The position numbers and the translations under genes are program-made. A stretch of 64,000 nucleotides of DNA, taken from a virus. Its lineage: Duplodnaviria > Caudoviricetes. The stretch lies in IMG/VR virus record IMGVR_UViG_3300037466_002336, positions 1-64,000 of that record; one strand, given 5' to 3'. The notes under the pieces were generated by a model. It saw only the letters and a list, made by a program, of their open reading frames with translations, made no database searches and was not told where the DNA came from. This document shows positions 1 to 64,000 of this stretch, in pieces (position 1 is the first letter of the stretch; every line of letters starts with the position of its first letter).

Positions 1-2
1 AT

Positions 3-110
3 GTCCTCGACGAACCGTTCCCCTGGCAGACGGGCGGTCAGGTGATCACGTGGATGCACCGCGCCGAGTACGAAGAGGCCGTCGCAGCGTTGGAGGCGCT
101 TCGTGACTAG
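3..110 (+). CDS. 3' end of a hypothetical protein (cut by window start)
   Basis: Open frame VLDEPFPWQ...EALRD ending in TAG at 108-110. Confidence 0.5.
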   Translation, partial: VLDEPFPWQTGGQVITWMHRAEYEEAVAALEALRD

Positions 111-245
111 CGGGCATCACACCACGCTTCTAGTCCGGCTTCCGCGGTGTCGGTGCACACACAGCCACCGAATCCAGGCAACTAAACGGACGGGTCTTAG
201 GCAACCAAATTGACGGGGTCAAGGGCACTAGAGGAGGTACGAGGC

Positions 246-407
246 ATGTGGTGGAGCTACATCGTTGCGGCCGCGACCGGGATGGGGCTTGGCGCGGTCA
301 TCAGGCTGGTCGGGTTGCCGACCGCGTCCCCGCCGACGGCGCAAGGCGTGCTGGTGGTCGCCGCGTTGACCGCCGGATGGTGGCTTGCCGCGAAGGCGCT
401 CGGCTGA
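246..407 (+). CDS. small two-TM membrane protein
   Basis: ATG 246 after GAGGTACGAGGC; two hydrophobic stretches. Confidence 0.6.
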   Translation: MWWSYIVAAATGMGLGAVIRLVGLPTASPPTAQGVLVVAALTAGWWLAAKALG

Positions 408-667
408 TGCCCGCGACGTACGAGCAGCGGGAGTGGAGCGTCGGCCGCACCGACGGCGGCTGGCACACCGTCGGCTACACCGACGTTGAGGTGACGCGCG
501 CCGGCGAGGTGGTGAAGCGCCGCGCGTTGTTCTGGCAGCGCGCCAACGTGTTCGGTGCGGAAGCGGCGCTCGCGGTCGTCAAGTGCCTCGCCGAACGCAA
601 CGGCGACCTGGTGCGCGAGCAGACCGTCGACGACCTCACCCACCCGATGTTCCGGGGCGGCGACTGA
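407..667 (+). CDS. hypothetical protein
   Basis: TGATG coupling; MPATYEQREW... within ORF 248..667. Confidence 0.65.
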   Translation: MPATYEQREWSVGRTDGGWHTVGYTDVEVTRAGEVVKRRALFWQRANVFGAEAALAVVKCLAERNGDLVREQTVDDLTHPMFRGGD

Positions 668-1059
668 TGGGGTACGTGCCGATCCAGCAGCCGACCGTCG
701 CGTCCTGCGAGCGTGACCTGCGTCATCGCCGGTCGCGGCTGCCGTGGCGTCGTCGGCGCGCCTACGCCGCGTGCCTGTGGCTGATCGACCGGCGTGAGCT
801 GGAGTTGGGGATGCGCAAGCCGCCGTCGCCGCCGCCGTCGCAGTTCCCGCGGCCGACGATGCAGGAGATCGGACGGAGCGCCGAGCGGACGCTGCGAGCC
901 CGGCCGGAATGCCCGTGCGTCGACGGGCCGTGTCCCGGCTGTGTGGAGCACACGAGGATGGGCGACCGGCACCGCCGGTTCATGCGGGTCGCAGCGCGCC
1001 CGGCGGAGTTGCCGTCGGCACCTGACCCGGCGCTAGTGCGATACGTCGAACGGGTGTGA
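667..1059 (+). CDS. hypothetical protein with Cys cluster
   Basis: TGATG coupling; CPCVDGPCPGC. Confidence 0.55.
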   Translation: MGYVPIQQPTVASCERDLRHRRSRLPWRRRRAYAACLWLIDRRELELGMRKPPSPPPSQFPRPTMQEIGRSAERTLRARPECPCVDGPCPGCVEHTRMGDRHRRFMRVAARPAELPSAPDPALVRYVERV

Positions 1060-1228
1060 CCGCGAGAACGTCCGTGCGGCTGCGTGTCGCGCCCGCTAAC
1101 GGGTGTATACGGGTCGAGACGGCCAACGACGCGTCCTGGTGTTTATACGGTGCCACGGCGGCCGACGCGTCTGCGACCCTGTACGTCATCGCGCGTCGGG
1201 CAGGACGCGCCGCCACGGAGGTAGTGGG

Positions 1229-1855
1229 ATGAGCGTCAACACGGACATCTACTGGCGCCCGAAATGCGGGATCGACTGCGACGGGCCGGAGCCGCTGACG
1301 TGAACGCGTACCCGCATAACACGGTGTGCGCAGGTTGCGCCGCCTGCCGTCCCGACCTGTACGCGAACGCGACGGCCGCCGCGCATGCCGTCGTGGTGGT
1401 GTTCCCTGGACCGACGGTCGTGACCGCGTGCACATGCCGGTCGGCTGTCGTCGGCTGGCATGAAGCTGACTGCGCGGTGCGCGCATGAGCCGCAAACGGA
1501 AGAAGCTTGTGTCCCCGGCCACCCGCCGCGCCCGCGCCGACCACCAACGGCAGAACCGTACCGTCAACGGTACGGAACTGGTGTGCGAGGCGTGCGGACT
1601 TCGGCAGCCGTTCCGCACGTCGTCCGGCGACCGGGTGCAGCCGTGCCGGTGCGGCCACCTGTACGCCAGGTACGCGGCGTGACCGGCTACCGCGACATCG
1701 TCGCGAAGCCAACCCCGGCCGACCTCGCACGTCTCGCAGGCTGGCGCACCGACGAACGGTGCGAGTGCGCCGAGCCGCACCCCGCAATCGTCGGCGGCAA
1801 CGGCTACACGTGCGGCCCGATCATGTGCACCCGTTGCGGTCGCGCCGTCACGTGA
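1229..1855 (+). CDS. run of four tiny Cys-rich ORFs (1229-1303, 1300-1488, 1485-1682, 1679-1855)
   Basis: GGAGGTAGTGG RBS before 1229; 4-nt start/stop overlaps; CxxC motifs. Confidence 0.55.
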
Positions 1856-2154
1856 CCGAGCTCGACGTCGACAAGCTGCCGCGCCGCGTCGCGCACGCCG
1901 TGCACGCGCTCCTCGAAGCGTCCGGGCCGTACGCCTTCAACATGGGCGTGCTGAAACCGTCGGAGGTGATGCTGTACGACGCCGAAGCGATGTCGGTGTC
2001 GTCGACCGGCAACGCGCTGCGACGGGCGATGCGGTACGGCCTCGTCGACCGGGCCGGGTACGGCCTGTACTTCCCGACGCTGCTTGCGCTCGAGCACCGC
2101 CGGGCGTTCGAGGATCGGTACCACCGAGACACCGCACGAGACGGAGACGACTGA
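1852..2154 (+). CDS. putative winged-helix DNA-binding protein
   Basis: GTGA coupling; SVSSTGNALRRAMRYGLVDRAGYGLYFPT resembles a wHTH recognition helix and wing. Confidence 0.45.
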   Translation: MTELDVDKLPRRVAHAVHALLEASGPYAFNMGVLKPSEVMLYDAEAMSVSSTGNALRRAMRYGLVDRAGYGLYFPTLLALEHRRAFEDRYHRDTARDGDD

Positions 2155-2420
2155 TGGCTGTACGTGTGCGCGCCGACGGTCGAGTGCTGTGCGCCGCCAG
2201 ACATCCGCAAGAGCCAGGCGACATCTACCTCGACGACGGCCTGCACTACAGGCTCGCTGTCGAGCTGCGCGTGCTCGTCACCGAACCGATGCGCACCGAC
2301 GGCGGACGCGGCGGTCACGACGCGCACGGCGAGTGGTGGTGGCGAAACGCGATCCCCGCCGACGCGACCATCGCCCCGTTCTATCTCGAGCTTTGTCCCT
2401 GCGACTGCGAGAGGAGGTGA
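2154..2420 (+). CDS. hypothetical protein
   Basis: Coupled ORF with phage-like codon usage. Confidence 0.6.
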   Translation: MAVRVRADGRVLCAARHPQEPGDIYLDDGLHYRLAVELRVLVTEPMRTDGGRGGHDAHGEWWWRNAIPADATIAPFYLELCPCDCERR

Positions 2421-2425
2421 ATGCC

Positions 2426-2620
2426 ATGCAGAACATCATCGTGGGTCGGTACACCGACGGCTACGCCGAGGGCGTCGAGCCGGTCGCCGTCGACAACGGC
2501 GTCGGCGAGTACGCCGGATGGATCGAGCCGGAGGACAGGTCGTGGGTCCTGTTCGTCCGCGCCGACCACAGCGTCGAGGTGTACCTCGACCGTGACCCGG
2601 TGACGGGCGCGGTGCTGTGA
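2426..2620 (+). CDS. hypothetical protein
   Basis: GAGGAGG RBS, ATG 2426, overlaps terminase start. Confidence 0.65.
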   Translation: MQNIIVGRYTDGYAEGVEPVAVDNGVGEYAGWIEPEDRSWVLFVRADHSVEVYLDRDPVTGAVL

Positions 2621-4344
2621 CCGTGGCGACGGGGCGGGATGAGCCCGGCGTCGCCAAGTCGAAGCACCAGACCGCCGTCGATGCGAAGCCGTCCGCCGAC
2701 GAGATCGCGCGCCGGCGCCGCCTGCTCGCACGGCGGCGTGGTGAGAAGCTCGACCAGCTCTGCCGCGCGATCGTCCTCGAAGCAGGGCCGACGTTCCAGC
2801 CGGGAGAAGGCGAACCGTCGTTCGGCACCGCGTTCATGCGGTACTACCTGCCGCACTACGTGTCCGAGACGCTGCCGGACGGCAGCTCCCGGTGGGTGCC
2901 GATGGCGGCGTTCCATGAGGACCTGATGGCGACGGTGTTCGGGGCGATGGGCACCGGTGAATGGCACGACTACCTCGCCCCGCGCGGCTACGGCAAGTCC
3001 ACCATCGTCGGCCTCGGCCTGCCGCTCGCCACCCTCGGGCTGTCCGGGCTGGCGATCGCAGGGAAGCTGCCGTACACGTTCAACGCCCGGCATTACGTGT
3101 GGCTGGTGCAAGACACGGCACCGCAGGCGAAGCAGGCGATGGACGCGATCCTCGACGAGACTGAACGCAACCCGCGTGTCCGTGCCGACTTCCCGCATCT
3201 GAAGCCTGCACTCGACAAGCACAAGCGTCCAATCGCCGACAGAGACGACGACGTGCTGTTCGAGTTGAACCTGCGGTTGCAGGCGCTCGGCTCAGGCCAG
3301 AAAGTGCGCGGACGGAAGAACCGCCAGTTCCGCCCCGACCTGGTGCTGATCGACGACCTTGAGAACGACGAGTCGGTGAACACGAAGTATCAGCGGGACA
3401 AGCTGGAGGACTGGCTCACCAGCGCGCTCGGGTTCGCGCTCGCGAAGAACGGCGACCTGCACTACGTCGGCACCCTGCTGCACCACGACGCCGTGTTGGC
3501 GCGGATCAGGAAGAAGCCTGAGGCTGTCGACGGCTGGCAGCACCACAGGTACGAAGCGTTCGACGAGCACGGGAACACGACGTGGGAGTACATGGACGAG
3601 AAGCAGCACCGGGCGCTGAAGAAGCGTCTTGGGATGCGTTCCTACCGGCGTGAGGTGCTGCACAAGGTCACCGACCCTGACAACCAACGGTTCAAGCCGG
3701 AGTTCTTCCAGTACGGCGAACGGCCCGTTCCGACACCGGCGGTAGTCGACGAACGCGGCACCGTGATCGAGGAGGCGGTCGGTGTCCGTTGCGTGATCGC
3801 CGTCGACCCGGCTGTCGGCCTGAAGAAGAAGAACGACCGCTCCGCGCTGGTGGTGACGTTGAAGAAGCGCGGCGTGCCGTTGTTCCACCACGACTACGCG
3901 TGGGCTGACCGCCGGCGCGGCAAGAAGATCAAGCGGCGGATCATCGCTGCGTTCCGGCTGTACACGGCGCTCGGGTACGCACCGGTGGTGGTCGCCGAGA
4001 CTGTGCAGGCGCAGGAGTGGTTGAAGCAGGAGCTCGAGGACGAGGGTATCCCTGTAAGGGGTGTCAAACCGCACGTCGACAAGCTGACGCGTGCGGAGCC
4101 GTACGCGCTCGACTACGAGCAGGGCAGGGTGCAACACGCGGAGCGGCTGCGCGGCTCAGAGTTCGAGAGCGAGCATGAGGAGTTCCCGGACGGCGAACAC
4201 GACGACTACGTTGACGCCGGCGGGATGGGAGTCGACGAGCTGCGGATGGAGAAGGGCGGCGGTGTCGCCGGGGTGGTGCAGCATCGCGCGTTGTCGGAAC
4301 ACGACGGCGACGACGAATGGGTCGATCCGAGGTGGGCCGACTAG
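2617..4344 (+). CDS. terL: terminase large subunit
   Basis: Walker A APRGYGKST, Walker B LVLIDDLE, nuclease motifs VDPAVG and HDDYVDA. Confidence 0.93.
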   Translation: MTVATGRDEPGVAKSKHQTAVDAKPSADEIARRRRLLARRRGEKLDQLCRAIVLEAGPTFQPGEGEPSFGTAFMRYYLPHYVSETLPDGSSRWVPMAAFHEDLMATVFGAMGTGEWHDYLAPRGYGKSTIVGLGLPLATLGLSGLAIAGKLPYTFNARHYVWLVQDTAPQAKQAMDAILDETERNPRVRADFPHLKPALDKHKRPIADRDDDVLFELNLRLQALGSGQKVRGRKNRQFRPDLVLIDDLENDESVNTKYQRDKLEDWLTSALGFALAKNGDLHYVGTLLHHDAVLARIRKKPEAVDGWQHHRYEAFDEHGNTTWEYMDEKQHRALKKRLGMRSYRREVLHKVTDPDNQRFKPEFFQYGERPVPTPAVVDERGTVIEEAVGVRCVIAVDPAVGLKKKNDRSALVVTLKKRGVPLFHHDYAWADRRRGKKIKRRIIAAFRLYTALGYAPVVVAETVQAQEWLKQELEDEGIPVRGVKPHVDKLTRAEPYALDYEQGRVQHAERLRGSEFESEHEEFPDGEHDDYVDAGGMGVDELRMEKGGGVAGVVQHRALSEHDGDDEWVDPRWAD

Positions 4345-4457
4345 GACTCGGGTGGGGCGTCGGTGCTGTCGAGTTCTTCGAGTTGCCGTTCAACCTCGAA
4401 GTGGTCCTCACCGTTCGCGATGGCGAGCAGCAGCAGAATCAGGCGGTCGTCGCTCAC
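4341..4457 (-). CDS. small hypothetical protein (not in ORF track)
   Basis: VSDDRLILLLLAIANGEDHF...; its stop shares the CTAG palindrome with the terL stop. Confidence 0.4.
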   Translation of the reverse strand: MSDDRLILLLLAIANGEDHFEVERQLEELDSTDAPPES

Positions 4458-4576
4458 AACCGCCGGCCAGGGTAGCCGCGATCAGGTGTGGTCGGACGGC
4501 AATGGTGCGTCGAAGCAACACCGACCGCACGTAAAAATGCACTGCGCGTCGTACGGCTCCTGTGTGTAGCTGTAGC

Positions 4577-4840
4577 TCACGGCAGCATCACCGGCTCGAT
4601 GCGGCACGGGAACCACCGGCCGACGCGCATCACCGGCTGTTCGGCGCCGAGCTCCACCAGTCGGGCGTAGTGGTAGCCGAACGTGCGCGCGAGGACGTCG
4701 CGGCGCAACATGATGCGCATCGCGACATATGCCGGGTGGTAGAGCGGGTCGCCGTTCCATTCTTCGTCGCGGTGCAGCTTGCGGATCGCTGTGCGCATAC
4801 GCCAGCGGTGGTATCGCACACGGACGCTCACGGCCGTCAA
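4577..4840 (-). CDS. hypothetical protein
   Basis: Coupled minus-strand ORF. Confidence 0.55.
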   Translation of the reverse strand: MTAVSVRVRYHRWRMRTAIRKLHRDEEWNGDPLYHPAYVAMRIMLRRDVLARTFGYHYARLVELGAEQPVMRVGRWFPCRIEPVMLP

Positions 4841-5130
4841 CCGACGATCCAGGGCGGGATCGCGACAATCGCCTTGGCGCGCGTGAGTAAAGCCTCGGCG
4901 AGTTGCGTGCTGGATGCGAGGTAGTGCGCGACGAACCCGTTCGGGTATGTCACGCGCACCGCGTGTACCTCCCTCGCTTCGCGTGTCGGCAACACCACCG
5001 CCGGCGTGCCGTCAAGTTCTGCGAACCGCGGGGCCTGATGATATTGGAGCGTGACAACCTCTGCCGTCGCGCCGCGCATCAGGTCGAAAGCGACCCCGTA
5101 CGCCGACGTTTCGAGCTCCGAGGTGGTCAC
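4837..5130 (-). CDS. hypothetical protein
   Basis: GTG start VTTSELET within ORF 4837..5229. Confidence 0.55.
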   Translation of the reverse strand: MTTSELETSAYGVAFDLMRGATAEVVTLQYHQAPRFAELDGTPAVVLPTREAREVHAVRVTYPNGFVAHYLASSTQLAEALLTRAKAIVAIPPWIVG

Positions 5131-5168
5131 AGGAGCATCCCGTCGATGCGCATCGCGACATATGCCTG

Positions 5169-5441
5169 TTAGATCGCGGCGAGTTTCCACGCCTTCTCCT
5201 TGATGTAGCGCAGACCAGCAGGCGACCAACGACGCAGGATCGCCTTATTCACGTAACCCCACCCCGTCCACGATGCGCCGCGCAGTTTCAGCATCCGTGC
5301 GTATTCGATGGCGACTTCGTTGCGGCTAGCGAACAGAGATAGCCATTTGTCCCACTCCTGTTCGCACTCGTGGCACCCGCAGAGTTGCGGTCTGCCGTCG
5401 ATCCAGTCACGGCGTTTTCTCAGCGAAGCGGTTACGGTCAC
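5169..5441 (-). CDS. hypothetical protein with CxCxxC
   Basis: GTG start overlapping upstream TGA; LCGCHEC. Confidence 0.55.
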   Translation of the reverse strand: MTVTASLRKRRDWIDGRPQLCGCHECEQEWDKWLSLFASRNEVAIEYARMLKLRGASWTGWGYVNKAILRRWSPAGLRYIKEKAWKLAAI

Positions 5442-5785
5442 GGCAGCAGCTCCGGATCGGAACCCGCCACGGCAGCCACCGCCGTCACCCGCGCCGGAAT
5501 ACCCGCCCGGCCGAGCGCCTCGTTGAAGATGCGCTCCGCCAGCACCGCAGCCTCCGACACGCCCGGCCGTCTGCCCCACGTCCACGCCGAGAACAACTCC
5601 ACCTGGAACGTGCAGGCGAGCTCGCCGCCGGCGCTGCTGACCCCCCACGCACCGAGCGCGCGCTCATCCTCGATCAACGCGTCGAGGAGCGCGTCGACCC
5701 TCGGGTCGTCGCCGTCAATGTCGACGGCGGCGCGCGGGCGGACGCTGTACTCCACCACCTCAGCCTCAAGCGCCATTACGGTCAC
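5438..5785 (-). CDS. putative cognate antitoxin (HicB-like position)
   Basis: Acidic 115 aa directly downstream of HicA-like gene, with GGAGGTAG RBS. Confidence 0.45.
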   Translation of the reverse strand: MTVMALEAEVVEYSVRPRAAVDIDGDDPRVDALLDALIEDERALGAWGVSSAGGELACTFQVELFSAWTWGRRPGVSEAAVLAERIFNEALGRAGIPARVTAVAAVAGSDPELLP

Positions 5786-5788
5786 AGG

Positions 5789-6013
5789 CTACCTCCATTC
5801 TCGCGGCACCACTCCAAGGCGCCGCAGGTCGCTCACGGTGTTCTGTCGGAACCGTCGGTCGGACGGTGTGCCCGCGAACGGGTACACGCTGTGCCCGTGC
5901 CCGTCGACGACGTGCCAGTGGCCGCCGCGCACCTCAAGCCGGTACGACGACCCGGCACGGCGAAAGTAGCGGCGCAGGTCACGGACGAGCTGGTCGGCGT
6001 CCTTCTTGCTCAC
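5789..6013 (-). CDS. hicA: HicA-like toxin
   Basis: 74 aa basic; GGHWHV...GTPSDRRFRQNTVSDLRRLG matches the HicA pattern of actinobacterial phages. Confidence 0.7.
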   Translation of the reverse strand: MSKKDADQLVRDLRRYFRRAGSSYRLEVRGGHWHVVDGHGHSVYPFAGTPSDRRFRQNTVSDLRRLGVVPREWR

Positions 6014-6727
6014 GCGGGACGCTCCCGGTTGTCGAGGTTCGCGCGCTCGTCGGCTTCCGCTTCGGCGCGGGTGGCGCGCAACGGCCCGCCGGACTTCGCC
6101 TGGTAGCCGTCAGGGCCGTCCGGGTTGAACCTGCCGACGGCGACGGCGGCGTCGGAGCCGAGGATGCGGTCGGTCATGGCCGTCCCTCCACGGTGCGCAC
6201 ATGGACACCGTCGACGTGGAACATCACACGGAGGCCGTGGTGGGCGTAGTAGCTGCCCTGTGCGGCGTCGTCCCACAGCGCGCGGGCGGCGGTGAGCGCC
6301 GCCTCCGGTGTGTCGCATTCGGCGGTGTCGATGACGTTCGCGCCGCGCGCGGTGCGCACCTCGATCGCGGTCGCAACGGCCATCAGAAGCCGCGGTGCTT
6401 CGGCAGCCAGCCGCGCTCAACGTCGGCGGCGGTGCGCAGCACCTCGTCCTCGGAGGTGGTGGCGGGAAACGCCATGTACACGTGACCGGTGTACGGGTCG
6501 CAGATCAGCCAGCGCCCGTCGTTGAGCTGCTTCAGGTCGACGGCCATCTACGCCGCCGCCTCAAGCTCGGCAAGGTCCTGCTTGGCCGCGGCGAGCGCGC
6601 GGACGTTGGTGCGGTGCCCGGATGTGGTGCGGGCGGCGTGCTCGTCGACCTCGCGCTGAAGGAAAGCGACCTCCATGCGGGCGAGCTCGAGCGCGTCGTT
6701 GGTGTGGGTGAGTGCTGAAGTGGTCAT
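6010..6727 (-). CDS. four small coupled ORFs (6010-6177, 6174-6383, 6383-6547, 6548-6727)
   Basis: Overlapping start/stop codons; 6383-6547 (MAVDLKQLNDGRW...) read by hand. Confidence 0.6.
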
Positions 6728-6806
6728 GCCTGCATGTTCAACCGTCACGGTGGTTTCTGCTCCCACCACGGTGCAGAATTCAGGGAACCCGAACAAATGG
6801 GAAGCG
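6728..6806 (-). promoter_or_regulatory. reiterated phage promoter-like element, copy A
   Basis: GGAGCA-N18-GAACAT then 6 nt to ATG; upstream 22 bp identical to 11147-11168. Confidence 0.65.
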
Positions 6807-6832
6807 GTCACCGCAGCCGCCGCAATGATGCG

Positions 6833-7372
6833 TCACCACAGCGGCACCATCCCGCTTGCCGGGTAGACGACACGGCCGTCGTGTACCTGCGCGCACTCGA
6901 TCGGCTCGTGCGGCCGCAGCCCGCTACCCATGATGTGCTGCACCTCGTAGCCGTGTAGAAGCTGCATCGCGTCGCTGACCATCCGGCGGTGGCACCGCCA
7001 CCACAACGCCTCACAGCAGAAGTACGCGAGCGGCCGGACCGCCATCTCCCGCAACTCGTCGATGCCGTCGGCGAACGTGTCGGTCTGCATGTACGCGCCG
7101 AAGTTGCGGAAGCCCGCGTGCCGCCAGCCGTCGACCAGCCGGTAGTCGACGTCAGGTTGTTTCGACCGTCGACCGCCGAGCTTGGGCAGATGCGCGTACT
7201 CGATGCCGTAACGGTGAAGCAGCCGTGTCATGCCGTCGCTGCTCGTCCACGGCTGCCTGCGGGAGCCGGGGATCCCGCGAAGGTCAACGACGAGCTCGAT
7301 GCCTGCGCCGGCGACCATCGCCGCGAAGTCGTCGGGCGGCAAAGTCGAGTAGCCGACCGTGAACACGGTCAC
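6833..7372 (-). CDS. DUF488 family protein
   Basis: VFTVGYS...VVDLRGIPGSR...YAHLPKLGGRR...CCEALWWRCHRRMVSD. Confidence 0.88.
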   Translation of the reverse strand: MTVFTVGYSTLPPDDFAAMVAGAGIELVVDLRGIPGSRRQPWTSSDGMTRLLHRYGIEYAHLPKLGGRRSKQPDVDYRLVDGWRHAGFRNFGAYMQTDTFADGIDELREMAVRPLAYFCCEALWWRCHRRMVSDAMQLLHGYEVQHIMGSGLRPHEPIECAQVHDGRVVYPASGMVPLW

Positions 7373-7815
7373 GACGGCTCCCGCGGGGTCACCGGCAGGT
7401 AGCTGGTGACCTTCGCCCCGTCCGGCCAGTCCACCGCACCATGCTTGTTGCCGTACACGCCGTCCCACACAAGGTCGCCGTCCAGCACAACCCAATGCCA
7501 GCGGGACGGGCGGCGTTCAACGAACCCGCCGGCGGCACGCGACCACGACGGCCGCGCGGCGAAAGACAGCTTCGCGATCGCGACGTCGGTGGTTCGGGTG
7601 CGCTGCAACCGCAGCCTTGGAAGGTCGCGCTCCCACGGGTGCACGCCGAGCAGCCGGAGCGCGTAGTCGATCCGGCGTGTGCTTGTACCGTTGCGGCTAC
7701 CGCCAAACCCGCGCCGGATCGCGTAGTCGAGGTCGACGTCCGCGACGACAGCGACGGCGATCTGGCCGCACAGCGACGACCCGGACGGCTGCTTGATCCA
7801 CCTCACGGCCGCCAC
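7369..7815 (-). CDS. papain-like (C39-like) cysteine peptidase
   Basis: KQPSGSSLCGQIAVA (Q, C) and HWVVLDG..WDG (H, D). Confidence 0.65.
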   Translation of the reverse strand: MAAVRWIKQPSGSSLCGQIAVAVVADVDLDYAIRRGFGGSRNGTSTRRIDYALRLLGVHPWERDLPRLRLQRTRTTDVAIAKLSFAARPSWSRAAGGFVERRPSRWHWVVLDGDLVWDGVYGNKHGAVDWPDGAKVTSYLPVTPREPS

Positions 7816-8959
7816 CCGAAGCTGGCACGACGGATCGTCTCCGGCAGCTCACGAACGACCCTCGACACCACCACATGTTCGGCGCCGTTGTCGGCGACGC
7901 AGCGGCGCAGCCACGGGTCAACCTTGCCGTTGCACCTGCCGGGGCCGACGTCCCGGACGACGACACCGATCGGCAACGTCACAAGCTTGCCGAGCGTGCT
8001 GTTCGGGTCGATCGGCTGCCGGTAGCTGCCGTCGGCGCTCATGCCGCTCTCCGGTAGCCGCGGGCGACACGGCGGGCGGTCGACACCGACCGGACCGTCG
8101 CGATGCGGCGGCCGTCGGGCGCATACACGCGCACGTCGCGTTCGCCGATCGCGAACTCGCAGCCGAGGTACCGCACCCGTCCGCGTTCCGCAGCAGCGGT
8201 CGATGTCACGGCGTCGCCTCCAACGGCGGGTCGCAGCGGACGTCAACGAACCCGTATAGGGCGGCCTTCCGTCGCGCGTTGCGTAGCGCGATGCGCGCGC
8301 CCGTCTCGGAGTGGCGGACGCTCCACACTTTCCGCTCGCCTGCCTGCACCGCGCTGATCGTCCAGCGGCGGGTCACGGCACGCGCGCGGCGCTCGATCAC
8401 TATGCGCTCGCTCACGACCGGACCGCTCTCCGTTGCGCGCGCCGCCGCGCCTCGCGGCGGTTCGCGTACTCCGGGTCGAGTAGCGCCCGCACCTCGTCGG
8501 CGACGTGTAGCTTCGCCTCGGCGAGCGTATGCGGCCATTCCGCGTCAACGTGGTACGACGCGAAAGGCGGGTCGTTGCGGAGCACCTCCCAGGATGTGCC
8601 GGACATCTGGACGATGCGCCAGCGCAGCCCGGCGGCTTCAGCTTCGTACCAGCCGCGGTGCACGCGCTTCCAAGTGATCGTGGGGGCGCTCACAGTCCCA
8701 ACCCCCTCCACTGACGCGTCTCGGTGGCGCCGCACCGCGAGCACTCACGCGTCTCGGTCACGTCGTCGTCGTTGAGCGACCAGTCGAGCCAGTAGTGCAC
8801 ATGCTCGGCGGCTGCGCGCTGCGCGTCGCGTGCGGCCTGCTCGGCTGCTTGACGTGCTGCGACGCGTGCGCGTTGGTTGCGTCGGGCGACGTTGCGCCCT
8901 CGCTCGAGAGCGACGCTCTGCTCGTACGTGACCTTGCGCTTGCGGGGTGTGCTGTCCAT
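7803..8959 (-). CDS. five small coupled ORFs (7803-8042, 8039-8209, 8206-8415, 8412-8693, 8690-8959)
   Basis: Overlapping starts and stops; the 8690-8959 ORF has CSRC. Confidence 0.55.
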
Positions 8960-9122
8960 GCCCGCCATGTTCAACGATGGTGGTGGATTTCGCTCCACCG
9001 GGGGTGTTCGGATTTTGTGAAGATTGCACCGTCAGGGTTGCGGTGTCCACCACCACAGGTGAACGTGCAGCAACCAACCCGTAAGCAACGCGGCCGGGCA
9101 GGGCCGCAAGGAGGTAGTGGAA
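8960..9122. promoter_or_regulatory. divergent promoter region (copies C and D of the promoter family), GGGCAG hairpin and RBS
   Basis: GGAGCG-N18-GAACAT on minus; GTTGCG-N18-GAACGT on plus; shared TTTGTGAAGATTGCAC. Confidence 0.65.
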
Positions 9123-10024
9123 ATGGAGAAGCCGAGCACCACCTACACGTGGCTCGTGACGCTCGTGCACCGCGCCGGCAGCATCGCCGGGCTGCGGCGC
9201 GAGTACCTCGTCACCGGTCGCGACGCACACGAGGCCGAGATCGCCGCCCGCCGCGAGTTCGGTCAGGGCGCCATCGCCGGGCCGTCCGTGTGCGGGCTCG
9301 TCTCAATGAACCGCAGAGGGGCGGTGGCGTAGATGTGGGTCGTCTACACCGACCACAACGACGAGGCCGTGTTCGGCCCGTTCGCCACGGAGGAGGCCGC
9401 CCACAGGTGGGCAAACGAGAACAGCGGCGATTTCGGGTTCGACGCCTGGCGCGTGCTGCCGCTCACCGACGGCGCGCTACCGAAGGCGGCGGCGTAGATG
9501 GCCTGCACGTACACCGAAAACGAGCATGTGGCCGTGGTGCTTAACCGCGACCACGGCCACGTCGAGACGATGCGCGTCATGGCCGCGACGATCCGCTCCG
9601 GCCTCGGCAACATTCAGGCGCGGCCCGAGAACGACCGGGCGCGCACCGCCGCGCGCGAGCTTGTGGAGCGGCTGCTCGAGCTGGAGCGCGTGTTGGCCGC
9701 CGACGTCGACGAGCACCGGAAGGCGGATGCGTGATGTCGTCGCCGTTGTTGCCGCACCCGATGGTGCAGTCGATCACCCTGCGCAAGAAGGCGGCGCAGT
9801 GGATCCGCAACGAGCTGGACATGTACCGGCGGTGGGCGACCGCCTCGCCGTCGGAGTCGACGCGGGTGTGTCTGCTGCGCTCGCACAACGCGCTCGTCAA
9901 CCTCGCGTTCGCCGAGGGGATGCTCACCGCCGCCGACGCGCGGATCGTCCAGGACGTGTTCTCCGACGCTGTGCGTCGCCGCAACGAGGCATACCGGCGC
10001 GAGCTCGTCCAGGTGCAGTCGTGA
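9123..10024 (+). CDS. four small ORFs (9123-9332, 9333-9497, 9498-9734, 9731-10024)
   Basis: RBS before 9123; abutting or overlapping frames. Confidence 0.6.
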
Positions 10025-10740
10025 GCACCCGCCGCGAACGTCTGGAGCGCAAACTCGAGAAGCGCGAAGGGTGGGCCGACAGCCGTGAGGCGAAGTCGGA
10101 GGAGGCGTTCGACCGTGCCCACACGATCGCGGACGGTATTCCGCTCGGGCAGCCGATCCTCGTCGGTCACCACTCGCAGCGGCGGGCGGAACGCGACCAG
10201 CAGCGGATCGTGCAGGGGATGGCGGCCGGACACGAGCATGCGAAAGCCGCGGAGCACCATCGGGATAAGGCTGCCGGGCTGGAACGGCAGCTCGCGACGT
10301 CGGTGTTCTCCGACGACGCCGACGCGGTCGAGCGGCTGCAAGCACAGATCGTCGAGCTTGAGGCGGAGCGCGACCGGATCAAGGCGTACAACCAGTCGTG
10401 CCGGAAAGGTGCACCGGACGCGTCGGTGCTCGACGACAAGCAGCGCGACGAGGTGCTGTCGCTGGCCCGCATCGGGTTTCTGAAGGCCGACGGGCAGTTC
10501 CCCGGTTACGCGCTGTCGAACCTTGGCGCGACGATCCGCCAGAAGAAGCAGCGGGTCGAGCAGATCACACGGGACCGGGAACGGGTGGCGACAGGCGATC
10601 GCGGCCGCGGCAAGTCGATGCTGTCCCGGTACACGTCGACGTGCGCGGAGTGCGGCGAACCGATCAAGAGCGGCGACGCGATCATGTGGTTCCGGCTGAC
10701 CAAGGAAGCGGTGCACGTCGCGTGTGGGGGGCCGTCGTGA
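10021..10740 (+). CDS. DUF3560 domain protein with C-terminal Cys/His motif
   Basis: GIPLGQPILVGHHSQRR signature; YALSNLGATIR; CAECG...HVAC. Confidence 0.85.
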   Translation: MSTRRERLERKLEKREGWADSREAKSEEAFDRAHTIADGIPLGQPILVGHHSQRRAERDQQRIVQGMAAGHEHAKAAEHHRDKAAGLERQLATSVFSDDADAVERLQAQIVELEAERDRIKAYNQSCRKGAPDASVLDDKQRDEVLSLARIGFLKADGQFPGYALSNLGATIRQKKQRVEQITRDRERVATGDRGRGKSMLSRYTSTCAECGEPIKSGDAIMWFRLTKEAVHVACGGPS

Positions 10741-11122
10741 CCGGGCTGTCGCCGACGGAGCGGCTTGGGTTGAAGCGGCTGATCGACTCCGCGACCCGTG
10801 AACGGGTCGGGGACACCATCGGGCCGCCGGCCGACACGGAGCCGCCGCACAGCGGGTGCAGCTTGCACGCCGAGGCGGTCGTGCGGATGGAGCAGCGGTG
10901 GCCGTGCGCGCCGGACGAGCAGGAGCATCCCGCCGCGCTGGTGATGCTCGGCGCGTCGCTGGCTGTCGTGAACCACGTCGGCGGTGGGCTGCCGATGCCG
11001 TCGCGGCTGTGGGGGGACGCATGAGGCCGCTGCGCGGGCTTCGCCGGTGGACGGTGGCGCTGTTCACGTGCGGGCCGCGGTGGACGATCCGGCACCTCAA
11101 GCCGTTCGGCGGGCTGTGGTGA
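10737..11122 (+). CDS. two hypothetical ORFs (10737-11024, 11021-11122)
   Basis: Coupled starts and stops. Confidence 0.45.
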
Positions 11123-11146
11123 GCGGGTCACGCCGGGCGAAGTAGA

Positions 11147-11255
11147 CGCTTCCCATTTGTTCGGGTTCGGTGAAACCACACCAGGATAGGAGCAAAAACC
11201 ACCAGGGACGGTGAACATACAGGGCATGGCAATCGACCACCAGGAGGTAGTGGGC
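11147..11255 (+). promoter_or_regulatory. promoter family copy B plus GGAGGTAGTGG RBS
   Basis: GGAGCA-N18-GAACAT; near-copy of 6728-6806 in inverted orientation. Confidence 0.65.
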
Positions 11256-13076
11256 ATGACCTTCAAGCCGACGCTGGAGCAGCAGCGCGCGCTCGACCTT
11301 TTCGCGACCGGCGAGTCCCTCGTCATCGAGGCTGGTGCCGGAACCGGCAAGACCTCAACGCTGACGTTGCTCGCCGCAAGCACCGACCGCCGCGGCCAGT
11401 ACATCGCGTTCAACCGCGCGATCGTCAACGAGGCCGCCGAGAAGTTCCCCGGCACCGTCGCATGCTCGACCGCGCACAGCCTCGCGTTCCGTGCGGTCGG
11501 TCACGACTACGCGCACAGGATGCGCCGCAGCGCACGCATGCGCAGCATCGACATCGCGAACCGTCTCGGCATCGACGCGCTCAAGGTGACCGCGTTCGAC
11601 GGCGAGGAGAAGCTGCTGTCACAGAGCTTCCTCGCCGGGGTTGCGCTTCGCGCGGCGACCCGGTTCTGCCAGTCCGCCGACGCGAAGCCGGAGCTGCGGC
11701 ACGTGCCGTACATCGAAGGGCTCGACCCATCCGGCCCTGACGGCCGCCGCCGCATGGTGAACCGTGACGTCGCCCGCCACCTGCTCCCCGCAGTCACGAA
11801 GGTGTGGCAGGACTGGACGAGCGTGGAGGGCGGCCTGCCGTACCGCCACGACGCGTACCTGAAGCTGTGGCAGCTCTCGCAGCCGCGGATCGGCGCCGAC
11901 TACATCCTGTTCGACGAGGCGCAGGACGCGAACCCGGTGATGGTCGCGATCGTCGCCGCGCAGACGCACGCGCAGCTCGTGTGGGTCGGTGACAGCCAGC
12001 AGCAGATCTACGCGTTCACGGGGGCGGTCAACGCGCTCGCGCAGGTGCCCGCCGACCACCGCACGTTCCTGACGCAGAGCTTCCGGTTCGGCCCGGCGGT
12101 CGCCGAGGTCGCGAACACCGTCCTCGCGACGATCCCGGACGCGGAGCTGCGGCTGATCGGCACCGACACCGTCGCGTCGACCGTCGCCCCGGTCGCCGAG
12201 CCGGACGCGATCCTGACCCGCACGAACGCGGAGGCGATCCGCAACGCGCTCGAGGCGCTCCGCGACGGCAAGCGGGTGCACCTCGTCGGCGGCACCGACG
12301 AGATCACGAAGTTCGCCCGTGCGGCCCGCGACTTGATGCAGGGCGTCAAGGTCGACCATCCGGAGCTGGCGTGCTTCGACAACTGGTCGGAGGTGCAGGA
12401 GTACGTCGCCGACGACGAACAGGGCGGCGAGCTTCGGCTGATGGTGAAGCTGATCGACGAGTTCACCGTCGAGGTGATCCTGACGCAGCTCGCCGCGTTG
12501 GACCAGGACGAGTCGAAGGCCGACCTGGTCGTCAGCACCGCGCACAAGTCGAAGGGGCGCGAGTGGAACGCAGTGCAGCTCGGCACCGACTTCGAGGTGT
12601 ACCCGGAAGACGACAAGGCGGATGAGAAGCGGCTTCTGTATGTCGCCGTGACGCGCGCCCGTCGCGAGCTCGACATCACCGCGGTGCCGTTCTTCACCGG
12701 TGCGTCGCGTCCGGCCGCACCGGTCGTCGCGACAACCGAGAAGCTGGCGCGGGAGCATGTGGTGCCGGCGCGGGTGGAGCCGGTGAAGGCGCCGGTGTCG
12801 AAGCACATCGGCACGGTCGGTGGCACCGTCGAGTTCGACGGGACGGTGCAGGCGGTGCGCGGCCTCACCACCAAGTTCGGGTTCACGTATCTGACGACGT
12901 TCGTGGACGGCGACGGCAACGTGGTCAAGGCGTTCCTGTCCGAGGAGGAGCAGGAGGGTGAGCGGGTGCACGTCACCGGCCGGGTGAAGCAGCACGGCGA
13001 GTACCGCGGTGTGGCGGAGACAACGATCAACTACGCGCGGGTCGAGCAGGCCCGCACCGAGGAGGTGGCAGCGTGA
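11256..13076 (+). CDS. UvrD/Rep-like SF1 helicase with C-terminal OB-fold-like domain
   Basis: AGAGTGKT, LFDEAQD, VGDSQQQIYAF, LTQSFRFG, STAHKSKGREW, LYVAVTRAR. Confidence 0.9.
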   Translation: MTFKPTLEQQRALDLFATGESLVIEAGAGTGKTSTLTLLAASTDRRGQYIAFNRAIVNEAAEKFPGTVACSTAHSLAFRAVGHDYAHRMRRSARMRSIDIANRLGIDALKVTAFDGEEKLLSQSFLAGVALRAATRFCQSADAKPELRHVPYIEGLDPSGPDGRRRMVNRDVARHLLPAVTKVWQDWTSVEGGLPYRHDAYLKLWQLSQPRIGADYILFDEAQDANPVMVAIVAAQTHAQLVWVGDSQQQIYAFTGAVNALAQVPADHRTFLTQSFRFGPAVAEVANTVLATIPDAELRLIGTDTVASTVAPVAEPDAILTRTNAEAIRNALEALRDGKRVHLVGGTDEITKFARAARDLMQGVKVDHPELACFDNWSEVQEYVADDEQGGELRLMVKLIDEFTVEVILTQLAALDQDESKADLVVSTAHKSKGREWNAVQLGTDFEVYPEDDKADEKRLLYVAVTRARRELDITAVPFFTGASRPAAPVVATTEKLAREHVVPARVEPVKAPVSKHIGTVGGTVEFDGTVQAVRGLTTKFGFTYLTTFVDGDGNVVKAFLSEEEQEGERVHVTGRVKQHGEYRGVAETTINYARVEQARTEEVAA

Positions 13077-13360
13077 CCTACTCGACGCCGAACCGGCGGA
13101 CGGACGTGCCGTGGGACAGGGTGCCGGGGCCGGTGGTGAAGGTCGTCGAGGAGACGGCCGCCCGGCTTCGCGGAGCGACCCCCGACGACGAGGTGACCCG
13201 TGGCAAGGTCAGCGAGTCGTACAGCGTCTACCGGGTGGTGTTGTACGTGCGCCGGTCGGGTGCGGAACGGCCGACACACGCGGTGTCGGTGACGTGCAGC
13301 TACCACGGCCGCGACCCGCACCTTGTTGGTCGTGTGCGGGTCGGCGACAGGTGGGTGTAG
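13073..13360 (+). CDS. hypothetical protein
   Basis: Coupled to helicase stop. Confidence 0.6.
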   Translation: MTYSTPNRRTDVPWDRVPGPVVKVVEETAARLRGATPDDEVTRGKVSESYSVYRVVLYVRRSGAERPTHAVSVTCSYHGRDPHLVGRVRVGDRWV

Positions 13361-13464
13361 CGGGGGCGCTGTGGGGGCGCGTGCGTGGCGGAACGCGGCT
13401 CGGTCGGCTCCCGTTGCACGGCCGGGCCGTTTCCGTCGGTACGGGGCAGCACAGCGCGCCGCCT

Positions 13465-13575
13465 GTTCGGGTCTTGTGAAGATTGCACGTCTGGTAGAGC
13501 ATTTCCCACCAGGAGGGGTGAACGTATGGGCATCGGCCGTCAACGGGGCGGCCCGCACTAGGAGGCACGAGGCAC
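13465..13575 (+). promoter_or_regulatory. promoter family copy E and leader
   Basis: GTTCGGGTCTTGTGAAGATTGCAC...AGAGCA-N18-GAACGT; GCACTAGGAGGCACGAGGCAC before ATG. Confidence 0.6.
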
Positions 13576-13779
13576 ATGACGTACCAGGGAACCACCGGCA
13601 CCACCGACGAGCTGTTCTTCGATCTCGTCGACCTTCTCGGCCGCGACTACGTGTCCCCGGCCGACCACAAGCGCACCGGGTCGCTCGCACGCATCTGCGC
13701 CGGGCGGATGGGCACCTCAGTCGCGTCGGTGATGGCCGCCGCGCATGCCGAGCTCACGGACGAGGTGTACGCCGCCTAA
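13576..13779 (+). CDS. small hypothetical protein
   Basis: Own promoter, RBS and terminator. Confidence 0.65.
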   Translation: MTYQGTTGTTDELFFDLVDLLGRDYVSPADHKRTGSLARICAGRMGTSVASVMAAAHAELTDEVYAA

Positions 13780-13808
13780 CCACTGCACCCGACAACCCGC
13801 GAAACCGT

Positions 13809-13835
13809 TGAAGGGCCGCCATGTGCGGCCCTTCA
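13809..13835. terminator. hairpin terminator
   Basis: TGAAGGGCCGC-catgt-GCGGCCCTTCA. Confidence 0.65.
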
Positions 13836-13923
13836 CGTATCCGGGGGTTCCCTCCGGCCTGCCGGTGATGTACAACGGCACCCGATAGAACGTTCTTACA
13901 GCGATGCCGAGGGGGAGGTTTAC

Positions 13924-14370
13924 ATGCGCGTAGGGGTCACAGCGACGGCGGTGGCGGTGGTGGTTGCCGCAACGGCGTGTGCTACGGCGGGTGCGAAGGC
14001 GCCGAGCGCACGTAGCGTGGTGCTATCGCTCAGACATGCAGGCATGCCGGTAGCGGCGTACCGAACGTACACGGCGGCGACCGACCCGAACCACAGGCTC
14101 GGGCGGCCAGGCCAGTACACATCGAAGGCGAGCTGGCATGACCGTCGGGTGCCGGCGGTCAAAGGATTCGACGTCGACGGCGGCGGCTCCGTGGAGGTGT
14201 TCCGCACGACGTCGCAAGCGAAAGCGCGCATGCGCTACATCGAACGGTTCTCGAGCCTGTTCCCGGAGTACGACTACGTGCGCGGCGCAGTGCTGCTCAG
14301 GGTGTCGTCGACGTTGACACCTCGCCAGGCGCGCGGCTATCAGCGTGCGTTCGCGAAGGCGGTCAGGTAG
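13924..14370 (+). CDS. exported protein or lipoprotein
   Basis: Signal-like N-terminus with ATAC; TAATDPNHRLGRPGQYTSKA motif recalled from actinobacterial lipoproteins. Confidence 0.7.
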   Translation: MRVGVTATAVAVVVAATACATAGAKAPSARSVVLSLRHAGMPVAAYRTYTAATDPNHRLGRPGQYTSKASWHDRRVPAVKGFDVDGGGSVEVFRTTSQAKARMRYIERFSSLFPEYDYVRGAVLLRVSSTLTPRQARGYQRAFAKAVR

Positions 14371-14494
14371 AACGCACGCGAGGTTTCAACGGTCACGTAG
14401 ACCGGCTACACGTCACGTGGGCGCGCGGCGCGGGGGCGACAAACCTTCGTCGCGCGCCCATACTGCCGTCCGGCCGATGTTGCAGAATCCTACG

Positions 14495-14568
<74 letters not shown>

Positions 14569-14689
14569 CTACCTTAACGCGAGATGACACGCGAGGACCC
14601 GGAGAAGCGTGGGCGAGGAACCGGGGGCCGCTGACGGGTCGGTACGGTCAGGGCGCAGGCGGGCACGGCCAAACAGGTGCCCGAACTTC

Positions 14690-14764
14690 GCGCGTCTGAC
14701 GGGAACAGGCATACCTCGTCGGCTCAAACCCGACGGCTTCCAGGTTCGACTCCTGGGGCGCGCA
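14690..14764 (+). tRNA. tRNA-Leu(CAA) with short variable loop
   Basis: Acceptor GCGCGTC/GGCGCGC, GTCGG-CTCAAAC-CCGAC, CCAGG-TTCGACT-CCTGG, A73; weak D stem. Confidence 0.75.
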
Positions 14765-14849
14765 TAGACGGGTCGCACCCGTCGTGGTGTCCGGCGATTG
14801 CACGTAGGAGCCGTCCAGCCTTCAAATGGATCGGGGCAACGTGCCGTGT

Positions 14850-14920
14850 TCCGAGGTCGTCTAACGGCAGGATGGCGGGTCCTGACCCCGTCGATGAAGG
14901 TTCGAGTCCTTCCCTCGGAA
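14850..14920 (+). tRNA. tRNA-Gln(CTG)
   Basis: Acceptor TCCGAGG/CCTCGGA, GCGGG-TCCTGAC-CCCGT, GAAGG-TTCGAGT-CCTTC. Confidence 0.82.
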
Positions 14921-14922
14921 CT

Positions 14923-15001
14923 GCGGCGGTGCGTGTGCTGCAACCGGGGAAGGCGGTAACCAGCCCGTCGGTCAAGTCCAAGCCCGGCACGCGCCGCCGC
15001 A
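14923..15001 (+). ncRNA. candidate small structured RNA
   Basis: 13-bp terminal stem with 3' A overhang, inner CCGGG/CCCGG stem and two small hairpins. Confidence 0.45.
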
Positions 15002-15077
15002 GCGTGTAGGCCGACCGCCGCCGCGCGTACACTGATCGACGTCGGGGAGAGGCACCCCGTTAGTCGAGGTAGTGGGT

Positions 15078-16718
15078 ATGGCGAGCAGGCGGCAACGCCA
15101 GCGCAAGGCGGCACACAACACGGGCGTCAGCACCGCCACGGTGATGATCGACACGGAGCGCGCGCTCGCCGAGGTCGAGAAGTCCGGCCAGTCGAAGCAG
15201 CTTCGCAACACCGACGGGGACGCGTTCGCAGACCTGTACACCTCCGACAAGGCGGTGCGCCCGCCGATCGCGCTCGAGGCGCTCCTCACGTTGATGGAGA
15301 CAAACTCGACGCACTCCGGTGCGATCAACGCGAAGGCCGCCGACGCGGTCGGCCGCGGATGGCATCTCGAGACGGAGGACGACACCGAAGGCGGCGGGGA
15401 CGGCGCCACCGGCGGGGACACCGACACGACGGACGAGCCGCCGGCGCAGCCGCAGGATGTCAAGGACCCGGAGGTCGACAAGCCTGTCCAGCCGACCGGC
15501 GGCGTCGACGACCAGGCGCGCGCGGAGCGGAAGCTGCGCGACTGGCTTCGCGACGTGTGCCCGATGCTGAAGTTCCCGCAGCTCATCAGCCAGGCGTACC
15601 GTGAGTACGACGGCGTCGGGTGGGCGTTCATCGAGGTGGTCCGTGAAGGTACCGCCGTGACCTCGCCGATCTCTGAGCTGCTGCCGGTGCCGCCGCAGAC
15701 GATGCGCGCGACGAAGATCCCCGGCGTGTACGTGCAGCAGCGCGGCGACCAGCGCGTCTACTTCAAGGAGTTCGGGTTCGCCGAGTCGGTGTCAGCGAGG
15801 TACGGCACGAAGGACGCCAAAAGCGACGATGACGAAGCGAACGAGGTCATCGTGTTCAAGCAGTACAGCCCGCGCTCAGACCATTACGGGGTGCCGTACT
15901 GGATCAGCAGCGCACCGGACCTTGCCGAGCTTGCGGCGATCCGCGAGTACAACATCTCGTGGTTCTCGTCCGGCGGCAAGGTTGACCGGCTGGTGCATGT
16001 AACCGACGAGGACGAAGCGAACGCGAAGGCGACCGCCAACTCGATCACGAAGAAGATGGCGGAGTCGGCCAGGAAGTCGCACGGGCACGTGTCGGTGGTG
16101 ACGTGGGGCGGCGAGAAGTCGAAGGTGACCGTCGAAACGTTGGAGCCGAAGTCGAACGACGGCACCCGTGAGGGGGCGTTCAAGGCGGAACGGAAGGAGC
16201 TGCGCGCGCAGGTGCTCGTCGCGCACCAGGTGCCGCCGTACCGTGTCGGGTTCGCAGAGGTTGGCGCGTTGGCCGGGAACGCCGCGAAGGAGATGCTTGG
16301 CGCGTACCGGTTCGGCACCATCGAGCCGGGTCAGGAGACGTTCGAGGAGATCCTGGAGGACACGATCTTCAACGGCGAGCTCGGAGGCTACGACCTGGGC
16401 GGGTGGGCGTTCCGGTTCAACGACGTCGATTGGGAGGAGCTGGAGCGCGACATCGAGGCGGCAGCGAAGGCGGTCGACGCCGGCATGTGGACGCCGGACG
16501 AAGGACGGGAGGCGACCGGCAAAGAGCCGCTCGGCACCGAAGGCTCCGGCGGGCTGTACTACCAGGGCGCGCCGCTGCTCGGCAACGGACAGACAGTCGC
16601 GGAGATGGCGGCGGAGAAGGCTTCCGCCTTGGCGGTGCAGAAAGCGATGGACGTGGTGCAGGAAGTCCGCGACGCGCTGCTCGTGATCGCGAAGGGTCGC
16701 GAGCAGACCGACGGGTGA
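15078..16718 (+). CDS. portal protein (PBSX/HK97-like)
   Basis: INAKAADAVGRGW, GVGWAFIEVVR, HYGVPYW, VLVAHQVPP; GAGGTAGTGG RBS. Confidence 0.9.
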   Translation: MASRRQRQRKAAHNTGVSTATVMIDTERALAEVEKSGQSKQLRNTDGDAFADLYTSDKAVRPPIALEALLTLMETNSTHSGAINAKAADAVGRGWHLETEDDTEGGGDGATGGDTDTTDEPPAQPQDVKDPEVDKPVQPTGGVDDQARAERKLRDWLRDVCPMLKFPQLISQAYREYDGVGWAFIEVVREGTAVTSPISELLPVPPQTMRATKIPGVYVQQRGDQRVYFKEFGFAESVSARYGTKDAKSDDDEANEVIVFKQYSPRSDHYGVPYWISSAPDLAELAAIREYNISWFSSGGKVDRLVHVTDEDEANAKATANSITKKMAESARKSHGHVSVVTWGGEKSKVTVETLEPKSNDGTREGAFKAERKELRAQVLVAHQVPPYRVGFAEVGALAGNAAKEMLGAYRFGTIEPGQETFEEILEDTIFNGELGGYDLGGWAFRFNDVDWEELERDIEAAAKAVDAGMWTPDEGREATGKEPLGTEGSGGLYYQGAPLLGNGQTVAEMAAEKASALAVQKAMDVVQEVRDALLVIAKGREQTDG

Positions 16719-17394
16719 TGGTCGCGGGTCGTCCGATACGACGCCTCGTCGTCGAGCCTGTCCGTTACGTGACGGTCACGCCGCGGGTTGAGCCTGCGCC
16801 CGCGCCGGCGGTTGCGCCGGTGTTGAAGCAGCCGGTCGCGGTGTGAACGAGTACACGTTGCACGCGGCCGAAGGCACCATCGCGACGGTGTCGTTCGACA
16901 CGGAGACGCACACGCTCGTGTGTTGCGGCGAGATCGTTGGGGTGCGCGCAGCGATGCGTCAACTTCTTACGGTGCTGCTGCTGGCGGAACGGGAACCGGA
17001 CGTCAGCGACAGCCTCGCGTTCGAGTGCGCAGCCGCCCGGGCGATCCTGGCGGAACATCTGCCGAACGTCAACATTCCCGGGCCGCCCGACGGTATGTAG
17101 CTCATGGCGGCCCTGCCCAGGCTCGGCGAGGGTGAGGAGTACACGCTCGGCGGCGTCGGCTACCGGGTTGTGACCGACGCGAAGGTGCTCGCATGGCGAC
17201 AGCAGGAGTTCACACGGATGGGATTCGACGAGGGGCGCGCGAAGGCAATGTCGAGGTGGGCGGACGCAGACCTGCACACGGTCGCGCGATGGCTGGAGCG
17301 TGGCTGCACGCACGAGCAGGCGTTCAACATCGTCACGCCGGACATCGAGATTCCGACGCTCACAGACATCGACCTGTACGGGGCGGCCTCGTGA
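16718..17394 (+). CDS. three small hypothetical ORFs (16718-16846, 16843-17100, 17104-17394)
   Basis: Coupled frames between portal and head morphogenesis gene. Confidence 0.55.
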
Positions 17395-17909
17395 TCGTCC
17401 CTGACCTCATCGAACCGATCGTCGGCTGGCGTGTGTGGGTCGCCGAGGTCGCGTACACCTCTGACGGCGAGCTCGCGCTCGGGTTGAACAGCCTGTACTT
17501 CGCGTTGTGCTGGCCCGGCGACAGACCGGCGGTGGCACGATGCGAGCACTCGACGGTGGCACCGTGCGACGACGACGACCACCTGTGCGGCATCCACGCG
17601 GCGCCGACGCTCGAGCGTGCAGCCGCCTACCTGTCGAAGCGTGTTCGTGACCCGCACGAGTGGGCGCACCACTCCACACAGATCGTTGTCGGCACCGTCG
17701 AGCTGTGGGGCGACGTCGTCGAGCACGAGCACGGGTGGCGGGCGAAGTACGCGCGCCCGTCCGAGCTGTATGTGCCGTCGTTCTTCAAGGCGCGCGGTTA
17801 CGACATCTACGCGGGCGAGGCGCTTGGGATGTTGGAGCGCCACTACCAGGTGCGCACCCGCATGTTCCGGCATTGGTGGGACATAGCGCCGGCACAGGCG
17901 GCTGCGTGA
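17391..17909 (+). CDS. conserved phage hypothetical protein
   Basis: GWRVW...CGIHA...VGTVELWGDVVEHEHGWRAKYARP pattern. Confidence 0.7.
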   Translation: MIVPDLIEPIVGWRVWVAEVAYTSDGELALGLNSLYFALCWPGDRPAVARCEHSTVAPCDDDDHLCGIHAAPTLERAAAYLSKRVRDPHEWAHHSTQIVVGTVELWGDVVEHEHGWRAKYARPSELYVPSFFKARGYDIYAGEALGMLERHYQVRTRMFRHWWDIAPAQAAA

Positions 17910-18022
17910 CCGTCGACCGCAAGACGGTGAAGGGCGGGGGGAAGGGCTGGACGTGCGGCTGCCCGGCGTTGCAGCCCGCCCGCGTGTTGTTCTGCCCGAG
18001 ATGCGGGAAGGGCAGGCCGTGA
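17906..18022 (+). CDS. small zinc-ribbon peptide
   Basis: WTCGC...FCPRCG. Confidence 0.45.
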   Translation: MTVDRKTVKGGGKGWTCGCPALQPARVLFCPRCGKGRP

Positions 18023-18882
18023 ACGGCACCGTCTACCAGGACGCCCCCGGTGTGTGGGCCGAGTCGGTTGAGCGCACCGTCGCGTGGGCGCTCACCGGGG
18101 TGCTGTTGAAGCTGACGAAGGCTGACCCGGAACAGCCGCACATCGACGAGTGGGAGCAGACGCTGCATGACGCGCTGTACCAGCCGGTGCACGACTTCGA
18201 TTGGGAGGCGTGGTACACGAAACACGTCTCGGTGAAGCACGCGCGCTACGTGACGGTGGACGAGGCGCGCGCGGCCGGGCGCGAGGCGCTGGCCGCCGAC
18301 CCGCACTTCCTGCGACGCCGGCGGTTCGTTCGAGTCGTCAAGGACGACCGGCCGAACCTGCCTGACGACATCGCGAAGGCGTGGGAGGCGATCCCGAAGT
18401 CGATCCGCGATGAGCTGTGGAAGCAGGCGGGGCAGGTGCGGATGGACGAGGAAGGGTTGCCGTTCAACGACGACGAGTTGCAGGCCGGGCTCGACGCGGC
18501 GTTCAAGGACGTGTCAGGTGTGACCGACACCGCACGTGACGCGCTGCGCCGGATGATGAAGCTCGCCTATGACGAACGTGACGGGCACGAGGAGTTCGCG
18601 CGCACGATCCGCCGCGAGTTCGGTGAGTGGTCGACGGTGAAGGCGAAGCAGGTCGCGGTCACCGAGTGGGCGCGCGCGGCCGAGACAGCGACGTATCAGG
18701 CGTACAGCAAGCAGGGTGTGAAAACGAAGATCTGGTACACGCTCGGTGACGCGAGGGTGTGTTCGAGGTGCGAGGCGAACGCCGCCGACGGCGACATTCC
18801 GCTGAGCAGCTACTTCGATTCCGGTGACCTGTACCCGCCTGCGCACCCGTCGTGCCGGTGCTCGTTCGCCGGGGGAGTGTAA
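18019..18882 (+). CDS. head morphogenesis protein (SPP1 gp7 / Mu F-like)
   Basis: KIWYTLGDARVCSRC...PPAHPSCRC. Confidence 0.88.
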   Translation: MNGTVYQDAPGVWAESVERTVAWALTGVLLKLTKADPEQPHIDEWEQTLHDALYQPVHDFDWEAWYTKHVSVKHARYVTVDEARAAGREALAADPHFLRRRRFVRVVKDDRPNLPDDIAKAWEAIPKSIRDELWKQAGQVRMDEEGLPFNDDELQAGLDAAFKDVSGVTDTARDALRRMMKLAYDERDGHEEFARTIRREFGEWSTVKAKQVAVTEWARAAETATYQAYSKQGVKTKIWYTLGDARVCSRCEANAADGDIPLSSYFDSGDLYPPAHPSCRCSFAGGV

Positions 18883-18962
18883 GACGGGGATGCTGTCCGC
18901 CTAGAATGTGATCCTGTAGGTGTGCGCGCGAGGCACGCGCTCGAGACGTGAGGTAGTGGAAC

Positions 18963-19223
18963 ATGGCGGCGAAGGGTTACCGCGTGAACGTGACCGAGGC
19001 TGTGACGGAGGTCAGCTCCGAAGGCCAGTACGTGCGCGTGAAGAACAAGGGGGCGAACACCGTCGACCTTGGCGGCCCCGATGTCGCGTCGGGGGCGGGC
19101 TACGAGCTTGCCGCGAACGAGGTTGCCGAGTTCGATTGCACCATCGACCCGCTGTACGGCATCTGCGCGGCCGGGTTGAGCACCAGCATCGAGGTTCTCG
19201 GCGTCCGCCGGACCTACCGCTAG
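18963..19223 (+). CDS. putative small virion protein
   Basis: GAGGTAGTGG RBS; beta-rich. Confidence 0.6.
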   Translation: MAAKGYRVNVTEAVTEVSSEGQYVRVKNKGANTVDLGGPDVASGAGYELAANEVAEFDCTIDPLYGICAAGLSTSIEVLGVRRTYR

Positions 19224-19238
19224 AGCGAGGGACGAACG

Positions 19239-20072
19239 ATGAAGTTCAAGCTGTGGCGGCGCGCGGACGCTGCCTCCGTGCAGAAGGGCGCAACCGAAGT
19301 CGAGGCGGCATACCTCGCGTTCTGCGCCGAGATGGCGCAGGAGACGGGCGCCTACTACGACCCCGACCACGACGGCGACAACGACGCCGCGCAGCCGGAC
19401 CGGTACACGATGACCCGGCTCGGGTCGACGTCGCAAGGGACGCTGTGGAGCGTCTGCGACGACTCGTACTACTGGGGTCAGGTGTTCGTGCTCGACACCG
19501 GCGACACCGCCGAAGTGTTCCTCGCGAAGTCACGCGACGGCGAGAACCTGATGCTGGCGGAGGCGCTCGCCGAGCTCGACTTCGACATCGACGAGGCCGG
19601 TGACGGCGACGCCGGCGCGGTGCTGCTCGCGACGCTGAAGGCGGCCGGGCCGTCGAAGCCGACGTACACCATCGTGAAGAACGCGACGGTGCAGAAGGAC
19701 GGGGAGCAGCCGCAGCAGTACACGCTCGGGGTTGCGTACCCGGCGAGCGACGGCGACTGGCGCGACAGCCACGGCGACTACGCCACCGAGGGTGATCTCG
19801 AGCAGGCCGCGTGGGACTTCATGCGTTCCGGGCAGGTGTTGAAGGCAGGGTCGGGCACCGATCACGCCGACGGCACCGACCTGTCCGGCACCCCGGTGGA
19901 ATCGTACATCTACCGCGGCCCGGAGTGGGTCGACGACGACGGCGAGGTCATCGCGAAGTCCGGCGACTGGATGCTCGGCGTGGTGTGGGGCGACGACGCG
20001 TGGCAGCGGATCGAGTCCGACGAGCTGACCGGCTTCTCGATCCAGGGTGTCGCGGTCGTGGAGAACGACTGA
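19239..20072 (+). CDS. XkdF-like capsid maturation protease
   Basis: YTLGVAYP..DSHGD..EQAAWDFM..DH..PVESYI..GDWMLGV..ELTGFSIQG. Confidence 0.85.
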   Translation: MKFKLWRRADAASVQKGATEVEAAYLAFCAEMAQETGAYYDPDHDGDNDAAQPDRYTMTRLGSTSQGTLWSVCDDSYYWGQVFVLDTGDTAEVFLAKSRDGENLMLAEALAELDFDIDEAGDGDAGAVLLATLKAAGPSKPTYTIVKNATVQKDGEQPQQYTLGVAYPASDGDWRDSHGDYATEGDLEQAAWDFMRSGQVLKAGSGTDHADGTDLSGTPVESYIYRGPEWVDDDGEVIAKSGDWMLGVVWGDDAWQRIESDELTGFSIQGVAVVEND

Positions 20073-20230
20073 TGGCCGACACGCCGCTCATCGAGTTCCG
20101 TTGCCCGACGACGGGCTGCGGCAAGCTGCTGCTGAAGGTGTCGAGCGTCGACGGCATCGAAGTCGAGGTGCGGTGCCCGCGCTGTAAGAGCAACGTGACA
20201 GCGACGCTTCAGGCGTCCGACGAGAGTTGA
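20072..20230 (+). CDS. Mu Com-like zinc-ribbon regulator
   Basis: EFRCPTTGCGKLLLK...EVRCPRCKS. Confidence 0.7.
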   Translation: MADTPLIEFRCPTTGCGKLLLKVSSVDGIEVEVRCPRCKSNVTATLQASDES

Positions 20231-20241
20231 GGTAAAGAACG

Positions 20242-20655
20242 ATGGCGAACCTCGTCTACGACAAGGCCCGCACCGAGATCCTGACGAACGGGCTGACCGG
20301 CAAGACCCTGAAGGTCGCGCTGATCGACACCGGTGCGTACACCGTCGACCAGGCGGCGCACCAGTTCGTGTCGGACATTCCGGGTGCGGCGATCATCGCC
20401 CGCTCCGGCGCGCTCGCGAACATCACGCTCGGCGTGCTCGCGACGGGAACCCTCGACGCGGACGACCCGACCATCGCCGCCGTGACCGGCAACACGGTCG
20501 AGGCGTATGTGGTGTACGAGGACACCGGCGTCGACGGCACCAGCAAGCTGCTGTGCTACGTCGACGAGAGCGACGGGGCGGTGCCGATCTCGTTCACGCC
20601 GAACGGCTCGGACGTCGTCGTGACGTTCTCGGCCTCCGGCATCCTCGACATCTAG
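20242..20655 (+). CDS. putative virion structural protein
   Basis: MANLVYDKAR..LKVALID..HQFVSDI..LDADD..TPNGSDV resembles small virion proteins found next to fibres. Confidence 0.6.
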   Translation: MANLVYDKARTEILTNGLTGKTLKVALIDTGAYTVDQAAHQFVSDIPGAAIIARSGALANITLGVLATGTLDADDPTIAAVTGNTVEAYVVYEDTGVDGTSKLLCYVDESDGAVPISFTPNGSDVVVTFSASGILDI

Positions 20656-20669
20656 CCGAGGGTGCAGGC

Positions 20670-21272
20670 GTGAGCCTGCTGGCGACCGCAGCGGACTTCG
20701 AGCAGGAGGGCGGCCTCTATTGGCCGCCCTACTCTCGTTTCCCGTTCTTCCAGACCCGCGTTGACGAGCTGAAGCAGCGGTATGCCCCGGCCGGGCAACG
20801 GCTGCTCGTGGTCGGCTGCGGGTACGGGTACCTCGTCGACGACTGCGTGGCGGCCGGATATGACGCGTACGGCATCGACGCGTCGGCGTACGCGATCGGG
20901 AAGGGACAGACGTTGCTTCCCGGTATCGCGTCACGGCTGACGGTCGCGGACGCGTTGGACGCGGCAGCGTTGGACCAGGCAGCGAAGGGGTGGGGGTTGA
21001 AGGGCGGCACCCCGAAATGGACGCTGCTCATCACCGAGGACTGTTTGCCGTGCATGACGGACACGGAGGTGCAGACCGCGCTCACGAACCTGCGTGCCCG
21101 CTGCACAACGAACCTTGCGCATGTGGTGACGTGCGGTGACCCGGCCGTGGACAAGGTCGACCCGCGCATCAACTGGAAGTCGGTAGACGGGTGGCGGACG
21201 GTGCTGTGCCCGCCGGACGTGGTCGCGGACTCCGAAACGGGACTGTGGTGGAACGCCACAGGGCAGGTGTAG
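20670..21272 (+). CDS. class I SAM-dependent methyltransferase
   Basis: Motif I LLVVGCGYG; AYGIDASAYAI; VADAL. Confidence 0.75.
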   Translation: MSLLATAADFEQEGGLYWPPYSRFPFFQTRVDELKQRYAPAGQRLLVVGCGYGYLVDDCVAAGYDAYGIDASAYAIGKGQTLLPGIASRLTVADALDAAALDQAAKGWGLKGGTPKWTLLITEDCLPCMTDTEVQTALTNLRARCTTNLAHVVTCGDPAVDKVDPRINWKSVDGWRTVLCPPDVVADSETGLWWNATGQV

Positions 21273-21276
21273 AGCG

Positions 21277-24200
21277 ATGGCGACGGCGACGGCGGCGACG
21301 GCGATCGGCACGGGTACGTCGTGGGGCGGTGACGGCGCGTTCGGGCGTCGCGGCCCGTGGAAGGACTCGAGCGGCACCCTGTGGACGGCGATGTTCGTCG
21401 GCGCCACCGTGCAGGCGTTCAAGAGCACCGACAACGGGGCGACATGGACAGGTGACGGTGTCGGCACCCCTGCGGCCTCGTCCGCTGTCCTTGACGTCGT
21501 GTTCGACGGCGCCGGGCTGTGGGTTCTCACCGCGGACGCCAGCTTCGCTCTGAGCGTCGCGCATTTCGCTGGCGGGGCGTGGACGACGTATACGGGCGGC
21601 CCGACCGTGTCCCCGGACGGGAACAACGACTACCCGGCGATGATGGTGCGACGGCCGAACGGCGACCTTGTTGTGTTCTACCAGACGACGGCGAACGTGA
21701 TGGGAAAGGCGTACCGGCGCGCCTACTACGTCATCTTCTCGGGGGCGGCGTGGGGAACACCGGCCGAGGTCGACCCCGGCCCCGGCAACCAGACCAACTA
21801 CGACGTGAGGACGATGGTCCTCGGTGCCGCCGACCGCGTGCATTTCTTCTACCAAGCCTTCTCCGGTGCAAACAGCCGGTCGATGAGCGGCACGACGCTC
21901 GACACCGAGGTGACGGCGGACATTTACGGCATCGCCTCAAGCAAGTACACCTCGTTCTACGACGCCACCCTCGGCGTGGTCGTCGTGGGACCCGTCGGAG
22001 GTCACCTCTCGCGCGCGCCGTCACAAGCGAGCCCTACGTTCGTCGCGGACGGAAACACCTACTCCGCCGGTAACAACGTCGGCGCACGGTTCGGGTTGGC
22101 GTACATGTCCGGTCTGCTGTACGCCTTCTACAGCACAACAGGCGACGTCGAGTCGACTAACAGCCCGAGCCCGAACGACTGGACGACGTATGCGCCGGAC
22201 GTCCTCTTCAACGGATATCCGCTCGGCGGTGTTGACGCGACCACATTCGACGCGTCAACCATCGGTGTTGTGTTCGAGGACACCGGCGCGCCCTACTACC
22301 TGGAGTTCTCGACCGGGCCGCAGACCATCACGATCCAAGGCGGCATGTGCGCGGCGGCGGTGGTCGCGCACGGCGGCGCCGTCGACGGATCGGGTGTGGT
22401 GTATGTGACCGGCGGTGTGTCGTCGACCCCGGTGGTCGCTGACGGCGGGTCGGTGTTGCCGACGGGTGCGGCGATCATCTCCGGTGGTGCGGCGCACGCG
22501 CCTCCGGTTGCGTTCGGCGGGCAGCTTGCGGGCGGCCCGACCGACGTTTTCGGTGGCTGCGCGTTCGCGTCGGTTGCGCCGCGCGGCGGTTCGCTTGCGC
22601 CCGCGGGTGCTGTCGTGTTGGTCGGCGGCGTCGCGGGCGTAGCCGTGTCCGCGTTCGGCGGCACCGTGCGGCCGGGGGTCGCGACCATCGTCGGGGGGGC
22701 GGCGATCGCACCGGCGGCCGCGCACGGCGGGACTGTCGCGGCGTTCGGGGTGGTGCCGGTCGACGGTGGGGTGACGGACGCCCCGGCTGTGGCGCACGGC
22801 GCGACGGTCGCGCCTTCAGGGACGGCACCGGTTGCTGGCGGGGTCGCGTCCGCGCCGACGGCAGGGCACGGCGGGACGCTCACGCCCGCCGGTTCCGCCG
22901 TGTTGACGGGCGGGGTCGCGTCCGCCCCCGCCAACGCGGACGGGGGCACGCTGGCACCGGCCGGGCACACAGCCGTGCAGGGCGGCATGTGCGGTGCTGT
23001 CGCCGCCGTATACGGCGGCTCCCTCACCGCGGCCGGGGTCGCGTCTTTCCAGGGCGGTGTGGCGCTCGCAGCGGTGCGCGCGAACGGTGGACAGCTCGGC
23101 GCCACCGGCGCCAACGAGATCCTCGGCGGGCAAGCTTCCGCGCCCGCCGCAGCGCACGGCGGCACGATGGCCGCGGCCGGAGCCGCCACGGTCACCGGAG
23201 GCGTCGCTTCCGCACCGGCCGCAGCGCACGGCGGAACCGTCGCTGCGACCGGCGCCGAGCAGATCGCAGGAGGTGTCGCGAACGCCCCCGCGACGACCCA
23301 CGGCGGCACGCTCACAGCGTCAGGGGGCGCGGAGCTCGCAGGCGGCGAAACGTCCGTGCCGGTCGTTGCGCACGGCGGCACCGTCAGTTCCGCCGGTGCG
23401 GCGACGGTCGCCGGTGGTGTTGCCGCAGCAGCGGTCACAGGCCGGGGTGGGCAGCTCGCCGCGGCAGGCCACGCGACAGTGACGGGTGGCGCCGCCGCGG
23501 CGCCGACGGTCGCGCACGGCGGCGACATCTCGAGCGCGGGCGGCAGCGACATCGTCGGAGGGGTCGTCGGCGCGCCGGCAGCGGCGCACGGCGGGAAGCT
23601 GACCGCGGCGGGCGCAGCGACGGTCGCGGGCGGCAGCGTCGCCGCGCCGGTCACCGTCAACGGCGGCCAGCTCGTCCCCGGCCCCGTCACCGTCACCGGC
23701 GGAGCGGCACACGGCCCGCAGCCGGTCGCGCACGGCGGCACCGTCGCTGTCGCGGGTGCAGCACCCGTCCACGGCGGCGAAACACTCGCGCCGGCCGTCG
23801 CGCACGGCGGCACGCTCACCGGCGCCGGGATCGCGCACCTCGACGGGAGCGTTGTCGTCGTGTCGGTCGCAGCGTACGGCGGCGGCATGGCCGGTGTGGG
23901 GGCTGTCGACGTCGCCGGCGGCGGGACGGATGCGCCCGTCTCGGCGCATGGCGGCGTGCTGGCCCCGGCAGGTTCGACGGCGGTTACGGGCGGGACGGTC
24001 GACGCGCCGACGGTCGCGCGCGGCGGCGGGCTCACCGCGACAGGCACGGCACACGTCGACGGCGGACTGACGGACGCCGCGGTCGTCGGGCACGGCGGCA
24101 CGCTCGACGGTGCAGGCCAGGTGCCGCTCCCCGCCGGGTCCGTGACAGCGCCGGTCGTCGCGGGCGGCGGCATGGTGCTCGAGCTGGTCCCGGTCGGGGA

Positions 24201-24348
24201 AGCGTCCGTCGTCACAGAGGCAGACACCGCCGCCGTGCGGGTGTTCGCCGCGACGGTGACGGCGGACACGCTCGCGGACACGGCGACCGTGCGGACGGTC
24301 GCGGATGCCACGGCGATCGTCAGCTACGCCGACGACGTCGTGGTCTAG
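21277..24348 (+). CDS. 1023-aa fibre-like protein: N-terminal propeller-like domain plus Gly/Ala-rich repeats
   Basis: Asp-box STDNGATW; about 30 copies of a ~21-aa GGxAxAPAxAHGGxL/V unit. Confidence 0.8.
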   Translation: MATATAATAIGTGTSWGGDGAFGRRGPWKDSSGTLWTAMFVGATVQAFKSTDNGATWTGDGVGTPAASSAVLDVVFDGAGLWVLTADASFALSVAHFAGGAWTTYTGGPTVSPDGNNDYPAMMVRRPNGDLVVFYQTTANVMGKAYRRAYYVIFSGAAWGTPAEVDPGPGNQTNYDVRTMVLGAADRVHFFYQAFSGANSRSMSGTTLDTEVTADIYGIASSKYTSFYDATLGVVVVGPVGGHLSRAPSQASPTFVADGNTYSAGNNVGARFGLAYMSGLLYAFYSTTGDVESTNSPSPNDWTTYAPDVLFNGYPLGGVDATTFDASTIGVVFEDTGAPYYLEFSTGPQTITIQGGMCAAAVVAHGGAVDGSGVVYVTGGVSSTPVVADGGSVLPTGAAIISGGAAHAPPVAFGGQLAGGPTDVFGGCAFASVAPRGGSLAPAGAVVLVGGVAGVAVSAFGGTVRPGVATIVGGAAIAPAAAHGGTVAAFGVVPVDGGVTDAPAVAHGATVAPSGTAPVAGGVASAPTAGHGGTLTPAGSAVLTGGVASAPANADGGTLAPAGHTAVQGGMCGAVAAVYGGSLTAAGVASFQGGVALAAVRANGGQLGATGANEILGGQASAPAAAHGGTMAAAGAATVTGGVASAPAAAHGGTVAATGAEQIAGGVANAPATTHGGTLTASGGAELAGGETSVPVVAHGGTVSSAGAATVAGGVAAAAVTGRGGQLAAAGHATVTGGAAAAPTVAHGGDISSAGGSDIVGGVVGAPAAAHGGKLTAAGAATVAGGSVAAPVTVNGGQLVPGPVTVTGGAAHGPQPVAHGGTVAVAGAAPVHGGETLAPAVAHGGTLTGAGIAHLDGSVVVVSVAAYGGGMAGVGAVDVAGGGTDAPVSAHGGVLAPAGSTAVTGGTVDAPTVARGGGLTATGTAHVDGGLTDAAVVGHGGTLDGAGQVPLPAGSVTAPVVAGGGMVLELVPVGEASVVTEADTAAVRVFAATVTADTLADTATVRTVADATAIVSYADDVVV

Positions 24349-24396
24349 GCTGGAAGCAGGCGCGCGAGGCACGCGCCACAAGACGAGGTAGTGGAG

Positions 24397-24711
24397 ATGG
24401 CTGAGCAATACACCCTCGGCACCGCGGTGTGGTTCGAGGCCACGTTCAAGTCGAAGGACACCGGTGCGGTCGCCGACCCGTCGGAGGTGACGGTGCGGGT
24501 ATGGCAGGACGGTGACGCCGCCGCCGACGTGCAGACGTCCACCTACGACGGCGGACTCGGCCAGGTTGTGCGGGAAGCGACCGGGGTGTACCGGCTGCGC
24601 ACGATGCCGACGAAGCCGGGGCGTGTGTACGCCGAGTTCGTCGGTGACGGCGCCGTCGAAGCAGCCGCCGTCGAGTACGCGATCATCATCGACACCGGGG
24701 TGCCGTCGTGA
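24397..24711 (+). CDS. Ig/BppU-like virion protein
   Basis: ADPSEVTVRV...GVYRL...GRVYAEF pattern; GAGGTAGTGG RBS. Confidence 0.55.
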   Translation: MAEQYTLGTAVWFEATFKSKDTGAVADPSEVTVRVWQDGDAAADVQTSTYDGGLGQVVREATGVYRLRTMPTKPGRVYAEFVGDGAVEAAAVEYAIIIDTGVPS

Positions 24712-25022
24712 GCCGCTGGTTCGTCGACACGTTCGGTAACGGCGACGCGAAGCAGGCGTTGTCGAACCTGTATTGGGGGCTGTGGGTCGGCGTGATGTTC
24801 CTGGTGCCGGAGCTGCTTGCGGCAACCCACACGGTCCCGATGTACACGCTGTCGCGCACAAGCTGGAACGACGAGGTCACGTACTCGTGGCTGCGCACGC
24901 TGATCGCCGGGTTCCTGTTGGGGCTGATCGTGCACATCAGGTTCGCGACGCCGCTCGGGAAGGCGGAGCTTGGCGGCGTCGGGATCGCGCTGCTCGCGCA
25001 TCTGACGTGGGCGGCGTTGTAA
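24708..25022 (+). CDS. three-TM membrane protein
   Basis: Three hydrophobic helices. Confidence 0.65.
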   Translation: MSRWFVDTFGNGDAKQALSNLYWGLWVGVMFLVPELLAATHTVPMYTLSRTSWNDEVTYSWLRTLIAGFLLGLIVHIRFATPLGKAELGGVGIALLAHLTWAAL

Positions 25023-25074
25023 CACTTCCGACAGTCGTGGTGTAATAGGCAAGTAGCACGTTGTAGTGAGTGCC

Positions 25075-25109
25075 TGAACGCCGGAGCGTCCTTGAACGCC
25101 GGAGCGTCC
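25075..25109. repeat. 17-bp tandem direct repeat TGAACGCCGGAGCGTCC x2
   Basis: Exact copies at 25075-25091 and 25093-25109. Confidence 0.9.
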
Positions 25110-25143
25110 GAGTACCGGATGCAACCGAGCAGAGGTGTGACAG

Positions 25144-25779
25144 ATGGGACGCATGAGGCAGATGAGCATCGAGCGGGTCGACGCCGTGGACGAACCGGCC
25201 ACGGGTCACCGTTGGGTCATCGCCAAGCGGTCGAAGCAGACCACGAAGGCGCAGAGCGAGGCGGCCGACAAGGACGCGCTTGCGAAGGCGGCCATCGAGG
25301 AGCTGCTCAAGGACACGGACCTCGACGTCAGCGAGGACGCGGCTGCTGCGCTGTCCGCGCTCGCCGACGCGCACGGTCTGACGTTCACGCTCGCGAAGGA
25401 CGACGAGGACGAGCCGGAAGCCGACAACGGCGACGGCGACGAGTCCGACGAGTCCGACGAGAGCGACGCGGACGACGCCGACGCCGACGAGCAGGACGGC
25501 GAAGGCGACGACGAGCAGAACGACGCCGACGAGGGCGACAGCGACGACGAGGACAACGACCTCGCGAAGCGCATCGGCACTCTCGAGAAGGCCGTCGAGC
25601 TGCTCATCGAGAGGTTCGACGACAAGCCGGGCGACCGGCCGAAGGTCGAGCCGACGCTGAAGGCGCGCCGCCGGCGCACCTCCAAGCAGGTGACCGGCCA
25701 GGACAACCTCGACGGCGGCGAGCCGCTCGCGAAGTCAGACGGCCGCGTCTCCTACGAGAACGTCGTGTTCGGCCAGTAG
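25144..25779 (+). CDS. capsid scaffolding protein
   Basis: Directly before MCP; SIERVDAVDEPA N-terminus; long acidic tract. Confidence 0.7.
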   Translation: MGRMRQMSIERVDAVDEPATGHRWVIAKRSKQTTKAQSEAADKDALAKAAIEELLKDTDLDVSEDAAAALSALADAHGLTFTLAKDDEDEPEADNGDGDESDESDESDADDADADEQDGEGDDEQNDADEGDSDDEDNDLAKRIGTLEKAVELLIERFDDKPGDRPKVEPTLKARRRRTSKQVTGQDNLDGGEPLAKSDGRVSYENVVFGQ

Positions 25780-25823
25780 GCCGCACACACCACCGCAAGC
25801 ACTAGAGGCACGAGGTACTCACA

Positions 25824-26798
25824 ATGGCAACGAGGCTCACGGACTTCATCGCGAAGGCCGCCGGCGATCCGATGACCGCCGACGCCCTCGCGACGAACGG
25901 TGGTCTGCTCTCGAACGAGCAGGCCCGGCAGTTCCTCCGCGACGCGATCGAGGCGTCGGTCATCCTGAAGGCGGCCGACAGCTTCGACTCGAAGTCGCCG
26001 AAGTTCGACGTTCCGGCCCTGGCGTTCGGCAACCGCATCATGCGGGCGACCGCCGCGGGCATGCGCGTCGACGCGGCGAACCGCGTCGCCCCGACGACCG
26101 GCGAGGTCACGCTGTCGACCGAGCTGTTCAAGGGCGAGGTCCCGATCGCGCAGGACGTGTTCGAGGACAACATCGAGGGCGCAGAGCTCGCCAACACGAT
26201 CATGCAGATGATCGCGGAGGCGGTCGGGCGCGACCTCGAGGAGATCGCGATCAAGTCGGACACGACGTCGACCGATCCGGACTTCGCGAAGCTCGCGGGC
26301 GGCGGGATCATCTCGCAGCTCATCACGGCGAACGAGAACCTGTACGACGCGACGGGCAAGACGTCGTACAAGGCGATGTTCAAGGGCATGGTCGGGGCGC
26401 TGCCGACGCGCTACCGCCGCGACTGGTCCTCGTTCGTGCTGTACGTCACCCCGCACGTCGCGGACGGGTATGCCGACGAGCTCGGCGACCGCGCGACGCA
26501 GCTCGGCGACGCGAACACGGACGGCAAGCCGGTGCAGCGGTACCGCGGCATCCCGGTGATCGAGGTTCCGCTTCTGAGCGGCACCGACACCTGGGGCGCC
26601 ACGTCGCACGACTTCTCGACGTACGCGGTGCTGTGCAACCCGAAGAACCTGAAGATCGGGTTCCACCGCCGGGTCGAGGTCGAGAGGTACCGCGAGCCGC
26701 TGTCCAACGCGACGTCGTTCCTGCCGCGCGTGCGGTACGACGCCCGGTGGGCTCAGGTCTCGTCGGTCGTCCTCGGCGAGAACGTCCCGGCGCTCTAG
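25824..26798 (+). CDS. major capsid protein (HK97 fold, XkdG-like)
   Basis: GGLLSNEQARQFL, IEGAELANTIM, GIPVIEVP; position. Confidence 0.9.
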   Translation: MATRLTDFIAKAAGDPMTADALATNGGLLSNEQARQFLRDAIEASVILKAADSFDSKSPKFDVPALAFGNRIMRATAAGMRVDAANRVAPTTGEVTLSTELFKGEVPIAQDVFEDNIEGAELANTIMQMIAEAVGRDLEEIAIKSDTTSTDPDFAKLAGGGIISQLITANENLYDATGKTSYKAMFKGMVGALPTRYRRDWSSFVLYVTPHVADGYADELGDRATQLGDANTDGKPVQRYRGIPVIEVPLLSGTDTWGATSHDFSTYAVLCNPKNLKIGFHRRVEVERYREPLSNATSFLPRVRYDARWAQVSSVVLGENVPAL

Positions 26799-26832
26799 CC
26801 CTGGGTCGGACCCTTAGACCGGAGGTAGAGCA

Positions 26833-27099
26833 ATGGGCTTCGAGAAGCTGAGCGCGTTCGTCGGTACGGGCGTCGAGATCAAGCGGGCGTTCGTGGCGGG
26901 TGCCGCCGCGAACACCGAGCTCGCCGTCGCCGGGCTGTCGCTGCGCGCGGAGCTGCTGTCGGTCGTCGAGTGGGCTGCGGGTGCCCCCACCGACCGCACG
27001 GGCGTCGCGTCCGTGTCGTCGGCCGGGCACGTGAAGGTCAACGACGACACGACCGGCAACACGGTCGAGGTTCTCTACGCGCAGCCGTTCGGCGCGTAG
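26833..27099 (+). CDS. putative capsid decoration protein
   Basis: Follows MCP with GGAGGTAG RBS, before terminator. Confidence 0.55.
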   Translation: MGFEKLSAFVGTGVEIKRAFVAGAAANTELAVAGLSLRAELLSVVEWAAGAPTDRTGVASVSSAGHVKVNDDTTGNTVEVLYAQPFGA

Positions 27100-27115
27100 G
27101 AACACCTGATCAAAC

Positions 27116-27156
27116 GAAGGGGCGGCCCGGCTCGTTGAGGGCCGCGCCGCCCCTTC
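27116..27156 (+). terminator. hairpin terminator after capsid genes
   Basis: GAAGGGGCGGC...GCCGCCCCTTC. Confidence 0.7.
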
Positions 27157-27177
27157 GTCGTCTTAGAGAGGGGTGCC

Positions 27178-27804
27178 GTGCTCGTTGAACTTGAGGACGT
27201 GAAGCGCAAGATCGGGGTGCCGGTCGGTGACGAGTCGAACGACCTGCTGATCGGTTCGGCGTTGGCGAGCGCGAACCAGCGGGTGCTTGACCGTTGCGGC
27301 TACTCGGAGGCGGCGCTGACAGCCCACGTCGAGGTGAAGTCGAACCAGCGGAACGACCGCACCTACCTCACCGACTTGCGGCCGGTGGCGAACCTGGTGG
27401 TGGAAGGCCGCCCGGAGTACGTCACCGACTTCTACGAGCTGTGGGTCAGCCTTGACGACCCGGCGAACGGTGTCGTGACGTTGATCGGAGCGACCGATTT
27501 CGCGTGGCTTGCGTTGCGGGAGGCGCACGGGTACGGGGAGCGGCTGTACACGTGGCCGGTCGTCCGGTACACGTACGACGTCGCGGCGGTAGCGGACGCG
27601 GTGACCGCCGACGAGTACAAGGCGTTGCAGGACGCCGTGTCGAGCTTGACGGCGTGGCTGTTGACGCAGCAGCTCGCGCGCGGCACAACCGAGCAGCAGA
27701 TCAACCGGATTCGCCAGGTGTTGTCGCAGAAGTCGGAGCCGTCGTGGCTGTGGACGCCGCTCGCAAGGCACTTCCGTGACGGCGAGCGCGCCGAATGGGT
27801 CTGA
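27178..27804 (+). CDS. head-tail adaptor
   Basis: VELEDVKRKIG..NDLLI..AN N-terminus; synteny. Confidence 0.75.
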   Translation: MLVELEDVKRKIGVPVGDESNDLLIGSALASANQRVLDRCGYSEAALTAHVEVKSNQRNDRTYLTDLRPVANLVVEGRPEYVTDFYELWVSLDDPANGVVTLIGATDFAWLALREAHGYGERLYTWPVVRYTYDVAAVADAVTADEYKALQDAVSSLTAWLLTQQLARGTTEQQINRIRQVLSQKSEPSWLWTPLARHFRDGERAEWV

Positions 27805-28136
27805 ACATCTCTACGTCGCCGCTCGGGTTCCCGGGCAGCCAGCAGCTCACGGTGTTGGCGGTTACGCGCACGCAGACGGAGACGGGCGGCTGGACCGAAG
27901 TGTGGGATGAGGTCGGCACCGTCTACGGGTGGGTGACACAGCCCGCGAGGACTTCGATGATGGAGCGGGTGATGGGCGAGCAGCCCCTCGACGCTGAGAT
28001 CGTCGAGATCACCGCGAACGACACCGTCGGGATCGTCGGCAGCAACCGTGTCCGTGACGCCGCCGGCGTCACCTACGAGGTGGTCGGGGTGCAGCGGCAG
28101 ATGGACGTTGTGGTGTTGGCGGGACGGAGGGTGTAG
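27795..28136 (+). CDS. head closure (stopper) protein
   Basis: GGWTEVW..VYGWV; YEVVGV; synteny. Confidence 0.7.
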   Translation: MGLNISTSPLGFPGSQQLTVLAVTRTQTETGGWTEVWDEVGTVYGWVTQPARTSMMERVMGEQPLDAEIVEITANDTVGIVGSNRVRDAAGVTYEVVGVQRQMDVVVLAGRRV

Positions 28137-28138
28137 CC

Positions 28139-28522
28139 GTGTCGATGGCTGTCCGTGTCGAGCTGAAGAAGAACCTGATTCCCGGCTACCGGCGTCGCAC
28201 GGCGGTGAGGTTGGCCGAGGCGGTCGAGTTGACGTTGCATGCGATCGAGCAGGACGTGAAGGGCGGCCCGCACTCGCTGTACCAGGCGTACCCTCCGGTG
28301 CCGTCGTATGACCGCACCGGCACGCTCGGCCGCTCCTACCACGTCGAGTACCACGGCGGGTTCTCCGGGACGGTCGGCAGCGATCCTGGGTTGGCGCCGT
28401 ACGCGGTGTACGTGGAGTACGGCACGTCGAAGATGGACGCGAAGCCGCATCTGAAGCCGTCGGCGGAAGCGCAACGGCTGCCGTTCCTAGCGCGCGTCCG
28501 TGCGGCGCTGCGGGGCCGGTGA
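28139..28522 (+). CDS. HK97 gp10-like tail completion protein
   Basis: RTGTLGRS...YAVYVEYGTSKMDAKPHLKPS. Confidence 0.85.
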   Translation: MSMAVRVELKKNLIPGYRRRTAVRLAEAVELTLHAIEQDVKGGPHSLYQAYPPVPSYDRTGTLGRSYHVEYHGGFSGTVGSDPGLAPYAVYVEYGTSKMDAKPHLKPSAEAQRLPFLARVRAALRGR

Positions 28523-28938
28523 TGCGCGAGCTGCGCGCACAGATCCTTGCGGCGTTGAAGGCCGACGCGAACGTGACCGGGCAGGCGACCGGCGGTGTGT
28601 GGGCGCGCCGGGCGCCGGAGGACAGCGTGTTCCCGTACGTCGTGTTCTTCCAGACGTCCGGGACGCTGATGTACACGTTCGCTCAACGGTCGACGCAGAC
28701 GTTCACGTTCGTGGTGAAGGGTGTGACGGACGGCACCGACGACGGCCCGGCGTGCGACCTGGACGCAGCGATCGACGAGTGCCTGACCGACCGGCTGGAC
28801 GGGGTCGAGCTCGCGAACGGCAAAGGCACGATCATCGAGTGCCGCCGCGAAGCCGACGTCGAGTACCCGGAGACGGCGCAGCCGGGCGTGTACCTGACGC
28901 ACAAGGGCGGCTCGTACCGGGTGCGGGTCGCGTTCTAA
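28519..28938 (+). CDS. tail terminator (DUF3168-like)
   Basis: APEDSVFPYVVF; synteny. Confidence 0.75.
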   Translation: MMRELRAQILAALKADANVTGQATGGVWARRAPEDSVFPYVVFFQTSGTLMYTFAQRSTQTFTFVVKGVTDGTDDGPACDLDAAIDECLTDRLDGVELANGKGTIIECRREADVEYPETAQPGVYLTHKGGSYRVRVAF

Positions 28939-28994
28939 GACGTCCGCGTTGCAAAGTACACTGATCTTGCAGCACTAGAGGCGAGGTACGAGGC

Positions 28995-29177
28995 ATGGCA
29001 ACGACAAGCGCCGAGAGCGCGGCCTACGAGGTGCTCGTGGGTATCGACTATCGCTCCGCGAAGGGCGGTAAGCCGACACGTGCCGAGAAGGGCGACGTGC
29101 GCGACGACCTGCCCGAGAAGTCGATTCCGTGGCTTGTCAAGGACGGCCACATTCGGCCTGTCAAGGCGAAGGGGTAG
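28995..29177 (+). CDS. small virion-associated hypothetical protein
   Basis: Strong leader; KGDV..IPWLVKDGHI. Confidence 0.6.
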   Translation: MATTSAESAAYEVLVGIDYRSAKGGKPTRAEKGDVRDDLPEKSIPWLVKDGHIRPVKAKG

Positions 29178-29180
29178 ACC

Positions 29181-29918
29181 ATGGCCGCGACCGCAGGCAA
29201 GCTCGCCCGTGTCCTCGCAAGCGGGTTCGACCTCACCGGCTACTTGAACAAGGCGACGTCGCAGGGGTCGGTCGACAAGAGCGACGACACCCGGTTCGGC
29301 ATGAACTCGAAGCACTACCACGCCGACCTGTCCGACGGCACGTTCTCCGGTGAAGGGTTCTTCGAGTACGACGAGTCCGGTGACGGGACCGCGCCGGCGT
29401 CGCACGAGGAGCTGAAGGCGCTTCTTGGTAGCACCACCGACGTCACCTACATGCCGTACGGGGACGCGTTCGGGAACTGGTGCATCTGCCTCGGTGGTGT
29501 CGGCACCAGCTACGACGTCGAGTCGGCGCTCGGCGGCCTTGCCACCGTGAAGTTCGACGCGCAGAGCTCGAGCGGGCAGGAGCACTCGCGTGTGCTGCAC
29601 ACGCTATCCGCGGTCGTTGCAACCGGCAACGGCACCGACCTCGACAACGGGGCGGTGGCGGGCGCGACAGCGTTCGGTGGCGCCGCAACGGTGCACTGCT
29701 CCGACATCAACGCCGGGACCGGCACGGTGAAGGTGCAGCACTCGACCGACGGAGTCACATGGGTCGACCTGATCACCTTCGCAGCGTTCAACGCGAAGGG
29801 TTCGCAGCGCAAGACCGTCTCCGGGACGGTGTACCGGCACGTTCGCGCGCAGCACACGCTCGCCAACGGCGCCACCACGTTCACGTATCACCTCGCCTTC
29901 GCACGGTTCGCGGCGTAG
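29181..29918 (+). CDS. tail tube / major tail protein with C-terminal extra domain
   Basis: N-terminal half paralogous to 29958-30350; synteny. Confidence 0.7.
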   Translation: MAATAGKLARVLASGFDLTGYLNKATSQGSVDKSDDTRFGMNSKHYHADLSDGTFSGEGFFEYDESGDGTAPASHEELKALLGSTTDVTYMPYGDAFGNWCICLGGVGTSYDVESALGGLATVKFDAQSSSGQEHSRVLHTLSAVVATGNGTDLDNGAVAGATAFGGAATVHCSDINAGTGTVKVQHSTDGVTWVDLITFAAFNAKGSQRKTVSGTVYRHVRAQHTLANGATTFTYHLAFARFAA

Positions 29919-29957
29919 CAGGCGAGCACTAGAGGCACACAGCCAGAGGCACAAACG

Positions 29958-30350
29958 ATGAGCGCAGTCGCAGGCAAGGACGCGAAGGTGTCGCTTGGCG
30001 GCACGGACATCACCGTGTACGTCGACAAGGCCGGGTCGAACCAGACGGCCGACAAGAACGACGTCTCGACCTTCGGCGTCGGGTCGAAGAAGTACGCGCC
30101 GGGGCTGAAGGACGGCACCGGGTCGCTCGAGGGGCCGTTCGACGCGACGGTGCATGCGTCCATCGCGCCGATGCTCGGCACGCAGGTCGCGTACGTGTAC
30201 CAGCCCGCCGGTGCCGCGTCGGGGCTTCCCCGCGCGACCGTGCAGGTGATCGTCACCGGCTACGACGTCGAGAGCGACGTGTCCGGCAACGCGACGATCA
30301 AGGGCACGTTGCAGTACACCGGCGACCTGGTGTGGGACGTCAACCCGTAA
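29958..30350 (+). CDS. tail tube protein
   Basis: DVSTFG..KKYAPGLKDGTGSLEG..YDVES pattern. Confidence 0.75.
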   Translation: MSAVAGKDAKVSLGGTDITVYVDKAGSNQTADKNDVSTFGVGSKKYAPGLKDGTGSLEGPFDATVHASIAPMLGTQVAYVYQPAGAASGLPRATVQVIVTGYDVESDVSGNATIKGTLQYTGDLVWDVNP

Positions 30351-30424
30351 CGGGGTTGACGTCCCGTCACGGCTAGAGACACACACGAGGCAATGCCCGC
30401 AAGGGCAAGGGAGGTAGCACCCCG

Positions 30425-30820
30425 ATGATCGAACCGAACGAGCAGCAGAGCGACGCGGTGGAGGCGCCGCGCATCCTGTCCGTCGACGAGCTTCTCGGCG
30501 TCCATGACCGTCCTTCGAAGGTCGTGGAGATGCCCGAGTGGGGCGGTGCCGTGAAGGTGCAGGCGTTGTCGCTCGGCGCGTTCCAGGACGCGCAGGAGGC
30601 CGCGACCGTCGCCGGTGACGTCGACGAAATGAAGCTGGCGGTCGAGCTGATCGTCCGCGGCGTCGTCGACCCGCAGCTCAGCTCGGAGCACGCCGCCGAA
30701 CTGAGGGACAAGAGCATCGCCGCCGTCATGCGTCTCATGAACGAGATCGCAAATCTGTCCGGAGTGACGGAGGAGGCGCTCAAGCAGGCGGAGCGCCAGT
30801 TTCTTGCTGCGACCGGGTAG
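30425..30820 (+). CDS. tail assembly chaperone (G)
   Basis: VEMPEWGGAVKVQALS..GVVDPQL; position before TMP. Confidence 0.82.
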   Translation: MIEPNEQQSDAVEAPRILSVDELLGVHDRPSKVVEMPEWGGAVKVQALSLGAFQDAQEAATVAGDVDEMKLAVELIVRGVVDPQLSSEHAAELRDKSIAAVMRLMNEIANLSGVTEEALKQAERQFLAATG

Positions 30821-30968
30821 CCGGTTCGAGTTCGAGTTGTGCCGGGACTTGAAGTGGCCCGGAGGGTTGAAAGCCATGCGACGGGAGATGGACGCCGCCG
30901 AGTTCGTCAGGTGGTCGGCCCTGTATCGCGTCGAGGGCGAAGAACGTAAGCGCGCCGAGCGCGACTAG
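30798..30968 (+). CDS. tail chaperone extension (T) in the +1 frame
   Basis: RFEFELCRDL..MDAAEFVRWSALYRVE, typical GT extension. Confidence 0.7.
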   Translation, partial: SFLLRPGSRFEFELCRDLKWPGGLKAMRREMDAAEFVRWSALYRVEGEERKRAERD

Positions 30969-30986
30969 TAGCGCGAGGGACACGTC

Positions 30987-33900
30987 GTGGCCGAAGGGAT
31001 GGAGGCCGCATCGCTGTTCGTGACTGTGCGGGCGATCACCGCGCAGTTCGAAGAGGCGATGACGAGGGTGAACGGGCGGCTCGCTGGTGCGGCCGCAACG
31101 ATGAGCAGGACGGGCAAGGCGTTCACGGACGCCGGCGCCAAGATGACCCGTCACCTCACGCTCCCGATCTTGGGGGTGGCGGCTGCGAGCGCGAAGATGT
31201 CGCTCGACTTTCACCAGCAGATGCAGCTCATTCAGACCCAGGCGGGCGGGTCTGCGCGGGACGTCAAGGAGCTGTCGAAGCAGGTGCTTGGCCTCGCGAA
31301 GTCGACGACGCAGGGGCCGGTCGAGCTCGCGAAGGGCTTGTACCACTTCAAGTCGCTGCTCTACGACAACGCGGACGCGATGAAGCTGCTGAAGGTGTCG
31401 TCGCACGCGGCGACGATGGGCCTCGCGCCGCTGGAAGAGACGACCACCGGCCTCGGTGCTGTGCTGCGCACGTTCCATCTGAACGCGAAGCAGGGCGCGT
31501 CGACGATGGGCGCTCTCAACGCGATCGTCGGCGCCGGCAACATGCGCTTCGAGGACCTGGTGTCGGCGCTCGGCACGGGCGTGATGCCGTCCGCGAAGAT
31601 CGCCGGTCTGTCGTTGAAGGACGTCGGCGCTGCGATGGCGGTGATGACCGACGAGGGTCTGCATTCGAACCAGGCGATGACCCGGTTCAAGACGTCGCTG
31701 TCGATGCTGGCGGCGCCGTCGTCGCAGGCGTCGAAGTGGCTCGACAAGATCCATCTGTCGGGCGCGCAGCTCGGCATGGACATGCGGCAGGGGATCGTGC
31801 CGACGGTCGCCGACCTGAAGGCCCATCTCTCCACGCTCAACGGGTCAGGGGTCATCGCGAAGCTCAGCGACTCGTTCCACCGCGGGAAGCTGACGCTTGC
31901 GCAGTTCCAGAGCCAGGCGAAGCAGACCGAGCAGTTTCAGGTGTTGTCGAAGATCCTCGGTGGTGGTCGCACCGCGACGACGTTCGAGTTGCTCCTCAAC
32001 AACTTCGACCTGCTCAAGAACAAGATGAACCAGATCAACCGGACGACCGGCAACTTCGGCGCGAACGTCAAGGCGGCGATGGAGAACCCCGCCAACCAGG
32101 CGAAGGTTGCGATGTCGAACATCCAGGTCGCGATGATCGCGTTCGGGGACAACGTCGTGCCCCTGCTCATCCCGCTGCTCGACGACGTTGCGAAGCTCAC
32201 CGGTCTGTTCACGAAGCTCTCGTCGCCCATGCAGCACCTCGTCGTCGTGGCCGCGCTGCTGGTGGCGGGGATCGGCCCGTTGCTGACCGTGGTCGGCAAC
32301 GTCATCAAGATGGCCGGGTATCTCACGAAGGCGATCAAGGGGATCGGGGTCGCGCTCGAGTTCGCTGCGGCGAACCCGATCATCCTCATCATCGCGGCGC
32401 TCGTCGCGGTCGGCGTCGGGCTGTACGAGCTGTACGAGCACTGCGCGACCTTCCGCAACCTCGTCAACGAGGTGTTCTCGGCGGTCGCGTCCGCGACGTC
32501 GGCGGCGATGCGTGTTCTCCGCGAGGTCGTGTCGGCGGCCGTGACGTACGTGGAGGGGCTGTGGCAGCGGTGGGGCGGACAGTTCATGGCGACCGCGCAT
32601 TCGATCCAGGAGACGGCGACGGTGGCGTGGCACGCGATCGAGGCGGTGACCCGCGCGGTGTGGCCGGTGATCGAGGCGCTCATCAGAACCGCAGTCGACG
32701 CGGTGCGGGTGTACATCAGCGTCGGGTTCAAGACGGTCGAGAAGATCGCCAAGGACGTGTGGCCGGTCATCACGACGGTCGTGCGTGCCGCCTGGAACGT
32801 CATTAAGGCTGTGGTGTCCACCGACATCAAGGTCGTGCTCGACATCGTGAACACGGTGATGGCGCTGCTCCGAGGCGATTGGGGCAAGGCGTGGGCGTCG
32901 CTGAAGAAGCTGGTGTCCGACTACCTGCACGGCATCGCCAGCGTCGTCAAGGCGGTGCTGTTCGGCGCGATCGCGGTCGCGAAGGCGGCGGCGATCGGGA
33001 TCGGACGGGCGATCCTCGACGGCATCGTGACCGGTGTCGGCGGGCTCGCCGGCGCGCTCGCACGGAAGGTCAAGTCGGAGATCGGTGGTGCGTGGGGGGC
33101 GATCAAGGGGCACCTGGGCATCCACTCGCCGTCGAGCAAGGCGCGCGACGAGATCGGGAAGCCGATCGCTCAGGGGATCATCATTGGCGCCACGAAGCTC
33201 GACGAGCTGCCGGTCGCGATCACACGGCGGCTGCGTGCGGCGCTCGACGCGGCCAAAAACACGGTGACGTCGTACCGTGGCGAGCTATCGACGGCGTTCC
33301 GGAAGCTCGTCTCGGACGCCGACCAGGCGTTCAACGCGCAGACACAGACGATGATGAACAACCTGCGCGACCAGCTCAACTCGCAGCTCGGTCAGATCGA
33401 CTCGCAGCTCCGGTCGAAGCTGGCGTCGATTCAGGCGGCCGGTGCCGCGCTGACACCGGAGGAGCAGGCCGCGAACGGGTTGCAGGCGACGATCAAGCAG
33501 CAGCAGGACGCGAAGGCGCTCGCGGACGCACAGAGCCAGCTTGCGGACGCTCAGAAGTCCGGTGACGCCGGCCAGATCGCCGACGCGCAGTACAACCTTC
33601 AGCAAGTCCAGGAGCAGCAGCAGCTTGAGTCGTTGCAGGCGGCGGCTCAGCTTGAGCGCAAGGGGCGTAACGCGCAGACGAAGGAGCGGGAGGCCGCTGC
33701 GAAAGCGGAGGCGGCGAAGGCCAAGCAGCGTGCCCGTGAGAAGTACGAGCACCATCGCGCGAACCTTGAGGCGCTGCGGAAGCTCGAGAAGAAGTCGCTG
33801 GACGAGCGGCTCGCGAACTTGGAGAAGGCGCTCGCGAAGGACCCGTTGGTGTTCGCGAAGGCGCACAAGGCCGTCATGAAGCTGCTGAACAAGACCATCG

Positions 33901-34343
33901 GCCCGGACCTGTTCAAGTCGGGGACGAAGCTCGGCAACGAGTTCGCGGCGGGGATCAGGTCGGCGATGGGCGAGGTGGAGAGGGCGTCGGCGCAGATGGC
34001 GGCGGTCGTCGCGAAGTACCTGCGGTTGCACTCCCCGGCGAAGGCGGGGCCGCTGTCGACGCTCGACCACTGGTGGGATGCGTTCACACCGACCTTGTTG
34101 AAGGGGTTGAACGGCGACATGCTGCGCGGCGCGGTGACGGCGGCGGCGTTGCCGATGCCTGCGATCGCTGGTGCGGGCGGTGTGATCGCGCGCGGTGGCG
34201 GACGGTCGGGCACGCCGGTGTTCCGTGCGGAGCTGCATTCGCACACGTACCTTGACGGCCGCGAGATCGCGCACGGGGTGCGTGACGTGATCGTGCGTGA
34301 GGGCAAGTACAACGGCGGCGGCATGTTCGGCGGCCAGGCGTAG
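30987..34343 (+). CDS. tape measure protein
   Basis: 1118 aa helical; TP901-like core; Trp-periodic repeats; TM segments. Confidence 0.93.
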   Translation: MAEGMEAASLFVTVRAITAQFEEAMTRVNGRLAGAAATMSRTGKAFTDAGAKMTRHLTLPILGVAAASAKMSLDFHQQMQLIQTQAGGSARDVKELSKQVLGLAKSTTQGPVELAKGLYHFKSLLYDNADAMKLLKVSSHAATMGLAPLEETTTGLGAVLRTFHLNAKQGASTMGALNAIVGAGNMRFEDLVSALGTGVMPSAKIAGLSLKDVGAAMAVMTDEGLHSNQAMTRFKTSLSMLAAPSSQASKWLDKIHLSGAQLGMDMRQGIVPTVADLKAHLSTLNGSGVIAKLSDSFHRGKLTLAQFQSQAKQTEQFQVLSKILGGGRTATTFELLLNNFDLLKNKMNQINRTTGNFGANVKAAMENPANQAKVAMSNIQVAMIAFGDNVVPLLIPLLDDVAKLTGLFTKLSSPMQHLVVVAALLVAGIGPLLTVVGNVIKMAGYLTKAIKGIGVALEFAAANPIILIIAALVAVGVGLYELYEHCATFRNLVNEVFSAVASATSAAMRVLREVVSAAVTYVEGLWQRWGGQFMATAHSIQETATVAWHAIEAVTRAVWPVIEALIRTAVDAVRVYISVGFKTVEKIAKDVWPVITTVVRAAWNVIKAVVSTDIKVVLDIVNTVMALLRGDWGKAWASLKKLVSDYLHGIASVVKAVLFGAIAVAKAAAIGIGRAILDGIVTGVGGLAGALARKVKSEIGGAWGAIKGHLGIHSPSSKARDEIGKPIAQGIIIGATKLDELPVAITRRLRAALDAAKNTVTSYRGELSTAFRKLVSDADQAFNAQTQTMMNNLRDQLNSQLGQIDSQLRSKLASIQAAGAALTPEEQAANGLQATIKQQQDAKALADAQSQLADAQKSGDAGQIADAQYNLQQVQEQQQLESLQAAAQLERKGRNAQTKEREAAAKAEAAKAKQRAREKYEHHRANLEALRKLEKKSLDERLANLEKALAKDPLVFAKAHKAVMKLLNKTIGPDLFKSGTKLGNEFAAGIRSAMGEVERASAQMAAVVAKYLRLHSPAKAGPLSTLDHWWDAFTPTLLKGLNGDMLRGAVTAAALPMPAIAGAGGVIARGGGRSGTPVFRAELHSHTYLDGREIAHGVRDVIVREGKYNGGGMFGGQA

Positions 34344-34347
34344 CCCG

Positions 34348-37065
34348 ATGGACGCCGACGGGTTCGTGACGGTTGGCCCGGACGGGTACTTCCCGGACAT
34401 TCGTGTGCGCGTCGGGTTCGACTCGAAGCCTCGCGACTACCCGCAGGTGTTGACGACGATCAGCGACTACGTTCGAAGCGTCACGACTGGACCGCGTGGA
34501 CGGCGGCCGCTGGTCGACCGTACGGAGGCCGCGCGGCTCGCGGTGGTCCTCGACAACCTCGAGCGCCGGTTCGATCAGACGTTCGAAGGTGTCCTCGCCA
34601 ACTACTCGACGAACCCGTCGTTTGAGGCCGACTACGAGCTCGAGGTGCGCAACAGCGTGCCGCTCGGTTACTACCGGCTGCACGCCGACGGCACAGACTC
34701 CTCCGGGAACGGCCTGACGATGGCAAAGACCGGCACCGTGACGTACGGAGGCGCCGGCGCGCTCGGAGCCGGACAAGACGACCTGTCCGCGTTGTTCGAC
34801 GGTGCGACCGGCTACCTCAGTTCCGCCGACGCAGCGTTTGACGTGATGGCCGACGCGTGGACGGTGGAGGCATGGGTCTACCCGAACGCCGCCCGCGACA
34901 CGAACGCGTGCGCGATCGCCACGAAAGAGTACGGAGCTGCGGGCAGCAACCTGCCGTTCATTCTCTGCTACGGCAACCCGAGCAGCATCGACAGCACGCT
35001 CCCCAACGTTGACTCGTGCGTATTCGCCGGAATCTACGAGTACGCCGGGGTCGGCTGGCAGGCAGTCACCGACGGGGTGGCGTTGCCGCTCAACACGTGG
35101 ACGCACATCGCCGCGACTTTCGACGGGGTGAAGCTACGGCTGTATCGGAACGGCGTGAAGGTCGCCGAACGCTCTGCAAAGCCCGTGTCGGTTCCGGTGG
35201 GCATGCACACGTACCTCGGTCGTCGTTGGGACCTGGCGGGCACCACCCCGTACTTCCCCGGTCGTCTCGACGAGGTGGCGTTGTACGACCGCGCGCTCAC
35301 AGGCTACGAGGTGCTGCGGCACTACAACATGAGCGCGTCGCCGTTGTTCGCGTTCAACGGGTTCGGTGGGGCTGGAGTCACCGGCTACTCGCATTCGTGG
35401 GTGACAACCGACAGTCGGGACGGACACGCGTGCGTTCAGCAGACCGCGGTCGGTGGGGCGACGAACAGCTATACGGCGGCGATCGGCGCGAACTTCTCAG
35501 GCGGAGCCGCGCAGATGGCGCCGGTCGTTGCGGGAGAGACAGCGTACGTGCGCGCGTCCGGCAAGGTGGTTCAGAACTGCCAGCAGATCATCCTCATGGT
35601 GTACTGGTGGAAGGCGGACGGTACTGCGCTCGCCGCGTCGACGGTGCAGACCATCACCAACCCGGCCGTCGACGAGTGGTACGACCTCGCCGGGTCTGCG
35701 GTCGCCCCTGCCGGCGCCGCATGGTTCGCAGCGCGCATCCAGTTCAACAACATACCGAACGGCGCAACGTTCATCGGTCGCGTCGACGGGTACTACCAAG
35801 GACTCGTCGACTACGGCTCCTACATCGACGGCGACTCCGACAACTGCCGGTGGGCGGGTTCGCCCTCTCTCTCACAGACCTACTACGGCGGCCCGTACTT
35901 CGGCAACCTGAAGCCGAACAAGCGCATCTACGTCGACGCGCGATGGAACGGCGTCATCTACCCGGTGCTCGAGGTGCTCGCGGACGAGTGGCCGCAGGGG
36001 TGGCCGTCGAACGGCCGAGACGCGATCGTGACCCTCAACGGCACCGACAAGTTCAAGACGTTGGGTCGGTTCAACCTGCCCGCGTTGTTCTCAAGGTCGG
36101 TTGAATTGCCCGGCGCGCGCATCGGGGCGGTGTTGGACGAGGCCGGGCAGCCGTCACAGGAGCGCCGCCTCGACGTCGGCAACTCCGAGCTTGCCGCGGA
36201 GAACCCGCCGTCGGAGGTCGCATGCACGTTGACGTCCGGGTCGCCGTCGGTGACGACCGCGGATACGTCGAAGCTGCAAGCAGGGCAGGCGGTCACAGGC
36301 ACCGGGGTTCCCGACGGCGCGGTGATCCTGACCGTCGACAGCGACACCACGTTCACGTTGTCGGAGAACGCAACCGTTTCGGGGGCGGAGACGTTGTCGG
36401 TGTACAACGTCGACTCGGTCGGTGCGGGGCTCGACTACGCGCAGAAGGCGTCCGACTCGGAGCGCGGGCTGTTGTTCGTCGGCGCCGACGGCTATTGGGT
36501 TTTTCAGAACCGTCACTACCGGCTGAACACCAACGCGAAGTGGGCGTTCGGGGACAGCGCTACCAACGGTGAGCTGCCGTACATCGACGTCACCCCGTCG
36601 TACACGGAGCAGGACATCGCGAACGACGTCCATGTGCAGCTCCCGAACCAGGCCGAAACCGTGTCGGTTGACAGCACCAGCCAGGACGACAACGGCATCA
36701 TCTCGTTGACCATCAACACGCTGCTGTCGGATCGGAACGAGGCGCAGTCGATCGCCGACTACGAGCTCGGGCAGCGGAAGGACGCCAGGACGCGTATCGA
36801 CTCGATGGTGCTGGACGGGTCGTCGGCGCCGGCGGACCTGTGGCCGGTGATCCTGTCGCTGGAGATCAGCGACCACATCCTTGTGGTGCGCCGTCCGCCC
36901 GGTGGCGGTGACGCGCAGGCGTACGAATGCAACGTGGAGAACATCAGCCACTCGATCCAGCCGGGCAGGTGGCAGACGACGGTGCAGCTTTCCCCGGCGG
37001 ACACGTCGGTGTATTGGGTTTTGGGGACGTCGGTGCTCGGAACAGACACGAGGCTGTCCGTCTAG
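34348..37065 (+). CDS. minor tail protein with LamG and carbohydrate-binding-like inserts
   Basis: WTVEAWVYP, WTHIAATFDG, GRLDEVALYDRAL; tail-hub-like C-terminus. Confidence 0.82.
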   Translation: MDADGFVTVGPDGYFPDIRVRVGFDSKPRDYPQVLTTISDYVRSVTTGPRGRRPLVDRTEAARLAVVLDNLERRFDQTFEGVLANYSTNPSFEADYELEVRNSVPLGYYRLHADGTDSSGNGLTMAKTGTVTYGGAGALGAGQDDLSALFDGATGYLSSADAAFDVMADAWTVEAWVYPNAARDTNACAIATKEYGAAGSNLPFILCYGNPSSIDSTLPNVDSCVFAGIYEYAGVGWQAVTDGVALPLNTWTHIAATFDGVKLRLYRNGVKVAERSAKPVSVPVGMHTYLGRRWDLAGTTPYFPGRLDEVALYDRALTGYEVLRHYNMSASPLFAFNGFGGAGVTGYSHSWVTTDSRDGHACVQQTAVGGATNSYTAAIGANFSGGAAQMAPVVAGETAYVRASGKVVQNCQQIILMVYWWKADGTALAASTVQTITNPAVDEWYDLAGSAVAPAGAAWFAARIQFNNIPNGATFIGRVDGYYQGLVDYGSYIDGDSDNCRWAGSPSLSQTYYGGPYFGNLKPNKRIYVDARWNGVIYPVLEVLADEWPQGWPSNGRDAIVTLNGTDKFKTLGRFNLPALFSRSVELPGARIGAVLDEAGQPSQERRLDVGNSELAAENPPSEVACTLTSGSPSVTTADTSKLQAGQAVTGTGVPDGAVILTVDSDTTFTLSENATVSGAETLSVYNVDSVGAGLDYAQKASDSERGLLFVGADGYWVFQNRHYRLNTNAKWAFGDSATNGELPYIDVTPSYTEQDIANDVHVQLPNQAETVSVDSTSQDDNGIISLTINTLLSDRNEAQSIADYELGQRKDARTRIDSMVLDGSSAPADLWPVILSLEISDHILVVRRPPGGGDAQAYECNVENISHSIQPGRWQTTVQLSPADTSVYWVLGTSVLGTDTRLSV

Positions 37066-37140
37066 GCAGCTACGGTACGTGAAGAAGCGAGGCGCCCGAG
37101 GCAACCCGTTACGGCGGGAGGGCGCGGAGGCAGTGGAGAA

Positions 37141-37572
37141 GTGATCCGCGATCAGCGGCACATGCAAGGTGCAAGGCAGCACGCGTCCGTCGACGACGTG
37201 CGCGCTTACTGGTACCGGTTCGCGCTCGAGGAGGGCTTCGTCGACGCCAATACCGGGCTGCGGAAGCCGGGGAACGTGGTGGTGGACGAGCGCACAGTCC
37301 TCGCGTACATCTCGAGCTCACGGTGGGTCGCTGACTGCCCGAACTGCAACGCCGGCATGGCTGCGTGGCCGGGAGCGCACGAGCACGCGTGCTGTCTCGA
37401 CTGCGGTCATGTGTTCACCGTGGAGACGCCGGAGGACGCCGCCGAAGCGGTCGCGGTGTTGACCGCACGACCTGAGCCTTCCACCCGCAACTGGCATCCG
37501 CAACGCGGCGAGACGGTCACGGACTTGAAGGTCGAGAACATCACGCGGGCGTTGCCGCTCGCGGCGAGGTAA
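37141..37572 (+). CDS. CxxC-containing tail-region protein
   Basis: WVADCPNC, CLDCGH, RNWHP..GETVTDLKVEN. Confidence 0.65.
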   Translation: MIRDQRHMQGARQHASVDDVRAYWYRFALEEGFVDANTGLRKPGNVVVDERTVLAYISSSRWVADCPNCNAGMAAWPGAHEHACCLDCGHVFTVETPEDAAEAVAVLTARPEPSTRNWHPQRGETVTDLKVENITRALPLAAR

Positions 37573-37576
37573 CGGG

Positions 37577-38185
37577 ATGGCTTGGTCGACTCCAAGGACA
37601 TGGGTGACCGGAGAGGTTGTCACCTCGACGATCATGAACACGGACGTCCGCGACAACTTCAACGCGGTCGCCGACGTCGGCGACTACAAGTTCAAGGCGG
37701 CGCTGTCGGCTGGCGCGGGAGTCGAGAATGTGATCGACGGCGGCTGGCTGGAATGCAACGGCCCGCTGCTGTCGCGCACGACGTACTCGGTGCTGTTCGC
37801 GTACCTCAACGGGTTGGGGTTGCCGTTCGGTGCGGGTGACGGCTCGACGACGTTCGGTGGGCCGGACTTCCGCGGTCGCGCGTTCTGGCACATCGGTTCG
37901 CACGCCGACGTGAACGCGCTTGGCCTCAACGACGGCGGTGCCGACGCGTCACGGTCGGCGATCCACGATCACACCGTCATCGACCCCGGCCACTCCCACA
38001 CCTTCGACGGCTGGACGGTTCACACCGTCGGGACCGCGCAGGGGTACGGCGGCGGCGGCGGCGACGGCGTACCCGACGCGACAGGCACACGCACCGCCAC
38101 AACCGGCATCACGGTCGGTGCGTCGGGGCGGTTGCGCGACCGGGTCGGCTTCGAAGTCGGCGGAATCATCTGCATCAAGTTCTAG
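37577..38185 (+). CDS. tail fibre protein with collar domain
   Basis: GWLECNG..SRTTYSVLFA..FGAGDGSTTFGGPDFRGR. Confidence 0.85.
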   Translation: MAWSTPRTWVTGEVVTSTIMNTDVRDNFNAVADVGDYKFKAALSAGAGVENVIDGGWLECNGPLLSRTTYSVLFAYLNGLGLPFGAGDGSTTFGGPDFRGRAFWHIGSHADVNALGLNDGGADASRSAIHDHTVIDPGHSHTFDGWTVHTVGTAQGYGGGGGDGVPDATGTRTATTGITVGASGRLRDRVGFEVGGIICIKF

Positions 38186-38202
38186 GCGCGGAGGGGTCAC
38201 AC

Positions 38203-38436
38203 ATGCCTGTAACGACGACGTACAACTGCGACGGGCCGAACTGTCCGAACGGCCATGACGTGTCCGACGCGAAGATCGAGGCGACGCCGACGCTGTTCCG
38301 CATCGTCGGCGGGACGCTGTGGCACTGGAACGAAACGCTTGGTGCGGTGGCGATGGCTCAGCTCCCGGACCCGCTGTGCTTCTGCTCGTCAGGTTGTGTG
38401 CACGACTACCTCGTCGCTCAGGGGTTGGAGACGTGA
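38203..38436 (+). CDS. small zinc-binding protein
   Basis: CDGPNC...FCSSGC. Confidence 0.6.
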   Translation: MPVTTTYNCDGPNCPNGHDVSDAKIEATPTLFRIVGGTLWHWNETLGAVAMAQLPDPLCFCSSGCVHDYLVAQGLET

Positions 38437-38768
38437 TGAGCGACGACACCCGCGACATCGCGATCAGAGGGAAGTCGTCCGCGGACGCCGCGCACCACCG
38501 GCTCGACAAGATCAACGGGCAGATCAAGAAGCTCGGTGACAGCCATGAGGCTATGCGCCACGACTTCAACGAGGCGTTGAACGACCCGGACCACGGGCTT
38601 GTGCCGCGCGTCGTTGACCTGACCGCGACGGTGCGCACCACTTTGAAGGTCGCCGGCGCGATCGCAGCGGCGGCAATCGCGATCACCACCGGGGTGACGG
38701 TGTACGTGCTGACGCACGACCTGCACCAGACCCGGCCGCCGCAGCTCGTCCAGACGGCACGGCAGTAA
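38436..38768 (+). CDS. coiled-coil single-TM protein (lysis-associated)
   Basis: C-terminal TM; directly before endolysin. Confidence 0.6.
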   Translation: MSDDTRDIAIRGKSSADAAHHRLDKINGQIKKLGDSHEAMRHDFNEALNDPDHGLVPRVVDLTATVRTTLKVAGAIAAAAIAITTGVTVYVLTHDLHQTRPPQLVQTARQ

Positions 38769-38815
38769 GCACCACCAGCACGACCACGCACTAGAGGCAA
38801 ACGGGAGGTAGCACC

Positions 38816-40018
38816 ATGCGGAACCACCTCAGACGGTGGGGACACGTTCACGCGGTCGCGCTTGTCGCGGTCGGGTTCCTCGTCGCGTTCTTCGCCGGGG
38901 CGTTCTCGACGAACTTCAAGACGGTGTTCGGTCAGAAGCTCAACGGCACCGGGCAGAGCATCTACACGCACGTCGCCGACCGCGGCGTGGAGCAGGGGCA
39001 GAAGCGCAGCGACGTCAACCTGCCACCACAGGTGGTCGCGCAGCTCAACGCGGCGAACGAGCAGGCGGCGAAGCAGCAGACGACGCATCCGCATCCGCTC
39101 GCGACACCCGAGCCTTCGATGGTCACGTCGCTGGTTCGCAACTACTCGAGCCGCAACGGGACACATCCGGCGCTGCTCGTCGTGCACGACACCGAATCAC
39201 CGAACGCGCCGGGTGACCAGGACCTACGGGCGATCGACGCATGGTTCAACAATCCGGCGTCGCGGGCTTCGTCGAACTACACCACCGACGCTGACGGCAA
39301 CACGCTGCTGCTGGTGCGCGACACCGACAAGGCGTGGACGCAGGCTTACTTCAACCCGTGGTCGATCTCGGACGAGCTGATCGGGTATGCGTCGCAGACG
39401 ACGTGGCCGACGTTGCAGCTTCAGACGGTCGCACGGCTGTTCGCGGCGGAGGCGAAGAAGTGGGGCATCCCGATCCAGCCGGGGGCGGTGTCCGGCTGCC
39501 GCATCCTGCGCGCAGGGATCGTGCAGCACTCCGACCTTGGTGTGTGCGGCGGCGGCCACCACGACGCGGGTCCCGCGTTCCCGATGGGCAAGTTCATCGG
39601 GCTGGTGAAGATGTACGCGGACGGCGGCAACGTGTCGCCGCAGGTCGCGAAGCTTCGTGCGCGCACCGGCTACTTCGCGTGGCTCGCCTGGTATCTCGGA
39701 GAGGCCGCATGGTCGTCGTACGGGCCGCGGGCAAGGTCGGTGCGTCCGAATGTGCCGGGCAGAACACCGGCGGCGTGGTGGCAGCGGGAGCGCGCGTTCG
39801 TTGCGCACCGTGTCCGAACACAGCAGACCGTGCGCGCCCGGCTGGTCGCCGGCCTGCGCACCCGCACCGGATACTGGTCGTGGCTCGCTTGGTATATCGG
39901 GGCGGGCGACTGGCGGACGCTCGGCCGGAGGTACCTGCCCGCGCGCCCTGACGTGCCCCATGCGATCCCGGCCGCCTGGTGGCGTGTCGAGGTCGCGCAC
40001 GTGACGGCGGCCCGGTAA
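38816..40018 (+). CDS. endolysin, N-acetylmuramoyl-L-alanine amidase (Amidase_2)
   Basis: LVVHDTES, ASSNYTTD, AWTQ..NPWSISDEL, IVQHSDL..HHDAG. Confidence 0.88.
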   Translation: MRNHLRRWGHVHAVALVAVGFLVAFFAGAFSTNFKTVFGQKLNGTGQSIYTHVADRGVEQGQKRSDVNLPPQVVAQLNAANEQAAKQQTTHPHPLATPEPSMVTSLVRNYSSRNGTHPALLVVHDTESPNAPGDQDLRAIDAWFNNPASRASSNYTTDADGNTLLLVRDTDKAWTQAYFNPWSISDELIGYASQTTWPTLQLQTVARLFAAEAKKWGIPIQPGAVSGCRILRAGIVQHSDLGVCGGGHHDAGPAFPMGKFIGLVKMYADGGNVSPQVAKLRARTGYFAWLAWYLGEAAWSSYGPRARSVRPNVPGRTPAAWWQRERAFVAHRVRTQQTVRARLVAGLRTRTGYWSWLAWYIGAGDWRTLGRRYLPARPDVPHAIPAAWWRVEVAHVTAAR

Positions 40019-40077
40019 GCCGAACAGTCCGCACCAGGGACGCGCGCGCGTCCGGTTTCTAGATCGAGGTCACACGG

Positions 40078-41412
40078 ATGACGGAACTCACCTGTCTTGG
40101 CGACCAGCTCACCGACGAGTGGTGGAAGGACAAGGAGAAGCTCGAGCATGAGTGCGCGGTGCACGGCGGCAACTCGGCGATCGCGGAGGCGCACGGAGGG
40201 GGCGAAGCGACGTATCGGCGGTGGCGCGGCCGTCACGGCATCCCGAAGTCGAAGGCGACTGCGCATCCGCGGCCGGAGCCTCTGAAGTCTCCGGCGCACG
40301 GCCAGGAGCCAGGGTTGCGCGTCGACTTCGTCCGCGGCCGTGCCACCTTGGTGACCGACCCGCAGGACGTGCGTGAGAACCCCGAGCTCGGTGACGCCGA
40401 TACGTTGATCCGTGAGCGCGGCCTTGACCCGGCCGAGTGGCTGGTCGAGCGCGTCAAGGTCAACGAGTGGCAGGGCTTCTACAAGAACCCGAAGGGCGAC
40501 GGGTTTGTGCCGGAGGTCGTCACGTTGCGGCAGCTTGTCGCGACGCTGCGCCGGAAGCCGCCGCTCGAGCTGATCTTTCCGGCGGCGGAGGTGCGTGAAC
40601 GGAAGCCGCTGAAGTCCACAAAGCCGACAACGGCCGCACGGCTGATCGTGTGCCTCGGCGACCAACAGGCCGACTATCACGACGAGCAGCTCCACCAGGC
40701 GTTCTTGCGGTGGGCGACCGAGGTGCAACCCGACGAGGCGGTGTTGCTCGGTGACACCTCCGACTTCCCGACGATCTCACGGCACCCGGACCGGCCGCAC
40801 TGGAACTCGACGCCGCAACGGTGCATCGACGAGTCTTACCGGCTGCTGTCGGAGTACCGGGACGTGATGCCTGATGCACGGATGCGGAAGCTGCGCGGCA
40901 ACCACGACTGGCGCCTCGAATCCGAGTTGCTCACACGGGCGGAGCGCATGTTCGGCCTTGCGCCGGCGCCGATCGCTGGCGAGGAGCAGGTGCCCGGAAG
41001 CTCAATCCGGCGTCTGTTGCACCTCGACGCGTTGCACATCGAGCTCGTCGGGCGTGAGGGTGACAAGTGGGAGATCGCCGAGCTCGAGTTTGCGCCGGGT
41101 GTGTGGGCGCGGCACCAGCCGCCGAACCTGAAGAAGCATCTGCGGCTCAACCGTGACGTCGTTGCAGGCGACACGCACCGGCAGATCATCCGTCACGTGA
41201 CGGTGTTCAACGACCACGACGAGCCGGTGGTGCGCACGCTCGTCGAGGCGGGCTGCATGTGCCGCACCGACGGCCTCGGCTACACGGAGCACCCGGACTG
41301 GCAGCCGGGGTTCGTGACGGTCGCGGTCGGAGCGGACGGCGAGAAGTCGTATGACCTGGCTGTGTGGCGCAACGGGCGCCTCACGTGGAGAGGAGAGACA
41401 TGGACGGGGTAG
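40078..41412 (+). CDS. calcineurin-like metallophosphoesterase with N-terminal HTH-like region
   Basis: LGDQQ, LLGDTSD, LRGNHD, ARH, AGDTHR. Confidence 0.85.
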   Translation: MTELTCLGDQLTDEWWKDKEKLEHECAVHGGNSAIAEAHGGGEATYRRWRGRHGIPKSKATAHPRPEPLKSPAHGQEPGLRVDFVRGRATLVTDPQDVRENPELGDADTLIRERGLDPAEWLVERVKVNEWQGFYKNPKGDGFVPEVVTLRQLVATLRRKPPLELIFPAAEVRERKPLKSTKPTTAARLIVCLGDQQADYHDEQLHQAFLRWATEVQPDEAVLLGDTSDFPTISRHPDRPHWNSTPQRCIDESYRLLSEYRDVMPDARMRKLRGNHDWRLESELLTRAERMFGLAPAPIAGEEQVPGSSIRRLLHLDALHIELVGREGDKWEIAELEFAPGVWARHQPPNLKKHLRLNRDVVAGDTHRQIIRHVTVFNDHDEPVVRTLVEAGCMCRTDGLGYTEHPDWQPGFVTVAVGADGEKSYDLAVWRNGRLTWRGETWTG

Positions 41413-41414
41413 CA

Positions 41415-41753
41415 ATGACGGCGACGGAGCGCGCGCAAGCGCTGGTGGACGGTGAGCGGCATAAGGTGTACGGCCATCCTCTCCCGAACCACGAACGCAT
41501 AGCGGCGTTCTGGACGGTGCGTCTCGCCGACAAGCTGAAAGACGACGCGGTCATCGAGCCGCACGAGGCGGCGGCGTGCATGCGGCTGGTCAAGGAGTCA
41601 CGGCTGATCGAGACGCCAGGGCACGACGACAGCCTCGTCGACATCTCCGGCTACTCGCAGGTCGAGCACCTGATCCATGAGGGGTATCGCGCCTGGCCGC
41701 TGTCGCGGCTCGCACGCCTGTTCGGGTTCCGCAACGCACGCGAGAGGGGGTGA
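41415..41753 (+). CDS. DUF6378-like (putative nucleotide hydrolase)
   Basis: YGHPLPNHERIAAFW..MRLVKESR..HDDSLVDISGY. Confidence 0.8.
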   Translation: MTATERAQALVDGERHKVYGHPLPNHERIAAFWTVRLADKLKDDAVIEPHEAAACMRLVKESRLIETPGHDDSLVDISGYSQVEHLIHEGYRAWPLSRLARLFGFRNARERG

Positions 41754-41758
41754 TCTAG

Positions 41759-42079
41759 ATGACGTTCCTCGCGAAGATCAAGTACCTCGTGCACCACGTT
41801 CCGGCGCCGGCGCGCGGGGCGGTGGAGACGACGGCGGTCGCGGGCGGTGTCGCGTTCGTCGCGACGTTCAAGCCGTTGCTTCCGGCGCTCGTCGGTGACC
41901 CGTCGCTTCCGACGGCGAAGGCGGCGCTGCTGATGGCGGCAACGGCCGCGCTTGCCGCGGCGTACCACGCAGGGAAGGCGTCGCTCAAGTCGCTCGCTGC
42001 GAAGTGGGCGGCGATCCCTGTCAACACGACGGCGGCTCAGCCGCAGCCTGTCGACCCTGCCGCGACGACGAACGGCTAG
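41759..42079 (+). CDS. putative holin
   Basis: Two TM helices; last gene of late operon. Confidence 0.55.
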   Translation: MTFLAKIKYLVHHVPAPARGAVETTAVAGGVAFVATFKPLLPALVGDPSLPTAKAALLMAATAALAAAYHAGKASLKSLAAKWAAIPVNTTAAQPQPVDPAATTNG

Positions 42080-42107
42080 AACCAGCTTCCGGCCTTCGGG
42101 TCGGAAC

Positions 42108-42150
42108 GGAGGGCCGCCGGGTGCCCGCTACCCCCGCCCGGCGGCCCTCC
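42108..42150. terminator. terminator between convergent operons
   Basis: 14-bp perfect stem GGAGGGCCGCCGGG/CCCGGCGGCCCTCC. Confidence 0.75.
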
Positions 42151-42392
42151 TCCTTACGTCACTTTGTACGGAGGCGCGCTACCGTGGCGGGGCGCACCGC
42201 ATTGCGCGGGCTGATATAGCGGGCGGGGACCTGGCTCATGGGGTGGGCCCTGCCCCGCCCGCTAAGACCCGCTCTCGCTCGAGCGTCTGTGCGACAACGG
42301 GCTGGCGCCCACCGTACAGCAGCCGCCGAACGACGGAGCAAGGTCCATACCCCCGTTTCCGTGCCGACGCGGGGGTTCCTTCGCCTGTCGGT

Positions 42393-42617
42393 CTAGGCGC
42401 TCGCGGTCAGACCGGCACGCTCCGCGTACCGCCGCTCGCCTTCCTCCGACACACACGCCGACACGTGAAGCAGGTAGTCGGTGGTGGTCGCGTCGGCGAC
42501 GTGCTCGAGGGCGGTGTGCCCCAACCACCGAGCCACGTTGTGCCAGGCGAACAGGTGCACGCGAGCGATCAGCTCGTCGTCGAGGTGGGCGAACTCTGTG
42601 ATGTCGATGTCCTGCAT
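42393..42617 (-). CDS. hypothetical protein downstream of integrase
   Basis: GGGGGTAG RBS. Confidence 0.6.
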   Translation of the reverse strand: MQDIDITEFAHLDDELIARVHLFAWHNVARWLGHTALEHVADATTTDYLLHVSACVSEEGERRYAERAGLTASA

Positions 42618-42762
42618 GGCTACCCCCTAGCCCGTTGTCGCCCGAGGAATCTACGCAGGCCACCGGACGGCTTGGTTACGTCATTTCAACAGACGCGACA
42701 TCCTCCGGTCCTTCAGAAGCCGCCCTCCGGTTTGACACGCCGGACAGTAGTAGTAGGTGGTT

Positions 42763-42820
42763 CCGCGGGTGACGCTCTGTTTCGAGTACGTGTGATCGCG
42801 AAACCGGGCGTCACTCGTGG
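42763..42820. other. candidate attP site
   Basis: Imperfect inverted repeat centred on TG at 42791-42792, next to the serine integrase 3' end. Confidence 0.55.
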
Positions 42821-42863
42821 TGCAGCGCAAACCCGCATGGCTGCTTGGTTTGCGCATCTTCGG

Positions 42864-44351
42864 CTACGTGAACCATCCGATCGCGAGCCGGGAGCCGATG
42901 GTGCGTTCCGTCTCTCGACCGCGCTGCGCCGTCGACGGCTTCACCACGATCTCGTGGATCTGGAGCCGCAGCGCCTTGCGCTTCGCTTCGATGGTCGCGG
43001 TCGACCACAGGTCGAGCACGCTGCGCTCGAGCGGGCGCACCGTCTTGACGAGCCGTTCGAACTCCTCGGCTTCCTCACGGCGGTCCTCGCGCTCCGCGCT
43101 GTAGCGGGCGAACTGGCGGTGGTACTCGTCCTCGGCCAGCGTGCCCTTCATGAACCGCTGGTCGGCGAGCGTGTCGAGGGCACGGTCGAGCTCGGCGATC
43201 CGGTTGCGCGCCTTGTCCGCCTTGCGCTGCCACACCTTCTGCTGCTGCGTCCGCTTCATCCGGCCGTCGTGCGGCATCCGCTTCGGGTCGAACCTGCGAA
43301 GGAACCGACCCTCGACGTGCGGCTCGACGAGGTGAGCTGCGATCTGCACAGGTTGCGCGCACCGGACGGCGGCGTTGTCGACTTGACAGCGGTACCGGCG
43401 CTGAGTCGAGTCGTACCGCATCCGGTAGCCGCACGAGTGGCAAACCAACAGACCGACGAGGAGCGCGTTCGACCGTCCGCGGGCGATGCCGTTCGCGTGC
43501 CCGGCCATCGCCTGTACACGCTCCCACTGTTCGCGCGTGACGATCGCGGGATGGCTCGCGTCGATGAGGTCGCCGTCGGCGAGCCTGACCATTCCGGCGT
43601 AGATCGGGTTGCGCAGCATGGCGAGGATTGTCGGCTTGGCCCACCATTCGTGGCCGCGCGGTGACCGGTGCCCGTGCGCGTGCAGCGCGTTCCTGATGTC
43701 GCCGTAGGTGGCGCCAGAGGCCCGCATATCGAACATGAGCCGGAGCGCCGGCGCCTGGGCGTCCTCAATGCCAACGATGCGTGCGGTTCGGGTGCCGTCG
43801 TCCTTCACGATGCGGTAGCCGTACGCACCGGACGGCACGTGCGCGTGACCCTGTCGCCGCTGGTTCGCGTGGAAGTTGCGCCATTCCTCCCCGATGCGCT
43901 CCGACTCGAACTCGGACAGCGCGAACAGGATGTTGCGGAGGAGGTTCCCGGCGACGGTGCCGGTGTCGATGTCCTCGGTGACTGACACGAGCGTGACGCC
44001 GGCGCGCTCGAGCACGTCGACGGCGGCGGAGGCGTCCTTCACCGACCGGGCGAACCGGGTCAGCCTGTACACCGCGATCGTCTCGAACTTGCCTTCGGCG
44101 GCGTCGGCCATCATGCGCTCGAACTCCGGCCGCCTGACTCCCTTCCTACCTGAGACGTCGAGGTCGATGTACCAGTGGACGACACGGCAGCCGCGGTAGT
44201 TGGCCCACGCTTCGATCTTCTCGCGCTGGATGACGTCCGAGAGCAGGTCCTCGCCTTGTTCGCGGCCCATCAGCGCGCTGATGCGGATGTACCCGGCGAC
44301 GCGACGCGGCGGTGTGGGCAGGTTTGCGGAGGTTCGCCTAATAGCAGTCAT
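42864..44351 (-). CDS. int: large serine recombinase (integrase)
   Basis: AGYIRIS, DLDVSG..RPEFERM, YRLTRFARS, recombinase domain, LLVCHSCG zinc ribbon, coiled coil. Confidence 0.93.
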   Translation of the reverse strand: MTAIRRTSANLPTPPRRVAGYIRISALMGREQGEDLLSDVIQREKIEAWANYRGCRVVHWYIDLDVSGRKGVRRPEFERMMADAAEGKFETIAVYRLTRFARSVKDASAAVDVLERAGVTLVSVTEDIDTGTVAGNLLRNILFALSEFESERIGEEWRNFHANQRRQGHAHVPSGAYGYRIVKDDGTRTARIVGIEDAQAPALRLMFDMRASGATYGDIRNALHAHGHRSPRGHEWWAKPTILAMLRNPIYAGMVRLADGDLIDASHPAIVTREQWERVQAMAGHANGIARGRSNALLVGLLVCHSCGYRMRYDSTQRRYRCQVDNAAVRCAQPVQIAAHLVEPHVEGRFLRRFDPKRMPHDGRMKRTQQQKVWQRKADKARNRIAELDRALDTLADQRFMKGTLAEDEYHRQFARYSAEREDRREEAEEFERLVKTVRPLERSVLDLWSTATIEAKRKALRLQIHEIVVKPSTAQRGRETERTIGSRLAIGWFT

Positions 44352-44383
44352 GAGGTTTTTATACGGTGTACTCCGAAATGGGG

Positions 44384-44944
44384 ATGGCGATGTCTGGAAA
44401 GGGTGGTAGGGTAGCCCGACTCGCGCTGTCTGATGGCAACGCGATGAAGGTGGCCGCAACAACAATCATGGGGGTAGCAGCTTTGGAGCATGTAATCCGG
44501 TCCGCCGCTGACGTTCGGACAGGTGGCGACGACGACCGCGACTTGGTGGCGCGCGACTCGGAGCCGCGGATGATGGCGGCGTACGTGCTGGTGCAGGTGG
44601 CGCGGCTGAGCATGAGAGCGGCGCTCGCGCTTGTCCCGAAAGACCATCCTTGGTACGTCGCGGTCGGCGGCACGGTCAACGCCGTCGACGGACAGATGCG
44701 CCGCCATCCTCGGTGGGGGCTCGTTTCCCGTCGCGGCAGCCGCAACCTGACACGCAATCTGTGGGTCACGGTCGCGCTGCTCGTGGTGGCGCTGCTGGTC
44801 AGCGACAGCCTCGCGATCGGCCCGGTCGACCTCGGGTTGATCCACGACCAACACATCGGCCTTCATCATCTGCTGCACCTTCCGTGGTGGGGCGGCGCCG
44901 ACCAGAACGCACCCGACTTCTTCGGGTTGCGTCTGCCGTGGTGA
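44384..44944 (+). CDS. possible membrane protein
   Basis: ORF with C-terminal TM; start and reality uncertain. Confidence 0.4.
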   Translation: MAMSGKGGRVARLALSDGNAMKVAATTIMGVAALEHVIRSAADVRTGGDDDRDLVARDSEPRMMAAYVLVQVARLSMRAALALVPKDHPWYVAVGGTVNAVDGQMRRHPRWGLVSRRGSRNLTRNLWVTVALLVVALLVSDSLAIGPVDLGLIHDQHIGLHHLLHLPWWGGADQNAPDFFGLRLPW

Positions 44945-45000
44945 TCTGAACGGCGGGCGGTGACGGACCGTGGGGGTGTCCGTTGCCGCCCGCCGTTCGT

Positions 45001-45330
45001 TTACGCTCGGCGTCGCGCGCGTCGACCGGTGGACGCGACTGACGCCCACCGGTCGAAGTTCTCCAACGCACGCTCGAGGCCGACGTTGCGCGGGTCGAAC
45101 AGCTCCCGGGCCTCGTTGAGTCGGTACTCGACGAAGTAGCGCGGGTCGATGTCGAGCACGCGCGCGCATTCCTCCATCACGGCGGGCGTCGGTTCGCGTT
45201 CCCCGGCGAGTGCCTTTCGGAGCGTCTCGTAGTGCACGCCGTCGAGCTCGTTGGCGAACACGTGCCAGTTCGGGTTGCCGGCGCTCGTGAGCCATCCGGT
45301 GTTCCCGGCGTCTCGGACGAGGTTGCTCAT
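45001..45330 (-). CDS. putative immunity repressor (Xre-like HTH)
   Basis: VHYETLRKALAGEREPTPAVMEECARVLDIDPRYF; divergent from early arm, near integrase. Confidence 0.7.
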   Translation of the reverse strand: MSNLVRDAGNTGWLTSAGNPNWHVFANELDGVHYETLRKALAGEREPTPAVMEECARVLDIDPRYFVEYRLNEARELFDPRNVGLERALENFDRWASVASTGRRARRRA

Positions 45331-45656
45331 TGCGCGGCCGAAGCGCGCGCGGCTCGGTTCGACTCTCCTCATTGGTGCTGCTACCCCCTGCGTTGGTGGT
45401 TAACCCTTCGGGTTTTACCGATGGGTTAAGTGGCTGAGTGTAATAAACATTCCGGCTGTACGCAAGACGTACATCCGTGGTTGACGGTGCCCACCTTCAC
45501 CTAGCCGGTAAACGTCGCGGGCGCCCACACCGGCCGTCACGCCGACGCCTTCACAAAGATTTCAGACAATCAGTGGTGGAAAACCCTTGCGCTACGTTGC
45601 AAACCCCGGTACCGTTGCACCGCACTAGAGGCAACCGAGCGAGGGAGGCAGCAAGC
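45331..45656. promoter_or_regulatory. lysis/lysogeny control region
   Basis: AT-richer divergent gap; AACCC-ttc-GGGTT and AAACCC motifs; GCACTAGAGGCA. Confidence 0.55.
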
Positions 45657-45943
45657 ATGGCAACACCGCACGCACTGGACACGTTCGACCCGTACTGCCC
45701 CATCTGCGCGCCCGACGAGGACTGCGCAGCACAGCTCTGCGAGAGGCACTTCATCGAGCGGTGGAGCTTCACCCCGACCGAGAAGCTCGCGGCCGTCCGG
45801 CTTGCCGTGGACACCTTCGAAGTGTTCGAGGTGGCCGCGTGAAGATCACATTCCGCAACCGGCACACCGGCGCGACGTTCACCGTCGTCGGTGACGAAGC
45901 GGCAGCACGCATGGACGCGCTCCCGTCATGGGACCGCGCATGA
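45657..45943 (+). CDS. two small early ORFs (45657-45842, 45839-45943)
   Basis: RBS and coupling. Confidence 0.55.
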
Positions 45944-46395
45944 ACGGGCTGTGGGACGACGCCGAGGTCATCGCGGTCTACCCGCGGTCACAGGCGATCC
46001 TCGACGGTGTGCTCGTCCCGGTCACCGACCTGGTGCCGGACGAACCGAACTTCGCGCGCGACGCCGGGTTCACCTGTCACGTCGCGCTCACGTCGGCTCT
46101 CGCCGACCTGGTGATCCCAACCGACGCCGAGGCCGACCGGTTCTACCAGGACGTCAAGGGTCGCCTGTGGGACACGTTGAACATGGCGCGTCTGTACAAG
46201 CGCAACGTCACCGACGAGGGTGGCGACTGGCTGTTCCCTTGCATCTTCTGGATCAGCGATCGCAGCGGGTCGCGCTACCTGACGCGCAACGGTCGCCGCC
46301 GCACCGCACAGCTCACGTTCCACCTGTGGTGCTCGCTCGCGCCCGGCGACGACGGAGAACCCGTCGTGACCATCGGCTTCCCGGAGGACCGCTGA
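45940..46395 (+). CDS. DUF6573-like protein
   Basis: VIAVYPRSQAILDGVLVPV..GRLWDTL..TIGFPED. Confidence 0.7.
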   Translation: MNGLWDDAEVIAVYPRSQAILDGVLVPVTDLVPDEPNFARDAGFTCHVALTSALADLVIPTDAEADRFYQDVKGRLWDTLNMARLYKRNVTDEGGDWLFPCIFWISDRSGSRYLTRNGRRRTAQLTFHLWCSLAPGDDGEPVVTIGFPEDR

Positions 46396-46797
46396 TGATG
46401 CCGGTGTTCGTCCGCGACTACAAGATGGTGCGCACCGACACCGGCCGCGAGGTCACCCACGGCTGCGACGAACTGCCGGAGACGGTCCCGGTCGTGTTCC
46501 TTTCGCACACATCGGACGGCTGGATGGACGACGGCGGCTACGTGTGGTCGAAGGACCACGACGGCACCTGGAGGCGAGTGTGATCGCCGTCGTTGCGGTC
46601 GTTGCCTGCGTCGTTGTGGTGTTCACGCTGATCAAGGCAAGCCTGTGAGCAAGCCAACCGAGAAGCTCGCCGAACGCGAGCTCGCATCAGACAAGGCGCA
46701 CGAGGAGCTGTACGAGCTGCTCGTCGCAGACGCGGCCGACCGCGTGCTCCCGGCACCGGCCGTCGACGAACAGGAGCGCGGGAAGGAGGCGGCATGA
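46395..46797 (+). CDS. three small ORFs (46395-46583, 46580-46648 TM peptide, 46645-46797)
   Basis: Coupled starts and stops; last two read by hand. Confidence 0.5.
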
Positions 46798-47462
46798 CGG
46801 ACACCGTCAGCGATCTACTCGAGCGGCTTCGAAGAAGTTGCGCGAGGCCGGGGGAGGTAGTGGATTCCGACCCCGGCCCCGCACGCACTAGAGGCACTAC
46901 CACCGAGGCAGGGTGGCAGCACTCCGCGCAGCATAGCGGCACACGACGATGTCCCGCCCCGCTGCCGGCGCCGCGCCGTGCGCTCGTCGGGCGGGCACAC
47001 GACCACCTGGCCGGGTATCCGGCGGTGGTGTGGCGCGCCGCCGACGTCCCCGAACGGGTGGAGGCGGCGATCCGGCAGGCCGGAAGCGCGGCGCTGCTCG
47101 CCGACGAAGGCGACAACGACCCGCCGTGCACCCCCTGCGACGAACGGCCGCCGTTGTGGGTGCTCCGCAAACCGAACGGGATGCCGAACTACGCGAACGC
47201 CGCCGAGATGGAGCGGTACCTCCGTGAGTCCGGCTGGCTGACGTGGAGCAGTAACGGCGGCGGCCGGTACACGCCACCCGACGACGCATGGGAGCGGTGG
47301 GTTGCCGAACAGAACGACCCGCGGCGTGTGCCGCCGGCGGCGAAGGTTCCGCACGCACTGGACGGCACGCCGGAGGACCGGCTGGCCGAGGCAACGGTCG
47401 ACGAACCGGAACGGCTGGACGTCGACCATGAACACGAAGGGGGTGAGCTGGTTGCCGCATAG
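46794..47462 (+). CDS. hypothetical protein (start uncertain)
   Basis: C-terminal 160 aa look protein-like; N-terminal part overlaps leader-type motifs. Confidence 0.45.
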   Translation: MTDTVSDLLERLRRSCARPGEVVDSDPGPARTRGTTTEAGWQHSAQHSGTRRCPAPLPAPRRALVGRAHDHLAGYPAVVWRAADVPERVEAAIRQAGSAALLADEGDNDPPCTPCDERPPLWVLRKPNGMPNYANAAEMERYLRESGWLTWSSNGGGRYTPPDDAWERWVAEQNDPRRVPPAAKVPHALDGTPEDRLAEATVDEPERLDVDHEHEGGELVAA

Positions 47463-47685
47463 CGGGTTGACAGAGCGGCAGAGCGAGGTCGTGTTGCTGG
47501 TCGCGGCTGGCTACTCGAACAGCGAGGCGGCCGACGAGCTCGGCATCAGCACGCGCACGGTCGAGATGCACGTCACCGCGATCAAGGCGAAGCTTGGCGT
47601 TGCGAAACGCCGGATGATCCCGCGGGCGTACATGCAGGCGACGGGGGAGAACCCGTACCCGACGCTCGAAACGGCGGCGGCGTGA
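47443..47685 (+). CDS. LuxR-type HTH regulator (standalone)
   Basis: LTERQSEVVLLVAAGYSNSEAADELGISTRTVEMHV. Confidence 0.88.
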   Translation: MSWLPHSGLTERQSEVVLLVAAGYSNSEAADELGISTRTVEMHVTAIKAKLGVAKRRMIPRAYMQATGENPYPTLETAAA

Positions 47686-48101
47686 ACTGCGCGTGTGGAT
47701 GCGGCCAGGACGCGGGCGTGTACACGCGCAACCGCGCTGACCTCGGCTACGTCAAGGGCGAGCCGCGCCGGTTCGTCCCAACGCACGGCGGTTCGAAGCG
47801 GTGGGTCAACCACCCACCGCAGTACGTCGAGCAGCCCGGTCCGCTCAGCACGCCTTGCTGGATCTGGCAGCGAACAGTGCAGAACACCGGCTACGGCGAG
47901 CTCGTCCGTGACGGGCGCAAGTGGCTAGCGCACGTGTGGTTCTACTTCCGGGCGACCGGGCGGCTGATGCCGAAGAACCACGTTCTGCACCATCGCTGCG
48001 GGAACAAGCTGTGCGTCAACCCAAGGCACGTGAAGCCGCTCACGCGCGGTGACCACCTGACGCGCCACACGATCGCGCGTCTCTTGGGGATACCCGCGTG
48101 A
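47682..48101 (+). CDS. HNH endonuclease
   Basis: CACGCG; CWIWQ..GYG; LHHRCGNKLCVNPRH. Confidence 0.85.
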   Translation: MNCACGCGQDAGVYTRNRADLGYVKGEPRRFVPTHGGSKRWVNHPPQYVEQPGPLSTPCWIWQRTVQNTGYGELVRDGRKWLAHVWFYFRATGRLMPKNHVLHHRCGNKLCVNPRHVKPLTRGDHLTRHTIARLLGIPA

Positions 48102-48741
48102 ACGCTCTCGCGAACTACTCGAGCCTGCGGGTGTTCTACGCGGCGAACCCGTCGCGCGAACGGTCGCCCGAGTGGGACTACGGCGTCGGATGGGCCGACA
48201 CGGATCGTCCGTGGCCGACGTCGCGGCTCTCGTGGATCGTCGAGACGGGCGAGCTCTATCTGTACCGGTTCGGGGCCGACGGCACCAGCGACGCGGTGAT
48301 CGTCGTGGCGGTGATCCCGAAGGTCGGCGAGTACCCGTACCCGACGGACGGCCGCCGTGAGGAGTCGTGGCGGGAGTTCAAGGACGCGCAGACCGTGGAG
48401 CGGGTGCTCGACGGGTGGGCGGAACAGGGCGGCGACCTGTCGTGGCTGGAGGCCCGGCTCGCCGCGCACATCGAAACGGAGGTGGCAGCAGCATGACGAA
48501 GTGGAAGGTGCTCAAGGTGACGGACTCGGACTCGCCGGTGGTGTTCATGCACGTCGGTGAGATCGAAAGTCGGTTCCACTACAGCCCGCCGGGCGTGCAG
48601 GAGATCGGCGAGGCGTTCGGTGTTGGGTCGTTCGTTCTGCTCGGGATCGGAGAAGGGCTCGACAGCTCGACGTGGCGCGAGATCACGATCGCACAGGACA
48701 CACCGACGTTCGTCGAAACAGTCAACGAGGTGGCGGCGTGA
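48098..48741 (+). CDS. two hypothetical proteins (48098-48496, 48493-48741)
   Basis: Coupled ORFs. Confidence 0.6.
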
Positions 48742-49142
48742 ACAAGGCGCTGATCATCGGCAATCTGACCCGCACACCGGAGCTTCGGCACACGTCGGGT
48801 GGCACCGCGGTGTGCGAGTTCTCGGTTGCGGTGAACGACCGCAAGCCGGACGGCAACGGCGGCTACGAGGAATACGCCCACTACTTCGACGTGGTGGTGT
48901 GGGGCAAGCAGGGCGAGAACTGCGCGCAGTGGCTCGACAAGGGCAAGAAGGTCGGTGTCACCGGCAAGCTCGACCATCAGCGGTGGGAGAAGGACGGGGT
49001 CAAGCACAGCCGCGTGAAGATCATCGCGGAGCCGTTCGGCGTCGACTTCCTCACACCGCGCGACGGCAACGGCGCGTCCCCGTCGGGTGCGAGCACGACC
49101 GCGCCGGACTTTCAGGGCGCCGACGACGACATCCCGTTCTAA
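48738..49142 (+). CDS. ssb: single-stranded DNA-binding protein
   Basis: NKALIIGNLTRTPELR..VVVWGKQGE..DDDIPF. Confidence 0.95.
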   Translation: MNKALIIGNLTRTPELRHTSGGTAVCEFSVAVNDRKPDGNGGYEEYAHYFDVVVWGKQGENCAQWLDKGKKVGVTGKLDHQRWEKDGVKHSRVKIIAEPFGVDFLTPRDGNGASPSGASTTAPDFQGADDDIPF

Positions 49143-49193
49143 GACGGGATGCGTCGTCACGCACAGAGGCAACGAGGCAGAAGGGGGTAGCGC

Positions 49194-50312
49194 ATGAGCA
49201 ACACAAAGACGACGCCGGAGGAGAAGCTCGCCGGCGGCAAGATCGAGGTCGAACCGGGCACGCTCGGGAATCTCGCGCTCGCGCTTGGCGCCGCCGCGAC
49301 CACGGTGACGCTCGGCGTGTCCGACTCACAGAAGGTCGAGCTCGACAAGGACCTCGACCCGAAGCGGATCAAGAAGAAGCCGGGCAAGGGGTACGACTAC
49401 CTGGCCGTCCACGACGTCGAGCGCACCGCAAACCGCATCTTCGGGTACGGCCGGTGGGGCACCGAGGTCGTCGACCTCGAGCATCTCGGCACCGTGCAGG
49501 TGACGAACACGAAGAACGAGAAGGGGTGGTACACCGGCTACCGGTGCACCGTGCGGCTCACCGTCGCCGGGTGTGAACCGGTCGACGGTGTCGGTTACGG
49601 CGACGCGTTCGAGAAGCAGTGGTCCGGCCAGATCACGACGCACGAGCTGGCGGCGAAGGAGGCCGAGAGCGACGCCGAGAAGCGGGCGTTCAAGAAGTAC
49701 GGCGACCAGTTCGGGTTGATCCTGTACGCAAAGGACGACGAGAAGCGGAACATTGCTGCGGCGAAGGCGGAGGATGAGTACAACGCTGCGGCACCGGACG
49801 AGCTGGTGGCGGAGCTTCGCCGGATCGGGGAGAAGCTCGGGAACGTTGCGATCGGCAACGCGCTCGACGCTGAGATCGTCGAGCACGGCCGTGCCCGCAC
49901 TGGCTGGCTGACGCGTGCGCTCGCGAAGGCGCGCGAGATGGCGGCGAACGGTGCCGATACGGAGCCGTCCCCGGCCGCACAGGGGCCGCGGGAAGGGGTG
50001 GATACGGCTTCGGGCGATAAACCACCCGCTTCGGGGGATTCTGCACCACAGGGCGCCGTACAGGCTTCCGCCGGCGACGTCGCGACCGACGCACAGGTCA
50101 AGGAGTTCATTCGCCTGGCGGGGCTGCTCGGCGAGAAGGGTCACGCGCACGCAAACACGCTGATCGTGGAGCACCTGGCCGCGAACGACAACGTCGTGTC
50201 CGCCGGATGGCTTGCCGAGCAGACCGGCAACGTCGTGAAGGCGCTCGCGAAGGCGGGCATCGACACGAACGTGCAGGAGCAGATCGACGCCGCGTTCGGC
50301 GGTGCGGCGTGA
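49194..50312 (+). CDS. Rad52/22-like single-strand annealing protein
   Basis: YLAVHDVERTANRIFGYGRW..GVGYG..AAKEAESDAEKRAFKKYGDQFGLILY. Confidence 0.85.
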   Translation: MSNTKTTPEEKLAGGKIEVEPGTLGNLALALGAAATTVTLGVSDSQKVELDKDLDPKRIKKKPGKGYDYLAVHDVERTANRIFGYGRWGTEVVDLEHLGTVQVTNTKNEKGWYTGYRCTVRLTVAGCEPVDGVGYGDAFEKQWSGQITTHELAAKEAESDAEKRAFKKYGDQFGLILYAKDDEKRNIAAAKAEDEYNAAAPDELVAELRRIGEKLGNVAIGNALDAEIVEHGRARTGWLTRALAKAREMAANGADTEPSPAAQGPREGVDTASGDKPPASGDSAPQGAVQASAGDVATDAQVKEFIRLAGLLGEKGHAHANTLIVEHLAANDNVVSAGWLAEQTGNVVKALAKAGIDTNVQEQIDAAFGGAA

Positions 50313-50587
50313 CCGCCACGGCTGACGCCTTGAAGGCGATCCGCGACCAGGCGCGCCGCGACACGCTCACGGCGGCAAGGTCGTGCGGGGAGGCTCTCTC
50401 GGTTGCAGGCAAGTCGTTCATCGCCACCGAAATCGAGGGGACGCTGATCGTCGTCGCGTGCGGCCGGTCGAAGGAGACGCTCGAGCGGTGGTTGCCGGAA
50501 GGGCTGTGTGAGAACGACTACGACTGCCCGGCCGAGATCGAGGTCGCCACACGCGAGCAGATCAAGCGCATCGAGGCTGCGTCGTGA
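50309..50587 (+). CDS. hypothetical protein
   Basis: Coupled ORF. Confidence 0.55.
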   Translation: MTATADALKAIRDQARRDTLTAARSCGEALSVAGKSFIATEIEGTLIVVACGRSKETLERWLPEGLCENDYDCPAEIEVATREQIKRIEAAS

Positions 50588-51237
50588 CCCGGGAGACGGA
50601 ACACATCCCGGTCGGCGAACGCGAGACGCACACCGAGGCGCGCACCGAATGGGACGAGCTCGCCGCAGCGTACGCCGAACAGAAGGACGCACCGACCGAG
50701 GCTCTCGCCTCGGCGGTGCTCGCCGAGCATGAATCGCCGGAGCTGCACGAGCTGGCGATCCGTGACGCGATCGCGCGTATCCGTGTGCTCGACCGTGACC
50801 GCACCCGGACGAAGCGGCTCGCCGCCGTCATCAGCGAGCGGTACCGCGAGCAGGTCAAGCGTGCGGACGCGGAGGAGGCGGCGCTCCGCGACAGCCTGGT
50901 CACCTACTTGAAGGCGAACGGCGGCAAGGCGGTGTCGTTCCCCGACGTCGGCGGTGTGCATCTGACGACGGTGAACAAGGGCGGTAAGGCGAAAGTCGTC
51001 GACGCGGTGGCGTTCCAGGTGTGGGCGGAGGCGAACTTCACGCCGGAGCAGTACGACGCGTGCCTCGGCGAGCGGCCGTTCCTGCCGGAGCGCGCGCTCG
51101 AGCGGCTCGACGCCGACGGGGTGAAGCCGACGGCGACCGGCAACCTCGTGCACACGCCGACCGGTCAGGTGGTCGAGGTCGACGGGGTGGAGGCGCTCGC
51201 GGAGGACAAGTCGCTGGTCGTGAAGGGCGGCAAGTGA
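50584..51237 (+). CDS. Mu Gam-like host-nuclease inhibitor (putative)
   Basis: Coiled coil then LRDSLVTYLKANGGKAVSFP.VGGV. Confidence 0.55.
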   Translation: MTRETEHIPVGERETHTEARTEWDELAAAYAEQKDAPTEALASAVLAEHESPELHELAIRDAIARIRVLDRDRTRTKRLAAVISERYREQVKRADAEEAALRDSLVTYLKANGGKAVSFPDVGGVHLTTVNKGGKAKVVDAVAFQVWAEANFTPEQYDACLGERPFLPERALERLDADGVKPTATGNLVHTPTGQVVEVDGVEALAEDKSLVVKGGK

Positions 51238-51325
51238 GCTGTTCGGAGACGTGCGAGGAGCGGCGCCTGCGGCGACGCCGCGAGCGATTCGAGGCGCGGT
51301 ACGGGAAGCCGTGGCCGGTGGCGGC

Positions 51326-52297
51326 ATGAGCCGCATCAGCACGAACGTGAAGTGGTCGATGGTGCCGGAGTGGATCAGCGACCACGAGCAGGCGGGGTTG
51401 AGCCATGCTGCGGTGCGCCTGTACGCGATCCTGTGGCGCTTCGCGAACAGCGAGGGCGAGGGTGCGATCCCGAGCCGCGGCCTGCTCGCGAAGCGCATGG
51501 GACTCAAGGCGCTGGATCAGGTCGACAAGGCGAAGCGCGAGCTGGTCGCAGCGGGTGCGCTCGAGGTCGTCAACCGCCGCTCGAACGGGCGGCAGACGAC
51601 GAACGAGTACAAGCTCAGCCAGGCGCCACCGCCGGGCCGGGGAAAGCAGGGTCGGGAAAAGCCGACCCTGGAAAAGCCGACTCGGGAAAACCCGACACAT
51701 AACGAGAGCCAGGGTTTGAACGAAAGGTCTGTACCTAGCGGTACAGACGCGCCGACGTTGCCGGGCATGGACGTGCCGGTGGTCGAGAAGCCGAAGCGTG
51801 AACGGCCGCCGGACCTTCTATGGGAGGCGATGGTCGAGGCGCTCGGCAAGCCGCCGCTCACCGAGAGCGCGAAGGGCGCGTGGCGGAAGGCGATCAAGGA
51901 ACTGCGCGATGCCGGTGCGACTCCCGACGAGATCCGCGCCGCCGCGGTGGCGTACCGCCGCGAGTGGCCGGACATCACGATCACGCCGACGGCGCTCGCG
52001 AAGCACTGGCACGTGTTCGTCGGCGTCGCCGAGAACGACACGCCCATCGGCAAGGCTCAGCGGTGGGTTCGCACAGCCGGACGCGAGCTGCCCGACGCGA
52101 TCTTCGAGGACCACCTTGAAACGCGGAAGGGTCTGACGGACGAGCAGCGCGCCGAGCTGCGCGCGTTGCGCGCGACGTTGATCGCGGAGGACGCGGCGAC
52201 GGAGAAGCTCGCCGCCGCGACCGTCGGCGACGGTGATTACGACGCTCACGCGTACTCGAACGGCGCGTTCGACGGCCCGGTCGGGGGGACGGCGTGA
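51326..52297 (+). CDS. replication initiator (HTH, lambda O-like organisation)
   Basis: LSHAAVRLYAIL..PSRGLLAKRMG..ELVAAGAL..TNEY; internal iterons. Confidence 0.75.
   Translation: MSRISTNVKWSMVPEWISDHEQAGLSHAAVRLYAILWRFANSEGEGAIPSRGLLAKRMGLKALDQVDKAKRELVAAGALEVVNRRSNGRQTTNEYKLSQAPPPGRGKQGREKPTLEKPTRENPTHNESQGLNERSVPSGTDAPTLPGMDVPVVEKPKRERPPDLLWEAMVEALGKPPLTESAKGAWRKAIKELRDAGATPDEIRAAAVAYRREWPDITITPTALAKHWHVFVGVAENDTPIGKAQRWVRTAGRELPDAIFEDHLETRKGLTDEQRAELRALRATLIAEDAATEKLAAATVGDGDYDAHAYSNGAFDGPVGGTA
51637..51750. repeat. 15-bp iteron-like repeats; candidate replication origin
   Basis: TCGGGAAAAGCCGAC / CCTGGAAAAGCCGAC / TCGGGAAAACCCGAC at 51652-51696. Confidence 0.7.
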
Positions 52298-52731
52298 GCA
52301 AGCCGACACGGAAGCTCGCCGCGAAGAACGCGCCCGCCGGCGCGGTGAAGCTGTGCGGACATTGCCGGTGGATCGAAGGCGGACACATGCCGGAGAAGGT
52401 GCTTCAGACGAAGGTGGAGGAGTACGCCACCCTCAACGGCTGGTTGTTTCTGCACATCAACGACTCGCGCATCCCGGTTCGCAAGGGAGGCCGGACTGTG
52501 TGGGTCGGTGACGAGGACACGTCCGGGTTCCCGGACCTGCTGCTGCTGCATCCGCGGCGGGGGCTGCTCGTGGTGCGGGAGCTGAAGAAGTGCGACGGCC
52601 GGGTGACGGCCAAGCAGAAGCAATGGCTCGACGCGTTTGTGGCCGCGGGCGTCGACGCAGGTGTGTGGCGGCCTTCCAACCTGCCCGACATCGAGGCGAC
52701 GCTCGGGCGTTTGACGACGGAGGTGAGATAG
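52294..52731 (+). CDS. VRR-NUC domain nuclease
   Basis: SGFPDLLLL..VRELKK..VTAKQKQWLDAF. Confidence 0.85.
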   Translation: MSKPTRKLAAKNAPAGAVKLCGHCRWIEGGHMPEKVLQTKVEEYATLNGWLFLHINDSRIPVRKGGRTVWVGDEDTSGFPDLLLLHPRRGLLVVRELKKCDGRVTAKQKQWLDAFVAAGVDAGVWRPSNLPDIEATLGRLTTEVR

Positions 52732-53415
52732 TGGAACAGATCGAGTACGAGCCGTCGGTGCGCATCGAGCACATCGCGGTCAGCGACAAGACCATCGAGG
52801 TGATTGCGCGGAAGGCGCTCGCGTCGCAGGACACCGAGTTCCGTGCGCACGCCGAGCTGCTGCTCGGCCGCTACCAGGTGGCACGCGAGCACACCGAACG
52901 CGAGGCCGGCGCGTCGAGGAAGGTGCTCGCATGAACCTCGGTGACTACGACCGGCGGCTCACCGACACCGCCCGTGCGGTCGCCGACGAGCTCGGTGAGT
53001 CGTGGGTGTCGCTCAGCTACGACGAGCGGCAGCGGTACCGTGACATCGCCGCGTTCGTGATCCGCCGCGAGGACGAAGCTGCGCGTGACGTGCTCCACGC
53101 GGCCACCCTCGGTGATGTGGTGGTGCCGGCGTGACCAAGCTGACGCGCGGTCGCAAGTCGTTCAACGGGGCCGAGATGCACCCGACCGAGGTGTTCTTCT
53201 GGTTGCGCGGTCAGGATGTGCTCGCGCCGCCGGCGTTGCAGGCGTACGCGAACGCGTGCCGGTCCGCTGCTGCGGCGCTCGTCGAGCTCGGTACGCCGGA
53301 GGCTGTAGTTCGGGCGGGCGAGCTGCGCGAGTTCGCCACTGACGTCAGCCACGTCGCCGCCGAGATGATCCAGTGGCAGGCGGAGCATCCTGAGCTTGTG
53401 GGGTTGCCGGACTAG
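52731..53415 (+). CDS. three hypothetical proteins (52731-52934, 52931-53134, 53131-53415)
   Basis: Coupled ORFs. Confidence 0.6.
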
Positions 53416-53517
53416 CCATCGGTGTTCTGGAGCGGGCCGCCCGACCGGTGTGTGAAGGTTGGCGGCCCGCAACGATTGGGACGCGCCGGGCAGGGCGCGA
53501 AAGGAGGTAGTGGACAC

Positions 53518-54162
53518 TTGACTTGTAGCTGTAGGCCGTACGCGCAGGACATCTCGTGCGAGGTGCACGAATCAAGGCTGCGGACGCTGACCGGACGGAA
53601 AGGGCCGTGCCTGCTGATGTACACCGGCGCGGTCGTGTGGCCGCTCGACCCGCGACCGGACGACATCAAGATCGCCGACGTCGCGCATCACCTGTCGAAC
53701 CTGTGCAGGTTCACCGGCGGGACACGCAAGTTCTACAGCGTGGCGCAGCATTCCTGTCACGTCGCGGACGCGCTCGGCCCGTGCGATCCGTCGCTTGCGG
53801 CGTGGGGGCTGCTGCATGACGCGTCGGAGGCGTACCTCGGTGACATCGCACGGCCGACGAAGCATGCCGTCGCCGGGTTCGGCGAGGCGTACCGGCAGGC
53901 GGAGGACAGGCTGATGCGGGTGATCGCGGAACGGTTCGGCCTGCACGGCGACGAGCCGGATGCGGTGAAGGACGTCGACGACCGGATGGTCGTCACCGAG
54001 GCACGCGACCTGATGCCGGGCAAGCCGCCGTTCGTCGAGCTCGAGTTCCCGGACGTGCAGCCGTACGACTGGTCGGTTCGGCCGTGGACACCCGACGAGG
54101 CGAAGACCGAGTTCCTGTTGCGGTTCCGTGTGCTGCTCGCGCAGGGTGCGGTGCGCCCGTGA
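53518..54162 (+). CDS. HD-domain phosphohydrolase (YfdR/YfbR-like)
   Basis: IADVAHHLSNLCRF..YSVAQHS..LLHDASEAYLGD; TTG start after GGAGGTAGTGG. Confidence 0.88.
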   Translation: MTCSCRPYAQDISCEVHESRLRTLTGRKGPCLLMYTGAVVWPLDPRPDDIKIADVAHHLSNLCRFTGGTRKFYSVAQHSCHVADALGPCDPSLAAWGLLHDASEAYLGDIARPTKHAVAGFGEAYRQAEDRLMRVIAERFGLHGDEPDAVKDVDDRMVVTEARDLMPGKPPFVELEFPDVQPYDWSVRPWTPDEAKTEFLLRFRVLLAQGAVRP

Positions 54163-54662
54163 AGGCGCTGACGTTGACACAACCGTGGGCGTCCCTGGTC
54201 GCGGTCGGTGCGAAGCGCATCGAGACGAGGTCGTGGAGCACCCGCTACCGCGGCCCGCTGGTGATCCACGCGGCGAAAGGGCTCGGGTCGGTCGGAGGTG
54301 CGCGCGGGCTGCTCGACACGGTGAAGCAGGAGCCGTTCCACGAGGCGCTGCGGCCGTTGTACGAGAACACACCCGGCGAGCTGTCGCTGCCGCTCGGCTG
54401 CATCGTCGCGATCGCACGACTCGTCGACGTTGTGCGCACAGAGACGCTCACCGCCCTGCCGTTCTGGCAGGGCTTCAGCGACGACGAGCGGGCGTTCGGC
54501 GACTACACACCAGGCCGGTACGGGTGGGTCCTCGAGTCCGTCGAGCCGTTCCCGGAGCCGGTGCCGTGCAAGGGCGCGTTGGGGCTGTGGGAGGTGCCGT
54601 ACCCGCAAGCGTCGGCTGTGGTCGACCTCGCGCTCCACACATGGGGAGGTGTCCCATCGTGA
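54159..54662 (+). CDS. ASCH domain protein
   Basis: KALTLTQPWASLV..GAKRIETRSW..YRGPLVIHAAK..KGALGLWEV. Confidence 0.9.
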   Translation: MKALTLTQPWASLVAVGAKRIETRSWSTRYRGPLVIHAAKGLGSVGGARGLLDTVKQEPFHEALRPLYENTPGELSLPLGCIVAIARLVDVVRTETLTALPFWQGFSDDERAFGDYTPGRYGWVLESVEPFPEPVPCKGALGLWEVPYPQASAVVDLALHTWGGVPS

Positions 54663-56308
54663 GCACGTTGTTCGACGAGACACAGGAGACGACGCGGGCA
54701 ATCAGCCTGCGCCCGTACCAGGAGGAAGCGAAGCTCGCGATCCATACCGCGTTCGAAACGTTCGACCGTGCGCTGATCCAGCTACCGACAGGGTGCGGCA
54801 AGACGATCGTGTTCGCGGCGACCGCACACGAGATGGGCTACCCGGTGCTGGTGATCGCACACCGTGACGAGCTGCTCGACCAGGCGGCGGAGAAGTTCCG
54901 CATGTGGGACCCCGGCGTCACCGTCGGCAAGGTAAAAGCAGAGTCCGACCAGTGGTGGACGGAGGTTGTGGTCGCGTCCATCCAAACGCTGTGGCGGCCG
55001 AAGCGGCTGGAGAAGCTCCGGCGGGTGCTCCGACAGAGGCCGTTCAAGCTCGCGGTCGTCGACGAGGCGCACCACGCGCCCGCCGACAGCTATCAGAAGG
55101 TGCTTGCAGTGCTGCACGAGTTCGACGTGCCGGTGTTGGGCGTCACCGCAACACCGGAGCGCGGCACCGGCGGCGGCCTAGAGGGAGTGTGGCCGACGCT
55201 CGCCTACCAGTACCCGATCCTTCGCGCGATCCAGGACGGCTACCTGTCCGACGTGCGCGGCCTGCGCGTCGAGTTGAAGGAAGCGAACCTCGACCGGTTG
55301 AAGGTCAACCGTGGCGACTGGCAGGACGGCCAGATGGCCGAGATGCTGCACGACGCCGGCGCGCCCGGCTACGCGGTGAAGGCGTACCTCGAACACGCAC
55401 CCGACCGGAAAGGGATCGTGTTCACACCGACGGTTGATCTTGCCTACGAGATGGCCGCCGCGTTCAACGACGCCGGGGTGCCCGCCGCGGCGATCAACGG
55501 CAACACGCCACGGACGGAGCGGCAGAAGGTGTATAGGGCGTTGCGCGAGGGGACGCTACGCATCGTCGCGAACGCGTCGGTGCTCACCGAGGGGTTCGAC
55601 GAGCCGTCCGTTGACCTTGTCGTGATCGCCCGGCCGACGCTGTCACGGGTGCTGTACGTGCAGATGGTCGGCAGGGCGATGCGTTTGTTCCCCGGCAAGA
55701 CCGACTGTCTCGTGATGGACCTCGTCGGCGTCACGGAGAAGCACAAGCTGCAATCGGTCGCCAACCTGTTCGGCGTTCGGGAGGAGATGATGCAGCGCGG
55801 CATGTCCGCTGCGGAGGCGGTGGCGGTGCAGGAGGCGCAGGACGCGGAGGAGCACGCCGAGCAGAAGCGTCTTGCCGAGATCGAAGCTCAGGTCATCGAC
55901 CTGTTCACACAGCAGCGGCTCAACTGGATGAAGCTGCACCCGGAGCTGTGGGTGTTGCGCGGCCAGCAAGGGCAGCTCGAGCTTCGCGCGCAAGGCGACG
56001 GGACGTGGTCGGCGGCGTACAACCCCGACGACAAGCGCAGGCACCAGTACAACGTGCTCGACACCGGTGTGCCGTTGGAGGTCGCGCAAGGGCTGGCGGA
56101 GGACTATGTGCGGCGCGCCGGGGCGGAGCATTTGGTCGACCGGAACGCGCCGTGGCGGTCGAAGCCGGTGATGCGCGGGCAGATGGCCGCGTTGGCGAAG
56201 TGGGGCGTCGACGGCGACCGGATCGCGACGCTCGCGACCGCCGGTGAGGCGTCCGACCTGCTCAGCGAGATGATCGCTAGGTCGCGGGCGAAAGGGGTGA
56301 AGGCGTGA
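54659..56308 (+). CDS. SF2 (DEAH-like) helicase
   Basis: LRPYQ, PTGCGKT, VDEAHH, TATPER, LTEGFDEP, QMVGRAMR. Confidence 0.92.
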   Translation: MSTLFDETQETTRAISLRPYQEEAKLAIHTAFETFDRALIQLPTGCGKTIVFAATAHEMGYPVLVIAHRDELLDQAAEKFRMWDPGVTVGKVKAESDQWWTEVVVASIQTLWRPKRLEKLRRVLRQRPFKLAVVDEAHHAPADSYQKVLAVLHEFDVPVLGVTATPERGTGGGLEGVWPTLAYQYPILRAIQDGYLSDVRGLRVELKEANLDRLKVNRGDWQDGQMAEMLHDAGAPGYAVKAYLEHAPDRKGIVFTPTVDLAYEMAAAFNDAGVPAAAINGNTPRTERQKVYRALREGTLRIVANASVLTEGFDEPSVDLVVIARPTLSRVLYVQMVGRAMRLFPGKTDCLVMDLVGVTEKHKLQSVANLFGVREEMMQRGMSAAEAVAVQEAQDAEEHAEQKRLAEIEAQVIDLFTQQRLNWMKLHPELWVLRGQQGQLELRAQGDGTWSAAYNPDDKRRHQYNVLDTGVPLEVAQGLAEDYVRRAGAEHLVDRNAPWRSKPVMRGQMAALAKWGVDGDRIATLATAGEASDLLSEMIARSRAKGVKA

Positions 56309-57639
56309 CCGCGCAGCCAAGGCAGCAGACGGCGCCGCTGCCGCCGCAGAACCTTGACTCGGAGGAGTCGGTGTTGGGGGCGATGATGCTCGCGAAGGCC
56401 GCGGTCGTTGCCGTCGCCGAAACAGGTCTACGCGCCGAGCACTTCTATCGTGAGTCGCACGGGGTCATTTACGACGCGATGTTGGCGCTTGACGAACGCG
56501 GCGAAGCCGTCGACGCGATCACCGTCGCCGACGAGCTCGACCGGACGGGCATGCTCGTCAAGGTGCCCGACGGCGCGGAGCGTGTACACGAGTTGGCCGC
56601 GTTGGTGCCGGCGGCGTCGAACGCTGCGCACTACGCCCGCATCGTCCGTGAGATGGCGACGCTGCGCGGCCTGATCCGTGCCGGGAACGACATCGCACGG
56701 CTCGGTTTCGACCGTCCCGGCGACACCGCCGAGCTTGTCGACCAGGCGGAACGCATCGTGTTCGACCTGGCCGCCGGCGACGAGCACGGGCAGACGTACA
56801 ACATGCGCGAGATCCTCGAGGAGCGGTACCGGGCGCTCGTTGACGCGCACCGTGAGGGCCGCAAGATCAACGGTCTGCCGACCGGGTTCGCGAAGCTCGA
56901 CGACCTGTTGTCGGGTTTGCAGCCGGGGTCGTTGGTGATCGTTGCGGCCCGCCCGTCGATGGGCAAGTCTGCGTTCGTTGTGAACGTCGCGACGAACGTG
57001 GTGCAGCACGACGTGCCGGTGCTTCTGTTCACGTTGGAGATGTCCAGGGCGGAGGTCGCGCAACGGGTCATCATCAGCGAGGGTCTGATCGACGGCCAGA
57101 AGGCGCGCAGCTCGTCGCTGACCGCAGACGATTGGGACAAGCTGAAGTCGGCGTGTAAGGCGCTTGCTGACAAGCCGTTGCTGATCGACGAGACACCGGC
57201 GATCACGGTGACGGAGGTGCGCGCGAAGGCGCGCCGGTTGAAGGCGAAGCATCCGAACCTTGGGCTTGTGGTCGTCGACTACTTGCAGATCATGGGGATG
57301 CCGGACGGCGAGAACCGCACGCAGCAGGTCGGCCGTGTCACGGCCGCGTTGAAGGCGCTCGCGCGCGAGCTTGAGGTGCCGGTGGTGGCGCTGTCGCAGC
57401 TCTCACGTGAGGTGGAGAAGCGGCATGACAAGCGGCCGACGTTGGCGGACCTTCGCGACTCGGGGAGCATCGAGCAGGACGCCGACGTGGTGATGTTCTT
57501 GTACCGCGACGATCACTACCACGAGGACAGCGACCACGCCGGGACCGCCGAGGTGATCGTGGCGAAGCAGCGCAACGGCCCGACGGACACGGTGCGGCTC
57601 GCGTTCCGCAGCAGGTTCACCCGGTTCGACAACCTGTGA
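56305..57639 (+). CDS. dnaB: DnaB-like replicative helicase
   Basis: PPQNLDSEESVLG, AARPSMGKS, VDYLQ, LSQLSR, DLRDSGSIEQDAD, KQRNGP. Confidence 0.96.
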   Translation: MTAQPRQQTAPLPPQNLDSEESVLGAMMLAKAAVVAVAETGLRAEHFYRESHGVIYDAMLALDERGEAVDAITVADELDRTGMLVKVPDGAERVHELAALVPAASNAAHYARIVREMATLRGLIRAGNDIARLGFDRPGDTAELVDQAERIVFDLAAGDEHGQTYNMREILEERYRALVDAHREGRKINGLPTGFAKLDDLLSGLQPGSLVIVAARPSMGKSAFVVNVATNVVQHDVPVLLFTLEMSRAEVAQRVIISEGLIDGQKARSSSLTADDWDKLKSACKALADKPLLIDETPAITVTEVRAKARRLKAKHPNLGLVVVDYLQIMGMPDGENRTQQVGRVTAALKALARELEVPVVALSQLSREVEKRHDKRPTLADLRDSGSIEQDADVVMFLYRDDHYHEDSDHAGTAEVIVAKQRNGPTDTVRLAFRSRFTRFDNL

Positions 57640-57667
57640 TGCAACACGTCCGGGTGGATCACCCAAC

Positions 57668-57983
57668 CGAAGTGTTTGAAGATTCTGTGAACTTGTCTTG
57701 CGGAACACAGGCTGGAGAGTGAACATGCGGGAGCAACGCACGAACGGACATTGACAACCGAGCCAGCACCACGGGGAACGCAAACCCTCGAACCCCGTCC
57801 GGCCGAACCAAATGACAGCGGTGGCACCGCTCACCAACAGCAGGGAGACGATCACTCCCAGGCCGCACGAATAGGGCAACGCCGGAGACGGCGACGCAGC
57901 GGCGCAGCGGCCCCGTGATGCAGGCTCGGAAGTCACCAAACCGTCGCCGGGCAGGGCGACACCGACCAAGGAGGTAGTGGAAC
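57668..57983 (+). promoter_or_regulatory. promoter family copy F plus ~250-nt structured leader
   Basis: CTTGCG-N18-GAACAT; long-range helix 57758-57776/57911-57929; GGGCAG hairpin; RBS. Confidence 0.6.
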
Positions 57984-58370
57984 ATGGCGAAGAGCACCGA
58001 GTCCAAGGGCAAGCAGTACACGCCAGCGCAGCAGAAGGTCGTCGCGCGCATCGTCGAGCTGCGCAAGTCGGGGAAGGGGTACCCGGCGATCGCCGCCGAG
58101 CTGAACAAGGCCAAGACCCCGACGTTCGGCAAGGGCGCGCAGTGGTACGGGCCGGTCGTCCGTCACATCTGCATCCGCGAGCTCGGCTCCGCCGAGAAGT
58201 CGCTGAAGGCGGCGGGCACGAAGGCGCCGCAGCGCAACACCGACACCGTCGCCCAGGCCGCGGCACACGTCAAGCCGACCCCCGTCGAGGCGGTGCCCGT
58301 GAAGGCGACCGTGAAGCCCGACCCGAAGGTCAAGGGGTCGACCTCGCGCAAGTCGGCAACGAAGAAGTAG
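57984..58370 (+). CDS. small basic DNA-binding protein (recombinase-domain-like HTH plus Lys/Ala/Pro tail)
   Basis: GKGYPAIAAELNKAKTPTFGKGAQWYGPVVRHI. Confidence 0.65.
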   Translation: MAKSTESKGKQYTPAQQKVVARIVELRKSGKGYPAIAAELNKAKTPTFGKGAQWYGPVVRHICIRELGSAEKSLKAAGTKAPQRNTDTVAQAAAHVKPTPVEAVPVKATVKPDPKVKGSTSRKSATKK

Positions 58371-58389
58371 TCAGGTGGGGGCGGTGCCC

Positions 58390-58440
58390 CTACCGAGCGC
58401 GCGCTCCCCCTTTTGCGGCGGCGGGGCGCGCGCTCGGTAG
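58390..58440. terminator. strong hairpin
   Basis: CTACCGAGCGCGCGC/GCGCGCGCTCGGTAG. Confidence 0.7.
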
Positions 58441-58476
58441 CGGCACCAACCACGAACGCACAGGAGGCACGAGGCA

Positions 58477-61006
58477 ATGGACGCATACATCGAGCAGCTC
58501 ACCAAGATCACCGCGGCGTTCAACGCCGTCGATGTTCACGCCGAGGTCGCGAACGTCGGCGATGGGTGCCTGAGCGTCGCAGTGTTCCCCCACGACGACG
58601 ACCGTTGGGAGACGGCGCTCGCGGGTGGCATGGGCGGCTACGACGACCCGCTGTCGTTCGACATCTTCGACCCGGACACCGGCGACCAGGTCGACACGCT
58701 CGGCGGCTACCTGGCACACGACGCAACGATCGCGCAGCTCGTCGAGGCGGTCGCGGTCAACGTGGTGTTCGCCGCGCTCCGGCGCGCAGCCGACCTCCGG
58801 TTCGTGAACCCGCCGTGCGCCCCGCACACAGTCGCGAAAGGGCGGGCCGCGTAGATGGTGAGGAAGAAGGGGCCGACCCCGCGTCGCAGGCACGCTGTCG
58901 AGGACAAGCTGCGCGCCGACTACCTCGCGCTCTACGAGGAGCTCGGCCGCGCGCAGACGCGCGCCGCGGACGCTGAGCAGGCGCTTGCGCTGGAGCGCCG
59001 CGAGGTCGACCACCTGAATGACCTGTACACGGCGCAGACGCAGCGCCGCGCCGACGCAGAGCTGGCGCTTGAGCGGATCGCCGCGCACCCGCACGGAGGC
59101 ATCCTCGTGAACATCGCGCGGCACGCGCTGTCGGAGGCGGCATGAGGGTACGCGTCGAGTACACCGTCGACGTGCCGGACGCGTACCGTCGCGCGATCAA
59201 CTTTCACTACGAACGGCCGGGGTTGGCGTCACCCGCGGCGGTTCGCGATTGGCTGATGTTGCACGGCAGCGCCCTGGACGACGACCTGACGTACGACCTT
59301 CAGCAACACGAGCCGGAGTGGTTCGCGTGAACCGCCCGCTGGCGCAGGTGTAAGCGTTCAAACGACGACACGCCCGAGGCAGGGGCGAAGGAGGTAGTGG
59401 AGTGGACGACCCGAATGCAGACCTGATCGGCTTCGAGTACACGATGCGGAACAACGGCCGCTGGCGTGTGCGTGGAACCAGCCCGACGAGCGGCTCCGGC
59501 TACGTTGTGCTCGAGAACGTCGACGACCCGAGCGACACAGCGCTTCGACCGGCGGCGGTCGTGCGCATAAGAATGCATCTTGGTGCGCCTGAGGGACGGC
59601 CGTGACCGCGGCGATGATCCGCACCGCGGCCGCGCTTGTGGAGGAATACGACCTCGACAACGACGCGGTTGTGGCGTTCGTCGAGATCGGCAGCGAAGGC
59701 GCCGTGCTGCGGTTCGGTGCGAACGTGCCCGGCGGTGTGCTGGCCGAGTGGTGGATCGCCCGCGACGGCGCCTACCGGGAGCGCACGTGACTCGGCCGCT
59801 GACTGCGCTGGAAGAGAGCTCGTCTCGGACGAAGCGTGCGTGGCGCTATCGCGTCACCGCATCCGGCGGCTGTCTTGCCGAGCAGTGCCCTCCGGGGACG
59901 TTCCTGCTCGAATGGGAGAACAAGGGCGACGAGTACGACTGGAACGTCTACGACAAGGGCGAGCAAACCGGCTTTGCAAGCGGCGTTCTCGTCGGCACCG
60001 GCTGGATCGTGGACGACAAGTTCAAGGCCGATCCGCAGAAGTGCATGGCGTGCGGGAAGCGCAGGAAGGTCGCCGGTTGGTGGCACTCCGAGGCCGACGA
60101 TCCTGTCCTCGATCCCGTCTGCTCTGAATGCGGAGGCGCTCATGCGTCGTAACCGAATCCACGCTTCGAGTTCCGACACCTGGGACGCGTTGGCCGCCGA
60201 GGTGCGCGCCGACCGTGTCGTAGCCGAACGCGACGAGGCGCTCGCCCAAGTGGACGCGCACGCCGCACCGGAGTGGAAGCAGCTCGCGTACGAGGCGGTG
60301 CGCAACGTCGCCCGCCGGCGCGCATCGTTCATCAGCGACGACGTGTGGGCGCTCACCGACCTGCCGCCCGCACGCGAGGATCGCGCGCTCGGTCCGGTGT
60401 TCCGCAAAGCGGCACACGACGGGCTGATCCGCAAGACCGACCGAACCCGGCCGTCGGTGCGTTCGCACCTTTCCGGCAAGCCGGTGTGGGAGTCCTTGAT
60501 CTACGAAGGGAGGGCCGCGGCATGAACGGCAAACAGAGGGTGAAGGTCGCGGCGCTGGAGCGGCGCCGTGACCACCTCGTCGAGCGGTTGGCCAAGTGGG
60601 AGCGCGGTGACCCGGCCCGCACGCGCGGCGAGCTCGCGGCGGTGGGGTGGGCGTTGCGGCTGATCCGGGCGGCCGACAGCGCCGACGTGTTGAACGAGCT
60701 GGAGAGCGTGGCCTAAGACAACGACAACCGGCCGGGCAGGGCCGAAGGAGGTAGTGGAACATGGCGAAGGACAAGCAGACGGCGCACGCGCCGGACGCGT
60801 CAACGGTCGGCTACGTGGTGGTCGACTTCAACCGGGACACCGGCAAGCCGTCGTTCGCGTGGAACGACGAGATCCACAGCACGGTGACGGAGGCCGCCGA
60901 CGACGCCGAGCAGGCACGCGGCCTTGACCGTGACGAGTACGCGGTCGCTGAGCTGCGGCTGATCGAGAAGCCGCGCGCCGGTTCTGTGTCCGAGGTGGCG
61001 GCGTGA
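58477..61006 (+). CDS. nine small hypothetical ORFs (58477-58854, 58855-59145, 59142-59330, 59402-59605, 59602-59790, 59787-60152, 60142-60525, 60522-60716, 60761-61006)
   Basis: Coupled starts; GGAGGTAGTGG RBS before 59402 and 60761. Confidence 0.6.
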
Positions 61007-61920
61007 AGTTGGTGATTGCAAGCGCCAAATCCACCAACTCGAAGATCGGCGACGCGGCAACCACATACGCGGCGCAGCAGTCGTGCCCGACGTCGTGTGT
61101 GTTCCGTGACGGCGGCGGCTGCTACGCGGAAGCGGGCAGCATCGGCAAGTTCATCACCGACCGGTTGAACGCGTCGGCGGACGGTGTGACGGCGCTCGAG
61201 GTGGCGTACGCGGAGGCGGCAGCCATCGACCGGATGACGGTCACACCTGGGAAGCCGATGCGTCTGCATACCGTCGGCGACTGCGCCACCGACGAAGCGG
61301 CACGGATCGTTGCGGCGGCATGCGACCGGTACGTACAGCGCGGCGGCGGCACGGTTTGGACATACACGCACGCGTGGCGTGACGTCGCCCGTGAGTCATG
61401 GGGGAACGTGTCGGTGCTCGCGTCATGCGAGACGGTCGCGGACGTCTTTTGGGCGAGGCAGCGCGGCTACGCGACGAGCATCGTCGTGGACAAGTTCCCG
61501 ACCGAGAAGAAGTACGAGCTGGTCGACGACATGTCGTACCCGTGCGGCCCTGGCCCCGACGGGCACGTAGGCGGGTTGGCGCCGCATCCCGGACAGGACG
61601 TCGTGCCGTGCCCGTCACAGACCAGGGGTATCCACTGCACCGACTGCCGTCTGTGCTTCGACGACGGCAAGCTCCGGCGGGGCGGCGTTTCGATCGGCTT
61701 CGAGGTGCACGGCACCCCGCTCACACAGAAGAAGGCGCTGCGCGCGTTGGATGCACCCGACGACCCGGAGCGGCGGCTCACGTCCCGTGACCATGCGGTG
61801 CGGTTCCGGGATATGAACGGCCGGTGGCCGCGGCCGGTCGAGCTTGCGACGGTCGCCGGGGTGAACACGTCGAGCGCCTCCGAGATGCTCCGCCGGATGC
61901 GCGACGAGGTGGCGGCATGA
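61003..61920 (+). CDS. Gp88/DUF7227-like Cys-rich protein with C-terminal HTH-like segment
   Basis: STNSKIG..SCPTSC..GCYA..RLHTVGD..WTYTH..CPSQ..CTDCRLC. Confidence 0.7.
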   Translation: MKLVIASAKSTNSKIGDAATTYAAQQSCPTSCVFRDGGGCYAEAGSIGKFITDRLNASADGVTALEVAYAEAAAIDRMTVTPGKPMRLHTVGDCATDEAARIVAAACDRYVQRGGGTVWTYTHAWRDVARESWGNVSVLASCETVADVFWARQRGYATSIVVDKFPTEKKYELVDDMSYPCGPGPDGHVGGLAPHPGQDVVPCPSQTRGIHCTDCRLCFDDGKLRRGGVSIGFEVHGTPLTQKKALRALDAPDDPERRLTSRDHAVRFRDMNGRWPRPVELATVAGVNTSSASEMLRRMRDEVAA

Positions 61921-63701
61921 CCGCGCTCGCGGAGATGGTCGTGACCGACGACGACATCGACAACTGCGGGTTCCGCATGTTCGAGCTGCACGAGATCGCC
62001 GCGACGATGGCGTTCCACGACGACTACGTGGTGCTCGGGAACAAGCGCGAGCGGATGGCGCAGTACGGCGGCGCCGTCACCCCGCCCGTGGCCGAGCTGC
62101 TGTTCAGCCGGGTGCTGGAGGTCATCGCGGACGTCGTCGACGGCGACCCGACGTTCAAGGACATGTTCTGCGGCGCCGGCGGCACGTCCCAGGGCGCACG
62201 CAGGGCGGGCGGCAAGCTCGTGCTTGGGCTGAACCACTGGCGCCGCGCGATCGAGTCGCACAGCGCGAACTTCCCCGACGCCGACCACGACTGCGCCGAC
62301 ATCAGCGCGCTCACCACGACGCAGATCCGTCGGTACCCCGACAGCGACGTGCTGCTCGCGTCGCCGGAATGCACCAATCACAGCATCGCGAAGGGTGGGC
62401 TGCGCAGGAAGCCGCAGGCGGCGTCGTTGTTCGACGACGGCCCGGCCGGGGACGACGAGCAGGACCGGTCGCGCGCGACGATGTGGGACGTCGTCCGGTT
62501 CGCCGAGCAGAAGCAGCTCAAGGGCAAGCCGTACAAGGCGATCATCGTCGAGAACGTCGTCGATGCGTTCAAGTGGGGCGCGAACGACGACGGCGGCCTG
62601 TTCGCCGCGTGGCGGATGGCGCTGACGAACCTCGGCTACGAGTCCGAGATCGTCTATCTCAACTCGATGTTCGTGCCGCCGACACCACAGTCGCGGGACC
62701 GCATGTACGTCGTGTTCTGGCAGAAGGGCATCCGGCGACCAAACCTCGAGGTGGACCCGGTGTCGTGGTGCCCGCACTGCGAGGCGGTCGTCAACGGCAG
62801 GCAGGCGTGGAAGAAGCCGACGGCACCGTGGGGCCGGTACGGGGCGCAGTACCTCTACCACTGCCCCGACTGCAACCGGCCGGTTCTGCCGGGCGCCTAC
62901 CCGGCCATCAGCGCGCTCGACCTCTCCATCCCGATGACCCGCATCGGCGACCGGGAGAAGCCGCTCGCGAAGTCGACGCGGGAGCGGATCCGGCGCGGGC
63001 TGCCGAAGCTCCAGGAGCCGTTCGTGATCCGGCTGCTGCACGGCGGCGTGCCGCGTCCGCTGACGCTGCCCATCGTGTCGCTCACCCGGCGGCAGGACAT
63101 GGCGATCACGGTGCCGACGTCAGGGCAGACGCACGAGCGGACGCCCGGCAACCGCACCCGCATCGCCGACCTTCAGCCGGGGGCGACGGTGTGCGCAGCG
63201 ACGCGCTCCGTCGACCGTGCGCTCGTCACACCACACGACACGTTGGTGATGGCGAACACCGAGAACGGCGTCCCGCGCCCGGCCGCCAAGCTCGCCGCGC
63301 AGACGTTGCGCACCGAAGGCGGCCTCGGTGTGGTGCGTCTGCGAAACAACGGGCAGGTCACCGACGCCGCGTTGGAGTACGCCGGCGCGGTCACCGCGGG
63401 CGGCAAGCACCACGGCCTCGTGATGCGAAACAACCGCGGCGGCGGCGAGATGCTGACACCGGACGACACCGAGCCGTTCCGTGTGCTCACGACGCGGTGC
63501 CATCAGTCGCTCGTGGTCCCGTACGGTGCGCTCGCGCGCGACGGCGGACTGGAACCGTCGGCGACGGTCATGACCCACGACCGGCACGCGCTGATCGTTC
63601 CGCCGATGGGCGGTGTCGACCCGCGCGACGCCGCGCTCGAGCCGGGGCCGACACAGACCACTACGACACGGGCAGCGCTCGTCACGAAGGAGGTGGCGTG
63701 A
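61917..63701 (+). CDS. C5-cytosine DNA methyltransferase, circularly permuted
   Basis: Motif I DMFCGAGG, IV ASPEC, VI IVENV, VIII PQSRDR; motif IX-X-like block at N-terminus. Confidence 0.88.
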   Translation: MTALAEMVVTDDDIDNCGFRMFELHEIAATMAFHDDYVVLGNKRERMAQYGGAVTPPVAELLFSRVLEVIADVVDGDPTFKDMFCGAGGTSQGARRAGGKLVLGLNHWRRAIESHSANFPDADHDCADISALTTTQIRRYPDSDVLLASPECTNHSIAKGGLRRKPQAASLFDDGPAGDDEQDRSRATMWDVVRFAEQKQLKGKPYKAIIVENVVDAFKWGANDDGGLFAAWRMALTNLGYESEIVYLNSMFVPPTPQSRDRMYVVFWQKGIRRPNLEVDPVSWCPHCEAVVNGRQAWKKPTAPWGRYGAQYLYHCPDCNRPVLPGAYPAISALDLSIPMTRIGDREKPLAKSTRERIRRGLPKLQEPFVIRLLHGGVPRPLTLPIVSLTRRQDMAITVPTSGQTHERTPGNRTRIADLQPGATVCAATRSVDRALVTPHDTLVMANTENGVPRPAAKLAAQTLRTEGGLGVVRLRNNGQVTDAALEYAGAVTAGGKHHGLVMRNNRGGGEMLTPDDTEPFRVLTTRCHQSLVVPYGALARDGGLEPSATVMTHDRHALIVPPMGGVDPRDAALEPGPTQTTTTRAALVTKEVA

Positions 63702-63988
63702 TGTACCTCGTCACGGTTCGCGTTCGCATGGCGGGCGACCCCGGTTGGGAGCACAACCTCGAAAGCGACTTCGAAGACGCGGCCAAGCGGTACGGGTACA
63801 ACGACGGGTCGCGGGAGACTGTGAAGTTCGACGTGGCGATCCGCACCGTGCACGCGTTCCTCAAGATCGACAACGCGGCGTTCATTGAGGATGCGGTCAG
63901 GCGCGCGGTCAGAGACGTGATCGACATCGTGTCGCCGTGCGCCGGCGCCGGGCTTGCCGTGCTTGCGGTGAACGCGGAGGCGACGTGA
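63701..63988 (+). CDS. hypothetical protein
   Basis: GGAGG RBS; coupled. Confidence 0.55.
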   Translation: MYLVTVRVRMAGDPGWEHNLESDFEDAAKRYGYNDGSRETVKFDVAIRTVHAFLKIDNAAFIEDAVRRAVRDVIDIVSPCAGAGLAVLAVNAEAT

Positions 63989-64000
63989 TCGAAGCGGTCG

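Follow-up and report, generated by a model that had tools for sequence, protein, structure and literature searches.

The DNA analysed here is a 64-kb stretch (hereafter the window; positions 1 to 64,000) of the 84,012-bp record of an uncultured, 84-kb, temperate virus from rhizosphere (soil) metagenomes. The 10-mer GAGGTAGTGG was found 11 times in the window, always on the + strand, while shuffled sequences give an expectation of 0.06. The whole record contains 13 copies, every one on the + strand (those beyond the window start at genome positions 67292 and 79070). In 12 of the 13 copies a start codon (ten ATG, one GTG, one TTG) follows after 1–4 nt, which puts the GAGG of the repeat at Shine-Dalgarno (SD) distance, 7–10 nt from the start codon. 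A sequence-only reading of the window had reported the same 11 exact copies, ten of them ahead of a start codon; both counts hold, the copy at 46854 being the only one without a start codon. One-mismatch versions on the + strand number only seven, and a single one of them (GAGGCAGTGG at 37127) resembles a real site, which makes the motif unusually sharp.

Table 1. Copies of the 10-mer GAGGTAGTGG, their upstream hairpins (loops in lower case) and the second leader motif. Positions are those of the window unless marked "genome".
Feature	Position	Strand	Hairpin	10-mer	Start codon	Product or remark
Cassette 1	1191..1231	+	GCGCGTC-gggcag-GACGCGC (1191-1210)	1218-1227	ATG 1229	opens frame of only 24 codons
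Cassette 2	9090..9125	+	GCGGCC-gggcag-GGCCGC	9111-9120	ATG 9123	69 aa; downstream of conserved promoter-like block
10-mer without hairpin	11244..11258	+			ATG 11256	UvrD-like helicase
Portal cassette	15043..15080	+	CGGGG-agaggca-CCCCG	15066-15075	ATG 15078	portal protein
Cassette	18924..18965	+	GCGCG-cgaggca-CGCGC	18950-18959	ATG 18963	86 aa; gene directly ahead of head protease gene
Cassette	24359..24399	+	GGCGCG-cgaggca-CGCGCC	24385-24394	ATG 24397	104 aa; hairpin starts 10 nt past upstream stop codon
One-mismatch variant GAGGCAGTGG	37127..37143	+	upstream GCGCCC...GGGCGC closes long loop beginning GAGGCA		GTG 37141
Start-less copy	46846..46916	+		46854-46863		non-coding gap
Cassette	53482..53520	+	CGCGCC-gggcag-GGCGCG	53504-53513	TTG 53518	HD/YfbR-like protein
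Cassette	57943..57986	+	GTCGCC-gggcag-GGCGAC	57971-57980	ATG 57984	128 aa, recombinase-type DNA-binding domain
Cassette	59371..59404	+	CGCCC-gaggcag-GGGCG	59391-59400	GTG 59402	67 aa
Cassette	60729..60763	+	CGGCC-gggcag-GGCCG	60748-60757	ATG 60761	81 aa
Cassette beyond window	genome 67270-67307	+	GTCGCC-gggcag-GGCGGC (67270)
Cassette beyond window	genome 79041-79084	+	GCGCC-aggcag-GGTGC (79041)
Second leader GCACTAGAGGCA-c-GAGGTA-n8-ATG	25799..25826	+				before major capsid gene
Other GCACTAGAGGCA leader copies	226, 28972, 29926, 38788, 45622, 46885
Second-leader variants with extra G	near 13554 and genome 66940

Eleven of the 13 sites carry an upstream hairpin, defined by a stem of at least 5 bp (Watson-Crick or G.U pairs) and a loop of 6–7 nt containing RGGCA. 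The stems are made of 5–7 bp (G+C), the loop always includes RGGCA, and the 3' end of the hairpin lies 3–13 nt ahead of the 10-mer. All hairpins described previously are present, the one assigned to 24360 being better read as a 6-bp stem starting at 24359. At the rate with which such hairpins occur across the genome, 11 of 13 sites would carry one with a probability of approximately 3.5e-26.

Four of the five inner positions vary among the stems in a compensated manner, whereas the loop core and the 10-mer do not vary. Inner pairs are kept at all 11 sites (55/55 compared to 35.3 ± 3.6 after permutation; 0/10,000 permutations), as expected under the selection at the RNA level that had been postulated. 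On the seven GGGCAG-type sites, 97.6% of the cells pair as opposed to 73% in shuffles (0/500), and with slid partners 23–47% of the cells do so. The stems include two G.U pairs, which on the opposite strand would be broken into C.A and therefore point to folding of the sense RNA. These data support the conclusion that the stems are selected for structure, not sequence, on the sense strand. Distinct inner stems number only seven owing to near-copy sites (9090/60729, 18924/24359 and 57943/67270), and since the cassette is present in one genome only, the covariation is one among paralogous sites that include near-copies. Folding energy showed a modest gain over dinucleotide shuffles (mean z -1.1) and differed from that of 50 other upstream regions (p=0.005); taken alone it is a weak signal in a genome with 68% G+C. 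In the predicted folds the hairpin forms, the 10-mer is largely unpaired, and the ribosome-binding site (RBS) is not sequestered.

Two known types of element were considered for the hairpin and rejected. The hairpins are followed by AAG, CACAG, CGCCACG and similar sequences and then by GAGG; as no T-run is present, they are not classical intrinsic terminators. A binding site for CsrA/RsmA, with GGA in the loop and a further GGA at the SD, does not apply because the commonest loop, GGGCAG, lacks GGA.

With a generic bacterial 16S tail, the duplex formed by the 10-mer ends after AAGGAGGU (-12.1 kcal/mol) and AGUGG adds nothing to it, in agreement with the earlier statement that AGTGG cannot pair with the anti-SD sequence. 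The six bases following GAGG, i.e. TAGTGG, do not include a C. Pairing of the hairpin loop with the same generic tail is predicted to be weak (-6 to -7 kcal/mol) and does not explain the conserved CA of the loop. As only AAGGAGGU pairs with the 16S tail, AGUGG and the hairpin loop appear to be conserved for another reason.

The genes served comprise the late genes for the portal and two head-module proteins, those for a UvrD-like helicase, an HD-domain protein and two stand-alone recombinase-type DNA-binding proteins, and small ORFs. Most of them are unrelated; two are paralogues. ATG is used at 10 of the 12 served starts compared to 47% of all gene calls (p=0.012), and served genes have a higher GC3 (p=0.004) and a higher codon score (p=0.002) than the rest. 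The gap ahead of them ranges from 44 to 4778 nt and is thus always at least 44 nt long. The cassette being common to early and late genes, a temporal "regulon" is doubtful. The regulon read by an RNA-binding protein that had been proposed lacks support, and neither of the binders put forward for it is a strong candidate. The 52-aa product encoded at 20072-20230 scored 19.5 bits against Zn_ribbon_Com (Pfam cut-off 22.9), and the ASCH protein at 54159 passes its Pfam cut-off only narrowly; apart from this marginal ASCH domain and the sub-threshold Com-like zinc ribbon, no recognised RNA-binding fold was found among the phage genes.

Only tRNAs passed in an Rfam search of the window, and in six 3-kb loci no Rfam match overlapped a cassette at E values up to 5. 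The previous impression that the motif is not a described one is in line with this absence of a matching Rfam family. Copies of the cassette were not found in relatives or in scans of IMG/VR and metagenomes, and the phage has no DNA match to any deposited phage, portal identity being at most 27%.

Other genes are led by a second motif, (G)CACTAGAGGC(A), of which only 9–12 nt are conserved and which is common to distant relatives. In relatives with 40–47% portal identity, the portal gene and the head-module gene of 86 aa have ACTAGAGGC-n-GAGGTA(G) ahead of them; in the phage studied here, both are led by the hairpin cassette. The AGAGGCA loop of its portal cassette matches the ACTAGAGGC motif of these relatives. 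The second motif, CACTAGAGG, bears some likeness to the promoter CACTATAGG of T7-type single-subunit RNA polymerases, which are phage-encoded and whose promoters are conserved over about 20 bp. A search of the phage with PF00940 (T7-type RNA polymerase) gave no match, but control genomes gave none either.

A likeness to the start-associated sequence (SAS) of cluster K mycobacteriophages had been noted before, and it fits nearly point for point (repeat at the RBS, orientation, ATG, gaps). The SAS is GGGATAGGAGCCC in cluster K (Pope et al. 2011, PMC3203893) and GGGAAAGGACCCC in cluster EF Microbacterium phages (PMC7302621); its function is still unexplained (PMC11373665, PMC12699233). The SAS of both clusters and the cassette have in common (i) an exact, asymmetric repeat of 10–13 nt with 10–19 copies per genome in a single orientation; (ii) a position at the RBS, few nucleotides before the start, with an SD core plus bases unable to pair with 16S rRNA; (iii) a preference for ATG and for genes after intergenic gaps; (iv) a second conserved element upstream of about half or more of the copies. 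In contrast, the sequence described here is unrelated to GGGATAGGAGCCC or GGGAAAGGACCCC, as is the phage itself, its sites are not limited to the non-structural arm but include portal and head genes, and what lies upstream is not a 17-bp imperfect inverted repeat but a short hairpin whose stem varies freely while its loop is fixed. Given the different sequence and the lack of a phage-cluster match, the cassette is an analogue of the SAS, not a member.

The extended SAS (ESAS) of Adephagia contains SigA-like -35/-10 promoter hexamers and an inverted repeat (PMC11373665). As an inverted repeat directly upstream of many copies is shared with the cluster K ESAS, the structural part that the sequence-only reading had put forward as the difference is not new per se; what does set the cassette apart is that its stems compensate fully. 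ESAS arms keep a consensus, departures from which do not preserve pairing, and their current interpretation is that of SigA promoters plus an operator, whereas the arms here are 5–7 nt long, lack a consensus, show full compensation including G.U pairs and leave no room for a promoter. Membership in the ESAS was rejected on account of the short, non-consensus, compensating arms and the spacer of 3–13 nt to the RBS.

Phage leader hairpins bound by a protein include boxB of lambda and P22 (N), the mom leader of Mu (Com) and the operators of MS2 and PP7. Such hairpins are recognised by their loop sequence, whereas for the stem it is enough to be paired; they occur once or twice per genome, their protein partner is known, and the targets of Com and of the coat proteins are translation initiation regions. 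The hairpins of the cassette differ in that they are present in 11–12 copies and neither contain nor sequester the RBS. Activation of mom by the zinc-finger protein Com needs melting of the hairpin to free the RBS; the RBS here is unsequestered in the predicted folds. Another precedent is the standby site (STAB-SD), an SD-like sequence upstream of the true RBS which holds the 30S subunit, as in Bacillus cryIIIA. Similarly, the G-rich, SD-like GAGGCA or GGGCAGG is displayed single-stranded 10–25 nt upstream of the true SD; however, the loop is predicted to pair only weakly with the 16S tail, and this model does not account for the conserved CA.

We favour, with somewhat better than even confidence, the explanation that the repeat is an SAS-like leader cassette which works in the mRNA and sets translation initiation, its loop and spacer being read by a trans-acting partner. 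It resembles the known SAS, and a cassette with a compensating fixed-loop hairpin is a new form. GAGG would be the SD core, to which TAGTGG and the upstream hairpin add further elements of the translation-initiation region. Located immediately 5' of the ribosome footprint, the hairpin would fold in the sense transcript and leave the RBS single-stranded. Since the loop (RGGCA) and UAGUGG are fixed in sequence, they are probably read sequence-specifically by the trans-acting partner, which may belong to the host ribosome or be encoded by the phage. The cassette would probably bring about strong, context-independent initiation at genes following an intergenic gap, possibly combined with local mRNA protection at these genes. 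Two sites run counter to this explanation, namely 46854, which lacks a start codon, and 11244, which lacks the hairpin.

A minor possibility is that the hairpin is an RNA processing or stability site, at which polycistronic transcripts would be cleaved or 3'-to-5' decay halted. In that case, a protective hairpin would form the end of the upstream cistron and the downstream one would become a fresh mRNA with an open RBS, leading to segmental differences in mRNA life, and the fixed loop would be the recognition site of a nuclease or a protecting protein. Several hairpins are indeed located 10–40 nt past the upstream stop codon in operon-like gene runs, and the unsequestered RBS and the conserved loop on a free stem are also compatible with such a role. 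It leaves unexplained, however, the invariant TAGTGG after the SD and the tight tie to start codons and ATG, and stems of 5–7 bp are too short for RNase III.

Slightly less probable is a DNA-level promoter, operator or terminator-promoter junction, which RNA polymerase or a DNA-binding regulator would recognise, as has been proposed for the cluster K ESAS. The SigA-like promoters and inverted repeat of the Adephagia ESAS, which lies beside the SAS (PMC11373665), argue for it, as does the fact that an inverted repeat is a common form of operator; moreover, the phage encodes small HTH proteins of the GerE and sigma-70-region-4 types. However, the arms differ from site to site, which would make them unreadable by a sequence-specific dimer; only pairing is kept, G.U included. 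The distance from loop to 10-mer (8–19 nt including the 3' arm) varies by site and is incompatible with -35/-10 spacing, and as the 10-mer ends 1–4 nt before the start codon there is no room for a transcript start that would keep the SD. Several hairpins begin 10–20 nt past the upstream stop codon, so close that no promoter can be accommodated ahead of the RBS at these sites. Finally, the T-run is missing behind the hairpins, and at some sites a separate conserved promoter-like block is located further upstream.

There is a slim chance, smaller again, that the sites form a regulon under the control of an RNA transcribed from the start-less copy at 46.85 kb. This 10-mer is located inside a 17-nt loop closed by eight perfect base pairs (46846-46853/46871-46878), followed on the 3' side by the second motif (GCACTAGAGGCA, 46885-46896) and by a further hairpin, CCACC-gaggcag-GGTGG (46900-46916). 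The surrounding gap (46798 to about 46950) is devoid of coding signal in any + frame and belongs to the early arm, where a CI-like repressor gene is found at a distance of 1.5 kb. Its minus-strand RNA folds better than shuffles (z -3.75, 0/200), whereas its plus-strand RNA does not (z -1.39). A sense RNA would expose the 10-mer and the GAGGCAG loop and so act as a decoy that captures the reader; in an antisense RNA, CCACUACCUC and CUGCCUC in the loops would pair with all 12 leaders and block initiation. Against such a switch, there is just one copy of this type in one genome, which may have been left behind when a gene start was lost; moreover, the switch would not distinguish early from late genes.

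That the repeat lacks any function by itself, being a good RBS that was spread over the genome together with its flanks by duplication or recombination and has not yet decayed, is very improbable: two served genes are paralogues, and 9086-9125 and 60725-60763 share at least 30 identical bases including flanks, which could confuse assembly graphs, but neutral decay should change the invariant loops and 10-mer as much as the stems, and the served genes are mostly unrelated.

A translational leader cassette of the SAS kind thus remains our preferred explanation. A more far-reaching form of it, in our view about as improbable as a DNA-level signal, would be a private translational code in which about a dozen mRNAs carry the RGGCA loop and UAGUGG as an address read by a dedicated phage factor, with the 46.85-kb copy as decoy or antisense master switch. 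That copy would show both parts in loops or, if the other strand is transcribed, their exact complements. Such a code, if true, would be the first mechanism for a SAS-type motif.

The 10-mer GAGGTAGTGG was found, exactly, at each of the 11 places in the window where the sequence-only reading had put it, and at two more beyond the window, always on the + strand. In 12 copies a start codon follows after 1-4 nt (ATG in ten cases, otherwise GTG or TTG), and at the portal gene the database's own gene call picks the same ATG. Only seven + strand copies with one mismatch exist, six within coding sequence and the seventh (37127) before a GTG start. As a binding site of ordinary tolerance would leave many more near-copies, all ten positions are constrained. 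Against a generic bacterial 16S tail, AAGGAGGU forms the best duplex and pairing ends there; AGUGG adds nothing, in agreement with the earlier claim that this part cannot pair with the anti-SD sequence. ATG is preferred at 10-mer starts (p=0.012), and codon bias is higher in the genes served (p=0.004). The gene after the first cassette (hairpin plus 10-mer) is open for only 24 codons; a weak coding signal then shifts through three frames, all encoding Cys-rich stretches. It may represent a gene with a frameshift, a series of mini-ORFs or an error of assembly.

The whole genome was scanned for hairpins with a stem of at least 5 bp and a loop of 6-7 nt containing GGCA, which yielded 36 on the + strand and seven on the minus strand. 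For eleven of the + strand hairpins a 10-mer follows at a distance of 3-13 nt (chance ~3.5e-26 at the background rate), an enrichment that the sequence-only reading had anticipated. Every GGGCAG loop closed by at least 4 bp of stem, six in all, belongs to a cassette. The loops are GGGCAG (6), AGGCAG (1), GAGGCAG (1), AGAGGCA (1) and CGAGGCA (2), with RGGCA invariant. The stems are G+C-rich and differ between sites; at each of the five inner positions two or more types of pair occur, with both sides changed. Standard pairing was found in 55 of 55 inner pairs, compared to 35.3 +/- 3.6 after permutation of the 3' arms among sites, where 55 was never reached in 10,000 trials; near-copies among the sites leave seven distinct inner stems behind this covariation. 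In a count of seven sites, 97.6% of positions were paired (0 of 500 shuffles; slid controls, 23-47%). These compensatory stems uphold the proposed selection at the RNA level. Two G.U pairs, in the hairpins starting at genome positions 67270 and 79041, would be C.A on the complementary strand, and it is therefore the sense strand that folds. Minimum free energies were only about 1 standard deviation better than those of dinucleotide shuffles; it is architecture and compensation, rather than energy, that make the case for the hairpin. For two small proteins the sole match is the DNA-binding domain ('Recombinase') found in large serine recombinases. Their genes sit behind near-identical cassettes (stems GTCGCC/GGCGAC and GTCGCC/GGCGGC), and the gene was probably duplicated together with its leader.

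Position, strand, SD spacing, ATG preference and higher codon bias point to a function of the cassette in translation initiation on the mRNA. In predicted folds the hairpin leaves the ribosome binding site unhidden and lies at the 5' edge of the ribosome footprint. Loop and UAGUGG remained invariant while the stems drifted; both would therefore be read by sequence, which requires a partner. The partner reading loop and spacer would be a ribosomal component or a phage factor. Weak candidate readers among the phage proteins are a marginal ASCH protein encoded at 54159-54662 and a Com-like zinc ribbon, below threshold, at 20072-20230, and searches of the phage for NusG, CSD and S1 domains and sigma-70 region 2 found none. 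The genes served include late (portal, head) as well as early ones (helicase, HD protein, DNA-binding proteins). Of the post-transcriptional regulon suggested earlier, selection on the RNA stands, its reading by a protein is putative, and a temporal regulon is doubtful because early and late genes are mixed; a constitutive 'strong start' module fits the gene set better.

With several hairpins starting 10-20 nt after the stop codon of the preceding gene, and only 1-4 nt separating the 10-mer from the start, a promoter does not fit between hairpin and gene; a sigma-54 or ECF-type promoter was dropped for lack of fit, and the 10-mer as a -10 element because it is too near the start codon. The hairpins lack a following T-run and so are not terminators of the classical kind. 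A resemblance to the ops element of RfaH (GGCGGTAGnnTG) was set aside since no NusG-like gene was found in the phage. Complementarity between the 10-mer and the 3' end plus trailer of the phage tRNA-Met (CCACTACCTT) did not exceed what chance would give among one-mismatch matches. A different conserved block, ~65 nt in length (TGTTCGGGTT..TGTGAA..TTGCAC..CCACCA..GGTGAACRTRCAGG), precedes gene blocks at four to five places, three of them upstream of cassette sites; it probably represents a promoter/operator family.

Coordinates of second-leader copies, 65-nt blocks and individual features discussed in the text
Feature	Window	Genome	Strand
Motif 2	226-238		+
Motif 2	25799-25810		+
Motif 2	28972-28982		+
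Motif 2	29926-29937		+
Motif 2	38788-38799		+
Motif 2	45622-45633		+
Motif 2	46885-46896		+
Motif 2		71817	+
Motif 2 variant	near 13554		+
Motif 2 variant		near 66940	+
~65-nt block	6728-6815		minus
~65-nt block	8998-9078
~65-nt block	11148-11232
~65-nt block	13462-13540
~65-nt block	57672-57745
Gene after first cassette	1229-1852
tRNA-Met	14495-14569
tRNA-Met 3' end and trailer	14566-14575
1023-aa orphan protein	21277-24348
Recombinase-domain protein	57984-58370
Recombinase-domain protein		67305-67769
DUF1643 protein		64421-65080
7-deazaguanine set (5570-9395 of L009, a stretch of this genome)		69570-73395

A second leader, motif 2 ((G)CACTAGAGGC(A)), occurs in seven to eight copies, all on the + strand and 11-25 nt before starts, and GAGG(T/C)A follows every copy at SD distance. 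The genes behind it include the first early gene, two in the tail module (28995 and 29958) and those for the capsid and the lysin. Motif 2 is shared with distant relatives, namely L131 (portal 40% identical), L132 (47%) and L129 (40%), and a variant is present in L311. The portal gene of L131 and that of L132 lie behind motif 2, and in L131 and L311 the motif or a variant lies ahead of an 86-aa gene before the protease. In this phage the portal and 86-aa genes carry the hairpin cassette instead, and the two leaders are thus interchangeable at orthologous genes. The GAGGCA element is common to both and is displayed in the loop of the cassette; the loop of the portal hairpin, AGAGGCA, is the core of motif 2. 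GAGGTAG is the preferred ribosome binding site context of the lineage, which this phage has extended to GAGGTAGTGG. Motif 2 resembles the CACTATAG core of T7-type promoters; a profile search found no phage RNA polymerase, and control genomes likewise gave no match. A 1023-aa orphan protein encoded between the head protease and capsid genes has no sequence match in Pfam, PHROG or PDB, and L131 has a 1280-aa counterpart in the same place. The orphan was dropped as an RNA polymerase given that no family or PDB match was obtained.

The copy at 46854 lacks a start codon. It lies in a gap of the early arm (~200 nt non-coding, from 46798 to 47024), and 46798 to ~46950 shows no coding signal. Here the 10-mer is in the 17-nt loop of an 8-bp hairpin, followed by motif 2 and a hairpin with a GAGGCAG loop. 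Minus-strand RNA of the gap folds better than shuffles (z -3.75), whereas plus-strand RNA does not. As a lead, the gap may be a small RNA gene, giving a decoy or, if the other strand is transcribed, an antisense RNA with the exact complements in its loops.

The virus record (84,012 bp, 68% G+C; the window is its first 64 kb) is judged complete. The codon-bias gene call gave ~154 genes, 133 of them on the + strand; the genome further has three tRNA genes. Terminase, portal, MuF, S78 protease, HK97-type capsid, major tail, tape measure and amidase genes were recognised. The minus strand encodes a CI-like HTH protein and an integrase of the large serine type, and the early arm that follows them encodes a Rad52-like protein, SSB, DnaB, two helicases, a C5 methylase and a 7-deazaguanine DNA-modification set: a radical-SAM (QueE-like) protein, QueC, GTP cyclohydrolase I and a DpdA/TGT-like transglycosylase. 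The genome also encodes a DUF1643 protein. By eye, the tRNA-Met resembles an initiator, being near bacterial tRNA-fMet along its whole length. A11:U24 is present and position 1:72 is unpaired (A1 x C72 in place of C1 x A72), but the anticodon stem shows only two of the three G-C pairs and CCA is not encoded. Deposited phages gave no DNA-level match in a Megablast search, and their portal proteins share at most 27% identity with this one; the portal of the closest relative, from sample JGI 3300047677, is 82% identical. A portal peptide scan of IMG/VR found no relative. Lysin matches are all to actinophages and portal matches mostly to Streptomyces phages, which suggests that the host is probably actinobacterial; a scan of genome contigs gave three MAG contigs from unrelated phyla and hence no host name.

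A covariance model of seven sites retrieved all 13 copies and the 37127 variant, with nothing else in the genome above noise. In the search of Rfam and related phages that the sequence-only reading had proposed, Rfam returned tRNAs only, at gathering thresholds and permissive E-values, and the model had no significant match across the related contigs (1.2 Mb). Single chance matches, or the antisense of a conserved cellular gene, were all that came from pattern scans of IMG/VR and metagenome contigs. Neither motif was present at any of 80 loci from a capsid-profile scan; apparent matches at three of these (L165, L204, L213) fell within coding sequence and were dismissed as chance. Within the data searched, the cassette thus appears private to this phage. 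Phage of identical sequence is present in several rhizosphere metagenomes. Four rhizosphere DNA runs mapped to 9-29 kb contained the same phage, showed no variation at the cassettes and are uninformative on covariation; among public runs, no RNA run is listed as containing it. Among hairpins with similar loops in the relatives, one is intergenic, in L129 (8174-8240): GCCGCC-gggtag-GGCGGC, then CCACTAGAGGCG, an SD sequence and ATG. The TAG in its loop is the stop codon of the upstream gene. It is the sole parallel of hairpin plus leader found beyond this genome.

The closest known elements are the start-associated sequences (SAS) of cluster K mycobacteriophages and cluster EF Microbacterium phages (PMC3203893, PMC7302621). 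Described since 2011 and present in hundreds of sequenced actinophages, SAS are still without a mechanism, and papers of 2024-2025 still call their role unknown (PMC11373665, PMC12699233). The likeness to cluster K proposed from the sequence extends to every defining behaviour, but not to the sequence itself, the phage lineage or the restriction of SAS to the non-structural arm. The upstream partner differs as well: the repeats of extended SAS do not compensate (PMC3203893) and are now read as a DNA element, a SigA promoter with operator (PMC11373665), whereas the partner here is a compensating hairpin of RNA type. On these grounds the cassette is filed as an analogue of SAS, not a member. It provides an independent, unrelated example of the SAS type whose upstream partner clearly bears the marks of structured RNA, i.e. 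compensatory stems, G.U pairs and a fixed loop. From one uncultured genome and sequence alone, the vague notion that 'something binds near the start' is resolved into three separable, testable parts: loop, stem and spacer. The exchange of leaders at the portal gene, motif 2 in relatives and the cassette here, suggests that this uncultured lineage has a family of leader modules that can replace one another.
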